DNA of 64,000 bases from a virus (Duplodnaviria > Caudoviricetes): positions 32,001 through 96,000 of IMG/VR virus record IMGVR_UViG_2808606549_000001. One strand, given 5' to 3'. Position numbers and translations under genes: made by a program. Below, one piece after another: positions 1 to 64,000 of this stretch. Under the pieces are notes generated by a model. The model made no database searches and was not told where the DNA came from. It saw only the letters and a list, made by a program, of their open reading frames with translations. Numbering within the stretch: the first letter of the stretch is position 1; each line of letters starts with the position of its first letter.

Positions 1-132
1 CAAATACACAATAAAAGACAACATTATCATCATCGCCCTGCTTGAGCATCAGAAAGATATATGTTGTCCTAGGTTTGATTATAAAACAAAGTTTATAAAA
101 TTACAACACTTCACTAGAGAGGATATTACACC

Positions 133-954
133 ATGATCAAGAAGGGAAACTTCCAACTGTTTGAATCAATTGATGAATTCGCAGATTGGCTGTCTAAAGA
201 GAATATCACAAGACGGATCTCCACATTGCAAGTTCATCATACTGCCTCTCCTAACTACACAACAAGAAAAAATCAGGATTATTTCGCGTGTCTCGAAGGT
301 ATGCGAAATTTTCATATCAATACAAATGGTTGGACTGCAACGGGTCAGAACATCACTACTTTCGAGGATGGTAAGATTGCTCTGTCACTAGATAGAGATC
401 TGAATAAGACTCCAGCAGGTATCAAGGGCGCGAATGAATCTGCAATTTGTATTGAGAATATAGGCAACTTCGACAAAGGAGGAGACTCGATTACTCAAAT
501 CCAGAAGGATACAATCGTGAAATTGTATGCCCTCCTCGCTCTAAAACTCAGTATTCCTGTTGATACGGATCATATCGTTTATCATGCTTGGTATGATGAA
601 TCAGGTAAGCGACTGAAAGATTATACTCCTGGCCAATCATCGAAAACATGTCCAGGAACTAATTTCTTTGGCACAGGTAACACTATTGCTTCAGCGAACA
701 CTTCTTTTATCCCAATGGTCAGAGATGAAGTACTAAAAATTAAAAATAAAAAGGTGGAAGAAATTTTGAATACTTTCAGTAAGTACTTCGACGACGTGAC
801 TAAGCAATATCAGGCTGCTTCCATAGATTCCGCAAAAGATAAGGGTTTTATCACTGGAGTAGACGCGAAGCATTTTAACCCTGATGGCAACGTAACACGT
901 GGCGACTTAGCCGTTATTATTAACCGTGTCGTAGACTATATCCTTAAACACTAA
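133..954 (+). CDS. Endolysin, N-acetylmuramoyl-L-alanine amidase (Amidase_2) with C-terminal SLH domain
   Basis: QVHHT, IENIGNFD, YHAW, KTCPG zinc-amidase motifs; C-terminal GFITG..FNPDGNVTRGDLAVII SLH signature. Confidence 0.88.
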   Translation: MIKKGNFQLFESIDEFADWLSKENITRRISTLQVHHTASPNYTTRKNQDYFACLEGMRNFHINTNGWTATGQNITTFEDGKIALSLDRDLNKTPAGIKGANESAICIENIGNFDKGGDSITQIQKDTIVKLYALLALKLSIPVDTDHIVYHAWYDESGKRLKDYTPGQSSKTCPGTNFFGTGNTIASANTSFIPMVRDEVLKIKNKKVEEILNTFSKYFDDVTKQYQAASIDSAKDKGFITGVDAKHFNPDGNVTRGDLAVIINRVVDYILKH

Positions 955-980
955 TTACGATTGTCAAAGGAGGAATAAGT

Positions 981-1376
981 ATGGAATTCGTATATGTGAT
1001 TTCTGCACTTGTATTTATCATTGTCGTTACGCTGGGAATCAAATATGCAAAAGAAAAGAATATCATTTCTGATAGTGACATTAGTGTAGTTACGGATGTG
1101 ATTAGTATCGCAAAGAATGTAATAAGTGATCTTGACCTCAACGAAAAAACTAAAACATCTATTTCAACTGTGCTCGATATTTCCGATTCGGTTTCGGATT
1201 ATGTTCATAACCTAAGTAGCGCTGTAAATGTTGAAGATAAGGAAGGTCTTGCTTTAGACGTAGTAAATAAGATTCTATCTATTCTCCGGATTCCGGTTTC
1301 TGATAAGGATAAAGGGTTGATTGCGATCGTTATTCATGAATCGATAAAATATCTAGAAGGCAAAGACCTGGTTTAA
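981..1376 (+). CDS. Holin-like membrane protein (single N-terminal TM)
   Basis: N-terminal hydrophobic helix, RBS GGAGG, directly after endolysin. Confidence 0.6.
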   Translation: MEFVYVISALVFIIVVTLGIKYAKEKNIISDSDISVVTDVISIAKNVISDLDLNEKTKTSISTVLDISDSVSDYVHNLSSAVNVEDKEGLALDVVNKILSILRIPVSDKDKGLIAIVIHESIKYLEGKDLV

Positions 1377-1470
1377 TGTAGAGTCGATAAAAGACAAATT
1401 TCATGCACATTTTACGTTCAAAAAACGGAGTGTGAGTGAGTAAAATGAAGAAAATAGAAGGTAACTTTTT

Positions 1471-1500
1471 GGGGACTTCGGCAATCGGAGTCCTCTTTTT
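1471..1500 (+). terminator. Rho-independent terminator after lysis genes
   Basis: GGGGACTTCG-loop-CGGAGTCCTC followed by T-run. Confidence 0.7.
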
Positions 1501-1614
1501 ATTTCTTAAGAGATAAGTGCCTGACGCCTGAACGCTTTGCGTCCACTTGTCCGCCCCACCGCTGAAGCGGCAGGTCGTTAACTATTATTTTAAAGATGAT
1601 GAGGAGAGATTTTT

Positions 1615-1842
1615 TTGAACGAATTGTTTTATACGCAAAGTACAAATTTAGCTGCTTACCTAGTGATGAACGGATTTGAAATTGTAGGCGTGCGAAAACC
1701 AAACGGACGGTCAACTACGATTTACTTTAACAAGACAGATGCTCTTCATGATTGCGTTAGAACTTATAACACTGAAGATCAACTAAAGAAATTCATTTCT
1801 GCATTCAAAACAGTAAAAGAAAAAATCAACTATCACAATTGA
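1615..1842 (+). CDS. Small phage protein (DUF5659-like)
   Basis: S.NLAAYL..NGF...T.YF..T..L pattern; RBS GAGGAG before TTG. Confidence 0.55.
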   Translation: MNELFYTQSTNLAAYLVMNGFEIVGVRKPNGRSTTIYFNKTDALHDCVRTYNTEDQLKKFISAFKTVKEKINYHN

Positions 1843-1876
1843 CTTATTTATTATACGTTTAGGGGTTGTATTATTT

Positions 1877-2488
1877 ATGCTTGAAGATAAATACGGGAAA
1901 CACGGAGAACAGTTTTATGATGTAGAGACTGGAAAAATAGTTGAATTAGATGAGTTATCAAAAGCTATAAATGAAAGCATACAAGAGGAATATGCGAAAG
2001 GCGTTAGTTATTTAGTTAGTTTGGGAATGAAAATACCTCTTCGCTTAGTAAAGGCAAGAAACGGCGAAAGTTATAATATTATTAACATCAAGGAAAGGTT
2101 CCATTTCACAAAAATATTTAAGACGGATGTGAGATTCGTGCTAGACGAGTTCAAATTAAGTGTCTATAGTCGAGCATTTCTTTATTCTCTTCTACCCTAC
2201 CTTTACTTTCCTACAAATACAGTCATAATTGACGGAAAGAATCCAGAGATCGATGACTTGATGAAACTCGTGGGAATTGGAAAATCTAAAATTTATGAAG
2301 TAATGAATGAGCTAGAAAATTTGAATATCATCAAAAGAGAAAAAGTGAATGGTAAACTTATTATTTATTTTAATCCATTCCTTCATTCTTGCGGACTTGT
2401 TGATACGGAAACATATAAATTGTTTGAGAATAGTATATTTAATCCACTCCATGATATGACTAAAGGAGTCCAAGAAGTAAGAACGTAA
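1877..2488 (+). CDS. RepL-like replication/maintenance winged-HTH protein
   Basis: YDVETGKI N-terminus, FTKIF, HTH (LMKLVGIGKSKIYEVMNELE), YFNP motif. Confidence 0.55.
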   Translation: MLEDKYGKHGEQFYDVETGKIVELDELSKAINESIQEEYAKGVSYLVSLGMKIPLRLVKARNGESYNIINIKERFHFTKIFKTDVRFVLDEFKLSVYSRAFLYSLLPYLYFPTNTVIIDGKNPEIDDLMKLVGIGKSKIYEVMNELENLNIIKREKVNGKLIIYFNPFLHSCGLVDTETYKLFENSIFNPLHDMTKGVQEVRT

Positions 2489-2613
2489 TTATGTAAATTA
2501 TGCGAATTCACCTTATATTTCAAGGGATAATAGCCACTTTTTGATTCCGTATTACGGAATTGCAAGTATTACCTCATGGAAAATCGATTAAAGTATATGT
2601 GAATAGCAGAATT

Positions 2614-2648
2614 GGAGTCACCTGAAATTATGGGTGGCTCCTTTTTTT
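2614..2648 (+). terminator. Rho-independent terminator
   Basis: GGAGTCACC...GGTGGCTCC + T-run. Confidence 0.7.
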
Positions 2649-2725
2649 ATCAAAATTCATCTGTTCAATCAATAGCCATCATCCAGGAAAGAAAAGTGTT
2701 CCATTTTAACTTTTTATGATACAAT

Positions 2726-4093
2726 GTGTATCAAATAGCTATAGGGAGATGCGGATTAATGGGCGTGTATCAATTCGGAGAGTTGGCTTTTTTGGTATCT
2801 TTGATCGCATCAGTATTTTTGCCGATGAGATTTGCGCTGATAGCATATGTTGTTATGTGCAACATCGATATGCCAGGAATCGGAAACATAGTAAAAATAT
2901 TGATCGTCCCCGTGATCTTGCTTTTTCGACTTAACCGTATGAATAAACATAACCACTCAAATGAAAACCCTAAAATAGTTCAGGTTCCATATTTATTTTG
3001 GGGAATCTTTCTGGCATACTCCATTTTCGCAATTGCATGGTCACCTATCAATTATACGGCTGGAATCAAATTTTCCGCAAACTTAATAGGCATTTTGTTG
3101 TTTTATCTTGTATTTAAGAGAGCAAATGCCAACGATTTTTTAAATGCTCGATTTCTTACTGCTTCTATTGTAAGTACTCTCGCATTGGGTATCATTCAAA
3201 CATATATCCTTGATTCGACATATGGTTCAGAATATTCACGGTTTACCGGATTCATGGCTTCTCAGCCTTATGCAGCTTTCCTAGTAGGCTTGCTAATACT
3301 GGTGATCTGGAATAATCAATACAGAATTCCAACTAAATTAATTTTATCGGTTTCTCTGATTACTGCTTTGATACTAAACGGCAGTAGAACATGGTTTATC
3401 GGAGCTTGCATTGTATTGGCTGTATTATCATTATCCACAGTACTTACCAGTTCTCTTCATATAAGCATCGTATCTTTTGTATTGTTAATTGTTATAGTTG
3501 GAGGGTCTTTGTTCTATAATTATGCAATGCAAAACCAAGAACGACTTGAAAATTCAAATCGTTTATTCCAGGGATTTTACACTCTTACTGGTCAAGATAG
3601 TAACAAAGGAACAATCGGTTTCCGAAAAAACATGAACGAAGGAATGATCGACGAGATTAAGCATAGCACAGAACTTAAGTTATTTTTCGGGCATGGCACA
3701 TCAAGTTCTGAGTACGTAGCCAGAAAATACGAATCATATCAATTCCATGGCGATAATGTTGACTCCAATCGGGTTGCTCATAACGAGTGGCTTCGAATTA
3801 CTTACGAATTTGGCATCCTCGGTATGATGTTCTGGGTATCGTTTTTGTTAAGTTGTTTCTTCTACCTTGTAAGTAAGGGGTATCAGGTAGCGCCCATTCT
3901 TGCATACGGTGGTGGGATGCTTGTCGCTCTGACATCCGAGAATGTGATCATGGGAGCTGGTACAGTCGGGTTATGCGGCCTTATGATCGTAATAGCATCA
4001 AAACAGAAGAAAAGCGTAAGTGTGGATTCTACTCCAGCAGTGACAAGAACCATGATGAGACAGATGAATAGTAGGCTAAGTTTAAATAAGTGA
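2726..4093 (+). CDS. O-antigen ligase / Wzy_C family polytopic membrane protein (moron); likely start ATG at 2759
   Basis: About 10-12 TM segments, GSRT motif, FGHG and AHNEWLRITYEFGILG signature. Confidence 0.8.
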   Translation: MYQIAIGRCGLMGVYQFGELAFLVSLIASVFLPMRFALIAYVVMCNIDMPGIGNIVKILIVPVILLFRLNRMNKHNHSNENPKIVQVPYLFWGIFLAYSIFAIAWSPINYTAGIKFSANLIGILLFYLVFKRANANDFLNARFLTASIVSTLALGIIQTYILDSTYGSEYSRFTGFMASQPYAAFLVGLLILVIWNNQYRIPTKLILSVSLITALILNGSRTWFIGACIVLAVLSLSTVLTSSLHISIVSFVLLIVIVGGSLFYNYAMQNQERLENSNRLFQGFYTLTGQDSNKGTIGFRKNMNEGMIDEIKHSTELKLFFGHGTSSSEYVARKYESYQFHGDNVDSNRVAHNEWLRITYEFGILGMMFWVSFLLSCFFYLVSKGYQVAPILAYGGGMLVALTSENVIMGAGTVGLCGLMIVIASKQKKSVSVDSTPAVTRTMMRQMNSRLSLNK

Positions 4094-4100
4094 GGAAATT

Positions 4101-4125
4101 GGAGCGATCATATCGCTCCTTTTTT
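4101..4125 (+). terminator. Terminator at the convergence of + and - transcription
   Basis: GGAGCGAT-cat-ATCGCTCC + T-run. Confidence 0.75.
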
Positions 4126-4148
4126 ATTACTTATGCCTACTTAGAACC

Positions 4149-4283
4149 TCATCCAATGAGCGCCACTAGGCCATTCATATTAAGTATCTTCGTCCATTCA
4201 TCTCTCACTATTTTATTTATTACTTCTTTTGGATTACTCCCATTGTGAATCAAGTTTATGCGATATGGTTTTTTCTTCTTCAT
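4149..4283 (-). CDS. Small basic protein (44 aa, MKKKKPYRINL...)
   Basis: RBS AAGGAG before ATG at 4283; follows the ligase. Confidence 0.5.
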   Translation of the reverse strand: MKKKKPYRINLIHNGSNPKEVINKIVRDEWTKILNMNGLVALIG

Positions 4284-4293
4284 GAAATCTCCT

Positions 4294-5175
4294 TCACAAT
4301 ATGAACTCCTGGAAAGTTGGTGATCTGAGTTTGCCACTTCTCGTCAGCGACTGATATTTTACTTTACATGAGATAACAGGATCAAGGAAAATCCAATCCC
4401 TATTCTCCCCTGTCTTTATCTGCTTTGCAATCCTAAAGAATGCTTTTCTTGCCTCAGAGGAAGGTGGGAACTCAATAACACCTCTATACTCCCCATCGCT
4501 GCTCAGGCTCCATCCAAATTCCTTTTTGCGGATACCTGTTATCTGAAAAGTGTCATATTGATAATTCTTCGTTTTAACCCATACATTCTGTGGCCTGGAA
4601 TCAATGTAATAACGTGATTTAACCGTATTGGATATGTTTTTAGATACGATGCCTTCGAGACCGAGGCTCTGAACGTTCTCAAACAGCCCTAGACCGTCTT
4701 TACTCATGGAGGTGGCGGATAGAGCGTCAGAGGGTGTGACGATATCCTGGAGGATGCCTAGACGGTCTAGGAGGCTGCTCGAAGTTAAGTCTCCCCCATC
4801 ACATAAGATAATATCCCACACAACAAAATGAGCTGGCATCGTTTTGGTGAGAGTGTTCACCTTGGCTGCATTCTTGGTGAGTAGTCGAGTTATTGAGTCT
4901 TCCCATGATGGCTTACCCTCATAGAAGCAAATACACTCTCCATCGAGAATAGCCGTCTTACAATTTAACCGGATACGTTGGAGTTCAGGGAATCGATCAG
5001 TAACCTCATTCCCTTCCCTAGTCCATGTACGAACCGAACCATTATCGTAATGAATGAGTATACGGAAACCATCCCATTTAACTTGATGAATCCATTTGTC
5101 ACCGGACATTATTGTTGAGGATGGGTGAAGTAACATTGGTTTAATTGGTGTGTTGAGCATAAAACAACCCTCCAT
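4294..5175 (-). CDS. ATP-dependent DNA ligase (LigB/LigD ligase-domain type)
   Basis: KWDGFR motif I, LDGE, VWDI, EGIVSK, WVKTK, LRSP.F. Confidence 0.9.
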   Translation of the reverse strand: MEGCFMLNTPIKPMLLHPSSTIMSGDKWIHQVKWDGFRILIHYDNGSVRTWTREGNEVTDRFPELQRIRLNCKTAILDGECICFYEGKPSWEDSITRLLTKNAAKVNTLTKTMPAHFVVWDIILCDGGDLTSSSLLDRLGILQDIVTPSDALSATSMSKDGLGLFENVQSLGLEGIVSKNISNTVKSRYYIDSRPQNVWVKTKNYQYDTFQITGIRKKEFGWSLSSDGEYRGVIEFPPSSEARKAFFRIAKQIKTGENRDWIFLDPVISCKVKYQSLTRSGKLRSPTFQEFIL

Positions 5176-5272
5176 GATATTTACGGTATCACAGAGGGCC
5201 GTATGGTTACATAGTGGGTTATTGGGAAGTTCTTAATTGCATGGTTTTGTAATATAATATGAGCAAATTATG

Positions 5273-6916
5273 CTACAAAACCATGTGAATAGCATCCATA
5301 TTATATTTGTCTATTATTCGAGTAATCTGATTAAAGACATCAAACTCAAATGTAATTACCGCTTTCCTTTTTTCATTGGTGTTCCTACTTATCTTCATAT
5401 GGTCAATATGTTGCAGCAACTTTGTTCGCTCGATCTTCTTTTCAATCTCCAACCCTTTAATGTCACTCTTAAGGTCAACCAATAAACCAATTTCTTTTTT
5501 TATGTCGTTTTCAGTTTGAGAGACTGACTTCAAGTGTTTTCGTTTTTCTGCGATTTTTTCATCTAATTCACTGCTTAACTGATCCAAATAATCAGAGTCA
5601 AAATTGCCCTTTATATATAGAAGAGCTGTTCTATTCTTTTCTTCCTCAAGACCCTTTATCTCTTCCTTTAGCAGTTTAATTTCCTCAGTATCGCTTTCAC
5701 TTTTCTTGTTTTCTAAATACTTAACTATTTCATCTATCTTTGATAGTCGCTCCTCTTTGACTGATAAAAACAATTCAGCAAGCATTCCATTAGCCAGGAC
5801 ATCTAACTCCATTTCAATTTGATCTGAATATACATTTACATTGTCGCAGTGCGCAGTCCCTTTATTTTTCTTGGTGGTACAATTGTAGAATGGCTTTCCG
5901 CGATCTTTGTTTCTAACATATGACGCGCCACATTCTGAACAAATAATCTTACCTGCAAACTCACTCGTTCCTTTATAAATACCCTTTTGCATTTTATGAT
6001 TGATCTTATTGTCCCGAGTCATTTGAGCTTTAACAAACTCTTCTTTTGTGATAATAGAAGGAATAGCATTCTCATGAACTATCCACTTACTTTCATCATT
6101 TATCTTTGCGAAAGTACTTTTATTAAACATGCTGCCATAGGTGTATTTTTGTCTAACTGACGCTCCATAGTATTTTTCATTGGAGAGTATCCTTTTTACG
6201 GCTGAAACAGCAAACGGCTTATTATTTCTTGTGTAGATCCCCTTGCTGGTCAGATGATTAATTATTCTCCGAACACCTATTCCTTCATTATATAATTTAT
6301 AAATTTCCCTAATGACTTCGGCCTCTTCTTCTCTTATTTCAAACTTCTGCTCTTCATCCTTGTGATACGAATATCCATAAATCCTACTGTTTGAGAATAG
6401 GTGACCTTTCTTGGCTCCTTCAATATGTCCGAACTTAACCTTATTCGATTTATCAATTGAATCCTGTTGGTCAAAGTTCAAGAACAGGTTGAGCATGAAT
6501 TCTTTACTTGGCCCATCAAACAATAAATCAATATCAAGGAAGTGTACAATAACACCTTGTTTTAGTAATTCTCTTAAAACTTCAATGACCATAACATTTC
6601 TTGCAAAACGACTAGTATTCTTTACGAAAATCATTTTGAACTTGGGAGTCCTATTGGTTGCAGAAAATATCGACCGTGACTTAGACACTTTTATCTCTTC
6701 TAATCCTGCATCTATGAGCATCCTAGTGAACTCGTCTCTTTTATTGAGGCTTGTCCCAGTTATTCCTTTGTCGGCATAAATGTCATACAGTTGATAAGCC
6801 TCATTCTTAGTTATTTCTCGCTCAAAATATGATTTTTGATTCTCATAACTGTTTTCCTGGTCTTTACTTGAGGTGCTGACGCGACAGTATGCACTTACAT
6901 ATATTTTATCTGTCAA
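5273..6916 (-). CDS. Large serine recombinase (resolvase + recombinase + zinc ribbon + coiled coil)
   Basis: AYCRVST catalytic Ser, SRFARN, YGY, ILSNEKYYG, CSECG...YNC...C; TTG start at 6916 with GGAGGT RBS (track starts at 6940). Confidence 0.93.
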   Translation of the reverse strand: MTDKIYVSAYCRVSTSSKDQENSYENQKSYFEREITKNEAYQLYDIYADKGITGTSLNKRDEFTRMLIDAGLEEIKVSKSRSIFSATNRTPKFKMIFVKNTSRFARNVMVIEVLRELLKQGVIVHFLDIDLLFDGPSKEFMLNLFLNFDQQDSIDKSNKVKFGHIEGAKKGHLFSNSRIYGYSYHKDEEQKFEIREEEAEVIREIYKLYNEGIGVRRIINHLTSKGIYTRNNKPFAVSAVKRILSNEKYYGASVRQKYTYGSMFNKSTFAKINDESKWIVHENAIPSIITKEEFVKAQMTRDNKINHKMQKGIYKGTSEFAGKIICSECGASYVRNKDRGKPFYNCTTKKNKGTAHCDNVNVYSDQIEMELDVLANGMLAELFLSVKEERLSKIDEIVKYLENKKSESDTEEIKLLKEEIKGLEEEKNRTALLYIKGNFDSDYLDQLSSELDEKIAEKRKHLKSVSQTENDIKKEIGLLVDLKSDIKGLEIEKKIERTKLLQHIDHMKISRNTNEKRKAVITFEFDVFNQITRIIDKYNMDAIHMVL

Positions 6917-7163
6917 TATTTTTACCTCCATGCATGGCAATGTATCAATTTATAAATTATATCACAAAGACAAACAAAAAAGCAGACATCACATCTGCTT
7001 TGGAGTATTTTGTATTAATTGGATTATTCCATTCTTAACCTCATATGTTCCGTATGGAGTCGACACATAAAAGCAATATGGCTTCTTCTTAGGAGTTTTC
7101 CTTTTCGTTTTTTTCAACTCCATCACCTCTTGCAATAACCTATTCCCCTCCGAATTTGTCCCA

Positions 7164-7703
7164 TTACTTATTGTGTTGGATTGCCTGTTCGATAAATTCC
7201 CTAAGATGATAATGATACCGTTTCGTCTTCTTTCTCCAGGCGATCTCAATGCCAACTTCTTCACATATTGAAATTGGAATGCTGCTTTTGTTTACTTTAC
7301 TTTTATATGTATGATCCTTAATTTCATTCTCTGCAACATTCTTATAAGCAACGAAGTCTTTAATTGGCACAAAGTAAACCTTATTCTCTGGCTCCCTGAA
7401 GTTAAACAGGAAACCAGAGATGACATCATCATATGTATCAGCCTTAAGCAAGTTTTCTATCTGATGCTTCTTTATGATCTTCTCGCTGAAACTAATTGAT
7501 TTATCTTTTGTTGATTTTTGTTCTAGTGTGAATAAATGACCTTTGCTGAACATCATACAATCGTATTTATTTGGAGCAACCTTTATTCGTTTTCTCAATT
7601 CAATGGGGAGACTTATGTCCTTGATTCTATTGTAAAAGATGCCTAACTTCGCACAACTACTCTCCAAATCAGATTCAAATAATTTTCCGAGATTAATAGT
7701 CAA
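7164..7703 (-). CDS. recU: RecU-like Holliday junction resolvase
   Basis: GKLFE, YDC, LEQKST, KHQIENL PD-(D/E)XK motifs. Confidence 0.75.
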   Translation of the reverse strand: MTINLGKLFESDLESSCAKLGIFYNRIKDISLPIELRKRIKVAPNKYDCMMFSKGHLFTLEQKSTKDKSISFSEKIIKKHQIENLLKADTYDDVISGFLFNFREPENKVYFVPIKDFVAYKNVAENEIKDHTYKSKVNKSSIPISICEEVGIEIAWRKKTKRYHYHLREFIEQAIQHNK

Positions 7704-7970
7704 TCAAGCACCTTGAAATTTAGGATACCGTTCAGCAAAAGCAGCCAATGAATCTTTCAAACTGGTTTTAGTATGAAGTGAATAGTCAAGAAGTTTATCC
7801 TTGGACTTATATAGAACAGTGCATCCTTCATTCTGAGCAAGATGTTCGTTCAAAGATTTCTCCGAACGAAACGTTAAATTTACAACATCACCATTACATG
7901 TTTTATATTTAAGATAGATCCGGTTCATTTTAATATTCCTCCGTTTACTATTCTGAATTGAGTAATCCAC
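7704..7970 (-). CDS. Hypothetical protein
   Basis: ORF between dnaE and recU, co-oriented. Confidence 0.55.
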   Translation of the reverse strand: MDYSIQNSKRRNIKMNRIYLKYKTCNGDVVNLTFRSEKSLNEHLAQNEGCTVLYKSKDKLLDYSLHTKTSLKDSLAAFAERYPKFQGA

Positions 7971-10900
7971 GGTTCCTTCTCAGGAAGTACATCGAATCCA
8001 CCATTAGGATTGGGCTTTTTCTTGTTAGTGTATTCAATTCTAAGATTATTAATAATCGAGCCAACTTTGAGATTGCTATTGCTGTATTCTTTTTTATTTA
8101 ACTTTGCAACATTCTCGGTTCCATTAATCAAATTGTATATTGTTAGTCTAGGAGAATATTGCGTATTAATTTCAGTAATAACACCATGATATTCATCAAG
8201 TTCTGGATAGATAGTTTGAGCATATCCCATAACTTCTTTTTCAAATTCTATTTGTTCGTTCGGCGGGATTTTCTTTTCCTTCAGTGTTAGGAAAATCTCG
8301 GATGCTCTTTCCTTAATAATTTCTAGCCTTTTTATCTTTGTCGCGTCTTTATGTGTTTTCTTGTATGTTTCTTTTCCCGTAGAGAATAACTCAACTATTT
8401 TTAGCAGCTCATTATTTCCGCCAAACTTACTAAAGTAATTAATTTTGACAAGAATATCGAGTTGGCGTGTATTGATTGATGTATTCTCTTCAATGTCTAC
8501 TAGCAAATCTACAAATGAATCATATGATTTTTTTCCTAATTCATATAATTCTTCGGCCACTTTTACATTCATGTATTTGATACTTGAAAGGTCTGAGTAG
8601 ATTTTATTCTCATCTTCGTTTGCAACAAACATCCGATTATCATAACCAAACTTGAATCCACCATCCAAAATGCCGAATCCTCTCTGCATCTCCTCTTTTA
8701 GCGCAGAAACTTTTTCTTTATTCTTCTTTGCCGAGAAGTGTCGTAGCAAGGTCTCATAAAAATAGATGGTATGGTGACTTTTTAAATAAGCGCAGTAAAC
8801 AGAATCTAGAGCATAACTGTATGCATGGCTCGCATTGAAGCCGTAACCTGAGCTGTCTTCAATGATTTTCCATACTTGCTCACTCATCTCAAGAGCCTCA
8901 TCTAATGAGCGGTTTTCACGTTCAATTATCTTTTCGCTGAAACCCTTTAAGAATCTATCTTTTAGTGGCTTAACGACATCAGGCTTCTTCTTACTGATTG
9001 CTTTGATGATTCCATAAGTTTCATCGGTAGGGAATCCAGCATATGCAAGTGTGGCCATCGTTTGTTCTTGATATAGAACGAAAGAGTTCTTCATCTCTTC
9101 TGTCTGAATTAGATCATCGAAACTTTTGATTCCATAAGAGAAAGGTTGACGTGATTCAAAAACGTGATACATCGATTTAAAAGAAGGACGAATAGCAGCG
9201 ATAAAAGCAGTTAGTTCAGAAATGTTCTTTGGCTTATACTTTTTTACTTTTTGAGTAGTTGAATACTTTTCGACTTGGTTTATTCCTACAGTGAGTCCGT
9301 CCTCGTAAATCTTCCATACTTTTTCATTATTTTTGATTTCATCAAGTAATTCTGTTTCTGTATGAATTGGTTTGTTAATCCGCTTATATGTATCATAATT
9401 AGTTTTAACAACGTCAACTTTAAGTAAATCATTCTTGAGAAACTTAAAATATTCTGCGATTTCGCCATCAACTAAAGCGGCAAGAACTTCTTTCTTTGTT
9501 GATTCGCTTTTTAATAGAATGAGTCCGATTTCTTCTTTAATGTTACCTTGATAAAGTAAGTGTCCACATGGATGCGGCTTTTTATCAGATATGATCCCTG
9601 TGTACTTTTCACTTTCTTTAATCAAATTGTGATGCTTTTCATCTACGTAATCATAAACGTCGATAAGATCCTTTTCATCGTCTTCAGCGTATTTCAAATC
9701 AGCTTCATATTTTTCAAGTTGTTGCGATACTTCATTTGCAATTTCAAAAGGTAGGTTCTGTGATTTAGCATATAATTTAAATCCAGATTTGCGCTTGAAT
9801 GTCCCATAAGCAATCATCGGATATGAATGGCCTTCACCAAGAACTTTATTCTGTGCTTGAATGAAGACTTCTGGATTACCTAAGTTCATATCTAGGTCAG
9901 GTAATGATTTAGTTTGGAGAATCCTACTCTCGCTCATGAATCGCTCTGGATACAATTGAACAGGTGAAGCAATGCGATCTACCTGAGAGAAGCCAAGCAA
10001 AGTATTTGTATAGAACGAAACACCAGATCCTCTTCCTGTTGAGGTGATAATTCCACCCATACCTACGGCTTCTTTTACGATTTCATGGTCAATGAGAAAG
10101 TAATCAGACATCCCTGTGTTGACTACTACCTCACCTTCCTTACGAATCTCTTCGATATATTTTTGATGCTTACTCGGATCAATTTTAACTTTTACTTCTC
10201 TCCATTTCTGGTTAAGAAGTTGCTTATACTTTTGATCTCTTTCTTGCTGAGATAGTTCAGGATAAAGAGTAGGCAACTTAATTTCTTTACTGAACACCTT
10301 AATCTTATCTGAATCATAATCATCAAAATCCATAAATCGCATTGTATTCTTTATTGATGCATCAATCTGTTCCTCAGACAATACCCCTTGTTCGATAAAT
10401 CTCTTCTTCAATGTCTCTCCATCTGGATAGTCCATATACCATCCGTCTTCTTGCTCGTATCTAATTCCCTTAGCTTCAAGAACATTATCGCGGTCGATTG
10501 CTTGTTCAGGATAGATGAAGTGGCTGTCACATCCAGCAATCAGTTCGATATTCCTCTTGTTGCTGATTTGCAGGATCTTCTTATGCAATTCCTTTTGTGG
10601 CTCAGTATTATGTGCCTGAACTTCAAGCATAAAATTAGAACCGAAGTAAGAATGCAGATCAGATACAATTTTATCAATATCCTCGTAATGCCAAAAGGCA
10701 ATACATGCTGAAGTAACCAACACTTCATTAGGATCAATCGTTGAAATTAAATCTAAGTCGATTCTCGGCTTGTAATAATAGCCTGAAATATTCGCTTCCG
10801 ATAGAATACGGTTAATGTCTCTCCTACCTTTTTCAGACTTAGCGAAGATACAGATATGGGAATTCGTATTGTCCTTTTCAAATCTATCCTTAACCCAATA

Positions 10901-11113
10901 TGCTTCTGTTCCAAAGATGAACTTAAGACCATTATTTTTTGCTAAGTCATATGTCTGAAAGTATCGTCCTTGGAAGCCGTGTTCAAGGCTGCTAAGAATC
11001 TTATGATCTAATTCCTTTGTGCGTTTTACATAGTCATGAACATTTACTGCACAGTCGGGAGTATAGATGTTGGATGCATCGGTGTGCCGATGGTAGTTAC
11101 AGAAGATGCACAA
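7925..11113 (-). CDS. dnaE: DNA polymerase III alpha subunit (DnaE, YorL-like)
   Basis: PHP domain (YHRHT, EHG, GTEAY, DSH), GRGSG, LPDLD, HPCG, GYGFNASHAYSY. Confidence 0.95.
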   Translation of the reverse strand: MCIFCNYHRHTDASNIYTPDCAVNVHDYVKRTKELDHKILSSLEHGFQGRYFQTYDLAKNNGLKFIFGTEAYWVKDRFEKDNTNSHICIFAKSEKGRRDINRILSEANISGYYYKPRIDLDLISTIDPNEVLVTSACIAFWHYEDIDKIVSDLHSYFGSNFMLEVQAHNTEPQKELHKKILQISNKRNIELIAGCDSHFIYPEQAIDRDNVLEAKGIRYEQEDGWYMDYPDGETLKKRFIEQGVLSEEQIDASIKNTMRFMDFDDYDSDKIKVFSKEIKLPTLYPELSQQERDQKYKQLLNQKWREVKVKIDPSKHQKYIEEIRKEGEVVVNTGMSDYFLIDHEIVKEAVGMGGIITSTGRGSGVSFYTNTLLGFSQVDRIASPVQLYPERFMSESRILQTKSLPDLDMNLGNPEVFIQAQNKVLGEGHSYPMIAYGTFKRKSGFKLYAKSQNLPFEIANEVSQQLEKYEADLKYAEDDEKDLIDVYDYVDEKHHNLIKESEKYTGIISDKKPHPCGHLLYQGNIKEEIGLILLKSESTKKEVLAALVDGEIAEYFKFLKNDLLKVDVVKTNYDTYKRINKPIHTETELLDEIKNNEKVWKIYEDGLTVGINQVEKYSTTQKVKKYKPKNISELTAFIAAIRPSFKSMYHVFESRQPFSYGIKSFDDLIQTEEMKNSFVLYQEQTMATLAYAGFPTDETYGIIKAISKKKPDVVKPLKDRFLKGFSEKIIERENRSLDEALEMSEQVWKIIEDSSGYGFNASHAYSYALDSVYCAYLKSHHTIYFYETLLRHFSAKKNKEKVSALKEEMQRGFGILDGGFKFGYDNRMFVANEDENKIYSDLSSIKYMNVKVAEELYELGKKSYDSFVDLLVDIEENTSINTRQLDILVKINYFSKFGGNNELLKIVELFSTGKETYKKTHKDATKIKRLEIIKERASEIFLTLKEKKIPPNEQIEFEKEVMGYAQTIYPELDEYHGVITEINTQYSPRLTIYNLINGTENVAKLNKKEYSNSNLKVGSIINNLRIEYTNKKKPNPNGGFDVLPEKEPWITQFRIVNGGILK

Positions 11114-11220
11114 TTAGTTGTTACACTCCTTTCAAAAATCAGATGAAACGGCAATTTTATTGGAATTTTGACACAAAATATAGATATTTCATCAAGTCAT
11201 AACACTATATATAGTGTCAT

Positions 11221-11586
11221 TCACTCAACGCCGCGAATAATTTCTCTCCAATATACCCTAGTGGGATCTGGCTTTAGGCAATCAATCAAGTGTTGTGCTG
11301 CAACTTGTGGCATTGCCGTATCTCCGCAAGTGTAGACGTCGAATGAAGCAAATCCTTGAGATGGATATGTATGGATGTCATAACTTGATTCCTGAAGCAA
11401 AAACATAATAGTCACACCGTTTGGAATGAAGTGTTTTTCGATGTGTCCGAGAATAGTTGCATTCGCTTTCTCTAAAGCTTCTCTTGATAAGTCTCTTAGC
11501 ATATCGATATTGTCTAATGTACCTGCATCAACTCCCCACATATCAACATGAATTGATAATCCACGAGTCCCGTACTCTTGTTCCAA
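11221..11586 (-). CDS. speD: S-adenosylmethionine decarboxylase proenzyme (class 1b SpeD/SpeH family)
   Basis: F.PNGVT..FLLQE-SSYDIHTYP..GFASFDVYTCG. Confidence 0.85.
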   Translation of the reverse strand: MEQEYGTRGLSIHVDMWGVDAGTLDNIDMLRDLSREALEKANATILGHIEKHFIPNGVTIMFLLQESSYDIHTYPSQGFASFDVYTCGDTAMPQVAAQHLIDCLKPDPTRVYWREIIRGVE

Positions 11587-11597
11587 CTATCTTCCTC

Positions 11598-11972
11598 CTA
11601 TACACTCATCTTTTCGAATCTGCCATCCGGCAATGAATACACCACGGATTTTAAGTTAAACTTCTTCAAGTATTCTTGGCAGTGTCTGCAAGGCTTCGAT
11701 AAAATGGCCTTACCGCATTTCCAACCTGCCACATACAGGATTGCACCTTTTATCTCATCTGGGTCTAATTCACATAGAACCATCAATTCAGCATGTGATT
11801 GACGGTCTTTGTAAATTGGATCGATAAGTTCTCCAGCCTTTGTTTTATTCCCTTCTACTTTTAGCAGTTTCCCTCCGACCACTAAACATGCGATATGACG
11901 GTATGGATTGTTTACTTGGTGTCTCTCTGCTTTCTTCAGACAGTAAGTTATCCATCGTTTATCCCTACTCAT
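11598..11972 (-). CDS. Cytidine/deoxycytidylate deaminase-fold protein
   Basis: HAE and PCRHC zinc motifs. Confidence 0.75.
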   Translation of the reverse strand: MSRDKRWITYCLKKAERHQVNNPYRHIACLVVGGKLLKVEGNKTKAGELIDPIYKDRQSHAELMVLCELDPDEIKGAILYVAGWKCGKAILSKPCRHCQEYLKKFNLKSVVYSLPDGRFEKMSV

Positions 11973-12236
11973 ATCAATTCCTCACATATGTATTATTTAT
12001 TTTTAATTGTCGATGAATTATTCCTTTTATCATAATTTTTTTATTCTTTAAAAATCAACTTGTCATTTATCCAGTGTGTTATATATCCCCTATCGGACTC
12101 TATGCTATTTAAACTATTTTGCAACTCTTTTGCTTTGTCATATTTCATTGTAGCTAAAAATACAATTCCGCTTCTTCCCTGAACTACATATATGGTTTCT
12201 TGATTCATTTACTCCACTCCCCATCAAATTGTTCTT

Positions 12237-13511
12237 TTATGGCCCAAAAGGATCATTGTCACCTTCGTTATCTAGCAGAAATTTATAGTCCACATAAGGA
12301 ACTTCCCTTACCACCTGACAAGCCTTTAATGTAACTGTATCATCACTAACGTCAGCAAAGTCATCGACCTCAAAGCGAACCTCAAGTAGTGCTCGATTAT
12401 CTCTTGTGCTATACGGTGACTCATTAATATTTTTTAGTTCATTGAAATATAGAACCGGAGTTCCATAGCTATAACTACTGCCTTTCGGAACTGCCCTCTC
12501 GCCAATCTTATACTCAAAGGCACTATCGTAGAAACTGAAATATTGCTCTCCGCGTTTCTCAACAAACTTATAAAGTCGCTTATTGAATAGAACTTCTCGA
12601 TGATCTACTTTTATGCCATTGGAAGGTTCTTTACTAACCTTTTTCATTCCGCCATGACCAAACAGTCGATATGTATTATTGTTAAAGATAAAGTATTTAA
12701 CTGGCTGCTTTCGGATATTATCAATCAGTTCATCAACATTCTCAATTGTCTGAGGTTCTGGAGCTTTAAAATAATCTTCACTTGTCGAAAGTTTTGAAAT
12801 GTTTTTGATTGCTTGCGAGATCGAAAACTCATCTGTATCCTTAAACATCTTATCGTAATTTTCGCCATACATTCCGCCAATGTGTTCTTTAAGTTCTGCA
12901 TAGGAAGTGATGTTAAGTCCAATGCAAGAAAGCATAACCTTCACTAGTTCAGCCTTAGAAATGTAATAACCCTTATCTCTGTATTTTTGGACTCGCAACA
13001 TTGAAACTAATGGATAGGCCGTGTTCTCGTTGTAAATCAGAATCTTTTGCGAGTTATGCTTGAAGAATTCATTGTGAAAGTAGAACAGTTCATCCTTGAA
13101 ATCAAAAGCCCCCATGCAAACCGTATAATCAAAGGTCTCAAAGATTTCATCGGCGCTATTGAAATATTTAAAGTGGATGAGTTGTACGTCTTTAGAATTT
13201 TTCCATCGGATTAGTGTTGCTTTACTCGTAGAAGCCACAAACCAACCACTACTGCTACTATAGTTTTCCTCAATAAAATCGATCAAGTCTTCCTCTTTGC
13301 GGAAGTAAACATCAATATCATTGATTTCTCGATTACACATCAGACTTGTAATGGTGCCGCCAGCGATAAAGCAGTTGTATGACTTCAGTTCAGTTACCAA
13401 ACTTTTACCTAGATGATTATATAGTTTATTCTTTTCAAATTGATACAGTTCCCGTTTCCTGACTTCCTCTTGTTTCTTCAAAATTTCATCAAGTTGGATA
13501 CCAATGCTCAA
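12237..13511 (-). CDS. Nucleotidyltransferase-like (Pol-beta fold) protein with extra C-terminal domain
   Basis: IAGGTI....REINDIDVYF (GG..DxD) and FDYTVC motifs. Confidence 0.65.
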   Translation of the reverse strand: MSIGIQLDEILKKQEEVRKRELYQFEKNKLYNHLGKSLVTELKSYNCFIAGGTITSLMCNREINDIDVYFRKEEDLIDFIEENYSSSSGWFVASTSKATLIRWKNSKDVQLIHFKYFNSADEIFETFDYTVCMGAFDFKDELFYFHNEFFKHNSQKILIYNENTAYPLVSMLRVQKYRDKGYYISKAELVKVMLSCIGLNITSYAELKEHIGGMYGENYDKMFKDTDEFSISQAIKNISKLSTSEDYFKAPEPQTIENVDELIDNIRKQPVKYFIFNNNTYRLFGHGGMKKVSKEPSNGIKVDHREVLFNKRLYKFVEKRGEQYFSFYDSAFEYKIGERAVPKGSSYSYGTPVLYFNELKNINESPYSTRDNRALLEVRFEVDDFADVSDDTVTLKACQVVREVPYVDYKFLLDNEGDNDPFGP

Positions 13512-13576
13512 TGTTTTATTCTCCCTTTATCATTGTATATTTGAATTTGAATTGCCATGAAATGAGACATTTATTG

Positions 13577-14305
13577 TTAGTCTTTACTAAATTGATTAAT
13601 TGTCAAATATACCAGCATATCTTTTGAAAGACCTTCTTCTTTAAGTGCTCGAATAGTCTTTACTTTCTTTATGGCGATCTTGTAATTATCCATCATTGCA
13701 ATCGAAAACGCCTCACTGAATCCTAGTTCTTTCATTAACTCAAGAAATTTGTTTCTTGCGAATATCTCATAAGAAGTATTGATACAGATATCATAATCAT
13801 TTTGATTTTCTACAAAAGGATATTGATATGAAATTCGTTCTTTTAGATCGTCGTATGTAAGTTCCTCGATAATCTCAATTTGTTTGGAAGATAATTTAGA
13901 ATCATCGTTATTAAGCCTATAACCATATTTATGATATTTTTGTGCTGACGCCGCTTTATCTGCATCAGTCTTTTTAACTAACCCTCTTACCTTAAAGTAT
14001 CTGTTTTTAAAATCCAATCCATAATAATCAAATACATTATCTAGATTCAAGCAAAAATGAAAGCCAGAGTAGCATAATCGAACAGCCCCCTCATAGGTAT
14101 ACGTCTTGCCAATTTCAAATTGAAAATCCCTACATATCATATTTTCATCCATACCCTTGTAACCTTCCACCCAAATCCATTCATCATCAACATTTTTCGT
14201 TTCTAAAGACGCCTCGTTGGATACAGATAAATTCTCATCATTGTTGGTCTTTTTTTCCTCTACCTCAATCGATGATGTTTCCACTGTCCTTTTCTTCCAA
14301 AACAT
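13577..14305 (-). CDS. Phage protein with YKG...C..FQFEIG..Y...C.SGFHFC domain (DUF7666-like)
   Basis: Characteristic GYKGMD..C.DFQFEIGKTY and SGFHFC motifs. Confidence 0.55.
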   Translation of the reverse strand: MFWKKRTVETSSIEVEEKKTNNDENLSVSNEASLETKNVDDEWIWVEGYKGMDENMICRDFQFEIGKTYTYEGAVRLCYSGFHFCLNLDNVFDYYGLDFKNRYFKVRGLVKKTDADKAASAQKYHKYGYRLNNDDSKLSSKQIEIIEELTYDDLKERISYQYPFVENQNDYDICINTSYEIFARNKFLELMKELGFSEAFSIAMMDNYKIAIKKVKTIRALKEEGLSKDMLVYLTINQFSKD

Positions 14306-14359
14306 TTTATATCGCCTCTAATTATTATTTTTTATTTCCACATGAAATCTGGTTTTTAT

Positions 14360-17300
14360 GGGTTCTCAATTGCTAATATAAATCCAAGGTCGAACATGAA
14401 TACTCCAAATAACAACGTATAGTATAATGACTTATCTTTTTTGGTAATCGTAAGAATCAAAGTCAAAATGACTAAAATCAGAAGCGTTAGAGAGATTATT
14501 TGAGAAGTATTCAATTAGGGCTCCCCTTTTTTAAATTATTCATCAACAATCTCGAATTCCCAAAACCCACTTTCGCCTTCTAGATAGTTTTCTAATTTTA
14601 AAAGGTCTTCGTCCCAGGCTTTATAATCGGGGATTTCAACATAAAAACCACCTTCATTTTTCTTCACAATTGCCAGTCTGCCATACTCTCCATCATGGAA
14701 TGGTCTTAATTTATGTTCAGCACATATATCTCGACCGTATCTGTCCTTGTATGCCGATTTCACTGATTCACCTCACAATGTCCGATAATACATTCTCTGA
14801 TTTTTACTCTTCCCAACAAATTGTACAGGGGAAGTTTTCATTCTTATTGATCATTTCTTTTAGTGAATACAATACTGGCTCATCCTTGCCTTCACATTCA
14901 CTACATCCATCATTGCAACACATCACCATTTCGAAATCCATTTCTTTAAGGGTTAGACGCTTGATTCTGAGTTGACAACTATCCTCTTCACCTTCGTCCA
15001 TTTCACCGAAGAATAGATTTTCGGGGTAGCAGGTTTCTTCGATGTAATGTGAAAGGGCAATGTCTGCATTCTTCGCTGCTATATATCTTTCATTTATCTT
15101 GTAAACGTTCAAAACCATATCCCTCCTTTAACACTTTATCTGGAGAGGTCATAGCAATGTTCTTCGCCATTTTAGTGGCGCACTTTAAACAAATTTTCGG
15201 AGTGGCTGTATTGCTCCACATCTCTTCTACTCCACAGAATGCACAAATATATTTAGTAATTGCTGCCCCACCAATCCCACTTCGTGAATGTTGAATGGCA
15301 TAAGCCATTTTTTTCACATCGATTGGAGATTGCTTCAGTTTTATCTTCTCTTCAAGTAGACACATTACTTCGATATGTTTATTGGATTCTTGTGCAGAAA
15401 GCTCTTCCCACGACATTTCAGATCCGAACACTTCTTTTAATGTTTCTATGTAGGCATCTTTATGTCCACGTTTCTTATGCTTAATAGAATCGAGAAACCA
15501 TGTATCTAATGACAATCCTTTCACCATCCTCATGAAATTTAACATTCATCTACTTACGATAACAGAACAAGCCATAAATCCTCCGATAAATATCCATAGA
15601 GCGAAGAAGAATAACGCGATTACCTTTTCGAGTTTATTTGGTTCCGTAACAACTGATTTACCAAACATAAAAGAGAAAAGTAGAAATGCTAAAATTGCTA
15701 TAACTTCATTCAAAATACTAAATTTTATTCCTCCAATCAAATTCACTTTTCATTGTACTTGTCTAATTGCTTGAGTAGTTGATCTAACTTAGGATTATCT
15801 ATCATGCAGTCATTGCAATAACCTGCGTACATCAACAACTCTTTTTCTACTTCGGAGCGATTAATTTTACTGCGGTAATCTCGTATGGTCGTCATAAATG
15901 TTCTATTGAGGAATGTTTGCGTCTTTTGATACTCGCTAATAATTTCTTTTTGCAGATCAATTATGGCGTCTTTTTTTGAACTGTCCAAAGAATCACCCCA
16001 TTTCCCCATGAAAATCACATTTCATTGGCACTTATTATGTATTTCATCTTGAATAGTCGGAGTAAAATTATTCGCCATCTGATGCTCATAAACTCCGAAC
16101 ATCATCCAATCAAGTGTATCTGCATAGCCGACAAATTCTAAGTCTTCTGCTTTTTCATAATACCCATTTACCATAATATCGTTTGAAACTATGTATTTTT
16201 TATTTTTCTTATTATAGACTGCCATCCATATTTCTTTTTGTAACTTTGACTCATTATTCTTCATACTTGAGAAAAAGAAAAATCCAGGAGTCGTTGATTC
16301 TTCTTTTTTAAATACTTTATAAACGCTCACGCCGCTAAGTTGCCTATAGATTTCCTCCGATTTCATCATCTTTTCTTTCCTCCTGTTGGAGTGTATTTTA
16401 TTATGTCACAATAAATCTTCCTGGTTATCTTCCATCTGATCTACTATTTGTCTAAGATCCTGCCTGTAGTCATTCACGTGTTTCACAATTCGATTGCGAA
16501 GTGTGCTGCTATTTAACTTTAGAGCCTTATTAATAATTTCAGAACAGAGTCCAATTTGGTTATAAACTTCATCAACGGTCAATTCGAATCACCTTCTATG
16601 ATATTAACTTGCTAATCATATCGATATGTATTAAACGCATATTTCATTTACTTGATAATAATGCCTGAGTTTAAGTCGTTCACTTACCTTGTGCTCCGTT
16701 TTAACCTTTGCCATTCCGATAACTTCATTATTTTTAACAAATACAATGCGATTGTGATAATGGTAAAGCATTGTACCGTCCCGTTTAATTTTAATTCTTC
16801 GACCAAGATCAACACTTCGTTGAATTTTATAATCAAGCTCCTCGAAGGAATCACATTTAAGAGTGCTCAACGGACAATATTCTTTCCATAGTTCTCTTGC
16901 TCGTTCAGTGATATTAATTTTCATGCTTCGTCTCCTCTTTTCTTATGAAATAGAAGTTTTATCGAAATAGTAAATTGTAAAGCACCTTTTCTCCATCAAT
17001 TATTTCAGCGTGTTCTTTGCTTATCTTTTCTTTCCAACTCTCAGCAAATTGCTTTGCCTCTGCTAAATCCTCAAAACCTCTGCCTAAAGCAGCACTATAC
17101 GAACCCTCATTCAACTTCTTTTGATAAAAGTTGTATTCAAATTCATCCTTATATTTTCTTCCGAAATAAAAAGGGTCTTTCCATGAAAAGCAAGGACTGT
17201 TCCCTTTCCAGGGGTCTGCCCACAATTCCACTGATAAGGGGATACCACAAGAAACACCTTTAATTATCACGCTATAGCGTCCCTGGTAAGTCTCACTTTT

Positions 17301-18607
17301 TTGTCTCGACGTACTTGCGTGTTCGCGAACTGTAACTCTAAAGAAATGCATTAAAGATTTAAATTGATGCGTCTCTCTCCAAACGAACGCTTTATAAATT
17401 GAGGGAGATTCAAATGCAGTATTCCAATAGTTATCGATTTCGTATATGTCATTTTCCTGAAACCAGTATGGTTTATTCTTAATTACCCATTCGTATTCGT
17501 TAATTTAAATCACCTCTAGACTTGATAATAGTTATCTAAGAGTTTTCCTGTGGCTGCTTCTTCAACATGTGATACCCAATCAAGAGTTCTGAGTAGGTGG
17601 TAATTTTTTTCGCCACATTTCAATCCAACAATGTCCGTATATTTCGATGTATACACGACTTCTCCGTACTTCTCTAATCGTTCTAAATTCTTGGCGTCTT
17701 TTAGCCTTAATAGAACACTTACCATTATGTATCACCCCATGAAATCTGAGTTTCGTCTAATTATTGATATTTCTTTAGATAATAGTATTCATAAAGATCG
17801 ATTGCGTTAAAAACTGTTAACAGCCCTGCAAATGAAAACCAAAACCAAGGAGTAACCGTATTTTCAAAAATTAAACCAGAGATGGCGATTCCATATAAAA
17901 TGATATTGATGCCGATGGTGAAATAAATCTGGAACTTAACAGGTGGAACCTTAAGTCTTTTCAGTGTTCATCTTCTCCTCTTTACGTTTAATAATCGTGA
18001 TGACAAAATAAATAGCCCACATTATTGAACTGAAATACCATGCCCAAGGATCGGTCAGAAAAGGAATTTTAAATATCGCAAATGAAAGTGATATAAGCAT
18101 AAGACCTGCTGAATAAATCAGCGTCCAAATATATTCTCTTCGACTCAATGTTTCTTTGCTCCCAACGAAAGATTTTCAACGGATTCTAAACTCGGATTCC
18201 AACCAAATTAACTAATTTCCCTGTCTTTTTAACCTTAAACTTCTTTGGGGCCTCATCTTGGTATTTCAAAAGTTCTTCATACGTCTCTTCGGTAAATTTA
18301 TAAATCTGGCCCTCATACTTTACAGAATCATCAATCAGAAAGTTTGTAGCATGAGGAATATCTCCTTCCCATGTGAGGGCTGCAAGTGCATATGTCTCTT
18401 TTGAATACTTGGTCATCTAATTGTCTCCATCAGTTTTGACTTTTTAACTTTATTGCGCTTCTCCCATCGACTCCGAGCAAGCATTAGATCATATGGCATG
18501 ACAACCGATTCAACACATTTGTTTACGTAATTATCATCAGGCTCAAGGCAATAATCCAAACGGTAGTCATATTGAATGTCTTCGATCCAACTTTTCATTT
18601 TTAACAC
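14360..18607 (-). other. Cluster of small accessory ORFs (14536, 14804, 15090, 15546, 15743, 16022, 16631, 16959, 17516, 17951, 18186, 18413)
   Basis: Co-oriented short ORFs with RBSs; several junctions carry the 18-bp site; 14536 is YopX-like and 17516 YlbG-like (both weak). Confidence 0.65.
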
Positions 18608-18617
18608 CTCATATGTA

Positions 18618-19214
18618 TTATTTTAATATAAGTGCTTTTTGTGCATTAGCACAATGAATGCATATGTAAGATTTTGAAGACTTAGACTTTTTACGACTGA
18701 AATCAACGCGAGGATAAACATCTTTGCAGCAATCACATTTCAATAAGAGTCTCCGTCTGCTATGAAGCATTTTGGTGTACTCAATTGCAATTTTATTCTC
18801 TGTCATGTCTTCAAAACCAAGCATCGATTGTCTGCTTAAATTGTGAGCCTTGTTGTCTGCGCTAGGAGTGTAAAGCAGTTGCACAGTTGGATTAAGTTTC
18901 AGTTCTGAGAAGATTTCACTAAGGAAGGGATCGTTTGAATATTTGTCAGGACGATTTATCTGCTCAATAGCATTCATACAATCAGTATACAATTTTACAT
19001 TTTTAATTTTCAATCTTCTGATTGTTCGAAATGCTTCGCGTAAACCTATGTATTCAGCTTCCATTGATGTCTTTGCTTCAACTGCGAAACGTGATTGATA
19101 AATTAACTGCTTACTTCGGAGGAGTTTAAAACCAACTCCTGCTGAATCCCGATATGATCCATCTACATATGCTTTGTACATTCTCCACCTCCTTGGTATA
19201 AAAAGAAAGTCCAT
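18618..19214 (-). CDS. RNase HI-like protein with C-terminal Zn finger; probable start 19181
   Basis: YVDGS, AEY.GL, YTDC, N.AH.LSR; CDCC...CIHC. Confidence 0.75.
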   Translation of the reverse strand: MDFLFIPRRWRMYKAYVDGSYRDSAGVGFKLLRSKQLIYQSRFAVEAKTSMEAEYIGLREAFRTIRRLKIKNVKLYTDCMNAIEQINRPDKYSNDPFLSEIFSELKLNPTVQLLYTPSADNKAHNLSRQSMLGFEDMTENKIAIEYTKMLHSRRRLLLKCDCCKDVYPRVDFSRKKSKSSKSYICIHCANAQKALILK

Positions 19215-19299
19215 AAATCATTTGGTAAGATTTATAGACTGATCGTATCACGAGTATTTTGTTTTTGCAAGAACTTTTTTACATTATTTATTTTAAAAT

Positions 19300-20097
19300 T
19301 TAAATTGCTACAGGAGCTTTAATTCCAGGGTGAGAATCGTATCCATCAAGAATGAAATCACTTGGAGTGAAGGCAAACAAATCTTTCACAGTAGGGTTCA
19401 GATACATCTTAGGAAGTACTCTTGGTTCGCGTGATATTTGAAGTTTAACCTGTTCAATATGATTGGAGTAAATATGTACATCTCCACCACTATAAATAAG
19501 CTCCCCCACCTCTAGTCCGGTCACTTGGGCCATCATCATAGTTAGCAGAGCATAAGAAGCAATATTGAAAGGCAGCCCAAGGAACACGTCAGTGGATCTC
19601 ATTGTGAACATACAAGACAGTTTACCTTCAGACACATAGAATTGAAATACGAAATGACAAGGCGGCAGTTTCATCCGGTCGATCTCTGCCACGTTCCAGG
19701 CACTAACAAGGTGACGTCGAGAATCTGGATTAGTCTTAATCGATTGGATTACGTTGGCAATTTGATCGATAACTTTCCCCTCATTCGTTTCCCATGTTCG
19801 CCACTGTTTGCTGTAGATTGGGCCAAGTTCACCATCCTCATCAGCCCATTCGTCCCAAATGGTAACCCCGTATTTCTCTCTTAACTCATTGTTATTAGTC
19901 GAACCAGAGATGAACCACAATAATTCGCCAATAATTGATTTAATGTGAGTTCTTTTTGTTGTAACAAGCGGAAATCCTTCTTGTAAATTAAATCTAAGTT
20001 GTCTTCCGAAAACAGAAATTGTCCCAGTACCTGTTCTATCACCTTTTTGTATTCCATTTTCTAAAATATCATTAAGCAAATCGATATATTGTTTCAT
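19300..20097 (-). CDS. thyA: Thymidylate synthase
   Basis: [38 protein letters not shown]. Confidence 0.97.
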
Positions 20098-20155
20098 TTC
20101 TCCTCCTATTTATTTTGTGATATAATTCAATTAATTAATTTAAGGAGTGATGTAA

Positions 20156-20455
20156 TTGGTAAAAGCATTTGAAGAGAAGCATATTAATGAGTTTAAAGAC
20201 AAATTAAACTCATTCATTGCACACGAAGAGCAAGGAATTGCATTTGAAAAAGAAGTTAATCCAGAAGCAAACACTTTGGTTCGTTCCGTTACCATCGGAG
20301 TCTTTAAGAATATTCTCAATATGTATGAGGAACACTTTAACAATGCTCCCAAGGTAAATGTAAGTCCCACTCCACCACGCAATACTGGCGCTAGGAGACC
20401 TGGAAGACCGAGAGGCGCCAACAAAGAAGCCGCTGCTGCATCTGAGCAACAATAA
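20156..20455 (+). CDS. Stand-alone small protein with C-terminal AT-hook-like motif
   Basis: Own -10 (TGaTATAAT near 20117-20125), RBS AAGGAG, RRPGRPRG motif, downstream terminator. Confidence 0.7.
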   Translation: MVKAFEEKHINEFKDKLNSFIAHEEQGIAFEKEVNPEANTLVRSVTIGVFKNILNMYEEHFNNAPKVNVSPTPPRNTGARRPGRPRGANKEAAAASEQQ

Positions 20456-20459
20456 TTAG

Positions 20460-20485
20460 AGAGGGGATATTCTCCCCTCTTTTTT
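20460..20485 (+). terminator. Rho-independent terminator
   Basis: AGAGGGGA-tattc-TCCCCTCT + T-run. Confidence 0.8.
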
Positions 20486-20514
20486 ATTTATTGTCCAACC
20501 TTTTTAATTTGTCT

Positions 20515-20904
20515 TTAAATCTCTTCATGGATTAGCGTTTCAGGAGGTTGCCACCCATCTGGCTTGATAATCTTATTATCACCTTCACGGAAACGAGGTT
20601 TCCCATCCGACCAGAGCTTGCTTAAATTCGCATTATTTACGACATCAAAAATTGGATCTGGCTTTACTCCGTGTTCAACCAATGTCCCAATAGCGAAGTA
20701 GATTAAATCGATAAGTCCGTCTACTTCATCATAAAGAGTTTCAGCATCCTTATACTCATCTAATTCCTCTTGCATCCATTTAATACGTGAAGTTTTGCGT
20801 TCATCTGTGAGTCGAGTTGGTGTCTCTGGTGCAGGTTGACCAAATGCCAAATGGAACTCACGAACTTGATTAAAATAACGATTGTCTGTGTATTCTTTAG
20901 TCAA
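20515..20904 (-). CDS. MazG-like all-alpha NTP pyrophosphohydrolase (dUTPase-like)
   Basis: VREFH..FG, EELDEY, DGLIDLIYF, ANLSK, KIIKP. Confidence 0.8.
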   Translation of the reverse strand: MTKEYTDNRYFNQVREFHLAFGQPAPETPTRLTDERKTSRIKWMQEELDEYKDAETLYDEVDGLIDLIYFAIGTLVEHGVKPDPIFDVVNNANLSKLWSDGKPRFREGDNKIIKPDGWQPPETLIHEEI

Positions 20905-20942
20905 CTAAATGCTCCTTTTATTGTAATTGCATTTTTAATATA

Positions 20943-23612
20943 TTATGCTTCACACGAAGAGCACAGTTTATCTTTACTGAATTGTTGCGCTGCGTTAGTG
21001 CTATGTTGGTAGTACAACGTTTTAATTTTATTTTCCCAGGCAAATAAATATAGTTCATTGATTTGCTTTGCAGGCATCTTTGGGTTAATCATTAGGTTTA
21101 ATGACTGACTTTGATCGATGAACAATTGTCGAGTAGATGCTTGATCCAAAATTACATATTGGTCAATTTCACTAAAAGTCTTGAATACTTCCTTTTCATT
21201 TTCGCTCAAGAAATCAAGATGCTGCACAGAACCGTCATTATCCCGAATGTTATTCCATACTTCTCGCGTGTCTTTACCATAGGAATTTAGGACTTCTTTT
21301 AGGTATGGATTTTGGATAGTAACCTTCATCTTAGCTAAGTCTTTTACGTAGCAGTTTGACCAGATGGGTTCAATACTTTGCGAGACCTGACCCAAGATAA
21401 AAGCAGATGAAGTTGTTGGAGCAATTGCGGTTAGTGTTGTGTTCCGACGACCATACCCCTTCAATACATCAGGTTCACCATATTGATTCGCCAATTCTTT
21501 AGACGCTTTAAGTGCTCTCGTTTGAATGAAACTGAAAATACGTGAGTTCAACTTTGAAGCATCCAGGCTTTCAAAGGGAATCATTTTAGACTGAAGGTAA
21601 GAATGCCAACCTAGTGTTCCCAATCCTAATGCTCGATTTTCTTTGGCAAATTTGTAGGCACGTTCCATGAAATAAAAAGCCTGCTTTTTATCTTTAGCTT
21701 TGGAGTCACGCATTTCTTCAAGTTTTTTGATAAATTCAGTCATAACAGCGTCAAGGAAAAACACCATTGTTTCAACTGCATCTGTTTCTTTCCACTCATC
21801 GTAATATAACAGATTCATTGAGGATAAGTTGCAGACGAAAGACCATTCTTCGTTGTTCGGCAACATGATTTCCGAACATTGTCCTGTAAGAATACCATTA
21901 AACATACCCATATGTCTTTTAGGTTCTGTGAAGCAATATGTATCACTCAAACCATCCAGTTCTTCAATGCTTTCAACTTGAATGAAATGACAGCATTCAC
22001 GATTCGGTTCTTTTACTTCCCATTTCAATCGATTGCATTTTAATCCTAGCTCACTCAACTTAAATAGTGAATTTCCATTAATAAGGATTCTGTAAGTTGT
22101 GGCCGCATTGTATTCCCCAAGTTCACCAGATCCATCATTTTTAGGTAATAGATTGATCCCTTCTTCTCTAGCAAGACTAACCTTGCTCATAACTCCTAAT
22201 GTCTGTAGCATCAATTGAACTTCTTTTAAGAAGTCTTTATTGATAGAAGCTGCCTGAATTGACTGTGAACCATCATTGTTTGTAACAGTTCCATCAGCGT
22301 CAAGATATCCAGAAAGCCAATTCAATCTGCTTTCAATGGAATATTCTGATGTCGGAACGAAATACTTTTGTTTAAGCATCTGTGTTCTTCCGACTACCCT
22401 ATTGTTTTGCGGTTCATGATTCCAATTTAATACTGACTTAATATGAGGCAATAAGTTAATTTTCTCATGATAAAGATAGATGATTTGTGAATTTTGATAC
22501 GAGCATCCATCTCCAGTGTAGAATCCATTATCGTAAGCATATTCTAATTCTTTACTTCCTTGAATCACAGGTAGACTGAATTTAATAAGTTTATCTCCGA
22601 CTTTTAAATCTTTAGCCTCAACTTCTTTGTATCGAGGAGGATTCGTTCTCTTCCCTGACTCAGTGCTTACAAGGATATAAAACTTATGATAAGGCGTACA
22701 GTCCAATTCATATCCGCTGTCTGTGATCACGCGAAGCAAGTTTTTATTTTCTCCCGTTTTAACTACCTGCACATCAGACCACTCTTCACCATTCCATACA
22801 TTGACCTTTTTATTAACCAACTCTTTGATTGATTTATACCCAATATCGGTCAACAGTTTTGTATTTGGAGCAACACACATGTTAGAATGATTAATTTTTA
22901 GTCCTTTATCTTTGTACACATCAACAGTGTTTTGGTTGACTGTATCCACAAAGAAAATATATGGATATCCAACTTCAGTTCTACGCTGAATGACTTTTGC
23001 CCAAACTCCTCGCTTTTTTGAATCTCCTGCAATCATTTCTTTCATCCACTGATCGGATACAGAAACTCCGTGTGTTAACTTTTGAATCGAAAAACCTTCA
23101 GTTCCGATTTGTAGAAACTCCTCAATATCAGGATGTTCAATTGGTAGGTAAGGTGAAAAGTGTCCTCTTCGAGTTGAACCTTGGCTAACCACATCCATAG
23201 CAGATTCAAACAAGTTCATAAAATGTACTGAACCAGATGACTCACCATTGTTATTAATCGATGCTCCACGATGACGTAGATCTCCAAAATAACCAGAGGT
23301 GCCACCGCCAAATTTACTCATCATCCCAACTTCTGATAATGTATGTAGAATTCCCGCCATATCATCTGACACATATGACCCAAAACAACTAATCGGCAAT
23401 CCTTTATCTGTTCCAAAATTTGCCCATACGGGAGTTGAAAGGGAATAGAATCCCTTTTCCATATAGCCATAGAATTTATCTGAAAATTCTTTAATTCCAA
23501 GAATTGATTCTGCGGTATCGGCAACTTCACGAATACGCTGCTCTGGTGTAACTCCTTCATTTAGATATCCTCGTGACAAGAAAATTCTACTATACTCATT
23601 TAACCATCTCAT
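20943..23612 (-). CDS. nrdA: Ribonucleotide reductase class I alpha subunit with intein
   Basis: STPVWAN, PISCF, GGGTS, SNM/CSEI catalytic motif split by intein, IAPTTS, KTLYY, C-terminal CSSCEA. Confidence 0.95.
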   Translation of the reverse strand: MRWLNEYSRIFLSRGYLNEGVTPEQRIREVADTAESILGIKEFSDKFYGYMEKGFYSLSTPVWANFGTDKGLPISCFGSYVSDDMAGILHTLSEVGMMSKFGGGTSGYFGDLRHRGASINNNGESSGSVHFMNLFESAMDVVSQGSTRRGHFSPYLPIEHPDIEEFLQIGTEGFSIQKLTHGVSVSDQWMKEMIAGDSKKRGVWAKVIQRRTEVGYPYIFFVDTVNQNTVDVYKDKGLKINHSNMCVAPNTKLLTDIGYKSIKELVNKKVNVWNGEEWSDVQVVKTGENKNLLRVITDSGYELDCTPYHKFYILVSTESGKRTNPPRYKEVEAKDLKVGDKLIKFSLPVIQGSKELEYAYDNGFYTGDGCSYQNSQIIYLYHEKINLLPHIKSVLNWNHEPQNNRVVGRTQMLKQKYFVPTSEYSIESRLNWLSGYLDADGTVTNNDGSQSIQAASINKDFLKEVQLMLQTLGVMSKVSLAREEGINLLPKNDGSGELGEYNAATTYRILINGNSLFKLSELGLKCNRLKWEVKEPNRECCHFIQVESIEELDGLSDTYCFTEPKRHMGMFNGILTGQCSEIMLPNNEEWSFVCNLSSMNLLYYDEWKETDAVETMVFFLDAVMTEFIKKLEEMRDSKAKDKKQAFYFMERAYKFAKENRALGLGTLGWHSYLQSKMIPFESLDASKLNSRIFSFIQTRALKASKELANQYGEPDVLKGYGRRNTTLTAIAPTTSSAFILGQVSQSIEPIWSNCYVKDLAKMKVTIQNPYLKEVLNSYGKDTREVWNNIRDNDGSVQHLDFLSENEKEVFKTFSEIDQYVILDQASTRQLFIDQSQSLNLMINPKMPAKQINELYLFAWENKIKTLYYQHSTNAAQQFSKDKLCSSCEA
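21879..22877 (-). mobile_element. 333-aa LAGLIDADG intein ending in Gln
   Basis: Starts CVAPNT, block B CTPYHKF, LAGLIDADG motifs GFYTGDG and WLSGYLDADG, ends NGILTGQ before +1 Cys. Confidence 0.9.
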
Positions 23613-23637
23613 TAAATAATTTCCTCCGAATTCAATA

Positions 23638-24903
23638 TTAGAACAAGTCGTCTGCTGTAATGCTTTTCATTCGTTTACTGTAATTGACCGAACGCTTTAC
23701 GAAGAGATCTACGTGCTTCGTAGTAAGTAATTCGTCTTCGAACCAAGCGGTTGCTTCAATTGCAGTATCATCCACTTCAAATATTGGATCGTAACCAACA
23801 CTTCGGAGAGAATTATTCAGACGATTTTTAATAAATTCTTTAACTGTATGTTTAGGTAAGAAATCCAAGTCACCAGATTCGTAAATCCAATCAACAACAA
23901 TTTCCTCGGACTTATATGACTCTTTACATGCTTGAATTACCATGTTTTTTAATTTGTCATCAAACCACTCAGGATGTTCATTGCGAATCGTCTTAATTAG
24001 TTCTATTCCAAAAAGTCCGTGAAGCTGCTCCTCTTTAGATGTTGCCTCAATGACATTTGACATGCCTTTAAAGATATTTCTATGCTTGTTAAACGCCATG
24101 ATAATTAAAAATTGCGAGAATAGTGAAACATGTTCAATGAAAAGTGAGAATAAAAGGATAGACAAAGTGTAATCTCTATTATCCTCTGTTCGTGCGAGTG
24201 AGACGCCCTTAGTCAGATAATCTACACGCTGAAATAATTCAGGGATATTTTCTATCTTTTTAAACTCATCATTGAGTCCCAAGATTTCAAGCAGGTGTGA
24301 ATAGGCGTCATGATGTCGAACTTCGCTTTCTGCGAAAGTATATCCTACTGATCCGATTTCTGGCTTGGGGAGGCGACGATACAGATCACCCCAAAAAGAT
24401 TTAACTGCAACTTCTACTTGGGCGATTGCAAGCATCGCATTTTTAATCGCATTTCTTTCTGAGTCCGTTACATTTACTTTGAAATCTTGAATGTCCGAGG
24501 TATAGTTGAACTCAGTATGCAACCAATAAGAATGCTGAATTGCTTCTTTATACTGAGAAAGTTCTGGGTATTCGTATGGTTTTAAATTCAAACGATGTTT
24601 GAAAATATCGGGTCTTCTTTCTTGGTTTCTTTTTTCGCGGTAAATAATATATGCTTTCGCAGTAGACTTGTATTCCGAACTCAACAAAACCGTCTCCACT
24701 AAGTCTTGCACAGTCTCAACGGTAAGTTTATCATGATCGCTGTTTTCGATTAATTCTAAAACATCTTGAGTTAACTTCTCTGCTTCAGAAACGTCAAACT
24801 CTCCTGTTTGCCTTCCTGCTTTCGCAATGGCATTCGTAATTTTTTCCACATTAAAATTATCTTCTGTCCCATTACGTTTCGTTATTAGGTTTGGAAACCC
24901 CAT
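23638..24903 (-). CDS. nrdB: Ribonucleotide reductase beta subunit with N-terminal ATP-cone
   Basis: ITKRNG...FN.EKI..AI..A...VE.VQDLVE..L......AKAYIIYR ATP-cone; KPYEYP, ESEVRH..AY, EEQLH diiron motifs. Confidence 0.93.
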   Translation of the reverse strand: MGFPNLITKRNGTEDNFNVEKITNAIAKAGRQTGEFDVSEAEKLTQDVLELIENSDHDKLTVETVQDLVETVLLSSEYKSTAKAYIIYREKRNQERRPDIFKHRLNLKPYEYPELSQYKEAIQHSYWLHTEFNYTSDIQDFKVNVTDSERNAIKNAMLAIAQVEVAVKSFWGDLYRRLPKPEIGSVGYTFAESEVRHHDAYSHLLEILGLNDEFKKIENIPELFQRVDYLTKGVSLARTEDNRDYTLSILLFSLFIEHVSLFSQFLIIMAFNKHRNIFKGMSNVIEATSKEEQLHGLFGIELIKTIRNEHPEWFDDKLKNMVIQACKESYKSEEIVVDWIYESGDLDFLPKHTVKEFIKNRLNNSLRSVGYDPIFEVDDTAIEATAWFEDELLTTKHVDLFVKRSVNYSKRMKSITADDLF

Positions 24904-24952
24904 TTTCTTTTATGCGTCTCCTTGCATTTTTTATTTAAATGAAATGATTATT

Positions 24953-25159
24953 TTATTCGTTACGTGCAATGCCAGCATTTGCCCAAAAGACAGCAGTTTC
25001 AAGATTAGTTAGCGCCGTTGCCTTCTCTCGACTGTCAGGAACAAGCTCATCAATCGCCTTCGCAAATCCCTTTGCCAGGCTGCGTAGCGCTTCATACTTT
25101 TCTGGCTGCCCTTCCTTTGGTGAATGATAAATAAAATTGTTTTCAATAAATTGACTCAT
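24953..25159 (-). CDS. Acb2/Tad1-like hairpin protein (candidate anti-defence signal sponge)
   Basis: NNFIYHSP...KYE.LR...PDSREKATALTNLETAVFWANAGIAR; ATG 25159 with RBS AGGAG. Confidence 0.65.
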   Translation of the reverse strand: MSQFIENNFIYHSPKEGQPEKYEALRSLAKGFAKAIDELVPDSREKATALTNLETAVFWANAGIARNE

Positions 25160-25431
25160 TCTTCTCTCCTCTCTTTCCCTACCGCCCACCCATAATAACT
25201 GCGATGAAATTATGTTTTTATCTGAATTACTTAATTAAAGAAACCTGCCCAATATAGCAGACCCACTTCTACAGCAGCCGCGAAAAGCGTTGACCAGAAG
25301 TTATAATTCCCTTTTGGCTTACCGTGCAGATTCGCAGCCAACAACAATCCGATACCGATTAACACTATAATAATAATTTGTGGAATTCCCAATAAAATAT
25401 CTCCTTTTTTAGTTTCTTCGAAAGAACTCTT

Positions 25432-25899
25432 TTATCGGTTTCTACTCGACAAATATTCCGTTTCTAATTCTTGCTTGTTGATGTCATATTTCTTAAGTAG
25501 ATAATTCAAAAGATCATCGTCACTCACTTCAATACCATTGCAAAATGGACAATACTTTGAAGCAATTCCAGTGTCGTCAATAATGTCTCCGATCTCGTAT
25601 CCATATTCGCTATCTTCCTTTGACTGAACACCAAACTCTTCTTTCTGCTCAGGAGTGCCGTCAAACACTACACCATAATGATATGCATACCTAGAATTAA
25701 TGTCGTCGTTTACTACGCAAGAAGCGCATAATCGATGACTACACTTACAACAAGATGCGACATACTCTTCATAGCGACTTTCACCACATGAATCGCATGA
25801 ATAAAAATCTACTCCCAAATCTCCATCTCCCCATGAAATCTCAAATTCATTTCCAAAATTGATACCATCTCTGTTTAGACTTAGCTGGTTGCACGTCAT
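25432..25899 (-). CDS. Cys-rich zinc-finger protein (probable start at GVDFY...)
   Basis: Multiple CxxC pairs; paralog of 42586..42888. Confidence 0.6.
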   Translation of the reverse strand: MTCNQLSLNRDGINFGNEFEISWGDGDLGVDFYSCDSCGESRYEEYVASCCKCSHRLCASCVVNDDINSRYAYHYGVVFDGTPEQKEEFGVQSKEDSEYGYEIGDIIDDTGIASKYCPFCNGIEVSDDDLLNYLLKKYDINKQELETEYLSSRNR

Positions 25900-26407
25900 T
25901 ATTATCCTTTTTTACTTCTTCAGCCGTCTTTGATTCATTTTCAATTCTTTTTCTTTCATCTAGAATTAGTCGTCTCTTTTCGTAATCATCTGACGCTTTC
26001 TTTTTGGATTCTTTATCTTCTACAAACCTTGCTTTGGCAATATAGTAGTTTACTGTTCCATCGCTTTCATGAGAAGATTTTAAAATTTCAAAATTCTCCT
26101 CATTTATTTTAATGTATTCACCTCGATTTAATTCTCTGATGAAGTTTTCTGTCTCATCAATAACTTCCCAATACTCATCAATAAATCTACTAACGATTTC
26201 TCCCCTGCTATTTGATAAATCAAGCAAATCTAATTCTGGAAGTTCAGAACTATACCAATGACCATAGGGCCGATATCCAAGGTAAAATTGTTCCGTTGCA
26301 ACTTTCTGATATATCTTGCTCCTCAAAATTCTATCCTCCCTAAGCAATTTGTTCATCAACAATTCCCCACTTAATTGCTTCATCAATGTCCATATAATAA
26401 TCTTCAT
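25847..26407 (-). CDS. Hypothetical protein
   Basis: Long co-oriented ORF. Confidence 0.6.
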   Translation of the reverse strand: MKIIIWTLMKQLSGELLMNKLLREDRILRSKIYQKVATEQFYLGYRPYGHWYSSELPELDLLDLSNSRGEIVSRFIDEYWEVIDETENFIRELNRGEYIKINEENFEILKSSHESDGTVNYYIAKARFVEDKESKKKASDDYEKRRLILDERKRIENESKTAEEVKKDNNDVQPAKSKQRWYQFWK

Positions 26408-26885
26408 TACGTTTCGAATGGATAAACGCCACTGACAAGTTTGTTTTACTGCTGATGATGCTATTTCTCTTAGTCACTAATTTTTCAATCTTCTCAACTC
26501 GTTGTCTTAAATCGTGAAGTTGGAGAGATCCGCCAATATTCTCGGAGGGATCATGGAACATAAATTCAGCAAAGAGTCCAGCGTATCGCTTATGTCCGCA
26601 TGCAAAGATTAGGAATGCTGCTGAATATGCATATCCATAGCAATATGTATAAATCGGAGTCTTAGAGGTTTCCATGAGTGAAGCCATCGTGATAGCATCT
26701 AAGATATTTCCTCCACCTGAATTGATAATTAGATGGATAGGCTCTCTATCTTCAACTTGATTAAAATCATCTTCATTATTAATCCTGATGATTTCAGCCA
26801 TAACAGGAGCAACGGATTGATTATTAATCAAATCATATATGTATAGAACACGGTCTGGATTCATTATTTCTCTCCCACAATTCAA
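26340..26885 (-). CDS. ClpP-family protease
   Basis: INSGGG, AYSAAF (Ser), MFHDP (His), EA..WGIVD. Confidence 0.85.
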   Translation of the reverse strand: MNCGREIMNPDRVLYIYDLINNQSVAPVMAEIIRINNEDDFNQVEDREPIHLIINSGGGNILDAITMASLMETSKTPIYTYCYGYAYSAAFLIFACGHKRYAGLFAEFMFHDPSENIGGSLQLHDLRQRVEKIEKLVTKRNSIISSKTNLSVAFIHSKRNEDYYMDIDEAIKWGIVDEQIA

Positions 26886-27169
26886 TTAACATATCTCACA
26901 ATGCCATTCGGATCTAAGTTGATTCCACAATTCTTAAGTTTATTTGTAATTACATCTTCAATCAGATATCCATCACCATGGGAGTCAAAAATGATTTGCT
27001 TCGGTTGATGCTGTGCTATGTATTGGACAATATCTTTAATTGCGTTGTCATAATATCCTTTTGCAACTTTAGGCAGATGATAAATACCTTGCTCGACATC
27101 TATACGCTGCACAACAATTTCTGACTGAGCAAGAAAGCCTGCTCGTTCTGCTCCAATGATGAATAACAT
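26882..27169 (-). CDS. Hypothetical protein
   Basis: Co-oriented ORF with RBS. Confidence 0.55.
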   Translation of the reverse strand: MLFIIGAERAGFLAQSEIVVQRIDVEQGIYHLPKVAKGYYDNAIKDIVQYIAQHQPKQIIFDSHGDGYLIEDVITNKLKNCGINLDPNGIVRYVN

Positions 27170-27760
27170 TTTAGTCTCCTTTTAGTTTGATCCTACTGAA
27201 TATCCTACAAAGAAAACTACTGCTGTGTAGAAAAACAGCACCCAGAATAGCAATGACCTAGCAGGTTCAATAATCAAGTAATTAAGAATTTTCTTCAATG
27301 CGGTTTCCTTCCTCTTGAAAGCACAGTTTTATTGGACTACTAACTTATAACTGCCTGCATCAACTTCACTTGTTGGCACGTAATCCTTAAATCCATCTTC
27401 GTAAGTTACTTCAAAGCAAATTCGTTCCTTGAGTCCTCCATCAGGTTCAACATGAACAAGACCAGTAATAATAGGAATATCGCAGTTTGGTCTTCGATAT
27501 GAATTAGTGCTTACTGGCTCTAAAAACACATAGTTCACTTTCATCTAATTCTCCTTATTCCGTTAAAATTCAAACTTCATTGGAATATACTTTATCAATA
27601 AACACTGTCTACATCAGTCCAAAATTCTTCTCCATTGTCGATTACAATTACTCTTAGTGCGTCACCATGAACATTTGTCACTTTGGCATTTTTTCCGACA
27701 TTGTGTGCATAATCACTACGATGGATTTCTACTATCTCTCCAAGTAGAAAAGAATAGTCA

Positions 27761-28330
27761 TTAGACATGTACCAATTCTCCTTTTTTATACTTATTATAA
27801 GCCGAACGTACAGCCTTCAGTTTGTCATTTTCCTCAAGAGGTTCAGAAATAAATCTTCTTCCTGTGTACTTCATATTAACTCCGCAACACTCATATTTTT
27901 TAAATGCCCTTCCTACCTTACCCTCTTGCTTTTCTTCTAAGTAGTCTCTGGTCTGATAATTTTTCTCGCAGAGAGTGCATTTGTAGCAGCCATATGGATA
28001 AAGATATAGGAATGCACCATTCTTAAAGATTGTCGTCTCCGTAGATGAAGCGCCAATCCGCTCTAATTCATCCTCAAAGAATGTAGTGTGATCATCATAT
28101 TCTTGCCCCACTTTGCGACAATACCAATGGCACAACTCATGAAGCAATGTATCGTCAGTCATTAACTCATCGTGAAGAATTCTAGGAGAAAGTTCAATGT
28201 AGGTTTCAGCACACCATCCATATGTACGTTTGAGTCTATTATTGACCCTAACTGGAATGTCTAACTCCATATTCCACAAATGCTTTACAAAGAATTTTGC
28301 TTTCTCTTGTAGACTCTGGCTAGTCTCCAT
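27761..28330 (-). CDS. SprT-like zinc metalloprotease
   Basis: NNRLKRTYG, IELS, LLHELCHW (HExxH), C-terminal Cys motifs. Confidence 0.8.
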   Translation of the reverse strand: METSQSLQEKAKFFVKHLWNMELDIPVRVNNRLKRTYGWCAETYIELSPRILHDELMTDDTLLHELCHWYCRKVGQEYDDHTTFFEDELERIGASSTETTIFKNGAFLYLYPYGCYKCTLCEKNYQTRDYLEEKQEGKVGRAFKKYECCGVNMKYTGRRFISEPLEENDKLKAVRSAYNKYKKGELVHV

Positions 28331-28821
28331 TTCATCTCTCCCAATGAAATATAGATTTAATAACCTCTGAGTTTAACTAACTCGTTGAATGCTCTACAAA
28401 TTAGCATATCTGGATCGTCTGGACGCGCAGGAACACTTAGCGAAAATGTTCTATCGATGAATTTCTGTAAAGCCTTGTGACACTCATTAATATCAACTGG
28501 TTCCTTACACTGCCTTTCAAACTCTTCTTGGTTCATTTTAAAGTGCTCCATAGTATTCATGTGGCATATCGTTGTTGTTGCGCTTCCTGCGCTGATTGAA
28601 TTTGGTGTTTGTAGATCCGCCCTTTTTCGTTCCTTGCATCAGATGAACTACAACATCCGTGAACCCTTTGATCTTGGCGATATGTTCGGATTCAACTCGT
28701 GCAGTGATTCTGTCTGTAAATGTTTCGTGAGTGATAATTTCTGCTTTACCATTTTCATTTTTTGCGATTGCATAGTATTGAGCCATTATTATTATTTCTC
28801 CCTTTATTTATGTTTTGTTTA

Positions 28822-29652
28822 TTATTTAAATGGGTGATAATCAATTGCTTCGCCAAACGGATCGTTTTCCTTGATCCAATTTCTAAACTCACATGATTCT
28901 CGATGATTGCAGAGGTTGCAAGCAAAAAAGTCTTTTTGGCCATCTACCGCTTTACATCTTGGATTCCAAACTACATTCGACTCAATCTTCTTAGTTGTAT
29001 CGACTACCCATCGTTTTGTCTGCTCTAATTTATTATGATCGAATTTATAGGCAAACTCTTTCTGTCCTGATTCCCTGGGAAAGATGTAGATGAGATGGTC
29101 TGGGTATCTACCATACTTTTCGAAAATAGGTATGGAGTACATATACAACTGCATAATGTTGTGTTCAAGTTTATCTCCTGTGTACCTAGCAGCCGTCTTA
29201 TAGTCACCAATAACTAAATCGTATTTCTTGTGTTCGGCCACTAGATCAGGGAATCCCTTAACCTTAACACCATCAACATCAAACAATTTTTCTTCTTCTG
29301 CTTCTAACACTTTATAGTTGTCGAAGATTTCATTATAACTACCATCATCAAAAAATCTATGTATGGCCGTTTCATAAGACTTACCCATCTTATAAAACGG
29401 AGGCTTAAAGTTAAAACTCCTCAGTCTACGGTTGATCTCGTCTTTTATATCCCACTCATACAAATTACCTTTTAACAGATCCTCGATGATTTCATGGAAC
29501 ATTGTTCCGTACTCACCGAAATAATTATTAATGCCTCTGTCACCTTCCAAGTATGTCTTGTAAAAGTTCCAAAAGCATCCCTCTCCTTTCTCTGCTAAGT
29601 GGTATGAATTCAATCGACTAAAACTGTAAATTGTTTCACTTATCATAATCAC
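28822..29652 (-). CDS. PD-(D/E)XK exonuclease (Cas4/AddB-like with Cys cluster)
   Basis: SFSRL, GTMFH, GFPDL, DYKT, QLYMY, C..C.HR..C. Confidence 0.85.
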   Translation of the reverse strand: MIMISETIYSFSRLNSYHLAEKGEGCFWNFYKTYLEGDRGINNYFGEYGTMFHEIIEDLLKGNLYEWDIKDEINRRLRSFNFKPPFYKMGKSYETAIHRFFDDGSYNEIFDNYKVLEAEEEKLFDVDGVKVKGFPDLVAEHKKYDLVIGDYKTAARYTGDKLEHNIMQLYMYSIPIFEKYGRYPDHLIYIFPRESGQKEFAYKFDHNKLEQTKRWVVDTTKKIESNVVWNPRCKAVDGQKDFFACNLCNHRESCEFRNWIKENDPFGEAIDYHPFK

Positions 29653-29904
29653 TTCCGCATCTTTTATTTCTATGTATTTTTATTGATTCCTTCTGCACAA
29701 TTCAGTAGTGATTGGAGGATCGCCTGTTCATCTGGCTTCAATTCAAGTGCTTCTGTATTTCCATAAGCTTGAGCAAAGACTTTGTACAGAACACTTGTTA
29801 ATGCAGAAACCTCCTTATTGTTTATTTCCCATTCAATCTTGTGAATTGTTTCGGCTACAGATATTTTGCTCAAGCCTGTCACTCTCCCCCTTGGCGATAC
29901 ATGC

Positions 29905-29934
29905 ATATTAGCAAATTGCTTATCCCAAAGTCAA
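29905..29934 (-). promoter_or_regulatory. Sigma-A-type promoter TTGACT-N18-TAATAT
   Basis: Same ATTGACTTT...TGn-TA architecture as promoters at 49538-49567 and 52327-52356; 36835-36864 is similar. Confidence 0.55.
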
Positions 29935-30682
29935 TATATCTCAGACTATAATTTATCTTTTTTACATTTTATTTTTTAGCCGTCCATATTTAACCTTAGC
30001 GAGTCGGATCAACTCTGGTTCAGTTAGGCTCCCCTTGGGCATGTACTTGCTCCAGAGGGCTTCTACGGCCTCGGGACGGTAATCATCTACAGCAGCCTTG
30101 ATGTTGTGTCCTCGCTCTTTAAGCAGCAAACTAGCTAATCCTAAGAGCATCAAATCGGTTTGAATCTGTTTCATATTACCCCCATGAAACTAATGTTTTA
30201 TTGGAATTTACTTTTGAGCCATTCTTTAAATGAAACTGTAACAGTCTCCTCATAATTGACGCAGCCAATGTTTTGATCTGGTCGATATTTTTTAATACAA
30301 CCAAACACGCTATCGTAATTCGAGCACTTTTTGCATTTGCTTTCATTAAGAATATTATATTCTTCAGTTGTCATGAAATAAAACCGACGCTCTGCCAAAT
30401 TGAGATAGTTATTTAAGTATATTAGATTTAGCTCAATATCTTCCTTTATTACAATTGTGGATTTGTGGCGATAGTCAATCTTAAATCCCATAACAGGCAT
30501 GTGATTCTGAAGATATTCTTGAAGTTCTTCAATAGATTGAACATTTTCAATCCAGTAAAAATCTCCCCAACCACTTCCTGCCTTCTCACATCGAATAAAC
30601 ATATTGTTATCCTTTCCTATGAAACGTGTGTTTTATCGGAATTTCCGGCTTAAAAAGTCCTTATAAATCAAGGCTTTTTGAT

Positions 30683-31432
30683 TCAGCTAAAAGTTGCCTC
30701 TGGTTCCTTTTCTGGAGTTACTTCGTCATTTGAATATTCTTCATCAATAATAACCCTCGTCCCATTTTGATCAAGCTTCATCAGGAATAATTCAAAACTA
30801 TTTAGATGCTTGATTGAATGCAGATCGTGCCTCGTGTCATACTTAATTTCAAATCCTTCTTTTCGATCATCTTTCCATCGGGACAGTCTTACTGCAAAAT
30901 TCATATCCTCATCCTTTTCACATTCAAGGATCAGATTGGCATATTTAAACGATTCCCAAGAGTAGGTGTTTTCTGCGTAAACAACCTCAAAACGAACATC
31001 AACCATTTCATAAGAAACGCCATCATCATACACTACTTCTAAATTATCTGTGTTGACATTCTTCTCTACATACTTCATCCATTTTTCGTAAATCTCAGAT
31101 ACATTAATGGAATCCCTTTTATCTTCGGCAGACATAATCTCTTTGAAGTTTTCAAGAAGAAGGCGATTTGCAGTCGTAGACTCTTTAAGGATTTCCGCTA
31201 GAACATGATCAAGTTTTACAACATATTTTGAATAATCATATCCGTCTAGATAGGGGATCATAACTGATTCAATCTTCTTTTTAATTGCCTTCGTGCCATC
31301 GCCCCAAGAGCCGAAGATATCCTCGATAGCTTTCTTAACTCCTTTTTCTAGATTATCCGCAATAATCTTTTCAACAATGCCTTCATCAAGTTTCTGAGCA
31401 ACAATATCCTTAATTGATTGTTCTACTGTCAT
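30683..31432 (-). CDS. Conserved phage hypothetical protein
   Basis: 249-aa co-oriented ORF. Confidence 0.65.
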   Translation of the reverse strand: MTVEQSIKDIVAQKLDEGIVEKIIADNLEKGVKKAIEDIFGSWGDGTKAIKKKIESVMIPYLDGYDYSKYVVKLDHVLAEILKESTTANRLLLENFKEIMSAEDKRDSINVSEIYEKWMKYVEKNVNTDNLEVVYDDGVSYEMVDVRFEVVYAENTYSWESFKYANLILECEKDEDMNFAVRLSRWKDDRKEGFEIKYDTRHDLHSIKHLNSFELFLMKLDQNGTRVIIDEEYSNDEVTPEKEPEATFS

Positions 31433-32136
31433 ATTTTATTTTATTCTCCTTTTAGTTTTTCAATTAGTTTTTCAAGAACTTCAATAGCGTATTGATTAAT
31501 AGTTCTTTCTTCTTTGAACCACTCTGGATCATCCTTTAGTGAGGCATGAAGAATGAAACTGCCTCCACAATATTGAGCCGTCTCTTGGCAATTTCCTTTA
31601 TCAGTCCAAGCCAATTTAAGACATCCAGCAGCTAGGCTACCAACAATATCATCCTCAGTGTCATGAACAAAAACTGTTCCCTTTTTGCAACCAGGCATAT
31701 CTTTTTGAAGAATGTATTTCTTCATCTTTTGTTGACGATTGCGATCCAATATATATGGATAATTTCTTTTGTGCATCTCGTACTCTCCATGAAATTTGCT
31801 TTTTATCGTATATTAACTTACTGGATTGTTGCTAAACCTGAAGGTTAGTGTGCTGCAAAACTTTCGATTTACCGCAATGTTTCCTTCAAGCCAACAATTC
31901 TCAATCTTTTTTCGCGTCGCATTTTCTAGAAAAAACAAGTCAAATCGAAAATCTCTACCTGAATAAATCATCATCTCGTACTTTCTTTCTATATCATGAT
32001 ATGTACGATGCACATTAAACGAACCTTCATCATATCTGTATGATACATTGTCTACTTCCATCACAAGATATCCGTCACTCCATACTTCTCCTCTAATCAT
32101 AGTACCTCCTATTTTTTCTCTCATGAAATACGCCTT

Positions 32137-32472
32137 TTATCGGACTGCCAATGCGAGTAATGCCGCCTTGCAAATAGCTTCTGGGGCAGTTGAACCGTAT
32201 TGTTTGCTGGACTTCCAAACATTCTCTTTAAGTGTTAGTCGGCATGTATATTGCAAGTGTTGATACCCTTCATTCATATCAGAAAGATTGATCTCGCGAG
32301 TAATAAATTTTTCACTTAAAAATACTTGCCAAGCGGCTAACAAATCTGATGAATATGGACCAGGCTTAAAATACATGCTTTTCGTTTTATCAAAAACATA
32401 ATACTCAATAAGTGAATCCAAATATCCACCACATTCTAACTTTTCAATCTCAATCTGATTTATCTTTAACAT
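32137..32472 (-). CDS. Phage ABA-sandwich-domain protein
   Basis: YSSDL.AAWQV ... TAPEAICKAAL. Confidence 0.65.
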   Translation of the reverse strand: MLKINQIEIEKLECGGYLDSLIEYYVFDKTKSMYFKPGPYSSDLLAAWQVFLSEKFITREINLSDMNEGYQHLQYTCRLTLKENVWKSSKQYGSTAPEAICKAALLALAVR

Positions 32473-32574
32473 CTCCTTCTTAGATAAAATTCGGCTTTCA
32501 TGGGAATTTTCAATTTAGAAAACCCTTGATTTCCAACGGTTTTTAAAACGTAATTTTCCCATGAAAGGTTGATT

Positions 32575-32727
32575 TTATCGGAACGACTCACTCGGATGCT
32601 CAGGACGGCCATCACAATATTCGCAAAGTTCGTCATCACACTTCTTTTCAAGCCACTCATCACATCGAGGGCAGTATTTTGTATCATAGTAATCGGAATA
32701 CTTGATCAAATCGTAATGTTCGCACAT
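32575..32727 (-). CDS. Untracked 50-aa Cys-rich protein (MCEHYDLIKY...CPRC...CEYC...)
   Basis: Translated by hand; RBS GGAGG; stop falls inside the 18-bp site at 32561. Confidence 0.6.
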   Translation of the reverse strand: MCEHYDLIKYSDYYDTKYCPRCDEWLEKKCDDELCEYCDGRPEHPSESFR

Positions 32728-32918
32728 ATTAGATCCTCCAATCAATAGTCATGGCCTGAAGCATCGTCGTATCCGTCAATCTCCAGAGACTCCCATTCGC
32801 ACCCACATTCTTTGCATACTTCAATTCCCTTGATAACCTTTGGTTTCTTGGTGCTTCCGCAATTTAGACACTCATCTTTAAAATTCAATATTAATTCTCC
32901 CGTTTTCATGTTTTATAT

Positions 32919-34001
32919 TTATGTGTATTTGATACGATGAGTGAAGCATTCTTCATACAGTGCCGTAAAGATATCTCTTCCTCTATCGGTGGGCGAATCC
33001 TTATCTTCTTTTGATAACAATCCTTTGCTATCCCACATGGCGAATACCTGACGAGCAGCACCAAATTTCCTGCCTTCTTTTTTAAAAGCTTCAGCATCCT
33101 TGTCTTTGTCTAGTGCAATAATGATTTGTACATCTAAACCAAGATTCTTAATCATATCAACCTGGAAGTCACTTATACTATCTCCACCAATTGAGATGCA
33201 ATTTCTAAACCCATACTGAGTAGCGAACCAGCAACTTTTCTCACCTTCAAAGATGATTACTTCTCTCTTCTCTAGGATGTAGTATAAGGCTCGGTGCCAA
33301 TTGTACCATTCGATGATTTTTATGTAGTTGTATAGATATAGGAACTTGTAAATATCTTTCTCTTTATAGTCTTCAACAGTCGTGCGTCCCTTTATTGAAA
33401 TAATCTCTCCATACTGATTATGTATTGGATAGATGATACGTTCAGAATAAAGGTCATATCCGACTTGGAACTCTACCTGGGTCTCATAGTTTAGTCCATC
33501 GTCTAAATATTTTTTGTGAGGAAACATGATGTATTGATTCAAAATCTCATCGTCATAAGCCTTGTTCTCGGTCATTGGAACAGCGGATTTCTTGCCTCGT
33601 TGCTTCCTAACCTGTTTAAGCCATGCTAATGGATCTTCCTGCTTCTCCTCAAAGAAACGGCCTTCTATGTATTCCTTGTACCCCAGGCGATCGCATATCC
33701 ATTTCTTCGCTCGTGGGATATTCTGAAGCATCTTCGTCTCATCTTCAATGTCGAAAACTATGTAAGACACAAGGCCGTATATATCAATGTTATCCATGCC
33801 TCTTGATCTAACTCGACACTTTAAATGCTCAGACAAGTAAACTTGCAAGGATCTCTTGTTGTCACTATGAAACTTGTCTGGAAGTTGTGCTTCGTATCGA
33901 TTAGTGGATAGCCTAATGTGGTTGCAATCCAATTGAAGCAGTAGTTCTTCAACCCTGTCTTCTTCGTAAATCCTTTGCTTTATTTCCTTGAGGTCGTTCA
34001 C
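32919..34001 (-). CDS. DNA primase (Toprim)
   Basis: RIIYPI...IKGR, IFEGEKS, ALDKD. Confidence 0.88.
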   Translation of the reverse strand: MNDLKEIKQRIYEEDRVEELLLQLDCNHIRLSTNRYEAQLPDKFHSDNKRSLQVYLSEHLKCRVRSRGMDNIDIYGLVSYIVFDIEDETKMLQNIPRAKKWICDRLGYKEYIEGRFFEEKQEDPLAWLKQVRKQRGKKSAVPMTENKAYDDEILNQYIMFPHKKYLDDGLNYETQVEFQVGYDLYSERIIYPIHNQYGEIISIKGRTTVEDYKEKDIYKFLYLYNYIKIIEWYNWHRALYYILEKREVIIFEGEKSCWFATQYGFRNCISIGGDSISDFQVDMIKNLGLDVQIIIALDKDKDAEAFKKEGRKFGAARQVFAMWDSKGLLSKEDKDSPTDRGRDIFTALYEECFTHRIKYT

Positions 34002-34023
34002 ATGACCTCCTCCATATTAATAT

Positions 34024-35517
34024 TTAAAACATTGAGTTGGACGTTCTTTGCATCTGAAGATAAGCAACTTCTTTGAATGAGTTAATTCCATAATTTACTT
34101 CATACAAAATTTGCTCATCAGTACCCCCGTTACGGTTCTTGCTTATGTAGATAATCATATAGGTTTTATCGGGATCTAATTTGTATTCTTTCTTTTTCCA
34201 TTTGCCGTCAAATTGATCCTTTTCCCAGTTATATGCGAAGACTTTGTTTTTGCCATCTGGGTATTCATCTGCATAGAGAAGTCTTCCCATCAACACAACT
34301 GAAGCAACTTCAACAATTTCAAGAGATTTACCGATTGCGCTTAAATCAAGGTATCTAAATTCCTTACCAATCTTCAACTGAACTGTTGCTAGCAAGCCGA
34401 TATTATTTGCTTCCGGTTTGATGCAGTTAAAAATCTCTTGTGCTGCCTCGCTAAATGCTTCCCATCTCGCAGCCTCTTTTGAAGAACTATCTGGCTTGAA
34501 TGTATCAAGTAGAGCGTAGTTATAATTCAAAGGCTTCAATAGTTGTAATCGAGTAAGCATGTCATCTACTCGATATTTCTTCATATCAAAAAACTTGATG
34601 AGATCCTTATTATACTTACCAAGCCATTCTTTGGCTTCGTTTAATTTTTCTAAAGTGGATTCATCAAATTTACCTTCGGATAACTTCTCGCGATTTATTG
34701 CTTTATTTAAAATTTTAGATGCAACCGTAGCTAAGATAAGATTTCTTGATTTCCAGACATTCTCCTCGTTTGTAAACATCATTCCTTTTTCCTGATGCTC
34801 AACCAATGACAAGATGAACTTCTCCATTGAAATTGAACTCTTGCCTACACCAGAGGAAAGAACTAGATAAATTAGTTCTCCCTTTCTCCAACCTTTAATC
34901 TTCTTACTGAGTCGAGGCGAGTCATGTAATGGCAACCCCATTGACTCTCCCTGGTTCATCTTATCAATAGCCTTATCCAGATCATCGAGGAGATTGTATT
35001 CAACCACTTCACCACAATTGACGTTAGCGAATGCCTTGCCAACTTTATGTTGGAAATAAGCCTGTAACTGTTTCAGCGTCATCTTGGCTAATTTAAGCAT
35101 TAACTTCTTGTTGCTCACGTCAATCAAAGATTCAGCCTGAAACAACCTTAAACACTCAAATTTTTGAATCTCGGAGAAATGGTATTCATCATTGTCTTTG
35201 TTCTTACTACACTCTTCCTTTAACTCTCTGATCGTCTCAAAACCGCCATATTCGTTGTACTCTTCAAATAGAGACTTCTTGCCAATCTCGGTTGGCTTTG
35301 ACGTCAAATATGAATATGTTGTTGTGTCATCAAAATTACGAATGCCACTTGCGTACATTTCCTTGCCCTGAATGTAAAAGTAATACCAAATTTCTTTTGT
35401 AAAGGTCTCTTTGGTCACATTACTAGAGTTGTACTTTTCATATAGTGATGGAGTTGACCAGAGATAACCAACAAACAAGCCTTCGTGCATTTCTGATGGA
35501 GTAACAAACTCATCCAA
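34024..35517 (-). CDS. Replicative DnaB-like helicase
   Basis: SSGVGKS Walker A, LDTFK, TVQL, KNRNG. Confidence 0.88.
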   Translation of the reverse strand: MDEFVTPSEMHEGLFVGYLWSTPSLYEKYNSSNVTKETFTKEIWYYFYIQGKEMYASGIRNFDDTTTYSYLTSKPTEIGKKSLFEEYNEYGGFETIRELKEECSKNKDNDEYHFSEIQKFECLRLFQAESLIDVSNKKLMLKLAKMTLKQLQAYFQHKVGKAFANVNCGEVVEYNLLDDLDKAIDKMNQGESMGLPLHDSPRLSKKIKGWRKGELIYLVLSSGVGKSSISMEKFILSLVEHQEKGMMFTNEENVWKSRNLILATVASKILNKAINREKLSEGKFDESTLEKLNEAKEWLGKYNKDLIKFFDMKKYRVDDMLTRLQLLKPLNYNYALLDTFKPDSSSKEAARWEAFSEAAQEIFNCIKPEANNIGLLATVQLKIGKEFRYLDLSAIGKSLEIVEVASVVLMGRLLYADEYPDGKNKVFAYNWEKDQFDGKWKKKEYKLDPDKTYMIIYISKNRNGGTDEQILYEVNYGINSFKEVAYLQMQRTSNSMF

Positions 35518-35544
35518 ATACTTTATTGAGATAATACCACTCCT

Positions 35545-36138
35545 TTATAGTAAATCTGAGATGTCCATTTCATCTTTTTTCTTTATGTATGCATTTTTGT
35601 TGGTTGAAAGCGAAACGGAATCTCGGACGTCTGAACTTGTTTCTGTTTTTGCTAGTTCATTGACTTTCTTTTGTCGTTGAACCCTCTCTGCATGTTCCTT
35701 TGCATCGGCAAGATTATTGCGAACTATCGCTAAACCATACCTTAATTCTAAAAGTTTATTTTTAAACTCGCCTTTCTTTTTATCGATTGCTGTCACTATG
35801 CTTTCACGACAATATTCATATGTATAAGCAATTGCAGGATAAGGTATGCCCTTCTTGTAGTTCTTCTTCAACTTACCGAATAGTTGACTATCGTTTCGGA
35901 GATCCTCAAGAATCGGGTAAAATGAACTTGGGATCAACTGATAGCTACTCAAACCGTGAACATCAGCTATCTTTATGGCCAACTCCAACTGTTGCTCACG
36001 CTCTTGTTGCTTGAAGCGTTTATCTTCTAAGTAGGCTGCATGACACTTTTCTTTGTGGTAATGCTTCTTGTTAGGTTCCTGGATCATTTCTGTCTTTTCA
36101 GATTTCGCCTCACACCAATAACATTTCACAATCGCCAT
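35545..36138 (-). CDS. Zn-finger replication protein upstream of helicase (YorH-like position)
   Basis: VKCYWC...H..C; synteny with SPbeta-type replication module. Confidence 0.55.
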   Translation of the reverse strand: MAIVKCYWCEAKSEKTEMIQEPNKKHYHKEKCHAAYLEDKRFKQQEREQQLELAIKIADVHGLSSYQLIPSSFYPILEDLRNDSQLFGKLKKNYKKGIPYPAIAYTYEYCRESIVTAIDKKKGEFKNKLLELRYGLAIVRNNLADAKEHAERVQRQKKVNELAKTETSSDVRDSVSLSTNKNAYIKKKDEMDISDLL

Positions 36139-36441
36139 TCAGTTAGCATCACCTCCTTAATCACGCTGCAATAATCTCATGTGCCGCTGAGTTTCCTAAG
36201 TTCATCTTCAACTATTTTGAGCAATGTTCCTGGCTCTCCTATGGTGCCAGTTTCTTTCCATTTCTCCTCTTCATGCTCGAATACCCATCCTTCCGATGAC
36301 ACCTGTATATTGAAAAGGCCGAATGGATATGCGTATTCATTCGAAGCTGTTTTTTGGAAGCCACGACTTTTTAGGTATCTATTAATGAAGTCTACAGTCA
36401 TTGGGTATCCTCCTTATAAAATGTCTTCTTTTAATGGATGC

Positions 36442-36738
36442 TTACCCCTTATAATGGTCTTCGGTTGTTGTACAAGAATATATAAATTTCCCATCCCAAT
36501 AACTGTAGTAGTCAACTCTCCCCATAGACCAAACGCCATATGACTTTCCATGCTCAGGATTTGGAATCTCGTCTAGGCTCATAAAAATATTGCCTTGCTT
36601 GTAATAAGCTTTAGCACACCACAATAAGTTGACAACTCTGAACCAAGGTAATTCCTGCGATACTTCTACTGCGCGAGGATTGCCTTGATCAATCATAAAG
36701 TTTGCAACAAATTCTCGGATCTCGGTTTCGTAACTCAA
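36442..36738 (-). CDS. Hypothetical protein; start revised to TTG at 36738
   Basis: RBS GGGGTG; the tracked 5' extension is occupied by LexA boxes and a -10. Confidence 0.55.
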   Translation of the reverse strand: MSYETEIREFVANFMIDQGNPRAVEVSQELPWFRVVNLLWCAKAYYKQGNIFMSLDEIPNPEHGKSYGVWSMGRVDYYSYWDGKFIYSCTTTEDHYKG

Positions 36739-36749
36739 TCCCATCACCC

Positions 36750-36790
36750 CGAACGTATGTTTGACCTTATTATACCCAAACATACGTTCG
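36750..36790 (-). promoter_or_regulatory. Two LexA (Cheo) boxes flanking a TATAAT -10
   Basis: CGAACGTATGTTTG at 36750-36763 and its exact reverse complement at 36777-36790; match the Bacillus consensus CGAACRNRYGTTYG. Confidence 0.8.
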
Positions 36791-36881
36791 TAGTACATAG
36801 GTTTCCTGCAAATTCTATATCCTGGATGATTATGACTATACTATTTTTAATTATTTAAAGTCAATATGTATTATTTATTTA

Positions 36882-37394
36882 TTATGAAAAACGGATATGT
36901 TTTTTCTCTGGAGCAAACTCAGCTCCCTCAACCACCTGACCGGACTTCAGGGCCTTCAGGATGGCGTCTGAGACGATTTTATCAGGCTGTGGGACGCGAT
37001 ATGCAGCAGGAATCTTAGAGGCGTCTGTAATCAATACTGAAGCGTTATTCTTTTGAATACGCACATTGAAAAGCGGAGTCTTAAGTTTTTCAATACCAGC
37101 GAGTTCAAGCATTTGCTGAGTATACAATTTAAGACGCTCATGTTTATTTTCTAGAGTGGTGCGATTCTTCTTTAGTCGATCTTCCTCAGTTTTGTATGCT
37201 GCGATATCACCCTCGATATTTTTGAGGAACTTGGCGATGTTTTCAACCTTGTTCTCAATTGTATCCTGGATAGCATCAAGGTTGTCGATGAGCATTTCAA
37301 TTTCATCTTCTTCAATGCCCTCTTCATCTAGAGCATCGTTAGAATATTCAAGAAATCGCTTATAGTTCTCAGTTAGTTCGTATAAAGATGGCAT
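36882..37394 (-). CDS. Siphovirus Gp157 family protein
   Basis: MPSLYELT, K.ENIAK..KN, IQKN..SV.I.D...IP, ALK.G..VEGA. Confidence 0.88.
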   Translation of the reverse strand: MPSLYELTENYKRFLEYSNDALDEEGIEEDEIEMLIDNLDAIQDTIENKVENIAKFLKNIEGDIAAYKTEEDRLKKNRTTLENKHERLKLYTQQMLELAGIEKLKTPLFNVRIQKNNASVLITDASKIPAAYRVPQPDKIVSDAILKALKSGQVVEGAEFAPEKKHIRFS

Positions 37395-37424
37395 TATTTA
37401 CTTTCTCCTTTTCAATCTAAATAT

Positions 37425-37709
37425 TTAATTACTCTTCTTCTTCTTTCTTCCCTCTTGGAGTTTACGCTTATGATCATCGCTCATGGTACGCTTAGGAGCA
37501 TCTACTTTTTGCTTCTTCTTTGCTCTAAAGGAGACTTGGCTAAAGTCTAATTCATATGTATATTGACCGTCATTAGAAATTTTTGTTGGTATCGCACCAA
37601 TTTTTTTTAATTTCGTTTGAATTGTCTGTTGAAACGTAGATACTATCCATTTCTTATTGGCGTCATCGCATTGTAAGACAGTTTCTCGCTCATAAGCATT
37701 ATAATTCAT
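37425..37709 (-). CDS. Small basic protein with NUMOD3-like tail
   Basis: ERET motif; KRTMSDDHKRKL. Confidence 0.55.
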   Translation of the reverse strand: MNYNAYERETVLQCDDANKKWIVSTFQQTIQTKLKKIGAIPTKISNDGQYTYELDFSQVSFRAKKKQKVDAPKRTMSDDHKRKLQEGRKKKKSN

Positions 37710-38574
37710 TTTTTATTCCTTTCAGAATTTCTTGAATTTTCATTTTAGTTCTAGTTTCCAGATATTCAATGAGCTTCGTTTCTGAGTATGATTGATGCTT
37801 TGTTTTTGTGTAAAGAGTCTGATAGGGGATGTTTGTCGCCTTATGCAAATCGTCTAGACTATACTGGGAATTGTATATATTTATTCTGATAGTATTTGTC
37901 TTATTTCTAAACTGCTCCTTCTTGGGTATCCAACAGCAATTATTAGGCTCATAATTGCCATTAACGTCAATACGTTCTATTGTTAATTCATCTGTATATC
38001 CGTTTTCTAAAGACCAGTCTTTGAAGTTGGTAAATCCTTCATCGCCAAGCCAGTCTGAAGATAATATAATACCTCTTCCCCCATAGTGCTTATAATTTTG
38101 GGCATTCTCTGAATAGCACCTTTTTTTCATACCTTTATATATTTTATATAACCTGGTATGAGCCATCCCATGTTTTGTTGATCTTTCAGTTGTGAGTTTT
38201 CGACCTAGACAACCGCAACTTAACGTATTATTCAAAGATGAAGAAGTGTGGACTTTTAAAGAACCACATTCGCATTCACACATCCAATATGGCCTACTAA
38301 CATCTTCTTTATCTAATTTGTATATCACCTTTAACAATCCAAATATTTTTCCCGTTAGGTCTAAGCAGCGGTCTTTTGCTATTTCCTTTCGTAAACAACC
38401 ACAACTCCTTGTGTGTCCACTTTTAATATGTGAACCGGAGACAGTCAATATAGTCCTCTTATCACATTGACACTCACAAACCCATTCGATTTGCTTATGC
38501 TTATTACTCGCTGCTCTCTTAATTACTTTTAAATTCCCGAATACCATACCAGTTATGTCTATAAATTTTCCCAT
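37699..38574 (-). CDS. HNH-type homing endonuclease with Cys-repeat N-terminus
   Basis: Two G..FG.L.V...W.C.C.CG...SCGC repeats; YGGRGI; TIERIDVNGNYEPNNC.W. Confidence 0.8.
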   Translation of the reverse strand: MGKFIDITGMVFGNLKVIKRAASNKHKQIEWVCECQCDKRTILTVSGSHIKSGHTRSCGCLRKEIAKDRCLDLTGKIFGLLKVIYKLDKEDVSRPYWMCECECGSLKVHTSSSLNNTLSCGCLGRKLTTERSTKHGMAHTRLYKIYKGMKKRCYSENAQNYKHYGGRGIILSSDWLGDEGFTNFKDWSLENGYTDELTIERIDVNGNYEPNNCCWIPKKEQFRNKTNTIRINIYNSQYSLDDLHKATNIPYQTLYTKTKHQSYSETKLIEYLETRTKMKIQEILKGIKNEL

Positions 38575-38801
38575 AATCTCTTACGTCAGCACCGTCCCCC
38601 CATGAAAATGAAATTTTATTTGAATACGCACTCTATCATCAGCACAGCAAACGTCACGCCAATAAATAATCCAACTATAAAACCATTTAGAAATACTTCT
38701 CGCTTGTTTAGTTCGTGATGATTTGAATTATATTTCTGATCCTCAATAATCATCATCGATTCTAAGTCATCAAATTTATCAGTCTCACTCATAAATATCA
38801 C

Positions 38802-39470
38802 CTACTTAAATCTAAAGACAACTCGATTAACGTTAGGAATCTTCTCAAGAAGACCATCTAGGGCATCCTTGACGCCAATCTGAGTTTTTCCCTCTATTCT
38901 CTTGTCACTCATAATCTCACCTGAAACTAGTTTGCGGATCTCCGTATATAGTTGTTGCTTTTCTGTTTCGGAAAGAGGATTTCTAATCAGTCCAGTTTGA
39001 GTCTTGAACACAATCTCATCATATGGTACATCAAGAGATACGAGCGTCGTTTTAGGAAGTGATACGAATACAGAATTTCCGTACACTCGAACATCTTCCG
39101 TTTTAATGCTGCTTAAGTCGATGCCAGTCTTAAAATAAGCATCAACTGTATATTGAATGGTTCTCCGTCCAATATGGTCTTTTAGCCACCCAGACTTCTC
39201 AAAGATACTGTCTGTATATGTATAGGTCTTTTCAGTGTGGCCTTCTAAGCCCACTAACTGATGGACATTATTAAGTGACTTCACAACCATCTCTTTATTC
39301 ACGACACCACTATCTTTTATGTATGACAACCCTGAAACTGTATTAACCTTATGTGATATGTCTATTGAGTTGCCAGTTAACAGAAACGACTTTGCATATA
39401 TAATGATTCCTAGTACGACTATGACAGCGATGATTAGTTTTTTGTATTTTATTATTGTTTGTTTTATCAA
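38802..39470 (-). CDS. DUF4230-like membrane-anchored protein
   Basis: N-terminal TM; K.GIDLS.I....V.V....V.VSLP. Confidence 0.65.
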   Translation of the reverse strand: MIKQTIIKYKKLIIAVIVVLGIIIYAKSFLLTGNSIDISHKVNTVSGLSYIKDSGVVNKEMVVKSLNNVHQLVGLEGHTEKTYTYTDSIFEKSGWLKDHIGRRTIQYTVDAYFKTGIDLSSIKTEDVRVYGNSVFVSLPKTTLVSLDVPYDEIVFKTQTGLIRNPLSETEKQQLYTEIRKLVSGEIMSDKRIEGKTQIGVKDALDGLLEKIPNVNRVVFRFK

Positions 39471-40710
39471 CCTCGCACCTCGTTATCCACTCCGCTTACA
39501 TTACCTTTAAGCGTTCAATTTCTTCTTCGAGTTTATTTACCTTCTCAACTAGCTCATTGATCTTATCCATCATTTCTTTGTTGTCTGGGAGCCGTTCGTC
39601 AGTTCCGTTACCAAATACACCGAATTCAATCTTTTTGAACAATCTCAAAATCATCTTATCGTCTCCTCTGTTTTGGCCCCATCGTAACACCCTAAGCATA
39701 CGTGATAACTGTAAAACTCACCATTCTGTAGTCCTGTGTGATATGCGCTGCCTGAGCCTTTAGGGATCATCATAGAGCAATATAAACAAGGCCAGGACTG
39801 TTTGTTCCTCTTCTGGATTCTGACTCTTAGAATACGTGTCTCTGCATATGATTCATATGTATATGCTTGACCTTGATACTCATCATTATTTATAAATACA
39901 TTCTTCATTTATATGGTGACGAATCAACTCCTTAGCAACAATATCAAAGGCCACCCAATAGCCCAATTAATCAACATCTTCCACAAAGGCATTGGGTTAA
40001 TAAATTCATCAATCGAATCTCTTTTAAAGTTGATGTATATAAAACCCATGATAATCAAACCGATTACCATGTAGGCGACAATGATTAATAAAGTGATAAT
40101 CCAAATCATATAGATAAAAACCTCATTTCATCGGAATTAGTAACCACACGACTTACAATAGCCCTCAACGAAAATCTTGAAATTCACATACAATTCCTCA
40201 ATAGACTTTGCAGATGTGCTAGTTCTGGGATTCCCCATAAATAGTGAAAGTTTTATATCCTTATTTAATCCATTACTATCCATGTACACAGAGAATTCCT
40301 CAAGTAGTTTTCTAAGATAGTTGCACTCAGCCTTATTGTCATCGAATAAATATGCCGTTTCTATTCCAAGACAATACTTCTTTTCATCTCGATCATATGT
40401 AATATCTATATCATTCATGGAATACAGGTGAGCGTCTATTCCAAGTAAATTACCCCACGATGTGACTCCCCAAATATGCTTTAGTGCTCCGCAGTTATAC
40501 TCATTGTCTTCATAATCTGGATACTTCCTTTTCCACCAATACACTTGCCATTTTTGTTTAATTTCATGTGTTCTAACAGTCCATTTAATATCTAAATATC
40601 TAATCAGTTTCCTAAGAAGTTTCAATTATTTAACACCCCATAAAACTATAATTTCGTAACCTGTATCTGGTATGATACAATAATGTAAAACGCACTAAGG
40701 GTGATACAAA

Positions 40711-40980
40711 TTGACTAAAAAAATCTCATTTGTAGAGTTTATGAATTCTCCTACATTTCCTAAGTTCAATAATGTTGATTTGCCTCCAAAAGACTCATCA
40801 ATTGTAAAGGACGCTCCATTGCTGGAGATGTCTGAAGTGGCAAACAAGATTATTCGTGAACTATTGAGAAGGTCCGAACATGGGATCGAAGAAAGCAGAT
40901 TCATTGAAACAAATGGCGAACTGCTTAAGATACTTTATCCGATAACAGTTATCATTCAAGCAAAATTAGCGCAGCCCTAA
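40711..40980 (+). CDS. Hypothetical protein on the opposite strand, with own promoter and terminator
   Basis: TATGAT at 40671, RBS AAGGGTG, terminator 40973-40994; flanked by sites 40640 and 41003. Confidence 0.7.
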   Translation: MTKKISFVEFMNSPTFPKFNNVDLPPKDSSIVKDAPLLEMSEVANKIIRELLRRSEHGIEESRFIETNGELLKILYPITVIIQAKLAQP

Positions 40981-43900
40981 TATGGGGCTTTTTTATTTTC
41001 CAATCAAAGTAATCTTTCATTGTTACTCCTTGAAAATCAAATTCCTCCCACGTACAATTTTAAAGATATCCAATTTAACTGGACCTCGATGTGAAATTTC
41101 ACAGACATGCTCTGGGTCAGTCAGCTCTCTGAGACATTCATCGATATCGGATTGAACCATATAATCATATGGATTGAACACCATGTTATTTCGATTTCGT
41201 TTTCCTTGCTCCCAGTCAATAATAGTGTAAATGCAAGTATGCATCAGATTGTAGGGCTTCGTGCAAATCGTAAATTGACTATTTGTGGCCTTGACTGTGA
41301 ATGGTCGTTTGAATTCCTGAAAGTAGATTTTATCTCCTACTTGAATTTCGCTACTATTAACCTTTACCACCTCGTCTATATTGTTTTATATGGCTCTGCA
41401 TTTGGATAAGGATGAACGATTTCAAATACATAACCACATGTTTCACCGTCTCTAATGTAATAATCTAAATCAATTCCGTCATCCCATTCTGGAATATCGA
41501 CAACGAAACGGCCATCACGATACCTTACAATAGCTGGTCTACCATACCATTCATCATCACTATAAGGCCGAATTGTAACACCACTTGAAATCACTTCGCC
41601 AAATCTATCATTATACTTAGTTTCCATTCATACTCCTCTATTCCCATGAAATCCGTCTTTTATTGGCTTATAGTTGAATAATGCTCTCCTCAATTTCGAT
41701 TTCCCAATGACCGTTTTCGTTGATAAATGGATCTGATTCTGCTTGAAACTCACGATTACCATAAGAATCAGAAACATAATCTCCATCTGGTTCAAACAGT
41801 CTGAAAATGTCACCTCGTATCAATGATTGAAATTGACATTCTTTCCAGTCAGCCAGAACTAATCTTTCTACTTTCCTATTCATTTTCGCACCTCCCATGA
41901 ATCCCGTATTTTAACGTCTCTTACTTCTAATTTCTTGCACCTTTTTATAAGCAGCCGTGAATACTTCGTTGTAGCATGGAGTACATAAATCTAGGTGTTC
42001 TTTGCGTCCAGAAGTTGGATCACCTTTCATCGTCACATATCCATGGCCCTTACCCTCTGCCATCTCAACAATGTGACAAAGTGGCTCAAATGTCTGAAGA
42101 TAATTGTCTGCCTCTTCTAAACAGGCATCACAATACGTTTTTCTCAATAATATTCCTTCTCCCCATAAAAACTAAACTTTATTGGAATTAAAAGTTAATC
42201 GGTTCGTCTCCACCGTTATACCAGGAGTAACTAACCAGTCTACATTCTGATTCCTTAACTCCGAACTTCTCATTTAGTAGCCTACAACACCCTCCAATTT
42301 CCTCCATCGATAAGTTGACGTCTGAGCCGTCACTATAATCGCTCCCATGCGCAAGAATATAGTCTACTCCCCATTGCTTAGATTTGTATTCTTGAATTGC
42401 GACAAAATTTCCAGGTTTGTCTTCGTAGGAGAACCTCTCAATTTCACCGTCGTATTCATCAATCCATTTGGCCTCTCCCAAAATATCCTTGAAGAATTCG
42501 TAAACTTCATTTTTACTCTTGCCTTCAAGTCCCTCAATCTTTGCGCGAATCACTGTTTTATACTCTGTATGACTCATAGATCCTCCTAATCCCTTCTTTT
42601 GGATTCCTTATATTTAGTGATTAATTCTTCTCTAGACAAACCAAGTAAATCCAAGGAGTGTGAAAGTAAAGTCAAATCGTCATAATCTTCTTTTCTACAA
42701 TAGTTACAACTCGTTTCTTGTTCCCATCTAGACCCTTCTGGTTTGAATCCATCTGGTTCATGACGCCAACCCTCAGTTTCTGCGCAGTCATCGCAACACC
42801 AATTTTGGCCACATTCACATCTCGTATAGTCACCGCAATCAGGAAAAGTATCGCCGCAATAGTTACAAGCATAAAAATCTACACCCATATTTCAATCTCC
42901 TATTCTCATAAAATCTTACATTTATCGGAATCTTACATCCATCAATTTTTGTCTGAAGGAGATGATCGGCTTCATGAACTCTTCCATCTCCAGCACTCGT
43001 TTAACATTCTCTTTCTTTGCCTCTTCTTTCTGAATTTTTTTCAGGTCGTCAATCCTAGCGCCAATTTGGATCAGAGACGCATCGATTTCTTCTTTAGTGA
43101 ACTCAACCTTGTACATAAACCCTCCCAATGAAATTTCCATTTTATAGGTTACCTTTCACGGCTTCCCAAAGTGCGTCACACAATTCTGTTCTGCTCAATG
43201 CTCTCCCATTTGCGATGACATTGGACACTCGGAAGGAGTCATTCATTTTACGAATGTCCAGGTTCCAGTTCATATTGGTGAGCACTTCGATCATCTTCCC
43301 AATAGTCATCTTCTTATGATGATAGTTGGCCCAGTCCTTCCTATCGACCAAGCCTTCATCAAACAAAGAATAAAATTGCTCTTTTCCTATTTCTGTTGCT
43401 TGCTTGGGAAAAATGTGTTGCTTCATTTACGTTTCCTTTCTACTCGAACGATATCCATATCCACTGCTCCTCGATGTGATATCTCACACACATGTTCAGG
43501 ATCGCTCAACTCACGTAAACATTGGTCGATGTCTTCTTGTTTTGTATAATCATATGGATTAAAAATCATATTGTTTCTATTACGTTTACCTTTACGCCAA
43601 TCAATGATCGTATAGAGACAAGTCTTTTGAATATTAAAAGGTTTCGTGCAGATCGCAAATGATTCATTACATGCTTTCACAGTATATGGTCGCTTGTCAG
43701 TTCTAAAAAATACTTTGTCTCCAACTTTAAGATCCCATTCTGGGTAATACTGGCGTTCTATTGCAACATCCTTAAAATCAATTGTTATTTTATCTTTAAC
43801 AATGCTTTTCAACCACTCAAGACACATCGCATCTCTATAATCTATGTCGCTATGTGCTTCCCCATTGACGTACAAAAGGCAATCGTCGAGATGATTTTGT

Positions 43901-44649
43901 AAAACAGTAAGATTCAATATGCCACCTCACAATCCATTGAAATTCCGCTTTTATTCTCCCAGATCCATATCGAAATCTAAGCTCCAATAAAAATTTCCCC
44001 AATGGCTATCCAACTTTTCTAGGACACTATCGGATACAATGCAGTTCACAAATTCATTATTTACTTCGTCATATTCTCCAACTTTGATACCGAAACTCTC
44101 AAGAAGTTCTCTGTCCTCTTTACCAGCACAAATTGATCCAAAATGCATATTAACCACTCCTGATAAATGTTCAATTTCATTTTAATAATTCGTTTCAATA
44201 TCATCGATACAACTTACAATAGCCATAAATACTTTGCAGTCATGAATTCCGCCTTCTTCGTTTTCACGCAGCAAATATTTGTATTCTTCAAGTGCATCTT
44301 GTTCATTGTCCCAGAAACTCACACTAGGATAGAATGGACGATTAATTCCTACAACCCACATTTTCTTCCTCCCGATAAAATCCTGATTTTAAGCATCATT
44401 GTGTCCAACAATGTGGAACATAGGATTATTAAGATAATAGTTGTAATATATCTTAGACTGAATTAATGCTTCTAAATGTAAATCGTCCATTTCCTCTACG
44501 GTTGGCTTCAATTTTGTTTTTAAATGATACCATTTGTTCTTTCCATACTTTTTCTCAAGAGCATTCAACCTTTCAACCAATCCCCAGTTCTTTGGTTCCT
44601 GATAGAAATACAAGTTATCATTCTCTCCAATCTGTGTGAAACTCGAATT

Positions 44650-45156
44650 TTATTGTAAGTCTACTTTGTAGTTGTAATCGATTGAACCTTTAGGAACATA
44701 GATAGTTGTATCTCCCGATTCCCAAGAAGGGAACCAGCGCTCTAGGTTTTTATTTTTGAATCGCTTATCAGTAATCTTAATTACTGGTTGCTCCTTATCT
44801 GTCTCGATCAGATAACTCTTTTCAGCACTCACGCTTTGAATCTGCATTCCTTTATCTGACTGAACCATGTAATAGTATTTCATTTCATCATCGACAGAAC
44901 CTGAGCCTAGAAAGAAGCGTCCGCTTACTCCAACATTATCTTTCAATGCGACCATAGGTATTTCTTCTTTTATGTATTCCTCTTGATCATTGAAAGAATG
45001 AATTAACATAGCTGCAACTAACATCGGTAATAGCGCAATCAATGCTCCGATCAAACCACTAAGTACTGATATTTCTATTTCGAATTCTTCATCAAAAAAA
45101 TAATACGAGAGTGCTCCAACAATAAAACCAATCAATATTATAAGTGCGTATCCCAA
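44650..45156 (-). CDS. Two-TM membrane protein
   Basis: Two N-terminal hydrophobic helices; SG.FFLGSG.V...YYYM motif. Confidence 0.6.
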   Translation of the reverse strand: MGYALIILIGFIVGALSYYFFDEEFEIEISVLSGLIGALIALLPMLVAAMLIHSFNDQEEYIKEEIPMVALKDNVGVSGRFFLGSGSVDDEMKYYYMVQSDKGMQIQSVSAEKSYLIETDKEQPVIKITDKRFKNKNLERWFPSWESGDTTIYVPKGSIDYNYKVDLQ

Positions 45157-45637
45157 TGATTTACCCTCCCTCTATCACAGTCCTTGATTTCCAAGCTTTT
45201 TAATCTCTTGCTTCAGTACCTTATTGCGCTTCAAATTCGCTTTCATTTCGGCTTTACGAAGAGCAATTTCGTGACCAACTTCCTTGTTATACTTATCGCC
45301 TGGAAGTACCTTAGCAACACCTTTGATACCGTCAGGGAAGATAACAATTGTTGCTGGATCGCTATAAATGACTTTGTAACCATCTCTTAATTCAATCTCT
45401 GGCTGGTCATCAACAAGTGTGATTTCTGAAGCCATTACAGGAAACCAATGTTTAGTGCCTTCGCGAGTTATGTATTCAACTCTATAAGGATAATAAATAT
45501 CAGTTTCATCAAAATGAGTAACAGTTCCTTCGACATTAACTATTTGGTGCTGTTCAGCAAGTTTGCTTTTTAAAAATACTACCTTATCCCCCACATTAAA
45601 CTTTCTCATTCTGTAAATCCCCCATGAAATTGATTTT

Positions 45638-46162
45638 TTATCGACCATCAAAATAGTTTAATACTTCTGTCCAGTTCCTCATTCTCCTGTATCGCGTTTC
45701 CGTTCTATTATGTGGAGCATCAAAGAGCAATGCTTTACCAATGAATCCTTCAAAGTTTCCTGGCTTATCATCAATGAGCCAATCAGCATTTACAATACTT
45801 TTGTTTCTTGTAAACACATAATTATCTTCTTTGATGAATGGAAAGTACTTCTTAAGCCAATTCGATTTTGGTTCAACATTATTAGGATTATATGGTGCGG
45901 TCACAACAAAAATCTCATATGTATAAGATAGTTCTCTTACTGCTTCTATGCTGCCTTCAATTAACGGTAGAGACTCGAAAAATTCGGGATCATCCAAATA
46001 CTTATAAAATTGCTTACCAGCCTTTGTTATATCATGACAGTTCTGATGAGTCATTTGACATGTCTTCAGATTATCATTGAATTCATTATTGTATCGTCGT
46101 AACCATTCAGATAGGATATCTGCCAAACATTGATCTTGATCAATTGCAATCCGTTTCTTCAA
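45638..46162 (-). CDS. 5'(3')-deoxyribonucleotidase (HAD, YorS-like)
   Basis: IAIDQDQCLAD, FVVTA, K..WL, LIDD, APHN; TTG start at 46162 with GAGGTG RBS. Confidence 0.88.
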   Translation of the reverse strand: MKKRIAIDQDQCLADILSEWLRRYNNEFNDNLKTCQMTHQNCHDITKAGKQFYKYLDDPEFFESLPLIEGSIEAVRELSYTYEIFVVTAPYNPNNVEPKSNWLKKYFPFIKEDNYVFTRNKSIVNADWLIDDKPGNFEGFIGKALLFDAPHNRTETRYRRMRNWTEVLNYFDGR

Positions 46163-46784
46163 ACGACACCTCGCATAGATTATCTTTAACGATCTGATAA
46201 ATTTCATAATGAACGTCATCGATTGGCTGCTCACCATTTACGATAAATTTCATCGGAGCTGAATATTTTTCTTTCATGAGAATGTAATTAGATCGTACCT
46301 CTTCAAGCATCGCTCTGTCTGATTCATAGCGATCATTCTGTCCTTCATTGTGTTTACCCTTGCGTCCCATACTAACCTCTGGAGAGATATCAATTACAAT
46401 GTCGATATCAGGCTTCCTCATGTATCTCTGAAGCTCTACAGTCCATTCTACGGGGATCTTATTAGCATTGGCATATGCAAGTTGGCTGAGAGTATAACGG
46501 TCTAGGATAAGGAAATCATAGCCCTCATCTTCAAGTTGTTTGTACCATTTCTGTTGTGCTTGCTTATCAGCCGTCATAATTAACTCAATGGTACTTTGAT
46601 CAACATCATACTCTTTTTTAAGCCACTTCATAATGAGTTCGCCTGTCGGTTGATCATAGCGATGATGTTCACCTTTAGCGACCTTATAACCATCTACAGT
46701 CAATCGATCCAGGAGCATGTTTGCAGCAGAGTATTTGCCACTCTTATCGAGGCCCTCTATGGCGATGATTTTGATTGTCTTCAA
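46140..46784 (-). CDS. tmk: Thymidylate kinase
   Basis: IEGLDKSGK P-loop, ILDRY..S..AY, KPD. Confidence 0.88.
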   Translation of the reverse strand: MKTIKIIAIEGLDKSGKYSAANMLLDRLTVDGYKVAKGEHHRYDQPTGELIMKWLKKEYDVDQSTIELIMTADKQAQQKWYKQLEDEGYDFLILDRYTLSQLAYANANKIPVEWTVELQRYMRKPDIDIVIDISPEVSMGRKGKHNEGQNDRYESDRAMLEEVRSNYILMKEKYSAPMKFIVNGEQPIDDVHYEIYQIVKDNLCEVSFEETDCN

Positions 46785-47263
46785 TCCTCCCTATTCGGTA
46801 AGACTTTAACTTCTAATTTCTGCTTCCCAAACGCCAATGCATCATCAAGATTCTCCATATAGATATCAATGTGATTATTTCTTATTTTTGAACCACGATC
46901 CTGGCACTCATAAACGTTATTTAATTCAGGTATGTAGATTTGAGTCCCAAACTCTAATGACTTGGCGCAAGCAATAGTGTGGTTCTCTTTAACTGTAGCG
47001 CCACTAGCTGTAATACCATAACCTTTTTCACCCTTATGTTTTTGAGTGGATTCGTAACCAGCAGTATACGCGGTTACAAGGTAGGTTTCACTTTTAATAT
47101 CCGCGTACTTTTCTTCAGGTGTATCAGGCTTCTTAACTGGATTTTCAGCAGCCAACGTTATAATTGTATTTGGTTGAACGCTCTTTTGCGCTTCTTTAGT
47201 GGTTATGTCAAGATGCATGAAATTAAGTAGTAGTAACCACAAAGACAGGATTATACTTCCCAT
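46781..47263 (-). CDS. Secreted 3D-domain cell-wall protein
   Basis: Signal/TM, VTAYT, GITASG, TIA, DRG..I...HIDIY; ATG 47263 with GGAGG. Confidence 0.85.
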   Translation of the reverse strand: MGSIILSLWLLLLNFMHLDITTKEAQKSVQPNTIITLAAENPVKKPDTPEEKYADIKSETYLVTAYTAGYESTQKHKGEKGYGITASGATVKENHTIACAKSLEFGTQIYIPELNNVYECQDRGSKIRNNHIDIYMENLDDALAFGKQKLEVKVLPNRED

Positions 47264-47378
47264 CCGTACCTCCTTTGATATTACATAGGCTCCACGAGAT
47301 GCAGGTTTGAATTGCAAGTGCATGGAGCCTATGTCTTACGTATTATTTACTTCTTATGAAAGGTTCATTTTATCGTAA

Positions 47379-48353
47379 TTACTTGATAGACTGAGCCACA
47401 TCAAGATACTTCTTAAGTTTTGCTAAGTCGCTAGTGCTCTTATACTTAGCATCGCCAACTTTGGCAGTGAAGGCATCCTGAACTTCTTTTTGCTTTGCTT
47501 GAGGAAGCGCAATGATAATTTTTGTGATTTCGTCTTTAATCTTGTCAGCATCGTCAACTGCAACATTGGTAAGGTCCTTGGCTTCGTCACTAAGAATCTG
47601 GTCAAAACTCTTAATCTCTTCTTTGGTTCTAATCTTACCTTGTTGCGCCCTTTCAATGGCGACCTTCCAGTGCTTATAGTTGGGCATTTCAACAATATCG
47701 CCAATATTAAAAGTTTTGGTGCGATCTTTTTCAATCTTACCGTAGGATTTGCCATCCTTAATGAACGTTTGAACTACAACATCAAAGTCAAACTTACTGC
47801 CTTTTGGGAGATTCGGTTTGACCCCAACCTTAACACTAATTTGATTTCCTAGAGCGTCAGTGCGGCTCTCTGTTTCGTCAGATGCTTCGGCAACATATGA
47901 TAGGTTTTTACCCATCTTGACATAAGTGAGTAGTCGAGCAAAGAATCGGTCGTAGTGTAGCCCCATAACGCCATATTCTTTGAATGAAAGACCTTCTCCC
48001 TCGATTAGACGATTGCCTTTTCGCGCACGTTGTTCAACAACTTTAAGTGCTGCGTGTTTCATATTTTCATGATATCGTGTGGCCGAATCAATGTTGATTG
48101 TTTCAACTTGGTTAAATAGTTCTTCGTCGCCTTCCAACTCGTCTAAGTCATCATTCATTTCTTTAAATGAAAGCGTATTGGATTCAGTAAGAATATTTTG
48201 ATCATACTCATCGTAAAACTTCGTGCCACCATCACTATCAAACAAAGCTTGATTAGGAAATGAAAGACCCGTTGGAGTTTTACCTGTAGCAGACTCTCCG
48301 TACCATAGAAATGTTACACCTTCGCGCTTTTTCTCACGTTTTTGTAATGCCAT
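47379..48353 (-). CDS. AAA_24 / Sak4-like ATPase (recombination)
   Basis: YGESATGKT, DSDGG, IDS.T, FDVV, EKDR. Confidence 0.75.
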   Translation of the reverse strand: MALQKREKKREGVTFLWYGESATGKTPTGLSFPNQALFDSDGGTKFYDEYDQNILTESNTLSFKEMNDDLDELEGDEELFNQVETINIDSATRYHENMKHAALKVVEQRARKGNRLIEGEGLSFKEYGVMGLHYDRFFARLLTYVKMGKNLSYVAEASDETESRTDALGNQISVKVGVKPNLPKGSKFDFDVVVQTFIKDGKSYGKIEKDRTKTFNIGDIVEMPNYKHWKVAIERAQQGKIRTKEEIKSFDQILSDEAKDLTNVAVDDADKIKDEITKIIIALPQAKQKEVQDAFTAKVGDAKYKSTSDLAKLKKYLDVAQSIK

Positions 48354-48390
48354 TTAGTTATATCATTCTCCCTTTTTCATTTTAATATTA

Positions 48391-49410
48391 TTAAGCAAAT
48401 GGATCTTCAGAAGGTTGTTCTGCAAATGGGTCAGACGAAGAGCTGCTTCCTTTTGTTTGCTCAAACGGATCGGCAGATTTGAAGAAGTCATCTTCTTTAT
48501 AAACCTTTTGCTTAAACTCAGTAACGTTTGTAATTTGCAATTCCGAAATGCGGTTACGATTAAACTTCTTGCCTTGACCTTCTGGAGCCTCGCCGCCCCA
48601 ATCAAAAGCAGAAGGCTGTTCCTTGATCTCTTCCAGAACTGTGCCGTTTCGGATTTTACCTTGAACAGTTACTACATCGCCAAATTTGAATTTCTTGGCT
48701 ACGTTAGCTGCTAAAGTTTCAAACTCATTGCCATCAACAACAAACATGATGTCATTCCAGGTCTTGTTGAAGTTGATAATTCGGCCAGTAACAAACACCT
48801 TTTTATTTGCCTTATCAATATCGGTATGAATGACTACAAATTCTTGCTCAAACGAGGCAACTTCCTTGAATCCTTCTGCGCTGAAGTCAACTGGCTCCTT
48901 TAGCAAGCCAATAGAACCAATCGTGTACTTAACCGTAGACTTTTCTTCGCCATTACTCATAAATGTATTGACGTTAAAAGTACCATTAATCCAAATAGAA
49001 TCACCTTCACTTAGCGATTCCTTGATTACTTCTACGCCATCATAGTTAAAGTAGTTCTTCTGAATCGCTTTACCCTTTTCATCCTTCTCGAATGAAGTAC
49101 GAACAGCATTGAAACCAAATGGAGTGAATCCTTCAGGGAGATTGTCTTTATCGTCCCAATCAATCTCTAGTGTTTGCTTCTCACCGTTCTTGTTCGAAAA
49201 CACTTTGACTTTACCTGTGGGCACTTGACCAAACAGATCAAGATTATAAATTACGTTGTTTTCACTAGTCTTCACAGCCAGACTTGCGCTTTGATAAGGT
49301 TGGCCCTGTCCGTCCTTCGTTACACCCTTACGGAAAGTGTTCTCGTTATGTAGACCAACCACTTGACCAAATACTTTTACCGAACCTTTGTTTTGAACTA
49401 ATTCCGCCAT
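48391..49410 (-). CDS. Phage single-stranded DNA-binding protein (two OB folds, acidic tail)
   Basis: beta-rich, GD.V.V.G repeats, tail ...SEDPFA; adjacent to Sak4-like ATPase. Confidence 0.65.
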   Translation of the reverse strand: MAELVQNKGSVKVFGQVVGLHNENTFRKGVTKDGQGQPYQSASLAVKTSENNVIYNLDLFGQVPTGKVKVFSNKNGEKQTLEIDWDDKDNLPEGFTPFGFNAVRTSFEKDEKGKAIQKNYFNYDGVEVIKESLSEGDSIWINGTFNVNTFMSNGEEKSTVKYTIGSIGLLKEPVDFSAEGFKEVASFEQEFVVIHTDIDKANKKVFVTGRIINFNKTWNDIMFVVDGNEFETLAANVAKKFKFGDVVTVQGKIRNGTVLEEIKEQPSAFDWGGEAPEGQGKKFNRNRISELQITNVTEFKQKVYKEDDFFKSADPFEQTKGSSSSSDPFAEQPSEDPFA

Positions 49411-49537
49411 ATGTATTGTTCAATCTCCTTATATTATTGTTTAGTTTTATTAACTCACTAAGCAATTTATATAAGGGTGGACTGCGAACACGCTGTATAT
49501 GATCAACCTCCTTATCTCCGTCTTGCTAACTTTAAGC

Positions 49538-49567
49538 ATGGTATCAAATTCGTTAATTAAAAGTCAA
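49538..49567 (-). promoter_or_regulatory. Sigma-A-type promoter upstream of the SSB operon
   Basis: TTGACT-N18-TACCAT with TG extension. Confidence 0.55.
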
Positions 49568-50125
49568 TAGTTAGCATACTTCACTTTATAATTATTTTTG
49601 TGGGGAGGTTCTTCCTCCCCTATTTATCTATGCGTTCAATGACAACCCTTCTATGTATGTTCGAGTTGTCTTCCTGATCGCTGGATAATCCATGTTACCT
49701 TCAAAGCAGTCAATCCAAGCATTCAAGTCGTCCATTTCGCGGATATGCTCTTTCAATAAAATAAATAATTCATCGTCTTCTTGAACGCCAAAACACTCAA
49801 CTAAACCAGCGAAAAACTGAGTAATGCCGCGATCCCAATTATGCAGCAAATAGTCGTAGGTAAACTCACTCATAGATTTTTTCTCCTGGTAGTTGTTGAT
49901 TATTAGTTTTATACTCATTCATCATATAACGGACAGCGGCCATACCCCTAATCCCTTTGGCCTCAAGTTCTTTAACGAACTCTGGCTTGCCGCCCATCTT
50001 GGCATGATGATCAGATGTGAATATTTTTTTGAATATTCCGACTATAATGGACAATTATCTTACATCCCCTTATTGGACATATAAGTTTATTTTAGTCAAG
50101 ACCCATTTAAAGACTTAAGCTTAAA

Positions 50126-50232
50126 TTTACATGTTAGATAACCTGTTATATACTTTGAAAAGGATGAAGAAACGACTTCCGATAAATGAGTGATCCGCCA
50201 AGTTCAACTCATTTGTTAGAGGTTGTTTTTTT
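50126..50232 (+). ncRNA. Candidate small RNA (about 70 nt) with its promoter
   Basis: TTTACA-N17-TATACT (50126-50154), then long imperfect hairpin with CCGCCAA loop and T7 tail; no ORF. Confidence 0.55.
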
Positions 50233-50402
50233 GTATTGATAATTATACATCATCGCCTTCTCCCTTATTTTTTATATAGATAATGATTATATATTATCAA
50301 AATTTTCCTTGAACAATAAGACAGATTTTTTACTAAAAAATCGATATTTACATTATTATTCAGTTATGCAAGTTGTAAGAACATTGTCGAAGCTTGTTGA
50401 AT

Positions 50403-50876
50403 CTAGTTGTATTGCATTTTAAAGATACTTTGTTCAGAAATATCGTTTATTTTCCCTAGTTGTTTGGAGACTATATTTTTGATCGCAGATCTTGTAACGT
50501 CTACCTGCGCTCCATTATCAAAATACACTACATTTTTAAATGAATCGTATTGCTTCATCTTTGTCATGTTTGCTAACAAACCATAATTTAAACACTTAAA
50601 ATTTTCATTGTTTTCTTCAAGGAATTCAACAAGATCATACGGAAAAGATTTAAAGGAAACTTCGCTGCCGATAGTTCTGATTACAATGTTACCAGATTTC
50701 AACTGGCGAACGAAGACAATATTGTTTACAGGTTCAAAAGCAAAACCTTTTTCCTCATTTGGAATAGTAATAAACTCAGAACTTACACTTTGGTAAATGG
50801 AGTTTATAATTTGTGCTTTTTCAGAAGTAGTGAAATTTTGAAATCCTTCTTTGAAGTTCTTTATAAAGTTCTCCAT
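50403..50876 (-). CDS. Stand-alone LytTR-family regulator (no receiver domain)
   Basis: IVFV...IVIRT...L...F..L..G.LANM.K.K.YD....V.F.NG..V.V.R LytTR pattern. Confidence 0.72.
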   Translation of the reverse strand: MENFIKNFKEGFQNFTTSEKAQIINSIYQSVSSEFITIPNEEKGFAFEPVNNIVFVRQLKSGNIVIRTIGSEVSFKSFPYDLVEFLEENNENFKCLNYGLLANMTKMKQYDSFKNVVYFDNGAQVDVTRSAIKNIVSKQLGKINDISEQSIFKMQYN

Positions 50877-50959
50877 TTACGATTCCTCCATTTTAGATTA
50901 ATGTAACGCACCCAATAAATGAGTGCGCTACATACTCTATGTATTCATCGACTTATCAA

Positions 50960-51061
50960 TTACTTAGTCTTTGTGTTAAAGAAAAGCCAAACCTTATCGA
51001 TTACAGCTTCTGGTACGGATTCAACTGCCTTAACTACAACTTTAGAAATAATCTTTTTCAA
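50960..51061 (-). CDS. Unannotated AgrD-like pro-peptide MKKIISKVVVKAVESVPEAVIDKVWLFFNTKTK (33 aa)
   Basis: Translated by hand; TTG start with GGGAGGTG RBS; amphipathic leader, aromatic core, basic tail; lies in the agrB operon. Confidence 0.7.
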   Translation of the reverse strand: MKKIISKVVVKAVESVPEAVIDKVWLFFNTKTK

Positions 51062-51079
51062 AATATTCACCTCCCTTCA

Positions 51080-51739
51080 TTAATTGTATTCTATTTGATC
51101 CCTTTTATGGGACAAATACAGGAATATTATTGACGATACAATGGTTACAATTGTTGCAACTATCATTAGCGATATCGACAAGTATATGTAGAAACTTATA
51201 CAGACCAGTCCCAAAATAAGTATAATGGCGATTGTCAAGTAAAGGAAAGCTTTATAGTTTGATTTTCTACTCTTTAAGTTAAACCCAAAACCGCCATTTG
51301 TTAATTTGATATACATTCCTACTGAGATAGCGAGTACCGCGCACAATGTTTGGAATGAATATGTCTTAGTTGAGAATGACTTATTTAGGTCGTCTGGCGA
51401 TAATGCGTCCATTCCAACTCCAATAAGTGAAACTAGCCACTGAACTACAAAGTAGAAAGTAAAGCCACCAATAATCACAATGGTTGACCTTGCTAACGGC
51501 ATCTTGAAAACTTTAACGAACGTAAGAATCAAAGCTGGTACTAAAATCAAAGGCAATGGAACATAGTCGAACATTTTTGCGATTACAAGTAAGTAGGATA
51601 CGAACGTAACTCCGATGATCGATAATAGTATCTCCCACCTATATGATCTGAAATCAATGTTGAAGAAACTGAAGATGAGGACGAAGATTGCTAAATACTC
51701 AAAGCTTGAGAATAACATGTATTCCAAAAAGTTCGCCAT
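51080..51739 (-). CDS. Polytopic membrane protein resembling an AgrC-type sensor module without a kinase domain
   Basis: About 7 TM helices, no HisKA/HATPase domain, translationally adjacent to agrB. Confidence 0.6.
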   Translation of the reverse strand: MANFLEYMLFSSFEYLAIFVLIFSFFNIDFRSYRWEILLSIIGVTFVSYLLVIAKMFDYVPLPLILVPALILTFVKVFKMPLARSTIVIIGGFTFYFVVQWLVSLIGVGMDALSPDDLNKSFSTKTYSFQTLCAVLAISVGMYIKLTNGGFGFNLKSRKSNYKAFLYLTIAIILILGLVCISFYIYLSISLMIVATIVTIVSSIIFLYLSHKRDQIEYN

Positions 51740-51740
51740 C

Positions 51741-52286
51741 TTACATCCTCCATATCCTCATTAACCTTTGGTTACGGTAAATCAAATCAAATGACAGAAT
51801 GAAGAATGTAAGCAGCATGGTGTTAGATAGGAAATATGATAGTATACAGACCGCACATGAAATTATTTTATGTATGTTATTTCCATTATGTTTTGTGTGA
51901 TATGGGCTAAGGAACAGATTAACGATTATGGCGAACAATGTCACTGCTACATAAAAACTTTGAGGTGGATCGTTGTGACTTATCAAGGGATTTACGAGGA
52001 TAGCGCCTGTCGTGACCAAAAGACATGAATCTGGAGTATTAAAGTGATTGCCACCATTCCAAATGCGAATAATCGCAAGCGATATAGTTGATATGATTAC
52101 TTCCTTTAGCACCCCAAAGTAGATCCCTGTGAAAATTAGTATTGGTAATAACAATAAGTAAATTGCTATAACTCCCAATTTCTTTTCCATTCTTAGTATA
52201 TCATTATCTATATCTTCTGAGATGTAGTTTTCTAAATTATTATAAATCCCTTTTGCTATGTATTCGCATAATTTCTGTATTGGCAT
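51741..52286 (-). CDS. agrB: AgrB-family peptide-processing protease
   Basis: IRIWNGGNHFNTPDSC = R..GG.H......C catalytic motif; multi-TM. Confidence 0.85.
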   Translation of the reverse strand: MPIQKLCEYIAKGIYNNLENYISEDIDNDILRMEKKLGVIAIYLLLLPILIFTGIYFGVLKEVIISTISLAIIRIWNGGNHFNTPDSCLLVTTGAILVNPLISHNDPPQSFYVAVTLFAIIVNLFLSPYHTKHNGNNIHKIISCAVCILSYFLSNTMLLTFFILSFDLIYRNQRLMRIWRM

Positions 52287-52326
52287 GTTTCACCTCGTTT
52301 TCCACTTGGCAACTCCTTATGTATGT

Positions 52327-52356
52327 AACTTAGCATATTCGATTTACCAAAGTCAA
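52327..52356 (-). promoter_or_regulatory. Promoter for the agr-like operon
   Basis: TTGACT-N18-TAAGTT with TG extension. Confidence 0.55.
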
Positions 52357-52417
52357 TCCTTTTTAAGATAAATATTCATTATTTACTTTAATATTAAAAA
52401 AAGTCCTAGAAATTTAT

Positions 52418-53389
52418 CTAGGACAGATTATAAACCTCTTTTACTGTATCTAAATTCAAGAACTCTGATCTCAATCGCTGCATGCTTTGATTGTTTGTAA
52501 TATTGAACTTATCAGCAATGACCTTATATTCTTCATCATCTAATCTTCCGGTTTGCTGATACAGTTCTTTTGCAACGAAGAGCATGGCGCTTTCAAGAAT
52601 ATTGGTTGGCGTAAAATTTTCCTCTCCAAGATCATCTTTAATCGTCTTTAATCTTCTATGGACGATTGTGAAATCGGCTTCATCGAATCTGATTGTGTGT
52701 GTCTGGGCGGACCTGATGATATATTGGTTATCAACTAATGCAGCCGTTTCCGACCGAATATCCTTGCTCACATTGCCATTCTTTTTTTCGTAATACAATT
52801 CACGTAATGCTTTTTCACAAAGAGCAATACAACGATCATCAACTGATACTGTACGTGTGGTTCCGTCTTCGTCTGTAACCGTTAATTGGTTCTTATCAGC
52901 ATGGACGTCACTGCGTTTAAGGTTGGTTATCTCAGCGTTCCTAGAGCCTTTTACACCGTTCCAGAGCAGCGACACAATGGCTGCGTCCTGAGCATTAACC
53001 AACTTGTTTAGAATGCTGTTTATCTCACTGTCAGTCCAATACTTTTTAGATGCTACTTTAAATTGTTCCTGCCATGCCTTATCAACACTATCCAATGGAT
53101 TTAAACCTTTTCTATAGCCTCTCTCAATACTCCATTCGATATATTTCGACACATATTTGCAGTTATTCCTGCTAGCATACTCTGTCGTAGGTAAGAACAA
53201 ATAGAACAATCTTCTTAGTTCTTCTCTATTGAAACTATACAGATCCTTACCAAGTTCCTCTTCCATCTTGTAAGATATCTTAAATGTTCTATCTAGAATT
53301 TTCTTTGTTCCTGGACCAAAGCCTGAATCAATATACTCTTTTTTTATCTCTTCGTTGTACCACTTATCTTCATACAAAACATTAGCCAT
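52418..53389 (-). CDS. YopR/MrpR-like master repressor (tyrosine-recombinase fold, catalytically degenerate)
   Basis: YNEEIK..YI, EE.LGKDLYSF, N.QD..I..LL..G..G....EI.NLK; HxxR replaced by TPTNILES. Confidence 0.8.
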   Translation of the reverse strand: MANVLYEDKWYNEEIKKEYIDSGFGPGTKKILDRTFKISYKMEEELGKDLYSFNREELRRLFYLFLPTTEYASRNNCKYVSKYIEWSIERGYRKGLNPLDSVDKAWQEQFKVASKKYWTDSEINSILNKLVNAQDAAIVSLLWNGVKGSRNAEITNLKRSDVHADKNQLTVTDEDGTTRTVSVDDRCIALCEKALRELYYEKKNGNVSKDIRSETAALVDNQYIIRSAQTHTIRFDEADFTIVHRRLKTIKDDLGEENFTPTNILESAMLFVAKELYQQTGRLDDEEYKVIADKFNITNNQSMQRLRSEFLNLDTVKEVYNLS

Positions 53390-53398
53390 CGGTATACC

Positions 53399-54742
53399 TC
53401 ACTTCAACAGTTTGTCAGCTTGTTCTTCAAATAACTTACGAATCTCGCCTTTAACCTTATTGGAGTTAACTTTACCTTGGCCAGCCATCAGATTGTTCAG
53501 TTGAGTACCTTCTTTTTTCTCAAAGTTGATACTGTCAATTACCTTCACAATGTCATCAACTGGGAAGTCTTTTCCGTACTTCTTATAAAGTTTACCAGCA
53601 AGCGCAATAAAACCAACGAACATGTTGTGATGTACAAACCAAGAAGTTTCAATTAACTTGGATTTCTCTTTACCAAATTGATCTTCATAGTTAGCCATAA
53701 AATAACCAAAAAACTTCTTCAGTGCGTCTAGAATATCATAACGATCTTTGGCATTTTGAGGTTCAAATACTGATTCTATTGTATCAGACAAAATGGCAAA
53801 GTTTGTTAACAAATTGAGTTTTTTATCTAGAGCAGTTTTAATTGATATTCTGTTCTTAAACTCGTGAATGTTCATTAAATCTTTTGCAATCTGAGCACCA
53901 ATTGTTTCTGCTTTGTAGTGCTTTACAAGAGTTTTATCAAAGGGATTTACTGTGTTGATCTGGCCTAGTAAGAACTGAGCTTCTTCCAGTGGATAGTGTT
54001 TAATCTGAACACCAATATAACCTTCAATATTAGGTTCTTCCTCAAGTACATTCAGGATCGCAGTAAGTCGATGCATTCCATCAATTAGGTTAATTGTAGT
54101 ACCTTCAAAAATAGTTAACTGTCCATCTTCAAAAGTAATCTTGTCATTACCATCAACAAGGATATTTAACAACAAAGCATCAGGCTTATACTTACCTTCA
54201 ACCATCAACTTAGTAATCGCTTTAACACTCTTCTGTTGAACATCTTCTTTCTCAACAATCTGACCTGTTCTCTTACTTAATCGTTTTTTACTTAATCTTT
54301 GAGTTTGGAAGTTGTAAGTAATTACTCCTGCGTTCCAGAGGGCCGCAATTTCCTGGAAACTAATATATGTGATATAGTCTCTACCTGTCGGAAATTCGGT
54401 CACATGGCGAAGCGTATATGGATATTCAATGGCTTTCTCGTCTTCGTACTTATACTTAGCAGCCGCTTTAACCTGTTTTTGAGTAAAGAATATCGAAGGA
54501 TCAATTTTTACGTTTTCTGTGACCTTATGTAGAGCCACAGTATAAAATGCAATTTCTTCATCAGACAACTGCTGTACTTTCTCTGTGTTTGCAACTAATT
54601 CAACAAATGTTCCTCTAGGTACATTGTGCTCAGTAGCGAGTGTGTCATCAATAGTTCTAATTAGTTCTTTGTTTTGTGCAATTTCAGTTAGAACCTCTGG
54701 AAGAATATCCTGAATAGATCTCGTTTCAATTGCTTCACTCAT
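53399..54742 (-). CDS. YopQ-like DndB/ParB-superfamily protein
   Basis: YNF.TQR and IDGMHRL motifs; immediately upstream of the YopR-like gene as in SPbeta. Confidence 0.75.
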   Translation of the reverse strand: MSEAIETRSIQDILPEVLTEIAQNKELIRTIDDTLATEHNVPRGTFVELVANTEKVQQLSDEEIAFYTVALHKVTENVKIDPSIFFTQKQVKAAAKYKYEDEKAIEYPYTLRHVTEFPTGRDYITYISFQEIAALWNAGVITYNFQTQRLSKKRLSKRTGQIVEKEDVQQKSVKAITKLMVEGKYKPDALLLNILVDGNDKITFEDGQLTIFEGTTINLIDGMHRLTAILNVLEEEPNIEGYIGVQIKHYPLEEAQFLLGQINTVNPFDKTLVKHYKAETIGAQIAKDLMNIHEFKNRISIKTALDKKLNLLTNFAILSDTIESVFEPQNAKDRYDILDALKKFFGYFMANYEDQFGKEKSKLIETSWFVHHNMFVGFIALAGKLYKKYGKDFPVDDIVKVIDSINFEKKEGTQLNNLMAGQGKVNSNKVKGEIRKLFEEQADKLLK

Positions 54743-55342
54743 TAACTCATCTCCTCACTTAGATACAACTACACTATTTTATACTGCGTTTGTCATTGAC
54801 TATAGTATACACAATTAAAATTAAAAAATACACTCCCCTACATAAAAGAGGGAGTGCATTTTGAATGAATTTATTATGAAATTTCTAATTATTAGCCTCC
54901 TTGCTTTGATTCAGACGCTTATCTGTTTCAATTTTACCCTAACACTATCTTGTACTTATTATCTAAACAGTAATGGAAGGCATCAATTCTGTATGTAAAA
55001 ACCTTAATTTCCTCTTGAGTTTTCTTATCAATAACAACCCACAAATCCTTCCTGGAGCCATCTAAAGGACGTGAAATTATAACCTCTTTCAAGTTAATTG
55101 AACTCCTCATATAAGGCGTATACTTTATCTCTGAATTCCCTTCTAATTCGATTCCTATTCATCCAATCGTCTGCATCTGAAACGCTCAGTGCTACGTCCT
55201 GCACACCCTTAATCATGCGTACAGCAGCGACAATGGACTCAACAGTTTCTTCTCCGTAATCATCGTTTAGAGACACATAGAAACCCTTAATTGGATCAGA
55301 CATAATTATTATATCACCTCATGAAAGTATGTTTTTATCAGA

Positions 55343-56164
55343 TTACAGTTTTCTATAACCTTTATTCAGAAGTTCTACTCTTTCGAGACTGAGATTTGCA
55401 CTAGTTTCACCTGAAATGATCGCTTCTAATGTATTACTTAATTCAAGTTCAATACTATTTATCAAATCCAAAAGAACATGTGGATTATTTAACTCCATTG
55501 GCATTACAACTCTACTGAAATTATCTTCACTAAAGATAACGTGTACATGACCAATGAGCAAGTCATCTTGAATCCATAAATAATTTTCTTTCTTATTCAC
55601 CATGTCCTGATACATTAATCTCAATCTCAAAAGAATCATTAAAGCAGATCTAATTTTAAAATAGGCGTCTTCACCTAAAAAAGGTCTCTGCGTTACAAGA
55701 TTCTCCGTAAGAGACGTTGTGTCTAAACCTCTTGGTGAACTGCGTTCATCAATTGACTTTAAGTTTAAGTAGTCCTTGTCGTCCAAGTTATTCAAAACAC
55801 TGAAATATTCAGATTGTTTAATTATAGAAAAAAAGTTGATAATCGGCGCAACATATTTTCGAGTATCGATATATTCATGCCATGCAATCTCAATTGCTTG
55901 GATACGACGATTTTGGACGACTTGACTCATGGCGTGGAAATGTTCCAGATTTTTTTGTTTTAGTGCATTCAATTGACTGATTTCAAGCTTTAGTTTCTCG
56001 ATCTGTGTTTGTGTAGACGCAGTATAAGATAATTTTTCTTTCTCAAAATTTTGCTTGTTACTTTCAAGTCTCCGATCAATACTTCCTTTTATTAGAACGC
56101 CTATTACTCCTGTAATTGAAGCACTGACAACTGCACTGGTGAGTAAAGTGGTCCAATTAAACAT
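55343..56164 (-). CDS. Membrane-anchored coiled-coil hypothetical protein
   Basis: N-terminal TM then coiled coil; bounded by sites 55321 and 56178. Confidence 0.6.
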   Translation of the reverse strand: MFNWTTLLTSAVVSASITGVIGVLIKGSIDRRLESNKQNFEKEKLSYTASTQTQIEKLKLEISQLNALKQKNLEHFHAMSQVVQNRRIQAIEIAWHEYIDTRKYVAPIINFFSIIKQSEYFSVLNNLDDKDYLNLKSIDERSSPRGLDTTSLTENLVTQRPFLGEDAYFKIRSALMILLRLRLMYQDMVNKKENYLWIQDDLLIGHVHVIFSEDNFSRVVMPMELNNPHVLLDLINSIELELSNTLEAIISGETSANLSLERVELLNKGYRKL

Positions 56165-59051
56165 TCTTCTTCACCTCATGAAATCGTCAATTTGATCAAC
56201 TATAAAGAGCAAGTAACATTATCTTTTGTAAGCATTGAGCAGAGTAAAACCAATGAAAGCAAAGATTTTAAAATCTGTTCTTTCAGTTTCAAAATCAACT
56301 ACTTGTTGAAGTTGATCAATTATTTGCTCTTCAGTTAATTCATTTTTATTGCTAATATAAACAATTTTCGTAATTGGTCCGTTTTCAGTTGCAATCTCGT
56401 ATGACACTTGATACGCGTAGTTTCCTCGTACAGTCGCTTCCAACGTCTTATTAAATGGCAAATAATTAAAGTTCATCGATCTTTATCCTTTCCTGATGAA
56501 ACTGTTATTTTATCGTAATTTTTTTAATTGTATTCACACGTTCCTCAGCTTCTTTCAACCATTCCTCTTTTATTCGAGTGGCAAGATCAAGGAGTGGCTT
56601 TTTCTTCGCACAAAAATAATACACGCTATTATATTGGGAGACTTCATCAGTTATAGATCCAATATGATTATGAAATACCTTTCTAAGTGGTTTAATTTCG
56701 ATTTTCGTTTCACTCTTGTCGACATATAGATTGTACATATGGATTCTCCTTACTTCCTATGAATGAGTCTTTTTATTGATTTAATACTTTTCGATATCGC
56801 TTTACCATTTCATACAGTAGTGGCTCGGTGATTAAATGAATCAGATACTTAACTCCACCATTCTCTTCGCAGAACTTTTCATAAGTGCTACGCAGAACTC
56901 CATCTTCTAAGACTCCCGTTTTACGCCAAGACTCATTTTCATTGAATGCTTTCTCGATTTGCTCATCAGTTAGTTCGCTCATCATTTGCTCAATTGTTTT
57001 CATGATATTATCTCCTTATGAAATAGTATAATTATTTACCTGTGAGGACTTCTTTTAATCTAATCCAAGCTTCTTCATAACTGCTGGCTGTCACCTCAAG
57101 CCTAACTGACCTGTCGCTTCTATAATAGAATTTCCAACATTTCCTTTCAGGCAAACGATCCGGCAGCTCCCACAGTTTTTCAAGTTCCATTAGTCATCCA
57201 ACCTTCTCAGAGCTGCGTCATTGGCGTCACAAACCTTCTCAGCCATTTCCCTAATTATCTGTCTCCTTGACTCCTTAGTGCGGTCTATAAAGCGTCTAAA
57301 CATCTCATTCAACACAGCATGATTCATGTCATCTAAATTCAACTCAGATTCATATTGGTCATCATGATCATCACACCATTTTTCAAGTAATCCGCCACGT
57401 TTAAATGGTTCCTCAATAGCTTGAACCAATTCGATATCAGTTTTATTTTCAATAAATTCTCTCTTCACTTCGTTATACATCATTTTACATTCTCCCTATC
57501 GTGGAAGTCTCAAATCAGAAACCTTACTGATCAAATCACGCAGGAATATCATCAAGTCTCTTTCGGTTAGTTTACATTCCGCTTCCTGTACCTTTAGGAT
57601 ATTACCAATGCACTCATTCATCAACTCATTCTTGTATGATTGTTGAGTTGCTTTTAAATCATCAACGGCATTTCCCAGAGCATATTCAGCCCTACTCATT
57701 TCACTAAAAGCGTTCATAACATTTTCATTTTTCATTTATATGTCATCTCCTCATGAAGTGGATTTTTTATTTACTCTTCAACAAAATCTAAAAGCATATT
57801 ATCTATAACATGGGATGTATGTTTGGCCTCTCCGTCAAGGAACACAACTTTGCTGCGAATATCTTCTTTCCAGACTACTTCAGCAGTGTCACCTTCGTTT
57901 ACGAGTAATCGCTCTTTTGACAAGTGTCGATAAACAACAAAGTTCTGGTTTACAATTGCATTCATATAAATCTCCTCTCTTTTCTGATAAAACTGACATT
58001 TCATTGGATTTCTACTTTAATGCTTAGAAACTTCTTACCGCTTTTTTGATGAGAGAAACATACGTCAAATGAGTTGGCATCGCATTCGACAATATTGTAA
58101 TCAACTTGATAAGCTGCGCAGACGCCAGTTAAATACCCAGAACTATATTTATACTCTGAAGATTCTTCTCTTTGGTAAACCACCGACTTAACCATGTAAT
58201 ATATATAATTTTGTGCGGCCATTTTGAGTAGTTCATTTCTTTGATTAATATACCTCACTTCCTTTTAAATAATCACCATTTAATTTCTTCTTAATTTCAT
58301 CTTTGAATTCAGTTGTAATCCTTTCGCCTTTAATCGAGTATGTAATATCTTCAGCAAAGGGCAACCAGGACTTAATTTCCTCGAATAGTTCATCAGTTAC
58401 CATAACGCGGACATCACCTTTATAAGCAGGACAGCGTTGGTAGAACTCCTTACCACGCTCAATGACGAGTACCTGTGGCCTTCCCGTTAGAACATGCTCC
58501 TGCCACTCTAGGATGCTTTGAGCGCTGTCGCTTAGATCCTTCCATTGCATTTAATCTCACTCTCGCTTTCCAATGAAATTGCATCTCTTATTTGCTTATT
58601 AGGTTAGAAAGTGTGTTAGTGCACTCGTCACACAGAACCATTTGATTTAAATTGTTTTTACTTGTGTCTCCAGCAAAGATAATATTCACCTTCTTGCTCT
58701 CTTTGCAGGAGTCACAAGTTTCAAATCCACCTCTAATTAAAATCCCCATTTCTGCATTCGCACCTCATAAAAGTGAAATATCATTGTATTATACCTCTAC
58801 TAAGTATTTAGATTCTATCCAATATTTCTGCCCAATTTCAGAAGCTACATCATGTTTCAACACTTGCACACAAACACTATCATTTCTGTATTCGGTAATT
58901 ATTGCTTCTTTGATCATTACTACTGCGTCAGTATGTGCTTTAGCAGCCATCGCTTTTGGTTTAACCTTTAGTCCATCTAGTTGTTCAGACAAAATGGCGT
59001 CGATTCGAAATTTAATATCCTTCATAACTAGCCTCCCATGAAAGTCAGTTT

Positions 59052-59228
59052 TTATCGCCTTTCTCCATTAAGACAATAACCACAAACGTTTTCACCTTTT
59101 ACAACTTTCCATCCAAGCCTCTTTAGGAATTTATCAGCAGTGCTTTTATTTTTCCCTAGATCGGATGGATTACAATCGCCACTGGCCCAATTACCACATC
59201 TGGAGCAATAACAATCATAATATCTCAT
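59052..59228 (-). CDS. Untracked 58-aa zinc-finger protein (MRYYDCYCSRCG...GWK...CGYC)
   Basis: Translated by hand; stop inside site 59038. Confidence 0.55.
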   Translation of the reverse strand: MRYYDCYCSRCGNWASGDCNPSDLGKNKSTADKFLKRLGWKVVKGENVCGYCLNGERR

Positions 59229-59270
59229 TAGTTCGAGTTGTATTTTACATCACCTCATTCCCCATGAAAT

Positions 59271-59915
59271 TCAGGTTTCCTTGGAATCTAATTTCAAAAT
59301 CTGATTATAAACTTTCTCATTAATCCTACTTTTGCCAAGTTCTAAAAGTGAAACATATTGTTTTGTAATACCTAACAACTCACCCATTTCAGTTTGAGTC
59401 TTTTGTAGTTTTTTTCTCAATTCTCGCAACTGTTCTCCGCTCATCAATGTAACTTTTATTTTCTTCTCTTTGAATTTTATTTTCTTCGTTTTGACTTTCT
59501 TAATTACTTTATATTTCTTACCTTTGTTGTTACCTCTTAGACAGCCACAGCTTTTAGTTGATCCATTTTTAAGGCTCCCCAATAATGGTTCACTTAGATT
59601 ACCGCATTCACACAAACAGCGATATCTCTTGTGTCTGCTTTTTTCATTGCTGACTCTTTCTAATATTTTTAGTTTGCCATATACCTTTCCAATTTCCTGA
59701 TCGGTTCCTACAATGCCTTTAAATTGTGTTAAGTTATATGCATTTTCTAAATGTGCTTCAGCAGCTGCTTTAGAAGAAAATCGTCTTTGCAATTCTATGG
59801 CATTTTGTTTATAAATAGTTGCGTGCCAAATTCCTTTCCACAATTCGATTACTCCACGAAACTCTTCATTTTGTGCCTCCCATCGCATACTTCCTGATCT
59901 CTCCTTAATAATCAA
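59271..59915 (-). CDS. Cys-repeat (HNH-endonuclease-associated) domain fused to XRE HTH
   Basis: YGKLKILE...CLCECG...KSCGC; LRELRK..KTQ.EMGELLGITKQYVS.LE.G. Confidence 0.7.
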   Translation of the reverse strand: MIIKERSGSMRWEAQNEEFRGVIELWKGIWHATIYKQNAIELQRRFSSKAAAEAHLENAYNLTQFKGIVGTDQEIGKVYGKLKILERVSNEKSRHKRYRCLCECGNLSEPLLGSLKNGSTKSCGCLRGNNKGKKYKVIKKVKTKKIKFKEKKIKVTLMSGEQLRELRKKLQKTQTEMGELLGITKQYVSLLELGKSRINEKVYNQILKLDSKET

Positions 59916-62140
59916 TCACATTTCCATCCGCATGGTTTCCAATAAAACAACTCTTTCATTATCTTCCTACGAATTTCTCTTTGATAAAATCTGCTGCATC
60001 ATAAAACCCGAACTTATTTGCAATTGTATATAGGTCGCTCATCTGTTCATTTAATGAATCTTGTCGTTGAGTGCATTGTTTTACTTTCTTAAATTCATCT
60101 TTCCAAAATGCCTTATCCTGGAGTTCTGCAAACTCGCTTTCAGTCAATAAGTCCTCTGGTTTCTCACGATTGGTATAGTAATATAATTCGAAACCATCAT
60201 ACAATCCACCTTCAACTGTAAGTAAAACTTCATTGGATTCAACATAAACTAAATTCATTTTTTGGTGTTTACTAATAACTACTTCGTTGTTGTCGTCGTC
60301 AGTGGTTTCGATTTCGCTTGCTGTATAAAACACCTTATTCTTACTTAATTGTTCCCATGTTTGCATTTACCTATCTCCTTATAAGTGGGGTTGATGAAAC
60401 TAGTATTTTATCTACTCATGTTCGATTAGCAGATCCATCTTTCTTCCTTCTTCCGCAATTCGAGTGTAATACTTAAATCTAACATCATAAATGTTCCAGT
60501 CGTGTATTTTATCCTCCAAGAATGCCGTTATACCATGCTGCAATTTAGGATTATCAATTGTTCTCTTAATAGGATTTTCAATTTTCTCGCCTGTTTGAGT
60601 ATCGAATTTATCTCCTTCAAACATCCGTTCCTCATCTAAAATTGACCAGACACGTTTTATCTTGATACCTAGCAAACCCATATCTTCTAACAGTGTATAC
60701 GAAACATTAGGGATTCCTCTTACAATCTTATAAGGCATCTTTTCACCCCTTCCTCCATTCTGAATGAAACGAGTCCTTTATCGAAACATTAATCTTCAAT
60801 TTCCATGTCTCTAACTCTTTCTCCGTCAACCCATACTTCGATTTTTCTATAAATAAATGCCTTTTTAGCAGCCTTGTATTTTAAAACGGCTTTATCAAAA
60901 TCCGTTCCAACATAAATGCTTTCGTTATTATCACTTAACATGCTCTCACCGATAACCAAATATACTTCCATTTTTGGCACCCTCTCTCTTCTTCTCATGA
61001 AACCAATCTTTTATCGCCTCTTTATTCTTGCCTCTTCAGCTCTTTTCCCGCGAGCTGCCCACTGCAATGCCTTAGTTCTATATTCACCAGCTTTGTCATA
61101 TTTTCCTCTCGCCGCTGCTTGTTTGCTCTTTGTTTCCCAATGTCCTGCTCTATCATTGCAATATTTTGAAGTATCTCTACTTTGAATAATATGCTCCCCC
61201 ATCTCCATGAAATCTCCGTTTCATTCAAATCTCTAATGAAGGTTCTTCTTCAATAAGTTCGCCATCCCATTTAGAGCCGTAATACCATTTTTGCAGTTCC
61301 TTAGTTGCAGCATAAATTGTCTTTGCTACTTTCGACTCAAATCCGACTTTTACAGATACGTAATCTTGAAATTCGCATGACATGTCGGTATCGATAGTTC
61401 CATCATCATTAAATCGAATGTAGCCATTTCGAAATTCAATTTCCCCACGATGCTCTTTGATCCATTCGAGTGCTCTAATATCACTCATATTAAACATTAA
61501 GATCACTCCTTTTGCCAGGAAATCAGTTATTCATCGAATATCTTTAACCTTGCTTACCAAATCATTGATAAAAATCTTCAAATCAAACTCCGTAATATCT
61601 CCAGATTCTTTCTTAATCTTTATAATCCCTTCAATACACTCTTCTATGAGTGAGTTAGTGTATGCTTTTTGCGCTACTCTCAGATCATCGTTTGCAGAAC
61701 GTGCCTTATGTTCAGCTTCGCTCAATTCTTTTCGAGTTTGTTTATGAGTTTCATTCATCTCTAGCACCCCTTGAAATTAGATTTTCGTTTACTTTCTGCC
61801 GCACAACTGACCTATTTGAAAATACTTTTATTTTCTGTTTTTAAACTATTCCAGACTCCTTCATATTTCGAGATGATATCTTTTAGCGACTTCAAAATTT
61901 CGCCATTCAATTCCAAGCGCACTTCTTTGTCATCAACTCTAACTAAAGTAATAGTTTCTCGATCCTCATCTACTTCAATTTCGTTTGGAAAGTTAACATC
62001 GTTCAACCATGAAAAGGCATTATCTTGATTTGCCCATTCTGTCAAAGGATTGCTACTGATTTGCAAGTCTTCGTTAGCTTCTTTGCTCGCAAATTCTTTT
62101 TTGATTGTTGTCTTCTTCATAATTTTAACATCTCCTCTTT

Positions 62141-62611
62141 TTATTTGATCTCTTCAACATTCTCTTCTGGTATTTGAAGCAGCTCTTTCAACTTTACGAA
62201 ATGTTCTTCATAAATCGCTTGGCCTCCACGTTCCCATAGCCCGACTAATTGTTTGTGGACTCCGATATATTCTGCAACATCTTGCTGCAAAAGATTCGTT
62301 GCCTTCCGAATCGCCTTCAAGTCTGCAACTTTAAATTTACGTCTGCGTGGAGGCTGATTCTGAGCAATTTCATCTTCAATTTCTTCCTTGTCTTCATATA
62401 CCTCACCGCTCTCATCAATCACCGCTACGACTCGCTCAATCGGAATGTTAAAGTGTTCGCAAATTTTGTTTATCGTTCGAAGCGTTACAGTATCAGTATC
62501 GTTATTGATTGCTACAGCAGTCGTAGTAGAAATGATGCCGTTGTGGTGCAGATAATTCATATGCACACCATTTTCGGCCAGAAATGACCTCAATGGTTCG
62601 AAACTTATCAA
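62141..62611 (-). CDS. Double XRE/Cro HTH transcriptional regulator
   Basis: ISFEPL...TINKIC.HF..PIE.V and LKAIR...QQDVAEYIGV....V..WERG; TTG start at 62611. Confidence 0.8.
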   Translation of the reverse strand: MISFEPLRSFLAENGVHMNYLHHNGIISTTTAVAINNDTDTVTLRTINKICEHFNIPIERVVAVIDESGEVYEDKEEIEDEIAQNQPPRRRKFKVADLKAIRKATNLLQQDVAEYIGVHKQLVGLWERGGQAIYEEHFVKLKELLQIPEENVEEIK

Positions 62612-62716
62612 TTCGTATCCCTCCTCTATATCCATATTATAGCATCGTTTAGTTATAAAATCAATAAAATATTATTGCGATATTACCGGACAGACGACAA
62701 AAACAGAACGGATATG

Positions 62717-62756
62717 CGAACATATGTTTGCCAAGTTGGTAAAAGGGTGATATTAT
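62717..62756 (+). promoter_or_regulatory. LexA box overlapping the -35 of a sigma-A promoter
   Basis: CGAACATATGTTTG (62717-62730); TTGCCA-N17-TATTAT. Confidence 0.75.
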
Positions 62757-62806
62757 ACATATACCGCATCCCCACATCTAACATCAAACTAGGAGCTGGT
62801 CACTTC

Positions 62807-63037
62807 ATGGAGCAAGACACTTATCGGGTTTATGGAGAAATCCGCATACCTCTTTGCTTCGAAACAAAGGGAGCATCTAATCAAGATGTTCTCCAAAAAA
62901 CAATCGAGAAGTTTTCTAGGCGCTCCGTTCTTGTATTGGATGGGGATCTGCATATGGCTAACGGAAAATCACATCCATTACTTGCAGACAGCATTTATAT
63001 TCAATGGTTCGAGGCCACAGACAAAGAAGATATGTAA
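62807..63037 (+). CDS. Small putatively SOS-inducible protein (76 aa)
   Basis: RBS AGGAG, ATG 62807, terminator hairpin AAGGCATGTCA...TGACATGCCTT at about 63045-63079. Confidence 0.7.
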   Translation: MEQDTYRVYGEIRIPLCFETKGASNQDVLQKTIEKFSRRSVLVLDGDLHMANGKSHPLLADSIYIQWFEATDKEDM

Positions 63038-63412
63038 TGGATTCAAGGCATGTCACATCTTATTTATGACATGCCTTTTGTATTATTTATTTCTATATTT
63101 AGTCCACTCACTCAAATCCACGTTCCTGCGAACTTCCTTATTTGTCTGCTTGTCAAATATCCTCGTATTAGAAGATAAGAATAATGATTCCAGGACGTCA
63201 ACCTTATCATCACACCAACTCGTTTGCTTCCACGTTTCAATTTTCTTGTCTGGATCATAGTGAGTTAATCTCTCGATGCAGTACCTCCGCTCACTTAGTT
63301 TTTTCTTTGTCAATAGTGCCACCTACTCTCAATGTATTATGAATCTCTTGCTGCCTGATATTATGTATATGTAGGTGTATGATCATATTTTATTTATTAT
63401 AATTTGCGGATT

Positions 63413-63593
63413 TTATTTACTTGCAATCAATACTGCTTTGCAGATTGCTTCGGGTGCAGATTTCCCTTCCGCACTAGCAACTAAAGTAATATCGTCACGC
63501 CACAAATTACAAACAATACTGTCCCCGATATATGAAACCTCGATCTCGATAGTTTGGTTTTACATGCTCCAGAACGTCCCATGCTTTGGAAAT
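63413..63593 (-). pseudogene. Frameshifted, 5'-truncated ABA-sandwich gene relic
   Basis: ISKAWDVLE in one frame, ...SAPEAICKAVLIASK* in another; paralog of 32137..32472. Confidence 0.6.
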
Positions 63594-64000
63594 TTATTAA
63601 ACCACTATATCAACTTTCTAATGAATTACCGATTTAGTTTTGTTTACAACTTAATTGCTAAGATCAAGGCAATACATGCTAATTGGACTATAATTGTTGT
63701 AAGAAAGAAATTCGTTCTATTGTTCTTCATTCTGAGTTCTCCTTTCCCGATAAAGTGATTTGATTTACTTAAACGCTGACCTTGTAATACTGAACATATG
63801 CCTCGATAACCTGAACAACCTCGCAGCCAAACTTCTTCAATGGCCTATCGTCCAGTACCAATCCACCAGGATAATTTTGTAGATGTTCAAGGAGACTTTT
63901 TTGATAACAATTAAGATTATAGTTCAATTCATTCTCCGCAAATTTTACAATGTTCATTTTTAAACAATCTCCCTTCCATAAGTTAATTGCTTCTTAATTC

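Follow-up and report, generated by a model that had tools for sequence, protein, structure and literature searches.

A strictly spaced dyad punctuates the early gene clusters of SPbeta-like phages and often holds the stop codon of the preceding gene

The attC cassettes of integrons and the pdif modules of Acinetobacter plasmids are promoterless and lie in one orientation, with imperfect inverted repeats between them, some overlapping a stop codon. In Cluster A mycobacteriophages, the immunity repressor binds stoperators (the L5 gp71 sites), which are asymmetric and 13 bp long. In Cluster K mycobacteriophages, the start-associated sequences (SAS and ESAS) place a conserved word just upstream of the ribosome-binding site (RBS) of many genes; the SAS contains the RBS itself and has no dyad structure, and the ESAS repeats have variable spacers. 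Small early genes are flanked by the promoter-early stem-loop (PeSL) cassettes in T4-type phages and by the linker or boundary sequences in lambdoid phages.

The dyads described here resemble integron cassettes and pdif modules in that inverted-repeat separators overlapping stop codons lie between promoterless genes of one orientation, but they span only 18-22 bp, show no sign of a folded single-strand form, have a spacer unique to each site, and are carried by only about a third of the junctions; neither an IntI-like integrase nor attI or Pc was found. Like stoperators, they number dozens per genome, occupy very short gaps separating same-direction genes, often overlap stop or start codons, and are confined to lytic gene clusters, but their 6-6-6 dyad differs from a 13-bp asymmetric site and the known master repressor reads a different box. 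As with SAS and ESAS, a conserved word stands just before the RBS of many genes, here as a fixed-spacer dyad. PeSL cassettes and lambdoid linkers are likewise short conserved elements flanking small early genes in a plastic region where modules are exchanged, whereas the dyad has neither a sigma-70 promoter nor a stable stem-loop and keeps a fixed spacing.

We analysed a window of 64,000 nucleotides (IMGVR_UViG_2808606549_000001:32001-96000) within the 127.5-kb genome of this phage. The consensus on the coding (minus) strand was tcCR-ATAAAA-N6-TTTCAT-GGGrg. The site is present in the window far beyond chance: ATAAAA-N6-TTTCAT with at most one mismatch gave 46 matches, 33 of them on the minus strand, against 3.03 ± 1.84 expected from 100 dinucleotide shuffles, none of which reached 46. 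Across the whole genome, a weight matrix detected 58 sites in minus and 18 in plus orientation, compared with 0-2 in shuffles. The spacer was strictly 6 bp long and free in sequence. The pair ATA..CAT had 23 copies at spacer 6, and no arm pair exceeded 2 copies at spacers 3, 4, 8, and 9; the pairs repeated at spacers 5 and 7 (TAA..CAT with 6 copies, GAT..CAT with 17, and AAT..CAT with 8) are the spacer-6 sites again, read in a register shifted by one base, owing to the A at position 6. The left arm was mostly ATAAAA and the right arm mostly TTTCAT, and the site was asymmetric, with a preferred orientation (23 copies coding, 6 inverse). The dyads concentrated in the variable early region and avoided the late module. 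The sites of the window are as follows ("newly listed" marks those missing from the list of an earlier note on this DNA).

11143..11160, minus, junction dyad preceding the DNA polymerase gene; upstream stop 62 nt away
12013..12030, minus, junction dyad with 1 mismatch; upstream stop at -12
12223..12240, minus, junction dyad; arm TAA ends 424-aa ORF 12237..13511
13557..13574, minus, junction dyad; upstream stop at -4
14342..14359, minus, junction dyad, newly listed; arm TAA ends ORF 14356..14514
15532..15549, minus, junction dyad with ATGAAT arm, newly listed; arm TGA ends ORF 15546..15746
15736..15753, minus, junction dyad; upstream ORF stop in spacer (position 9)
16008..16025, minus, junction dyad, perfect palindrome ATGAAA/TTTCAT; arm TGA ends ORF 16022..16369
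16945..16962, minus, junction dyad; arm TAA ends ORF 16959..17351
17739..17756, minus, weaker dyad within a larger gap, ACGAAA arm; no ORF of 45 aa ends nearby
24939..24956, minus, junction dyad; arm TAA ends ORF 24953..25189, then RNR small-subunit gene
25204..25221, minus, junction dyad; upstream stop at -11
25418..25435, minus, weak dyad with TTTCGA arm, newly listed; arm TAA ends ORF 25432..25899
25833..25850, minus, dyad with ATGAAT arm, newly listed; arm TGA ends ORF 25847..26407
27315..27332, minus, junction dyad; arm TAA ends ORF 27329..27544
28344..28361, minus, junction dyad with ATTAAA arm; stop at position 3
30184..30201, minus, junction dyad; arm TAA ends ORF 30198..30602; GGGGG 9 nt before ATG
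30619..30636, minus, junction dyad; upstream stop 48 nt before
31789..31806, minus, junction dyad; upstream stop at -8
32123..32140, minus, junction dyad; arm TAA ends ORF 32137..32472
32484..32501, plus, dyad inverse to the genes; exact plus-strand match
32561..32578, minus, junction dyad with the best matrix score; arm TAA ends ORF 32575..32745
38602..38619, minus, junction dyad; arm TAA ends ORF 38616..38801
41003..41020, minus, dyad ATGAAA/TTTGAT; upstream stop at -4
41646..41663, minus, junction dyad; upstream stop at -6
41897..41914, minus, degenerate dyad TTAAAA/ATTCAT; arm TAA ends ORF 41911..42147
42165..42182, minus, degenerate dyad; upstream stop at -7
42908..42925, minus, degenerate dyad ATAAAT/TTTTAT; arm TAA ends ORF 42922..43140
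43128..43145, minus, junction dyad; arm TAA ends ORF 43142..43426
43937..43954, minus, junction dyad; arm TAA ends ORF 43951..44157
44375..44392, minus, degenerate dyad TTAAAA/TTTTAT, below matrix cut-off; arm TAA ends ORF 44389..44613
44636..44653, minus, junction dyad; arm TAA ends ORF 44650..45156
45624..45641, minus, junction dyad; arm TAA ends ORF 45638..46237
47356..47373, minus, junction dyad after Sak4-like gene; upstream stop at -7
55321..55338, minus, junction dyad; upstream stop at -6
56496..56513, minus, junction dyad; upstream ORF stop in spacer (position 7)
56759..56776, minus, junction dyad; arm TAA ends ORF 56773..57003
57753..57770, minus, junction dyad; stop TAA adjoins arm (-2)
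57987..58004, minus, dyad in inverse form, ATGAAA..TTTTAT on coding strand; arm TGA ends ORF 58001..58258
59038..59055, minus, junction dyad; arm TAA ends ORF 59052..59228
59264..59281, minus, dyad with AGGAAA arm; upstream ORF stop in spacer (position 9)
60394..60411, minus, junction dyad; TAG adjoins arm (-2)
60764..60781, minus, junction dyad; upstream stop at -9
60997..61014, minus, junction dyad; ORF 61011..61208 ends in arm, overlapping rival ORF 61022..61228 at -9
61207..61224, minus, dyad, perfect palindrome; TGA adjoins arm (-2)
61517..61534, minus, degenerate dyad ATGAAT/TTTCCT; arm TGA ends ORF 61531..61767
1387, 40114, and 59942, plus, further inverse-orientation dyads of the same kind as 32484..32501
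9568..9585, minus, weak matrix match in polymerase gene, probably chance; 56075 likewise

Other phages carry the dyad too. With the strict 6-bp spacer it was also present in SPbeta (36 copies at spacer 6 against 0-10 at other spacers), in several IMG/VR phages, and in Geobacillus virus E3 (42 against 10) and Tsamsa (29 against 5); the same spacer test gave 14 against 1 for KKP_3916, 76 against 15-25 for genome G001, and 91 and 92 against 5-15 for genomes G007 and G010. Five IMG/VR records held 8-37 exact matches each, and the reversed-pattern control held none. The core across phages is ATRAAA-N6-TTTYAT, and the common consensus includes an "a" preceding TTT and short C-rich and G-rich flanks that bring the total to about 22 bp. 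The dyad is a lineage-wide element punctuating, in SPbeta-like large siphophages, the clusters of early genes transcribed by the host polymerase. The polymerases of the dyad-bearing phages were only 23-67% identical, no close relative of this phage was found, and no small DNA-binding protein common to all of them was detected by tblastn at 1e-4.

The earlier note had described stop codons as phase-locked 14 nt after the start of the site. All 19 site/ORF-end pairs that it listed turned out to be present, each a minus-strand ORF with its lower coordinate at the site start +14; the two pairs it called untracked (32561/32575 and 59038/59052) were likewise present in the sequence and the ORF list, and four more were found beyond these 21 (14342/14356, 15532/15546, 25418/25432, and 25833/25847). 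The +14 stop is the T-R-A (TAA or TGA) at left-arm positions 2-4, and since the left arm contains it, any ORF in the T-R-A frame must stop at the arm at the latest. We determined the ends of upstream ORFs of at least 45 aa with a crude ORF picker of our own, not a trained gene finder. Genome-wide, the upstream ORF ended at the +14 stop at 26 of 57 sites (binomial test, one third expected, p = 0.036), 2-12 nt short of the site at 21, and inside the spacer at 5, and at none of the 57 did it read through the right arm. The T-R-A frame was used at 33 of the 57, against one third expected (p = 1.2e-4). The phase preference of the upstream ORFs is modest: a moderate excess in the offset distribution is real, but the peak is mostly the stop built into the motif.

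A stop at position 2 was the mode in five genomes (17/40, 7/45, 17/58, 18/73, and 7/18), with few stops beyond it, and the share of upstream ORFs in the T-R-A frame exceeded one third in all five (44-58%). Of the 18 dyads that follow a gene in SPbeta, 9 by manual count hold the stop that RefSeq annotates for the preceding gene (yoqG, yoqS, yoqY, yorT, mtbP, yorZ, yosC, yosF, and yosR). Arms serving as the stop preferred TAA: the A:G ratio in the left arm was 13:2 at such arms and 10:7 elsewhere in this phage, and 15:20 and 23:66, respectively, in G007/G010 (combined p = 0.03). The dyad lay exclusively in untranslated gaps, 21 nt or longer, with a stop codon on one side and the next RBS on the other; it occupied none of 25 junctions with a gap of at most 20 nt and 22 of 45 with a gap of 21-60 nt. 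Its distance to the start codon was broad (0-49 nt), and the G-run after the right arm doubles as the RBS. This placement close before the RBS, and the double use of the G-run, would also suit a role at the RNA level.

The earlier note had further read each unit as a promoterless cassette comparable to those of integrons. Many units do run from a dyad through a G-rich RBS and an ORF to a stop in the arm of the next dyad, their orientation is common to all, and the description as promoterless was supported, sigma-70-like promoters showing no excess in the region (46, 61, and 65, compared with 72, 68, and 75 in shuffles) and terminators being few. Within the SPbeta family, for which close relatives are available, the cassette reading also gained support from homology breakpoints at the outer dyad edges and from the joining of one dyad and spacer to neighbours that vary with the phage. 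As a general unit structure, the scheme held only in part: the dyad was found at only 45 of the 124 same-strand junctions in this phage, so most genes are not cassettes. The integron analogy failed as a mechanism. The arms varied independently, without compensation: at arm positions 3:16 in G007 and G010, G-C was found 89 times, A-C 51, G-T 32, and A-T 9, and Watson-Crick pairs numbered 106 against 98.3 expected (p = 0.10). Six sites of this phage folded no better than shuffles (z-scores of -0.8 to +1.4). In view of the uncompensated arms and the poor folding, an attC-like hairpin was rejected. Two integrase-like proteins were seen: a repressor of the MrpR family and a protein of 349 aa whose sole domain match was SAM-like and N-terminal.

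We favour, with moderate confidence, the reading that the dyad is a site in duplex DNA for a putative dimeric protein encoded by the phage, allowed only in untranslated gaps. The 6-6-6 geometry would suit a Cro/Xre-type helix-turn-helix dimer. The dyad would be squeezed as near to the upstream gene as coding allows, a gene in the T-R-A frame ending on the arm and genes in the other two frames stopping a few bases earlier; the +14 stop would then arise because the left half-site contains T-R-A and the dyad packs against the upstream gene. Simple packing does not fully explain the frame excess seen in the five genomes. The likeliest outcome of binding would be that early transcription units are controlled or insulated throughout the genome, perhaps by a roadblock of the kind known from stoperators. 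A side effect, shown in the SPbeta family by the homology breakpoints set out below, is the exchange of gene modules between phages at the dyads. The oriented asymmetry in this phage is not predicted by a symmetric dimer and counts against this reading, as does the tblastn search that detected no small DNA-binding protein common to the dyad-bearing phages. The prevalence of ATAAAA and TTTCAT arms is largely owed to the preference of real-stop arms for TAA over TGA, but stop-codon choice cannot account for the whole asymmetry: where the arm does not serve as the stop, the left A:G ratio was 10:7, compared with a right T:C ratio of 4:13 (p = 0.08).

An alternative that we consider unlikely retains the cassette idea of the earlier note in a weaker, non-integron form. 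The dyads would be primarily recombination joints, either core-type sites (inverted arms with a 6-bp overlap) or microhomology linkers, at which a YopP/YomM-like tyrosine recombinase or a Sak4-type annealase swaps modules between co-infecting phages. The arm-6 bp-arm architecture and the concentration of dyads in the variable early region fit it. Among SPbeta-like phages, homology breaks at the outer edges of dyads, with 6-13 end points per genome no more than 20 nt from a dyad, where random positions would give about 1, although conserved islands tend by themselves to end BLAST matches; the end points lay at offsets 17-25 or -10..+4 and only 2 inside a dyad, the whole dyad being inherited with one side or the other. 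Breakpoints were found at 27 of 31 dyad junctions and at 30 of 59 junctions without a dyad, a statistic that counts related genomes repeatedly, the one-sided p per genome being only 0.06-0.32. The same dyad and spacer join different upstream and downstream neighbours in SPbeta, phi3T, Goe13, Goe14, and BUCT083, and at one G007/G010 locus one dyad and one gene are cleanly missing between two dyads. Against this, the spacers differ from site to site, so that a tyrosine recombinase could pair only orthologous sites; the dyads have no linked active recombinase, half of the junctions without dyads are breakpoints too, and the test of G007 against G010 junctions showed no difference. Selection for evolvability alone would also be weak for conserving 40-90 sites among phages with polymerases so divergent.

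Somewhat more doubtful is an RNA element in polycistronic early transcripts, acting as a processing or stability site or as a device for termination-initiation coupling. It would account for a dyad that always lies between stop and RBS, is never translated through, is oriented with transcription in this phage, is followed by a G-run serving as the RBS, and is preceded by ORFs biased in frame to the stop of the arm; some G007 copies also fold well (z = -3.3 and -3.7). However, compensatory variation between the arms is absent, a stable stem is out of reach for the copies in this phage and for the all-A/T SPbeta copies, dyad symmetry would be meaningless on unpaired RNA, the start codon follows at widely varying distances, and an Rfam search matched no family.

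It is very improbable that the dyad is the operator of the MrpR/YopR/SroF homologue encoded at 52421-53389, that is, the SPBRE of this phage. The protein does match Pfam MrpR_N_CB (83 bits) and MrpR_C_cat (65 bits; cut-off 27 each), and SPBRE is, like the dyad, a repeated element in the same phage family (SPbeta and phi3T), with the repressor gene lying in this window. However, the SPbeta ChAP-seq report places all ten MrpR peaks at SPBRE in promoter regions (PMC10516654), and the SroF report describes a monomer that binds a box of 24-26 bp (bioRxiv 10.1101/2025.11.27.690993). SPBRE differs from the dyad in having about ten copies inside sigma-A promoters and a long, asymmetric, monomer-read box of different sequence. 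The box derived from the ten promoters sits within the -35/-10 promoter and is unrelated to the dyad, and SPbeta and G001 carry both elements.

A promoter of a phage-specific or phage-modified RNA polymerase, with one start per gene, would fit the position 10-30 nt before start codons, the lack of an excess of sigma-70-like promoters in the cluster, and the YonO homologue of this phage (52% identical to SPbeta YonO), but is highly implausible, since the site is palindromic, whereas promoters are not, no conserved -35/-10-like element surrounds it, and YonO serves the late operon alone, starting transcription at a single point upstream of yonK (PMC5467207), whereas the dyads avoid the late module.

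The junction site is an 18- to 22-bp dyad of two 6-base arms around a 6-bp spacer (ATRAAA-N6-TTTYAT on the coding, minus strand), with the coding-strand consensus tcCR-ATAAAA-N5a-TTTCAT-gGGra and no conservation farther upstream. With at most one mismatch, the window gave 46 matches, of which 33 have the coding orientation, and dinucleotide shuffles gave 3.03 ± 1.84. A weight matrix applied to the whole genome retrieved 58 coding-oriented sites against 0 to 2 in shuffles. The orientation is a strong bias and not a rule, since five exact dyads are inverted (ATGAAA..TTTTAT on the coding strand; window positions 1387, 32484, 40114, 57987, and 59942). The virus record is a single one of 127,534 bp, of which the window forms bases 32001 to 96000, and the minus strand carries nearly all genes of the window from 4.3 to 62.6 kb. 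Most of the genome sites with at most one mismatch (56/59) lie within 43 to 113 kb, where the early and replication genes cluster on the minus strand, and only 3/59 lie in the structural-gene region (first 36 kb). A dyad is present at 45 of the 124 same-strand junctions. The 25 junctions with gaps of up to 20 nt have none, and 22 of the 45 with gaps of 21 to 60 nt have one. The right arm is followed by a start codon after 0 to 49 nt, mostly 10 to 29 nt, and the G-run after TTTCAT is often the ribosome-binding site, as the earlier note had said.

That note had also described 19 tracked and two untracked open reading frames (ORFs) ending 14 nt after the start of a site and had proposed promoterless, integron-like cassettes with their stops in the arm. 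All 21 pairs are present in the sequence, and four further sites (14342, 15532, 25418, and 25833) behave in the same way. Using genes called by a home-made ORF picker, we then counted the ends of upstream ORFs at the 57 sites preceded by an ORF of at least 45 amino acids (aa). Twenty-six stopped on the T-R-A triplet of the left arm (positions 2 to 4), 21 stopped 2 to 12 nt before the site, and 5 stopped at positions 3 to 10; none of the 57 sites had an upstream ORF running through the right arm. Since an ORF in the frame of the triplet cannot pass it, the naive expectation is about one third, which 26/57 exceeds moderately (p=0.036); with the in-frame ORFs that stop slightly earlier included, the count is 33/57 (p=1.2e-4). 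The phase-locked peak is thus mostly built in by the arm triplet, and a moderate real excess stands. A stronger regularity lies in the placement of the dyad, which stays untranslated and is pressed against the upstream gene.

The modal stop was at position 2 in all five fully analysed genomes (17/40, 7/45, 17/58, 18/73, and 7/18), and the independent RefSeq annotation of SPbeta places the stop inside 9 of 18 gene-following dyads by hand count. In this phage the left arm carries A or G at a ratio of 13:2 where it serves as a real stop and 10:7 elsewhere, and the same trend was found in the provirus relative G001 and in the IMG/VR phages G007 and G010 (combined p 0.03). The asymmetry of the arms in this phage (ATAAAA left, TTTCAT right), concentrated at arm stops, is in keeping with TAA being preferred to TGA as a stop codon, which accounts for part of it but not all. 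For annotation, the dyad explains the ATAAAA or ATGAAA ends of many small genes in these phages.

The gene set is that of an SPbeta-like large temperate siphophage. The genes concerned are:
Window: Pol III alpha-type polymerase, DnaB-like helicase, primase, and ribonucleotide reductase (replication and nucleotide genes)
Window: thymidylate synthase, Sak4-like annealase, and large serine recombinase
Window 52421-53389: MrpR-family protein, adjoining a YopQ-like protein (Pfam MrpR_N_CB 83 bits, MrpR_C_cat 65 bits; cut-offs 27)
Genome 121079-123622, plus strand, outside the window: YonO homologue, a single-chain RNA polymerase of 847 aa, 52% identical to SPbeta YonO

YonO homologues are present also in G001, G007, and G010. 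No near-identical phage record was found in the collections searched, and neither the 168-aa protein (against viral contigs) nor the helicase (against genome contigs) retrieved a close relative. By polymerase, the nearest relatives are distant, at no more than 67% aa identity (G001 67%, G010 47%, G007 24%); reciprocal best hits between this phage and G001 number only 41. G007 and G010 have a G+C content of 32%, and the record G006 is the same as G007 (99.997% identical).

The dyad was found with a strict 6-bp spacer in these distant relatives. G001 holds 76 copies of NTNAAA-N6-TTTNAN against 15 to 25 at other spacers and 25 to 31 in shuffles, G007 and G010 hold 91 and 92 copies against 5 to 15 (consensus accCc-ATGAAA-N5a-TTTCAT-gGg), and SPbeta holds 36 copies of NT[AG]AAA-N6-TTT[CT]AN, mostly ATAAAA-N6-TTTTA[AT], against 0 to 10, all such sets including 5 to 25 chance matches per genome as judged from other spacers. 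The exact ATAAAA-N6-TTTCAT occurs 8 to 37 times in each of five IMG/VR records and never in the reversed-pattern control. Among named phages, spacer 6 exceeded the control in Geobacillus virus E3 (42 vs 10), Tsamsa (29 vs 5), KKP_3916 (14 vs 1), and phiL47 (12 vs 5), and there was no excess in Sundance (7 vs 5). The structural part of the genome, of opposite skew, is avoided by the dyads in the other genomes too.

SPbeta is a model temperate phage, with close study given to its repressor boxes, its arbitrium system, and its late polymerase. Two of its 36 dyads coincide with deposited 'stem_loop' features (NC_001884 2622-2651 and 116406-116431), so the depositors evidently saw these singly, as putative hairpins, and not as a repeat family. 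No description of the dyad was found in the accessible portions of PMC10516654, PMC5467207, PMC8270828, and bioRxiv 10.1101/2021.11.22.469490 and 10.1101/2025.11.27.690993, a set that does not extend to the 1999 genome paper, which may mention it.

If the arms paired, as RNA or as single-stranded DNA of the attC kind, one would expect a change in either arm to be accompanied by a matching change in its partner. Among 218 pattern matches in G007 and G010, positions 3 and 16 were G-C in 89, A-C in 51, G-T in 32, and A-T in 9; single changes were abundant, and the restoring double change was rarer than under independence. Watson-Crick pairs at 3:16 numbered 106 against 98.3 expected (p=0.10). The conserved sequence, fixed spacing, free spacer, and independent half-sites together favour recognition of duplex DNA by a dimeric protein. 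We put at about even the chance that the dyad is a binding site on duplex DNA for a putative dimeric phage protein. Such a site would be able to survive only in untranslated gaps, and the stop in the arm would be a consequence of tight packing and of the T-R-A in the half-site; binding may serve the control or insulation of early, host-transcribed units. No small DNA-binding protein common to the five dyad genomes was detectable; the persistence of 36 to 92 fixed-spacing dyads per genome despite polymerases only 23 to 67% identical implies a conserved reader protein. At stoperator-type roadblock sites, a prophage repressor binds and elongation is blocked; the dyad is like them in its many copies, its place in the short gaps of lytic clusters, and its overlap with stops. 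Conservation of the dyad on this scale also implies that a large phage group has a level of control, or of module exchange, that has gone unrecognised.

A primary role in recombination is, in our judgment, rather unlikely, and the integron analogy of the earlier note failed on every defining feature testable here. An integron array has an IntI-type tyrosine integrase with an adjacent attI and a Pc promoter, and its attC sites are imperfect palindromes of 57 to 141 bp recognised as a folded single strand. No IntI-type integrase with attI and Pc was found in searches of 84 window proteins against PHROGs and 70 proteins against Pfam, a scan of proteins above 55 to 60 aa outside the structural module. 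Only three proteins are integrase-like: the large serine recombinase, the MrpR-family protein, and a 349-aa protein matched solely in an N-terminal SAM-like domain. The dyad, unlike attC, spans 18 to 22 bp, lacks compensatory variation between its arms, and in this phage folds no better than shuffles.

Since this phage has no close relative, the cassette idea was tested in the SPbeta family, on the early regions of SPbeta, phi3T, Goe13, Goe14, and BUCT083, by the end points of matches at 85% identity or more. Each genome had 6 to 13 end points no more than 20 nt from the centre of a dyad, where random positions gave about 1. Of the junctions big enough for a dyad, 27/31 with one and 30/59 without one held a breakpoint (Fisher p=6e-4, related genomes being counted repeatedly; one-sided p 0.06 to 0.32 per genome). 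Relative to the dyad, the end points lay on the outer edges, left homology ending at offsets 17 to 25 and right homology beginning at -10 to +4, with only two inside it. For dyads with the same spacer (e.g., CTAATA and TATTCC), the upstream and downstream neighbours varied from phage to phage. In this family the exchanges took place at dyad edges and kept modules in the same relative position; no module was observed to have moved to a new locus. G007 and G010 differ at one locus by the clean absence, between two dyads, of one gene together with a dyad; across the whole genomes of this pair, almost no junctions are spanned by homology. The dyads behave as mosaic joints, with module exchange there as a by-product, and the exchange may be protein-driven or merely guided by 18- to 22-bp islands of identity. 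We consider it improbable that the dyad is the target of a dedicated phage system by which genes in the early region of SPbeta/Tsamsa/E3-like phages occupy exchangeable slots, with a protein on the two arms, the free spacer as an address, and only like-numbered junctions of two phages recombining. If true, this would amount to a phage version of integron or pdif-module shuffling with gene order preserved, in which the embedded stop codon would terminate any incoming gene correctly.

That the dyad acts at the RNA level also seems improbable to us. Two of four G007 copies folded well (z -3.3 and -3.7) and two did not; six copies from the window folded no better than shuffles (z -0.8 to +1.4), the dyad arms of SPbeta consist of A/T only, and Rfam gave 0 matches in the window at gathering score. 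Terminators and REP-like hairpins have a stable G+C-rich stem, followed in terminators by a U-tract, with pairing kept by compensatory change. We rejected this identity on the missing compensatory change, the poor folding in this phage, and terminator-like sites numbering 13, 10, and 7 against 9.7, 10.9, and 9.8 in shuffles.

Equation of the dyad with SPBRE, the operator of the MrpR repressor, is very unlikely, and we rejected it on sequence, symmetry, number, and place. PMC10516654 reports that ChAP-seq of MrpR in SPbeta gave ten peaks, every one of them at SPBRE and in a promoter region, and bioRxiv 10.1101/2025.11.27.690993 describes SroF as bound to a 24- to 26-bp box as a monomer. The box that we recovered from those ten promoters sits between -35 and -10, and its sequence is unrelated to the dyad. 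SPBRE is a long asymmetric box within early sigma-A promoters, about ten per genome and monomer-bound, and the dyad matches none of these traits. The two co-occur in G001 and SPbeta. That the dyad is itself a promoter is extremely unlikely, as there is no -35/-10 conservation around it. The scan gave no excess of sigma-70-like promoters. A YonO promoter was likewise rejected, since YonO starts the late operon at a single site, upstream of yonK, according to PMC5467207.

Other repeated words were recorded as well. The SPBRE-like box AATATGTAT was not enriched in this genome (7 copies, mostly inside genes). The AT-rich word AATAATACATAT has 5 genomic copies, of which the window contains 4 (about 11997, 12680, 18622, and 36875; minus strand), and some lie between -35-like and -10-like hexamers (TCGACA..TACATA at 11997; TTGACT-18-TATAGT at 36864-36835); by sequence, these copies are candidates for early promoters that carry an MrpR box peculiar to this phage. 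A second word, TATAACAGCA, has 10 coding-strand copies at 107.9 to 113.8 kb of the genome, past the right end of the window. The related (T)ATAACAG or CTTAACAG follows many G007 and G010 dyads just before the ribosome-binding site, including those at the G007 loci L041 and L042.

Three further features of gene content were noted, two of them at the locus L024 of this genome:
Window 51744-52286, minus strand: AgrB-family protein (Pfam PF04647, E 1.4e-13); neighbours are 51083-51739 and, at 52421-54742, the MrpR/YopQ-like pair
L024:9276-9536, minus strand, accessory region: protein with a PemK/MazF-like toxin domain (Pfam E 7e-21)
L024:2020-3114 and L024:4241-6628, both plus strand, genome 98.0-102.6 kb: tubulin/FtsZ-family GTPase (Pfam E 1.6e-16), adjacent to a protein of 796 aa

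Immediately downstream, the lysogeny-control genes are followed by those for the AgrB-family protein and a membrane protein; in SPbeta the arbitrium genes sit near that module. The AgrB-family protein may provide a different, Agr-type, peptide signal for the choice between lysis and lysogeny. As for the toxin domain, the arbitrium product of SPbeta works via host MazF, according to bioRxiv 10.1101/2025.11.27.690993. The 796-aa protein has a weak TrwB/FtsK-like match, and together with the GTPase it could form a TubZ/PhuZ-like positioning or partition module.

Follow-up and report, generated by a model that had tools for sequence, protein, structure and literature searches.

Gene content and layout of the cassette

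The window analysed here is the whole stretch of 64,000 nt, in which the cassette under study occupies positions 50403-52356 with all of its parts on the minus strand. Four genes were found in the order AgrB, membrane protein, peptide and LytTR, and all four frames are intact, each with a ribosome-binding site (Table 1). They lie directly downstream of a yopQ-like gene and a homologue of the master repressor MrpR (YopR), as the initial annotation had placed them, and the identities of both genes are confirmed by their Pfam scores. A two-domain MrpR with a yopQ-like gene ahead of it is the arrangement expected of an SPbeta-like lysogeny module. The yopQ-like gene was also matched by NCBIfam DGQHR at 43 bits, which is under the NCBIfam cut-off. 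The top match of MrpR in the phage collection was to Alicyclobacillus phage KKP_3916 (35% identity), and homologues with 42-55% identity were found in Paenibacillaceae genomes.

Table 1. Positions of the cassette genes and of the neighbouring features in the window
Feature	Position	Strand	Description
Non-coding spacer, 484 bp	49919..50402	.	separates the cassette from the conserved phage gene that comes next (49628-49918)
Receiver-less LytTR DNA-binding protein, 157 aa	50403..50876	-	two N-terminal helices (residues 2-31), LytTR beta fold, C-terminal helices
Pro-peptide gene, 33 aa	50960..51061	-	MKKIISKVVVKAVESVPEAVIDKVWLFFNTKTK; TTG start with GGAGG 8 nt upstream
Seven-helix membrane protein, 219 aa	51080..51739	-	stand-alone family, candidate peptide sensor; AF2 pLDDT 91, pTM 0.87
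AgrB-family membrane peptidase, 181 aa	51741..52286	-	Pfam PF04647 51.1 bits, cut-off 23
Promoter-like block 5' of agrB	52327..52356	-	TTGACT (52351-52356), 18 nt, TAAGTT; TGGTAAAT motif at 52342-52349
Intrinsic-terminator-like hairpin and T-run	52393..52424	-	8-bp stem, 6-nt loop, TTTTTTT; overlaps the mrpR stop codon
MrpR/YopR-type master repressor homologue	52418..53389	-	tyrosine-recombinase fold; Pfam MrpR_N_CB 83 bits, MrpR_C_cat 65 bits, cut-offs 27
yopQ-like gene (DndB/DGQHR family)	53399..54742	-	first gene of the yopQ-mrpR pair; Pfam DndB 46 bits, cut-off 29.1

The hairpin that overlaps the end of mrpR was the single terminator-like site detected in positions 49900-52500, where 0.9 sites are expected by chance, and an equivalent hairpin 3' of mrpR was also observed at four related loci (L007, L008, L016 and L052). 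A promoter ahead of agrB had been proposed in the initial annotation. The promoter-like block does lie in a region that is conserved at related loci, where its homologous form can be written TTGACT-N17/18-TGnTAnnT; L007 and L008 show this form more clearly, and it is also present in L052, which is without the cassette. The proposal stands as far as this conserved block is concerned, but not as a called promoter, as the block was not listed by our consensus promoter scan. Since the terminator-promoter block after mrpR is common to relatives that lack the cassette, the cassette is the unit that comes first after this promoter. Where relatives have no cassette, a homologue of the next conserved phage gene (ORF 49628-49918) was found directly 3' of mrpR. 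Direct repeats of the LytTR type were searched for with a 6-nt exact seed, which degenerate repeats would escape, and none was found in 52287-52420 or 49919-50402. No RNA runs were listed as holding the stretch, and two DNA runs of one sample, perhaps the source of the stretch, do hold it.

Residues R74, H81 and C88 of AgrB are invariant in alignments of 16 and of 14 homologues, and P128 is likewise invariant in one of these two alignments. H81 and C88 presumably correspond to the two catalytic residues of S. aureus AgrB. The intact peptidase motif reported earlier is thus present, and the profile match to the AgrB family lies well above the cut-off. Close relatives of this AgrB were absent from the phage collection (DNA, tblastn) and from IMG/VR, and a word-indexed search of 5.8 billion proteins returned AgrB itself only.

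The 219-aa membrane protein was modelled by AlphaFold2 as seven long helices and it ends about 10 residues past helix 7. No Pfam family reaches its cut-off on this protein and no kinase domain was detected, in agreement with the earlier description of a protein of about seven transmembrane helices without a kinase. A phmmer search of 1.84 billion representatives gave 93 homologues, every one of 115-240 aa, and the family profile matched no protein of at least 416 aa, which is weak evidence that a fused longer form does not occur. Conserved residues of the family are F10, S11, E14, F26, S48, Q130 and F151, together with the cytoplasmic motifs NGGFGF and KRDxxE[FY]. An identity as a CPBP/Abi-type protease was considered and rejected, as there is no Pfam family match and no conserved His.

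In a structure search of the ESM Atlas, six of the ten rows aligned over about residues 1-219 with TM scores of 0.67-0.78. These six matches are the N-terminal part of Bacillota signalling proteins of 387-537 aa, and four of the clusters carry PF14501. Compared with the N-terminal halves of PF14501 (HATPase_c_5) sensor kinases, with both sides being predicted models, the membrane protein gave TM scores of 0.69-0.78 by query. Foldseek against the PDB found no match to the model at E ≤ 0.001 (best E 0.89), and a PDB sequence search with the protein gave no match. Comparison by hhalign of the membrane family with the N-terminal 220 aa of one host HPK10 kinase, which is not an agr-linked AgrC, reached a probability of 0.6%. 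The membrane protein therefore looks like the sensor half of AgrC/ComD-type kinases in predicted structure and not in sequence, a new point that is drawn from one structure search of predicted models.

Taken alone, the LytTR protein scores 18.8 bits against Pfam LytTR, which is below the cut-off of 22.6, and 24 of the 27 family members are matched by the same profile. The family profile matched the LytTR domain of AgrA in the PDB with an E-value of 1.3e-8. Furthermore, the AlphaFold2 model (pLDDT 92) matched the AgrA LytTR domain 4xqj_A with E 1.4e-7 and a TM score of 0.81 by target. The 31 N-terminal residues form two helices only, so there is no receiver domain, and the stand-alone LytTR regulator of the initial annotation is supported by both profile and model. 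As neither a histidine kinase nor a receiver domain is present, no phosphotransfer is possible in the cassette. The components of the agr/LRS-like hybrid that had been described were thus all recovered, namely AgrB, the polytopic membrane protein that has no kinase, the pro-peptide and the LytTR protein without a receiver; LRS here denotes LytTR regulatory systems.

The pro-peptide and its homologues

The peptide frame would encode 36 aa if begun at the GTG at 51070, and the position of the GGAGG relative to the TTG at 51061 leads us to the 33-aa reading. The peptide has no Cys, its sole Ser is located in the leader and its C-terminus reads ...DKVWLFFNTKTK. Lys, as residue 26, is found at the position which is occupied by the ring Cys/Ser in AgrD peptides, followed by a hydrophobic aromatic core (KVWLF or KVWLFF, the Lys included) and a 6-residue tail without PxxP. 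Small ORFs with the core K-[VILF]-[WF]-[LIF]-[FL] were observed at the same position in seven loci (L006, L007, L008, L009, L016, L018 and L019), and Lys is kept in all eight short-tail peptides of the window's group.

Lys occupies the ring position in three peptides of cultured phages as well; unlike the window's peptide, these keep a PxxPxEL tail (KFGLG/SPEIPEEL, KVTIG/SPVVPKEL and KVFLG/SQPLPKEL). In these three the Lys is located 9 residues ahead of the second Pro. Chromosomal peptides have their ring Ser in the same register, for example ...TASPFIY/RPEIPEEL. A Lys that is invariant where the ring Cys/Ser would be is a new feature, shared by the window's group and the cultured-phage peptides.

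In the common gene order, a small ORF was observed between AgrB and LytTR in all 24 of the loci printed, and 23 of these look like AgrD. They are textbook AgrD peptides, in which Ser/Cys and four residues are followed by an xPxxPxEL tail. Among loci with the gene order of the window, a canonical Ser/Cys AgrD was found at the peptide position in L022, L041 and L046. The window's peptide occupies the same relative place and we therefore consider it to be the AgrD equivalent. On the other hand, AgrB is known to rely on a Cys/Ser and a PxxP tail, neither of which this peptide has, and the peptide may thus fall outside its substrates. The claim of a 33-aa agr-like pro-peptide holds in that the ORF is real and has positional homologues at seven loci, and fails in that the peptide is not a canonical AgrD. 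In the accessible part of the literature on lactam or isopeptide forms of AgrD, the forms encountered were all synthetic analogues or homodetic peptides with an S-to-N rearrangement.

Distribution of the module and its link to mrpR

The membrane-protein family was found in 256 of the 401 Paenibacillaceae genomes sampled, with up to 6 copies per genome. A total of 34 membrane-gene loci in two gene orders were inspected, where AgrB was adjacent in 32, LytTR was located within the fetched flank in 31 and all four genes were present in 30. The system is therefore not special to this phage. It belongs to a very common chromosomal Paenibacillaceae family that also occurs in cultured phages, and in this respect the initial reading is corrected. 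As the family is mostly chromosomal and reaches up to 6 copies, its distribution fits a function in host physiology that is carried as cargo.

The association with mrpR was scored by coordinate comparison of the search tables. Of 37 MrpR-bearing genomes, 9 have a membrane gene in the orientation of mrpR and at most 2.4 kb downstream of it, and no such linkage was found in 27, with one genome (G395) falling in neither count. Against a background density of the membrane gene which we estimate at about 1 copy per 5-6 Mb, the link between cassette and mrpR is non-random. Both gene orders are represented, with AgrB first in the window, L007, L008, L016 and L022 and the membrane gene first in L072. 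The placement of the cassette directly behind mrpR in two gene orders is a new point. No cassette was found beside mrpR for the three closest MrpR homologues (53-55% identity), and the cassette is accessory.

Scans of contigs with the family alignment gave no confirmed relative in metagenomes and one locus (L049) in viruses, and the window's membrane protein had no tblastn match in phages at E ≤ 1. The link to cultured phages was reached through a chromosomal AgrB query and the profile only. By this route the same four-gene module was found in the Brevibacillus phages Abouo, Davies and Emery and in the P. larvae phages Harrison and Paisley. In the temperate phages Abouo, Emery and Harrison the four genes are near integrase and regulator genes; as an example, the Abouo cassette sits between the integrase and transcriptional regulators. 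The Abouo membrane protein aligned with the family profile at an hhalign probability of 99.2% (E 5.5e-20). The cultured-phage AgrB scored 68 bits, and the gene annotated as 'peptidase' is a LytTR gene with 29 bits against the cut-off of 22.6.

These cultured phages are of 44-58 kb, with integrase and CI-type lysogeny modules and the membrane-first order, whereas the window's phage is SPbeta-like, of about 130 kb or more and has an MrpR repressor, and its proteins are too distant for a tblastn link to the cultured phages. According to the accessible part of Hargreaves et al. 2014 (PMC3901668), AgrB, AgrD and membrane proteins without an ATPase domain had been noted in Abouo, Davies and Emery. 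In the literature on AgrB with LytTR in prophages, or on agr in Paenibacillus, we encountered canonical systems or passing remarks and no functional study; the supplementary tables of the genome-mining paper PMC12180512, in which agrBD was also expressed, and of PMC6193735 may list such loci.

A search for AimR (NF038310) found nothing at E ≤ 1 in the entire record (127,534 bp, 86% complete), while the B. subtilis control was above the cut-off. The initial annotation had seen no AimR-like gene in the window and had held that a complete arbitrium locus elsewhere would speak against its reading; no AimR-like gene was found in the window or in the record as a whole, and an arbitrium locus might still lie in the missing part of the genome. 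In addition, AimR was above the cut-off in none of the five host genomes with such prophage cassettes.

Proposed function and comparison with known systems

Most likely, the cassette serves to sense a peptide without phosphorylation and to pass the signal on to a LytTR regulator. AgrB, with His81 and Cys88, would cut a short C-terminal tail off the 33-aa pro-peptide and aid its release. With the leader removed, the hydrophobic core (KVWLF or KVWLFF) would build up outside the cell and bind the seven-helix membrane protein, which is predicted to be shaped like an AgrC-type sensor domain. The membrane protein would hold or release the receiver-less LytTR protein by direct contact, as the membrane inhibitors of streptococcal LRS do, and LytTR, freed or captured, would alter transcription at its putative targets. 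We propose that the module descends from or parallels agr. Because the cassette is located just behind the post-mrpR promoter and no arbitrium receptor is present in the lineage, the module would most likely act as a density or kin signal into the lysis-lysogeny switch. A role of the cassette in lysis-lysogeny is plausible; the complete reading, in which a phage-borne copy of a Paenibacillaceae peptide module works without phosphotransfer and feeds this switch with such a signal, has in our estimate about an even chance of being correct.

The same module could instead be lysogenic-conversion cargo, that is, a host-type quorum-sensing module which alters the lysogen or interferes with host paralogues and has no input into lysis-lysogeny. 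The overwhelmingly chromosomal occurrence of the family, often in 2-6 copies, would be expected of such cargo, and the closest MrpR relatives are without the cassette, which indicates that it is dispensable for the switch. In the cultured phages the module is found near integrase and other accessory genes, a usual place of cargo, and host genomes with such prophages also have chromosomal copies with which it could cross-talk. Recurrence of the exact post-mrpR position, in two gene orders and across MrpR clades of 28-55% identity, is nevertheless poorly explained in this way unless the site is a permissive hot spot. In relatives, moreover, the conserved promoter ahead of the cassette drives the phage genes that come next, and the peptides of phage contexts have moved away from the Ser/Cys type of the hosts in a manner that looks like insulation from host signals and not like participation in them. 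We regard cargo without a part in the switch as somewhat unlikely.

A different division of labour is conceivable in which the membrane protein helps to mature or export an antimicrobial or interfering peptide, or protects the producer from it, and LytTR only regulates the production of this peptide. The very hydrophobic and aromatic core, KVWLFF, and the lack of canonical AgrD features are compatible with it, and the membrane protein showed no sequence link to sensor kinases. Its role would then be comparable to that of MroQ, a leader-removing membrane protease of staphylococci with a role in AIP maturation, as described in the accessible part of PMC9388083. Such a factor is difficult to reconcile with the full-length predicted fold, which matches the sensor halves of HATPase_c_5 kinases, with the missing Pfam match (CPBP/Abi or other) and conserved His, and with the partner peptides in the common gene order, which are ordinary AgrD-type signals; we consider it quite improbable. 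The atypical peptide, the LytTR score under the Pfam cut-off and an AgrB that matched itself alone among 5.8 billion proteins might also be taken as signs that the phage acquired a host agr-like locus of which a decaying or inactive remnant is left. Four intact frames with ribosome-binding sites and the retention of catalytic and family-conserved residues argue against decay, and the same peptide type and gene set at seven other loci, with 27-46% protein identity, points to purifying selection. A remnant is thus very improbable indeed.

Within the signalling reading, a more specific version can be formulated for Paenibacillus and Brevibacillus phages. These phages would use a phosphorylation-free channel made of agr parts, with a seven-helix AgrC-like sensor acting directly on the receiver-less LytTR protein encoded after mrpR, in the role that arbitrium plays in Bacillus SPbeta phages. 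Their pheromone would belong to a new chemical class, with AgrB joining the side chain of the invariant Lys to the C-terminal carboxyl group to form a macrolactam and not a thiolactone or lactone. The register that Lys shares with the ring Ser, and its retention in all eight short-tail peptides, support such a ring by position. If this chemistry were true, the phage signal would be stable and orthogonal to the Ser/Cys-type peptides of the host. We consider this version distinctly unlikely as a whole.

The module is of interest since roughly two thirds of the Paenibacillaceae genomes that were sampled contain a four-gene agr-like unit without kinase and receiver. Kinase-less signalling from sensor to LytTR, once worked out, would join the fields of agr and of LytTR regulatory systems, and the module would also supply a ligand for the latter. 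Its recurrent placement after mrpR in arbitrium-less SPbeta-like prophages makes it a testable candidate for a second, independent phage peptide communication system. In addition, the Lys-type AgrD peptides may point to an undescribed cyclisation chemistry.

The cassette shares with agr of the staphylococcal type (AgrB, AgrD, AgrC and AgrA) an AgrB peptidase with the His/Cys pair and a LytTR fold that matches AgrA. The small pro-peptide with an N-terminal membrane-targeting leader, hydrophobic core and polar tail also resembles agr, as does the polytopic membrane protein with the predicted shape of AgrC-type sensor domains. It differs in having neither the HPK10 kinase part of AgrC nor the receiver of AgrA in the window's cassette, in its gene order (AgrB, sensor, peptide, LytTR) and in a peptide with Lys in place of the ring Cys/Ser and no PxxP.

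A stand-alone LytTR regulator beside a membrane protein, with no kinase and with proposed control by the membrane partner, is in common with the streptococcal LRS. In HdrRM and BrsRM, as far as the accessible part of PMC6193735 describes them, the regulator gene precedes the membrane gene, the membrane proteins are of other families (DUF2154 for HdrM) and there is no AgrB or peptide gene; the same part of the paper makes no mention of AgrB or phages. In contrast, the window's membrane protein has seven helices and matches no Pfam family, the LytTR gene comes last and a dedicated peptide and peptidase are present. The cassette is therefore not in the described LRS families.

The agr3 locus of the Clostridioides difficile phage phiCDHM1 is similar in that a phage carries AgrB, AgrD and a membrane partner (accessible part of PMC3901668). 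According to the same source, this partner is a true AgrC kinase with HATPase_c and no response regulator is encoded, whereas the window shows the reverse, with no kinase and LytTR present. Like arbitrium (AimR/AimP/AimX), the system described here is a phage-encoded peptide system located in an SPbeta-like lysogeny-control region, and in both the peptide varies from one related phage to another. The arbitrium receptor is an intracellular TPR protein that acts once the peptide has been imported, whereas no AimR was found in the window's phage and sensing is proposed to take place at the membrane.

Layout of the cassette and its phage

The source record is a linear IMG/VR virus of 127,534 bp, estimated to be 86% complete, and the window represents its bases 32001-96000. 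Its other large ORFs fit an SPbeta-like phage; among their products are a polymerase of the RdRP type (PF05183, 54 bits), a GTPase of the tubulin/FtsZ type, PIN-PhoH and GmrSD_N. The polymerase, of 847 aa and belonging to the eukaryotic-type RdRP family (L003:9080-11623), and the 365-aa GTPase (L002:2020-3117) are both encoded outside the window; we take the former to recall the YonO polymerase of SPbeta. None of the large ORFs resembles AimR and the AimR model NF038310 gave no match at E<=1 in the window or the rest of the record, while a Bacillus subtilis control scored above cut-off. The absence of an AimR-like gene, noted for the window in the initial annotation, extends to these 127,534 bp.

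Features of the cassette locus; all relevant genes, from the yopQ-like gene through LytTR, lie on the minus strand
Feature	Position	Strand	Profile match
yopQ-like gene, DndB family	53399-54742	minus	Pfam DndB 46 bits
MrpR/YopR homologue	52418-53389	minus	MrpR_N_CB 83 bits, MrpR_C_cat 65 bits
Terminator-like hairpin and T7 run, overlapping the mrpR stop codon	52424-52403	minus	
AgrB, 181 aa	51741-52286	minus	PF04647 51.1 bits, cut-off 23
Membrane protein, 219 aa, start overlapping the AgrB stop	51080-51739	minus	no Pfam family
Small ORF (peptide gene)	50960-51070	minus	
LytTR-like protein, 157 aa	50403-50876	minus	PF04397 18.8 bits, under the 22.6 cut-off

The placement of the cassette downstream of yopQ- and yopR-like genes was borne out by these matches. 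A terminator and TTGACT-N17/18-TGnTAnnT block after mrpR is common to the comparison loci L007 and L008 and to L052, which lacks the cassette. In L052 and the likewise cassette-less L053, the gene after mrpR is a homologue of window ORF 49628-49918. Therefore, the shared block marks the cassette as an insertion between the promoter and the next phage genes. The promoter proposed ahead of agrB lies in this block and is promoter-like only; the window's version is weaker and was missed by the consensus scan.

A 14-nt direct repeat with 15-nt spacing (CTCCATTTACGATT / CTCCATTTTAGATT) spans the LytTR start at 50871-50899. On the coding strand it forms two ATGGAG motifs, the first of which starts a 4-codon mini-ORF whose GGAGG is the ribosome-binding site of LytTR. 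In addition, an imperfect inverted repeat of 25 nt (50167-50231, 76% complementary, 15-nt loop) lies in the gap that separates the cassette from the following phage gene, and no T-run follows it on the coding strand.

Proteins and peptide of the cassette

Residues R74, H81 and C88 of AgrB, reported earlier as intact, were found to be invariant among 16 homologues and, together with P128, in a second alignment of 14 that includes three cultured-phage proteins. In the group with short-tailed peptides, a shorter loop follows P128 in AgrB, and the QTRIPxKY motif present in the other AgrB proteins is missing from it; this may accompany the loss of the long peptide tail.

The LytTR protein has no receiver domain, as first described. 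In profile searches AgrB scored above its Pfam cut-off but the window's LytTR protein fell below. Pfam LytTR was matched at E<=0.01 by 24 of its 27 family members, and the profile of these 27 matches the AgrA LytTR domain (4xqj, 3bs1; E 1.3e-8) and ComE (1.8e-4). In the AlphaFold2 model (pLDDT 92, pTM 0.80) a beta-rich core lies between two N-terminal helices and further helices at the C-terminus; the model was aligned by Foldseek to AgrA LytTR with E 1.4e-7, an rmsd of 2.6 Å and a TM of 0.81 by target.

The membrane protein, described initially as kinase-less with about seven TM segments, was modelled with seven long helices (pLDDT 91, pTM 0.87). Its phmmer homologues among 1.84 billion representatives (93 at E<=1e-3, 36 at E<=1e-10) are all 115-240 aa long. 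Conserved features are F10, S11, E14, F26, S48, Q130, F151, an NGGFGF motif and a C-terminal KRDxxE[FY]. By the positive-inside rule the N-terminus is probably outside, which would make the NGGFGF loop and the C-terminal motif cytoplasmic. No PDB match was obtained by Foldseek or sequence search. In a structure search of the ESM Atlas, residues 1-219 align at a TM of 0.69-0.78 with the N-terminal half of sensor kinases from Bacillota that are 387-452 aa long, carry PF14501 (HATPase_c_5) and are of the AgrC/ComD type. A comparison by hhalign with residues 1-220 of one such kinase from a host genome gave a probability of 0.6%, and the family profile matched no protein of at least 416 aa. Because sequence support was absent from both searches, we use "AgrC-sensor-like" for a resemblance between structures, not proven homology.

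A GGAGG lies 8 nt ahead of a TTG at 51061, so the likely product of the small ORF is the 33-aa peptide MKKIISKVVVKAVESVPEAVIDKVWLFFNTKTK, the length proposed before. All eight peptides of its group (window, L006, L007, L008, L009, L016, L018, L019) have a leader that is signal-peptide-like or amphipathic, then an invariant Lys, a stretch of four to five hydrophobic residues that includes W/F and F, and a polar tail of 3-7 residues; a conserved Cys or Ser and a PxxP tail are absent from all eight. Ordinary AgrD, such as ...IVSTASLLWVHQPKVPNELLNK or ...VSTACWWAVYRPEVPAELKK, was observed at loci where the membrane gene comes first. Other AgrB-first cassettes carry canonical AgrD at the position of the window peptide (L022, ...VSASAWFINKQEVPEELK; L046, ...TTACVSIFHEPEMPLELQK; L041, ...STSCIGPLYDFESPKE). 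Three cultured-phage peptides keep the tail and place a Lys nine residues ahead of the second Pro, in the register of the ring Ser of ...TASPFIY|RPEIPEEL. Since the register is kept, a Lys-closed ring is a reasonable hypothesis; a linear peptide whose Lys contacts the receptor would fit the data equally well.

Distribution in hosts and phages

A family-alignment search found four Paenibacillaceae genomes that share the window's gene order and have a small ORF for a peptide in the corresponding position. By profile search, the membrane gene occurs in 256 of 401 sampled Paenibacillaceae genomes, with up to six copies each. One copy (G201:C16:128149-128805), from a genome with six, is a decaying paralogue, as it has five in-frame stops (1 TGA, 4 TAA). 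Among 34 loci examined (the window, L006, L007, L009 and the 30 best hits), AgrB adjoins the membrane gene in 32 and LytTR lies inside the fetched flank in 31; the flanks of the exceptions L034, L041 and L043 are only 1.5 kb. L018 (G034) and L019 (G214), where no AgrB is adjacent, have close relatives of the window's membrane protein, Lys-type peptides, long LytTR proteins and small unrelated ORFs upstream. Two gene orders were observed: AgrB, membrane protein, peptide and a 153-186-aa LytTR with an N-terminal extension, as in the window, and the common chromosomal order of membrane protein, AgrB, peptide and a 120-150-aa LytTR. The other AgrB genes of host genomes likewise belong with this kinase-less family, which is the usual partner of AgrB in these Paenibacillaceae.

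MrpR homologues were found at 40 places, distributed over 37 of the 401 genomes. Comparing hit coordinates, we observed the membrane gene at most 2.4 kb downstream of mrpR on the same strand in nine of the 37 (G003, G055, G114, G394, G301, G348, G283, G293, G093) and elsewhere or absent in 27, G395 being the one genome left unplaced. G283 has MrpR followed by the membrane protein, AgrB and a Ser-type AgrD; therefore both gene orders occur behind mrpR. The cassette-linked MrpR proteins share 28-55% identity with that of the window, and the three closest homologues (53-55%), two of which are those of L052 and L053, have no cassette next to mrpR. AimR scored above cut-off in none of five host genomes with mrpR-linked cassettes. 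The cassette follows an MrpR homologue directly in L022 and, in L046, a 334-aa ORF that is MrpR-like by eye only. In L007 (Paenibacillus pini) two overlapping ORFs of 164 aa each (3361-4333) make up the MrpR homologue ahead of the cassette, a split that reflects a frameshift or else an error in the draft sequence.

Cultured phages carry the cassette as well. A chromosomal AgrB query retrieved Brevibacillus phages Abouo, Davies and Emery and Paenibacillus larvae phages Harrison and Paisley. The cassettes of Abouo and Harrison each comprise genes for the membrane protein (that of Abouo matching the family profile at 99.2% probability), for AgrB and for a peptide of 42 aa, plus one that is annotated "peptidase". 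The latter, Abouo gp47 (L082:4166-4534) and Harrison gp41 (L083:4148-4504), scored as LytTR domains (29.4 and 29.1 bits versus the Pfam cut-off of 22.6), and therefore the response-regulator-like gene of these phage agr cassettes has been overlooked. The Abouo cassette lies between the integrase and transcriptional regulators; in Harrison some 0.6 kb separates it from the integrase. AgrB is preceded in Emery by a pair of successive genes for membrane proteins of about 220 aa (L090:125-1526; gp53, gp54), and in the other phages by a single one. On a viral IMG/VR contig of 55.9 kb (L049:4001-5139), genes for the membrane protein, for an AgrD-like peptide of the Ser type and for a LytTR of 118 aa are present, and no AgrB ORF was seen over the 1.2 kb upstream; the locus could represent a "listener plus signal" set dependent on an AgrB of the host.

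Possible function and relation to known systems

The initial annotation read the locus as a hybrid agr/LRS circuit; its observations were confirmed and its interpretation is supported in part only. We propose that the cassette would sense the peptide without phosphorylation, that the output would be the LytTR regulator, and that this would feed the MrpR switch of an arbitrium-less phage, a reading whose chances we judge to be evenly balanced. Against it, the membrane protein has no sequence link to kinases and the peptide is atypical. The cassette is also accessory, the record is incomplete, and a search for LytTR boxes found none. Cargo acting on host physiology or host signalling is the main rival, which we regard as possible but doubtful. 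A non-receptor role for the membrane protein is unlikely. That the cassette is decaying appears very improbable.

We found no paper describing this kinase-less agr-like family. Studies of Paenibacillus polymyxa, in the parts available, deal with agrBD(E) or canonical agrABCD (PMC12180512, PMC13700820), and the accessible part of the LRS paper (PMC6193735) makes no reference to AgrB. Hargreaves et al. 2014 (PMC3901668), in the sections available, reported AgrB and putative AgrD in Abouo, Davies and Emery, then called Paenibacillus phages, with membrane proteins that "lack a HATPase_C domain" and no response regulator seen; later phage-genome papers, as far as accessible, mention the accessory gene regulator once each. 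The parts of the cassette and its presence in phages were known in outline; the extent of the family, the LytTR partner, the repeated coupling to mrpR and the Lys-type peptides appear not to have been described before.
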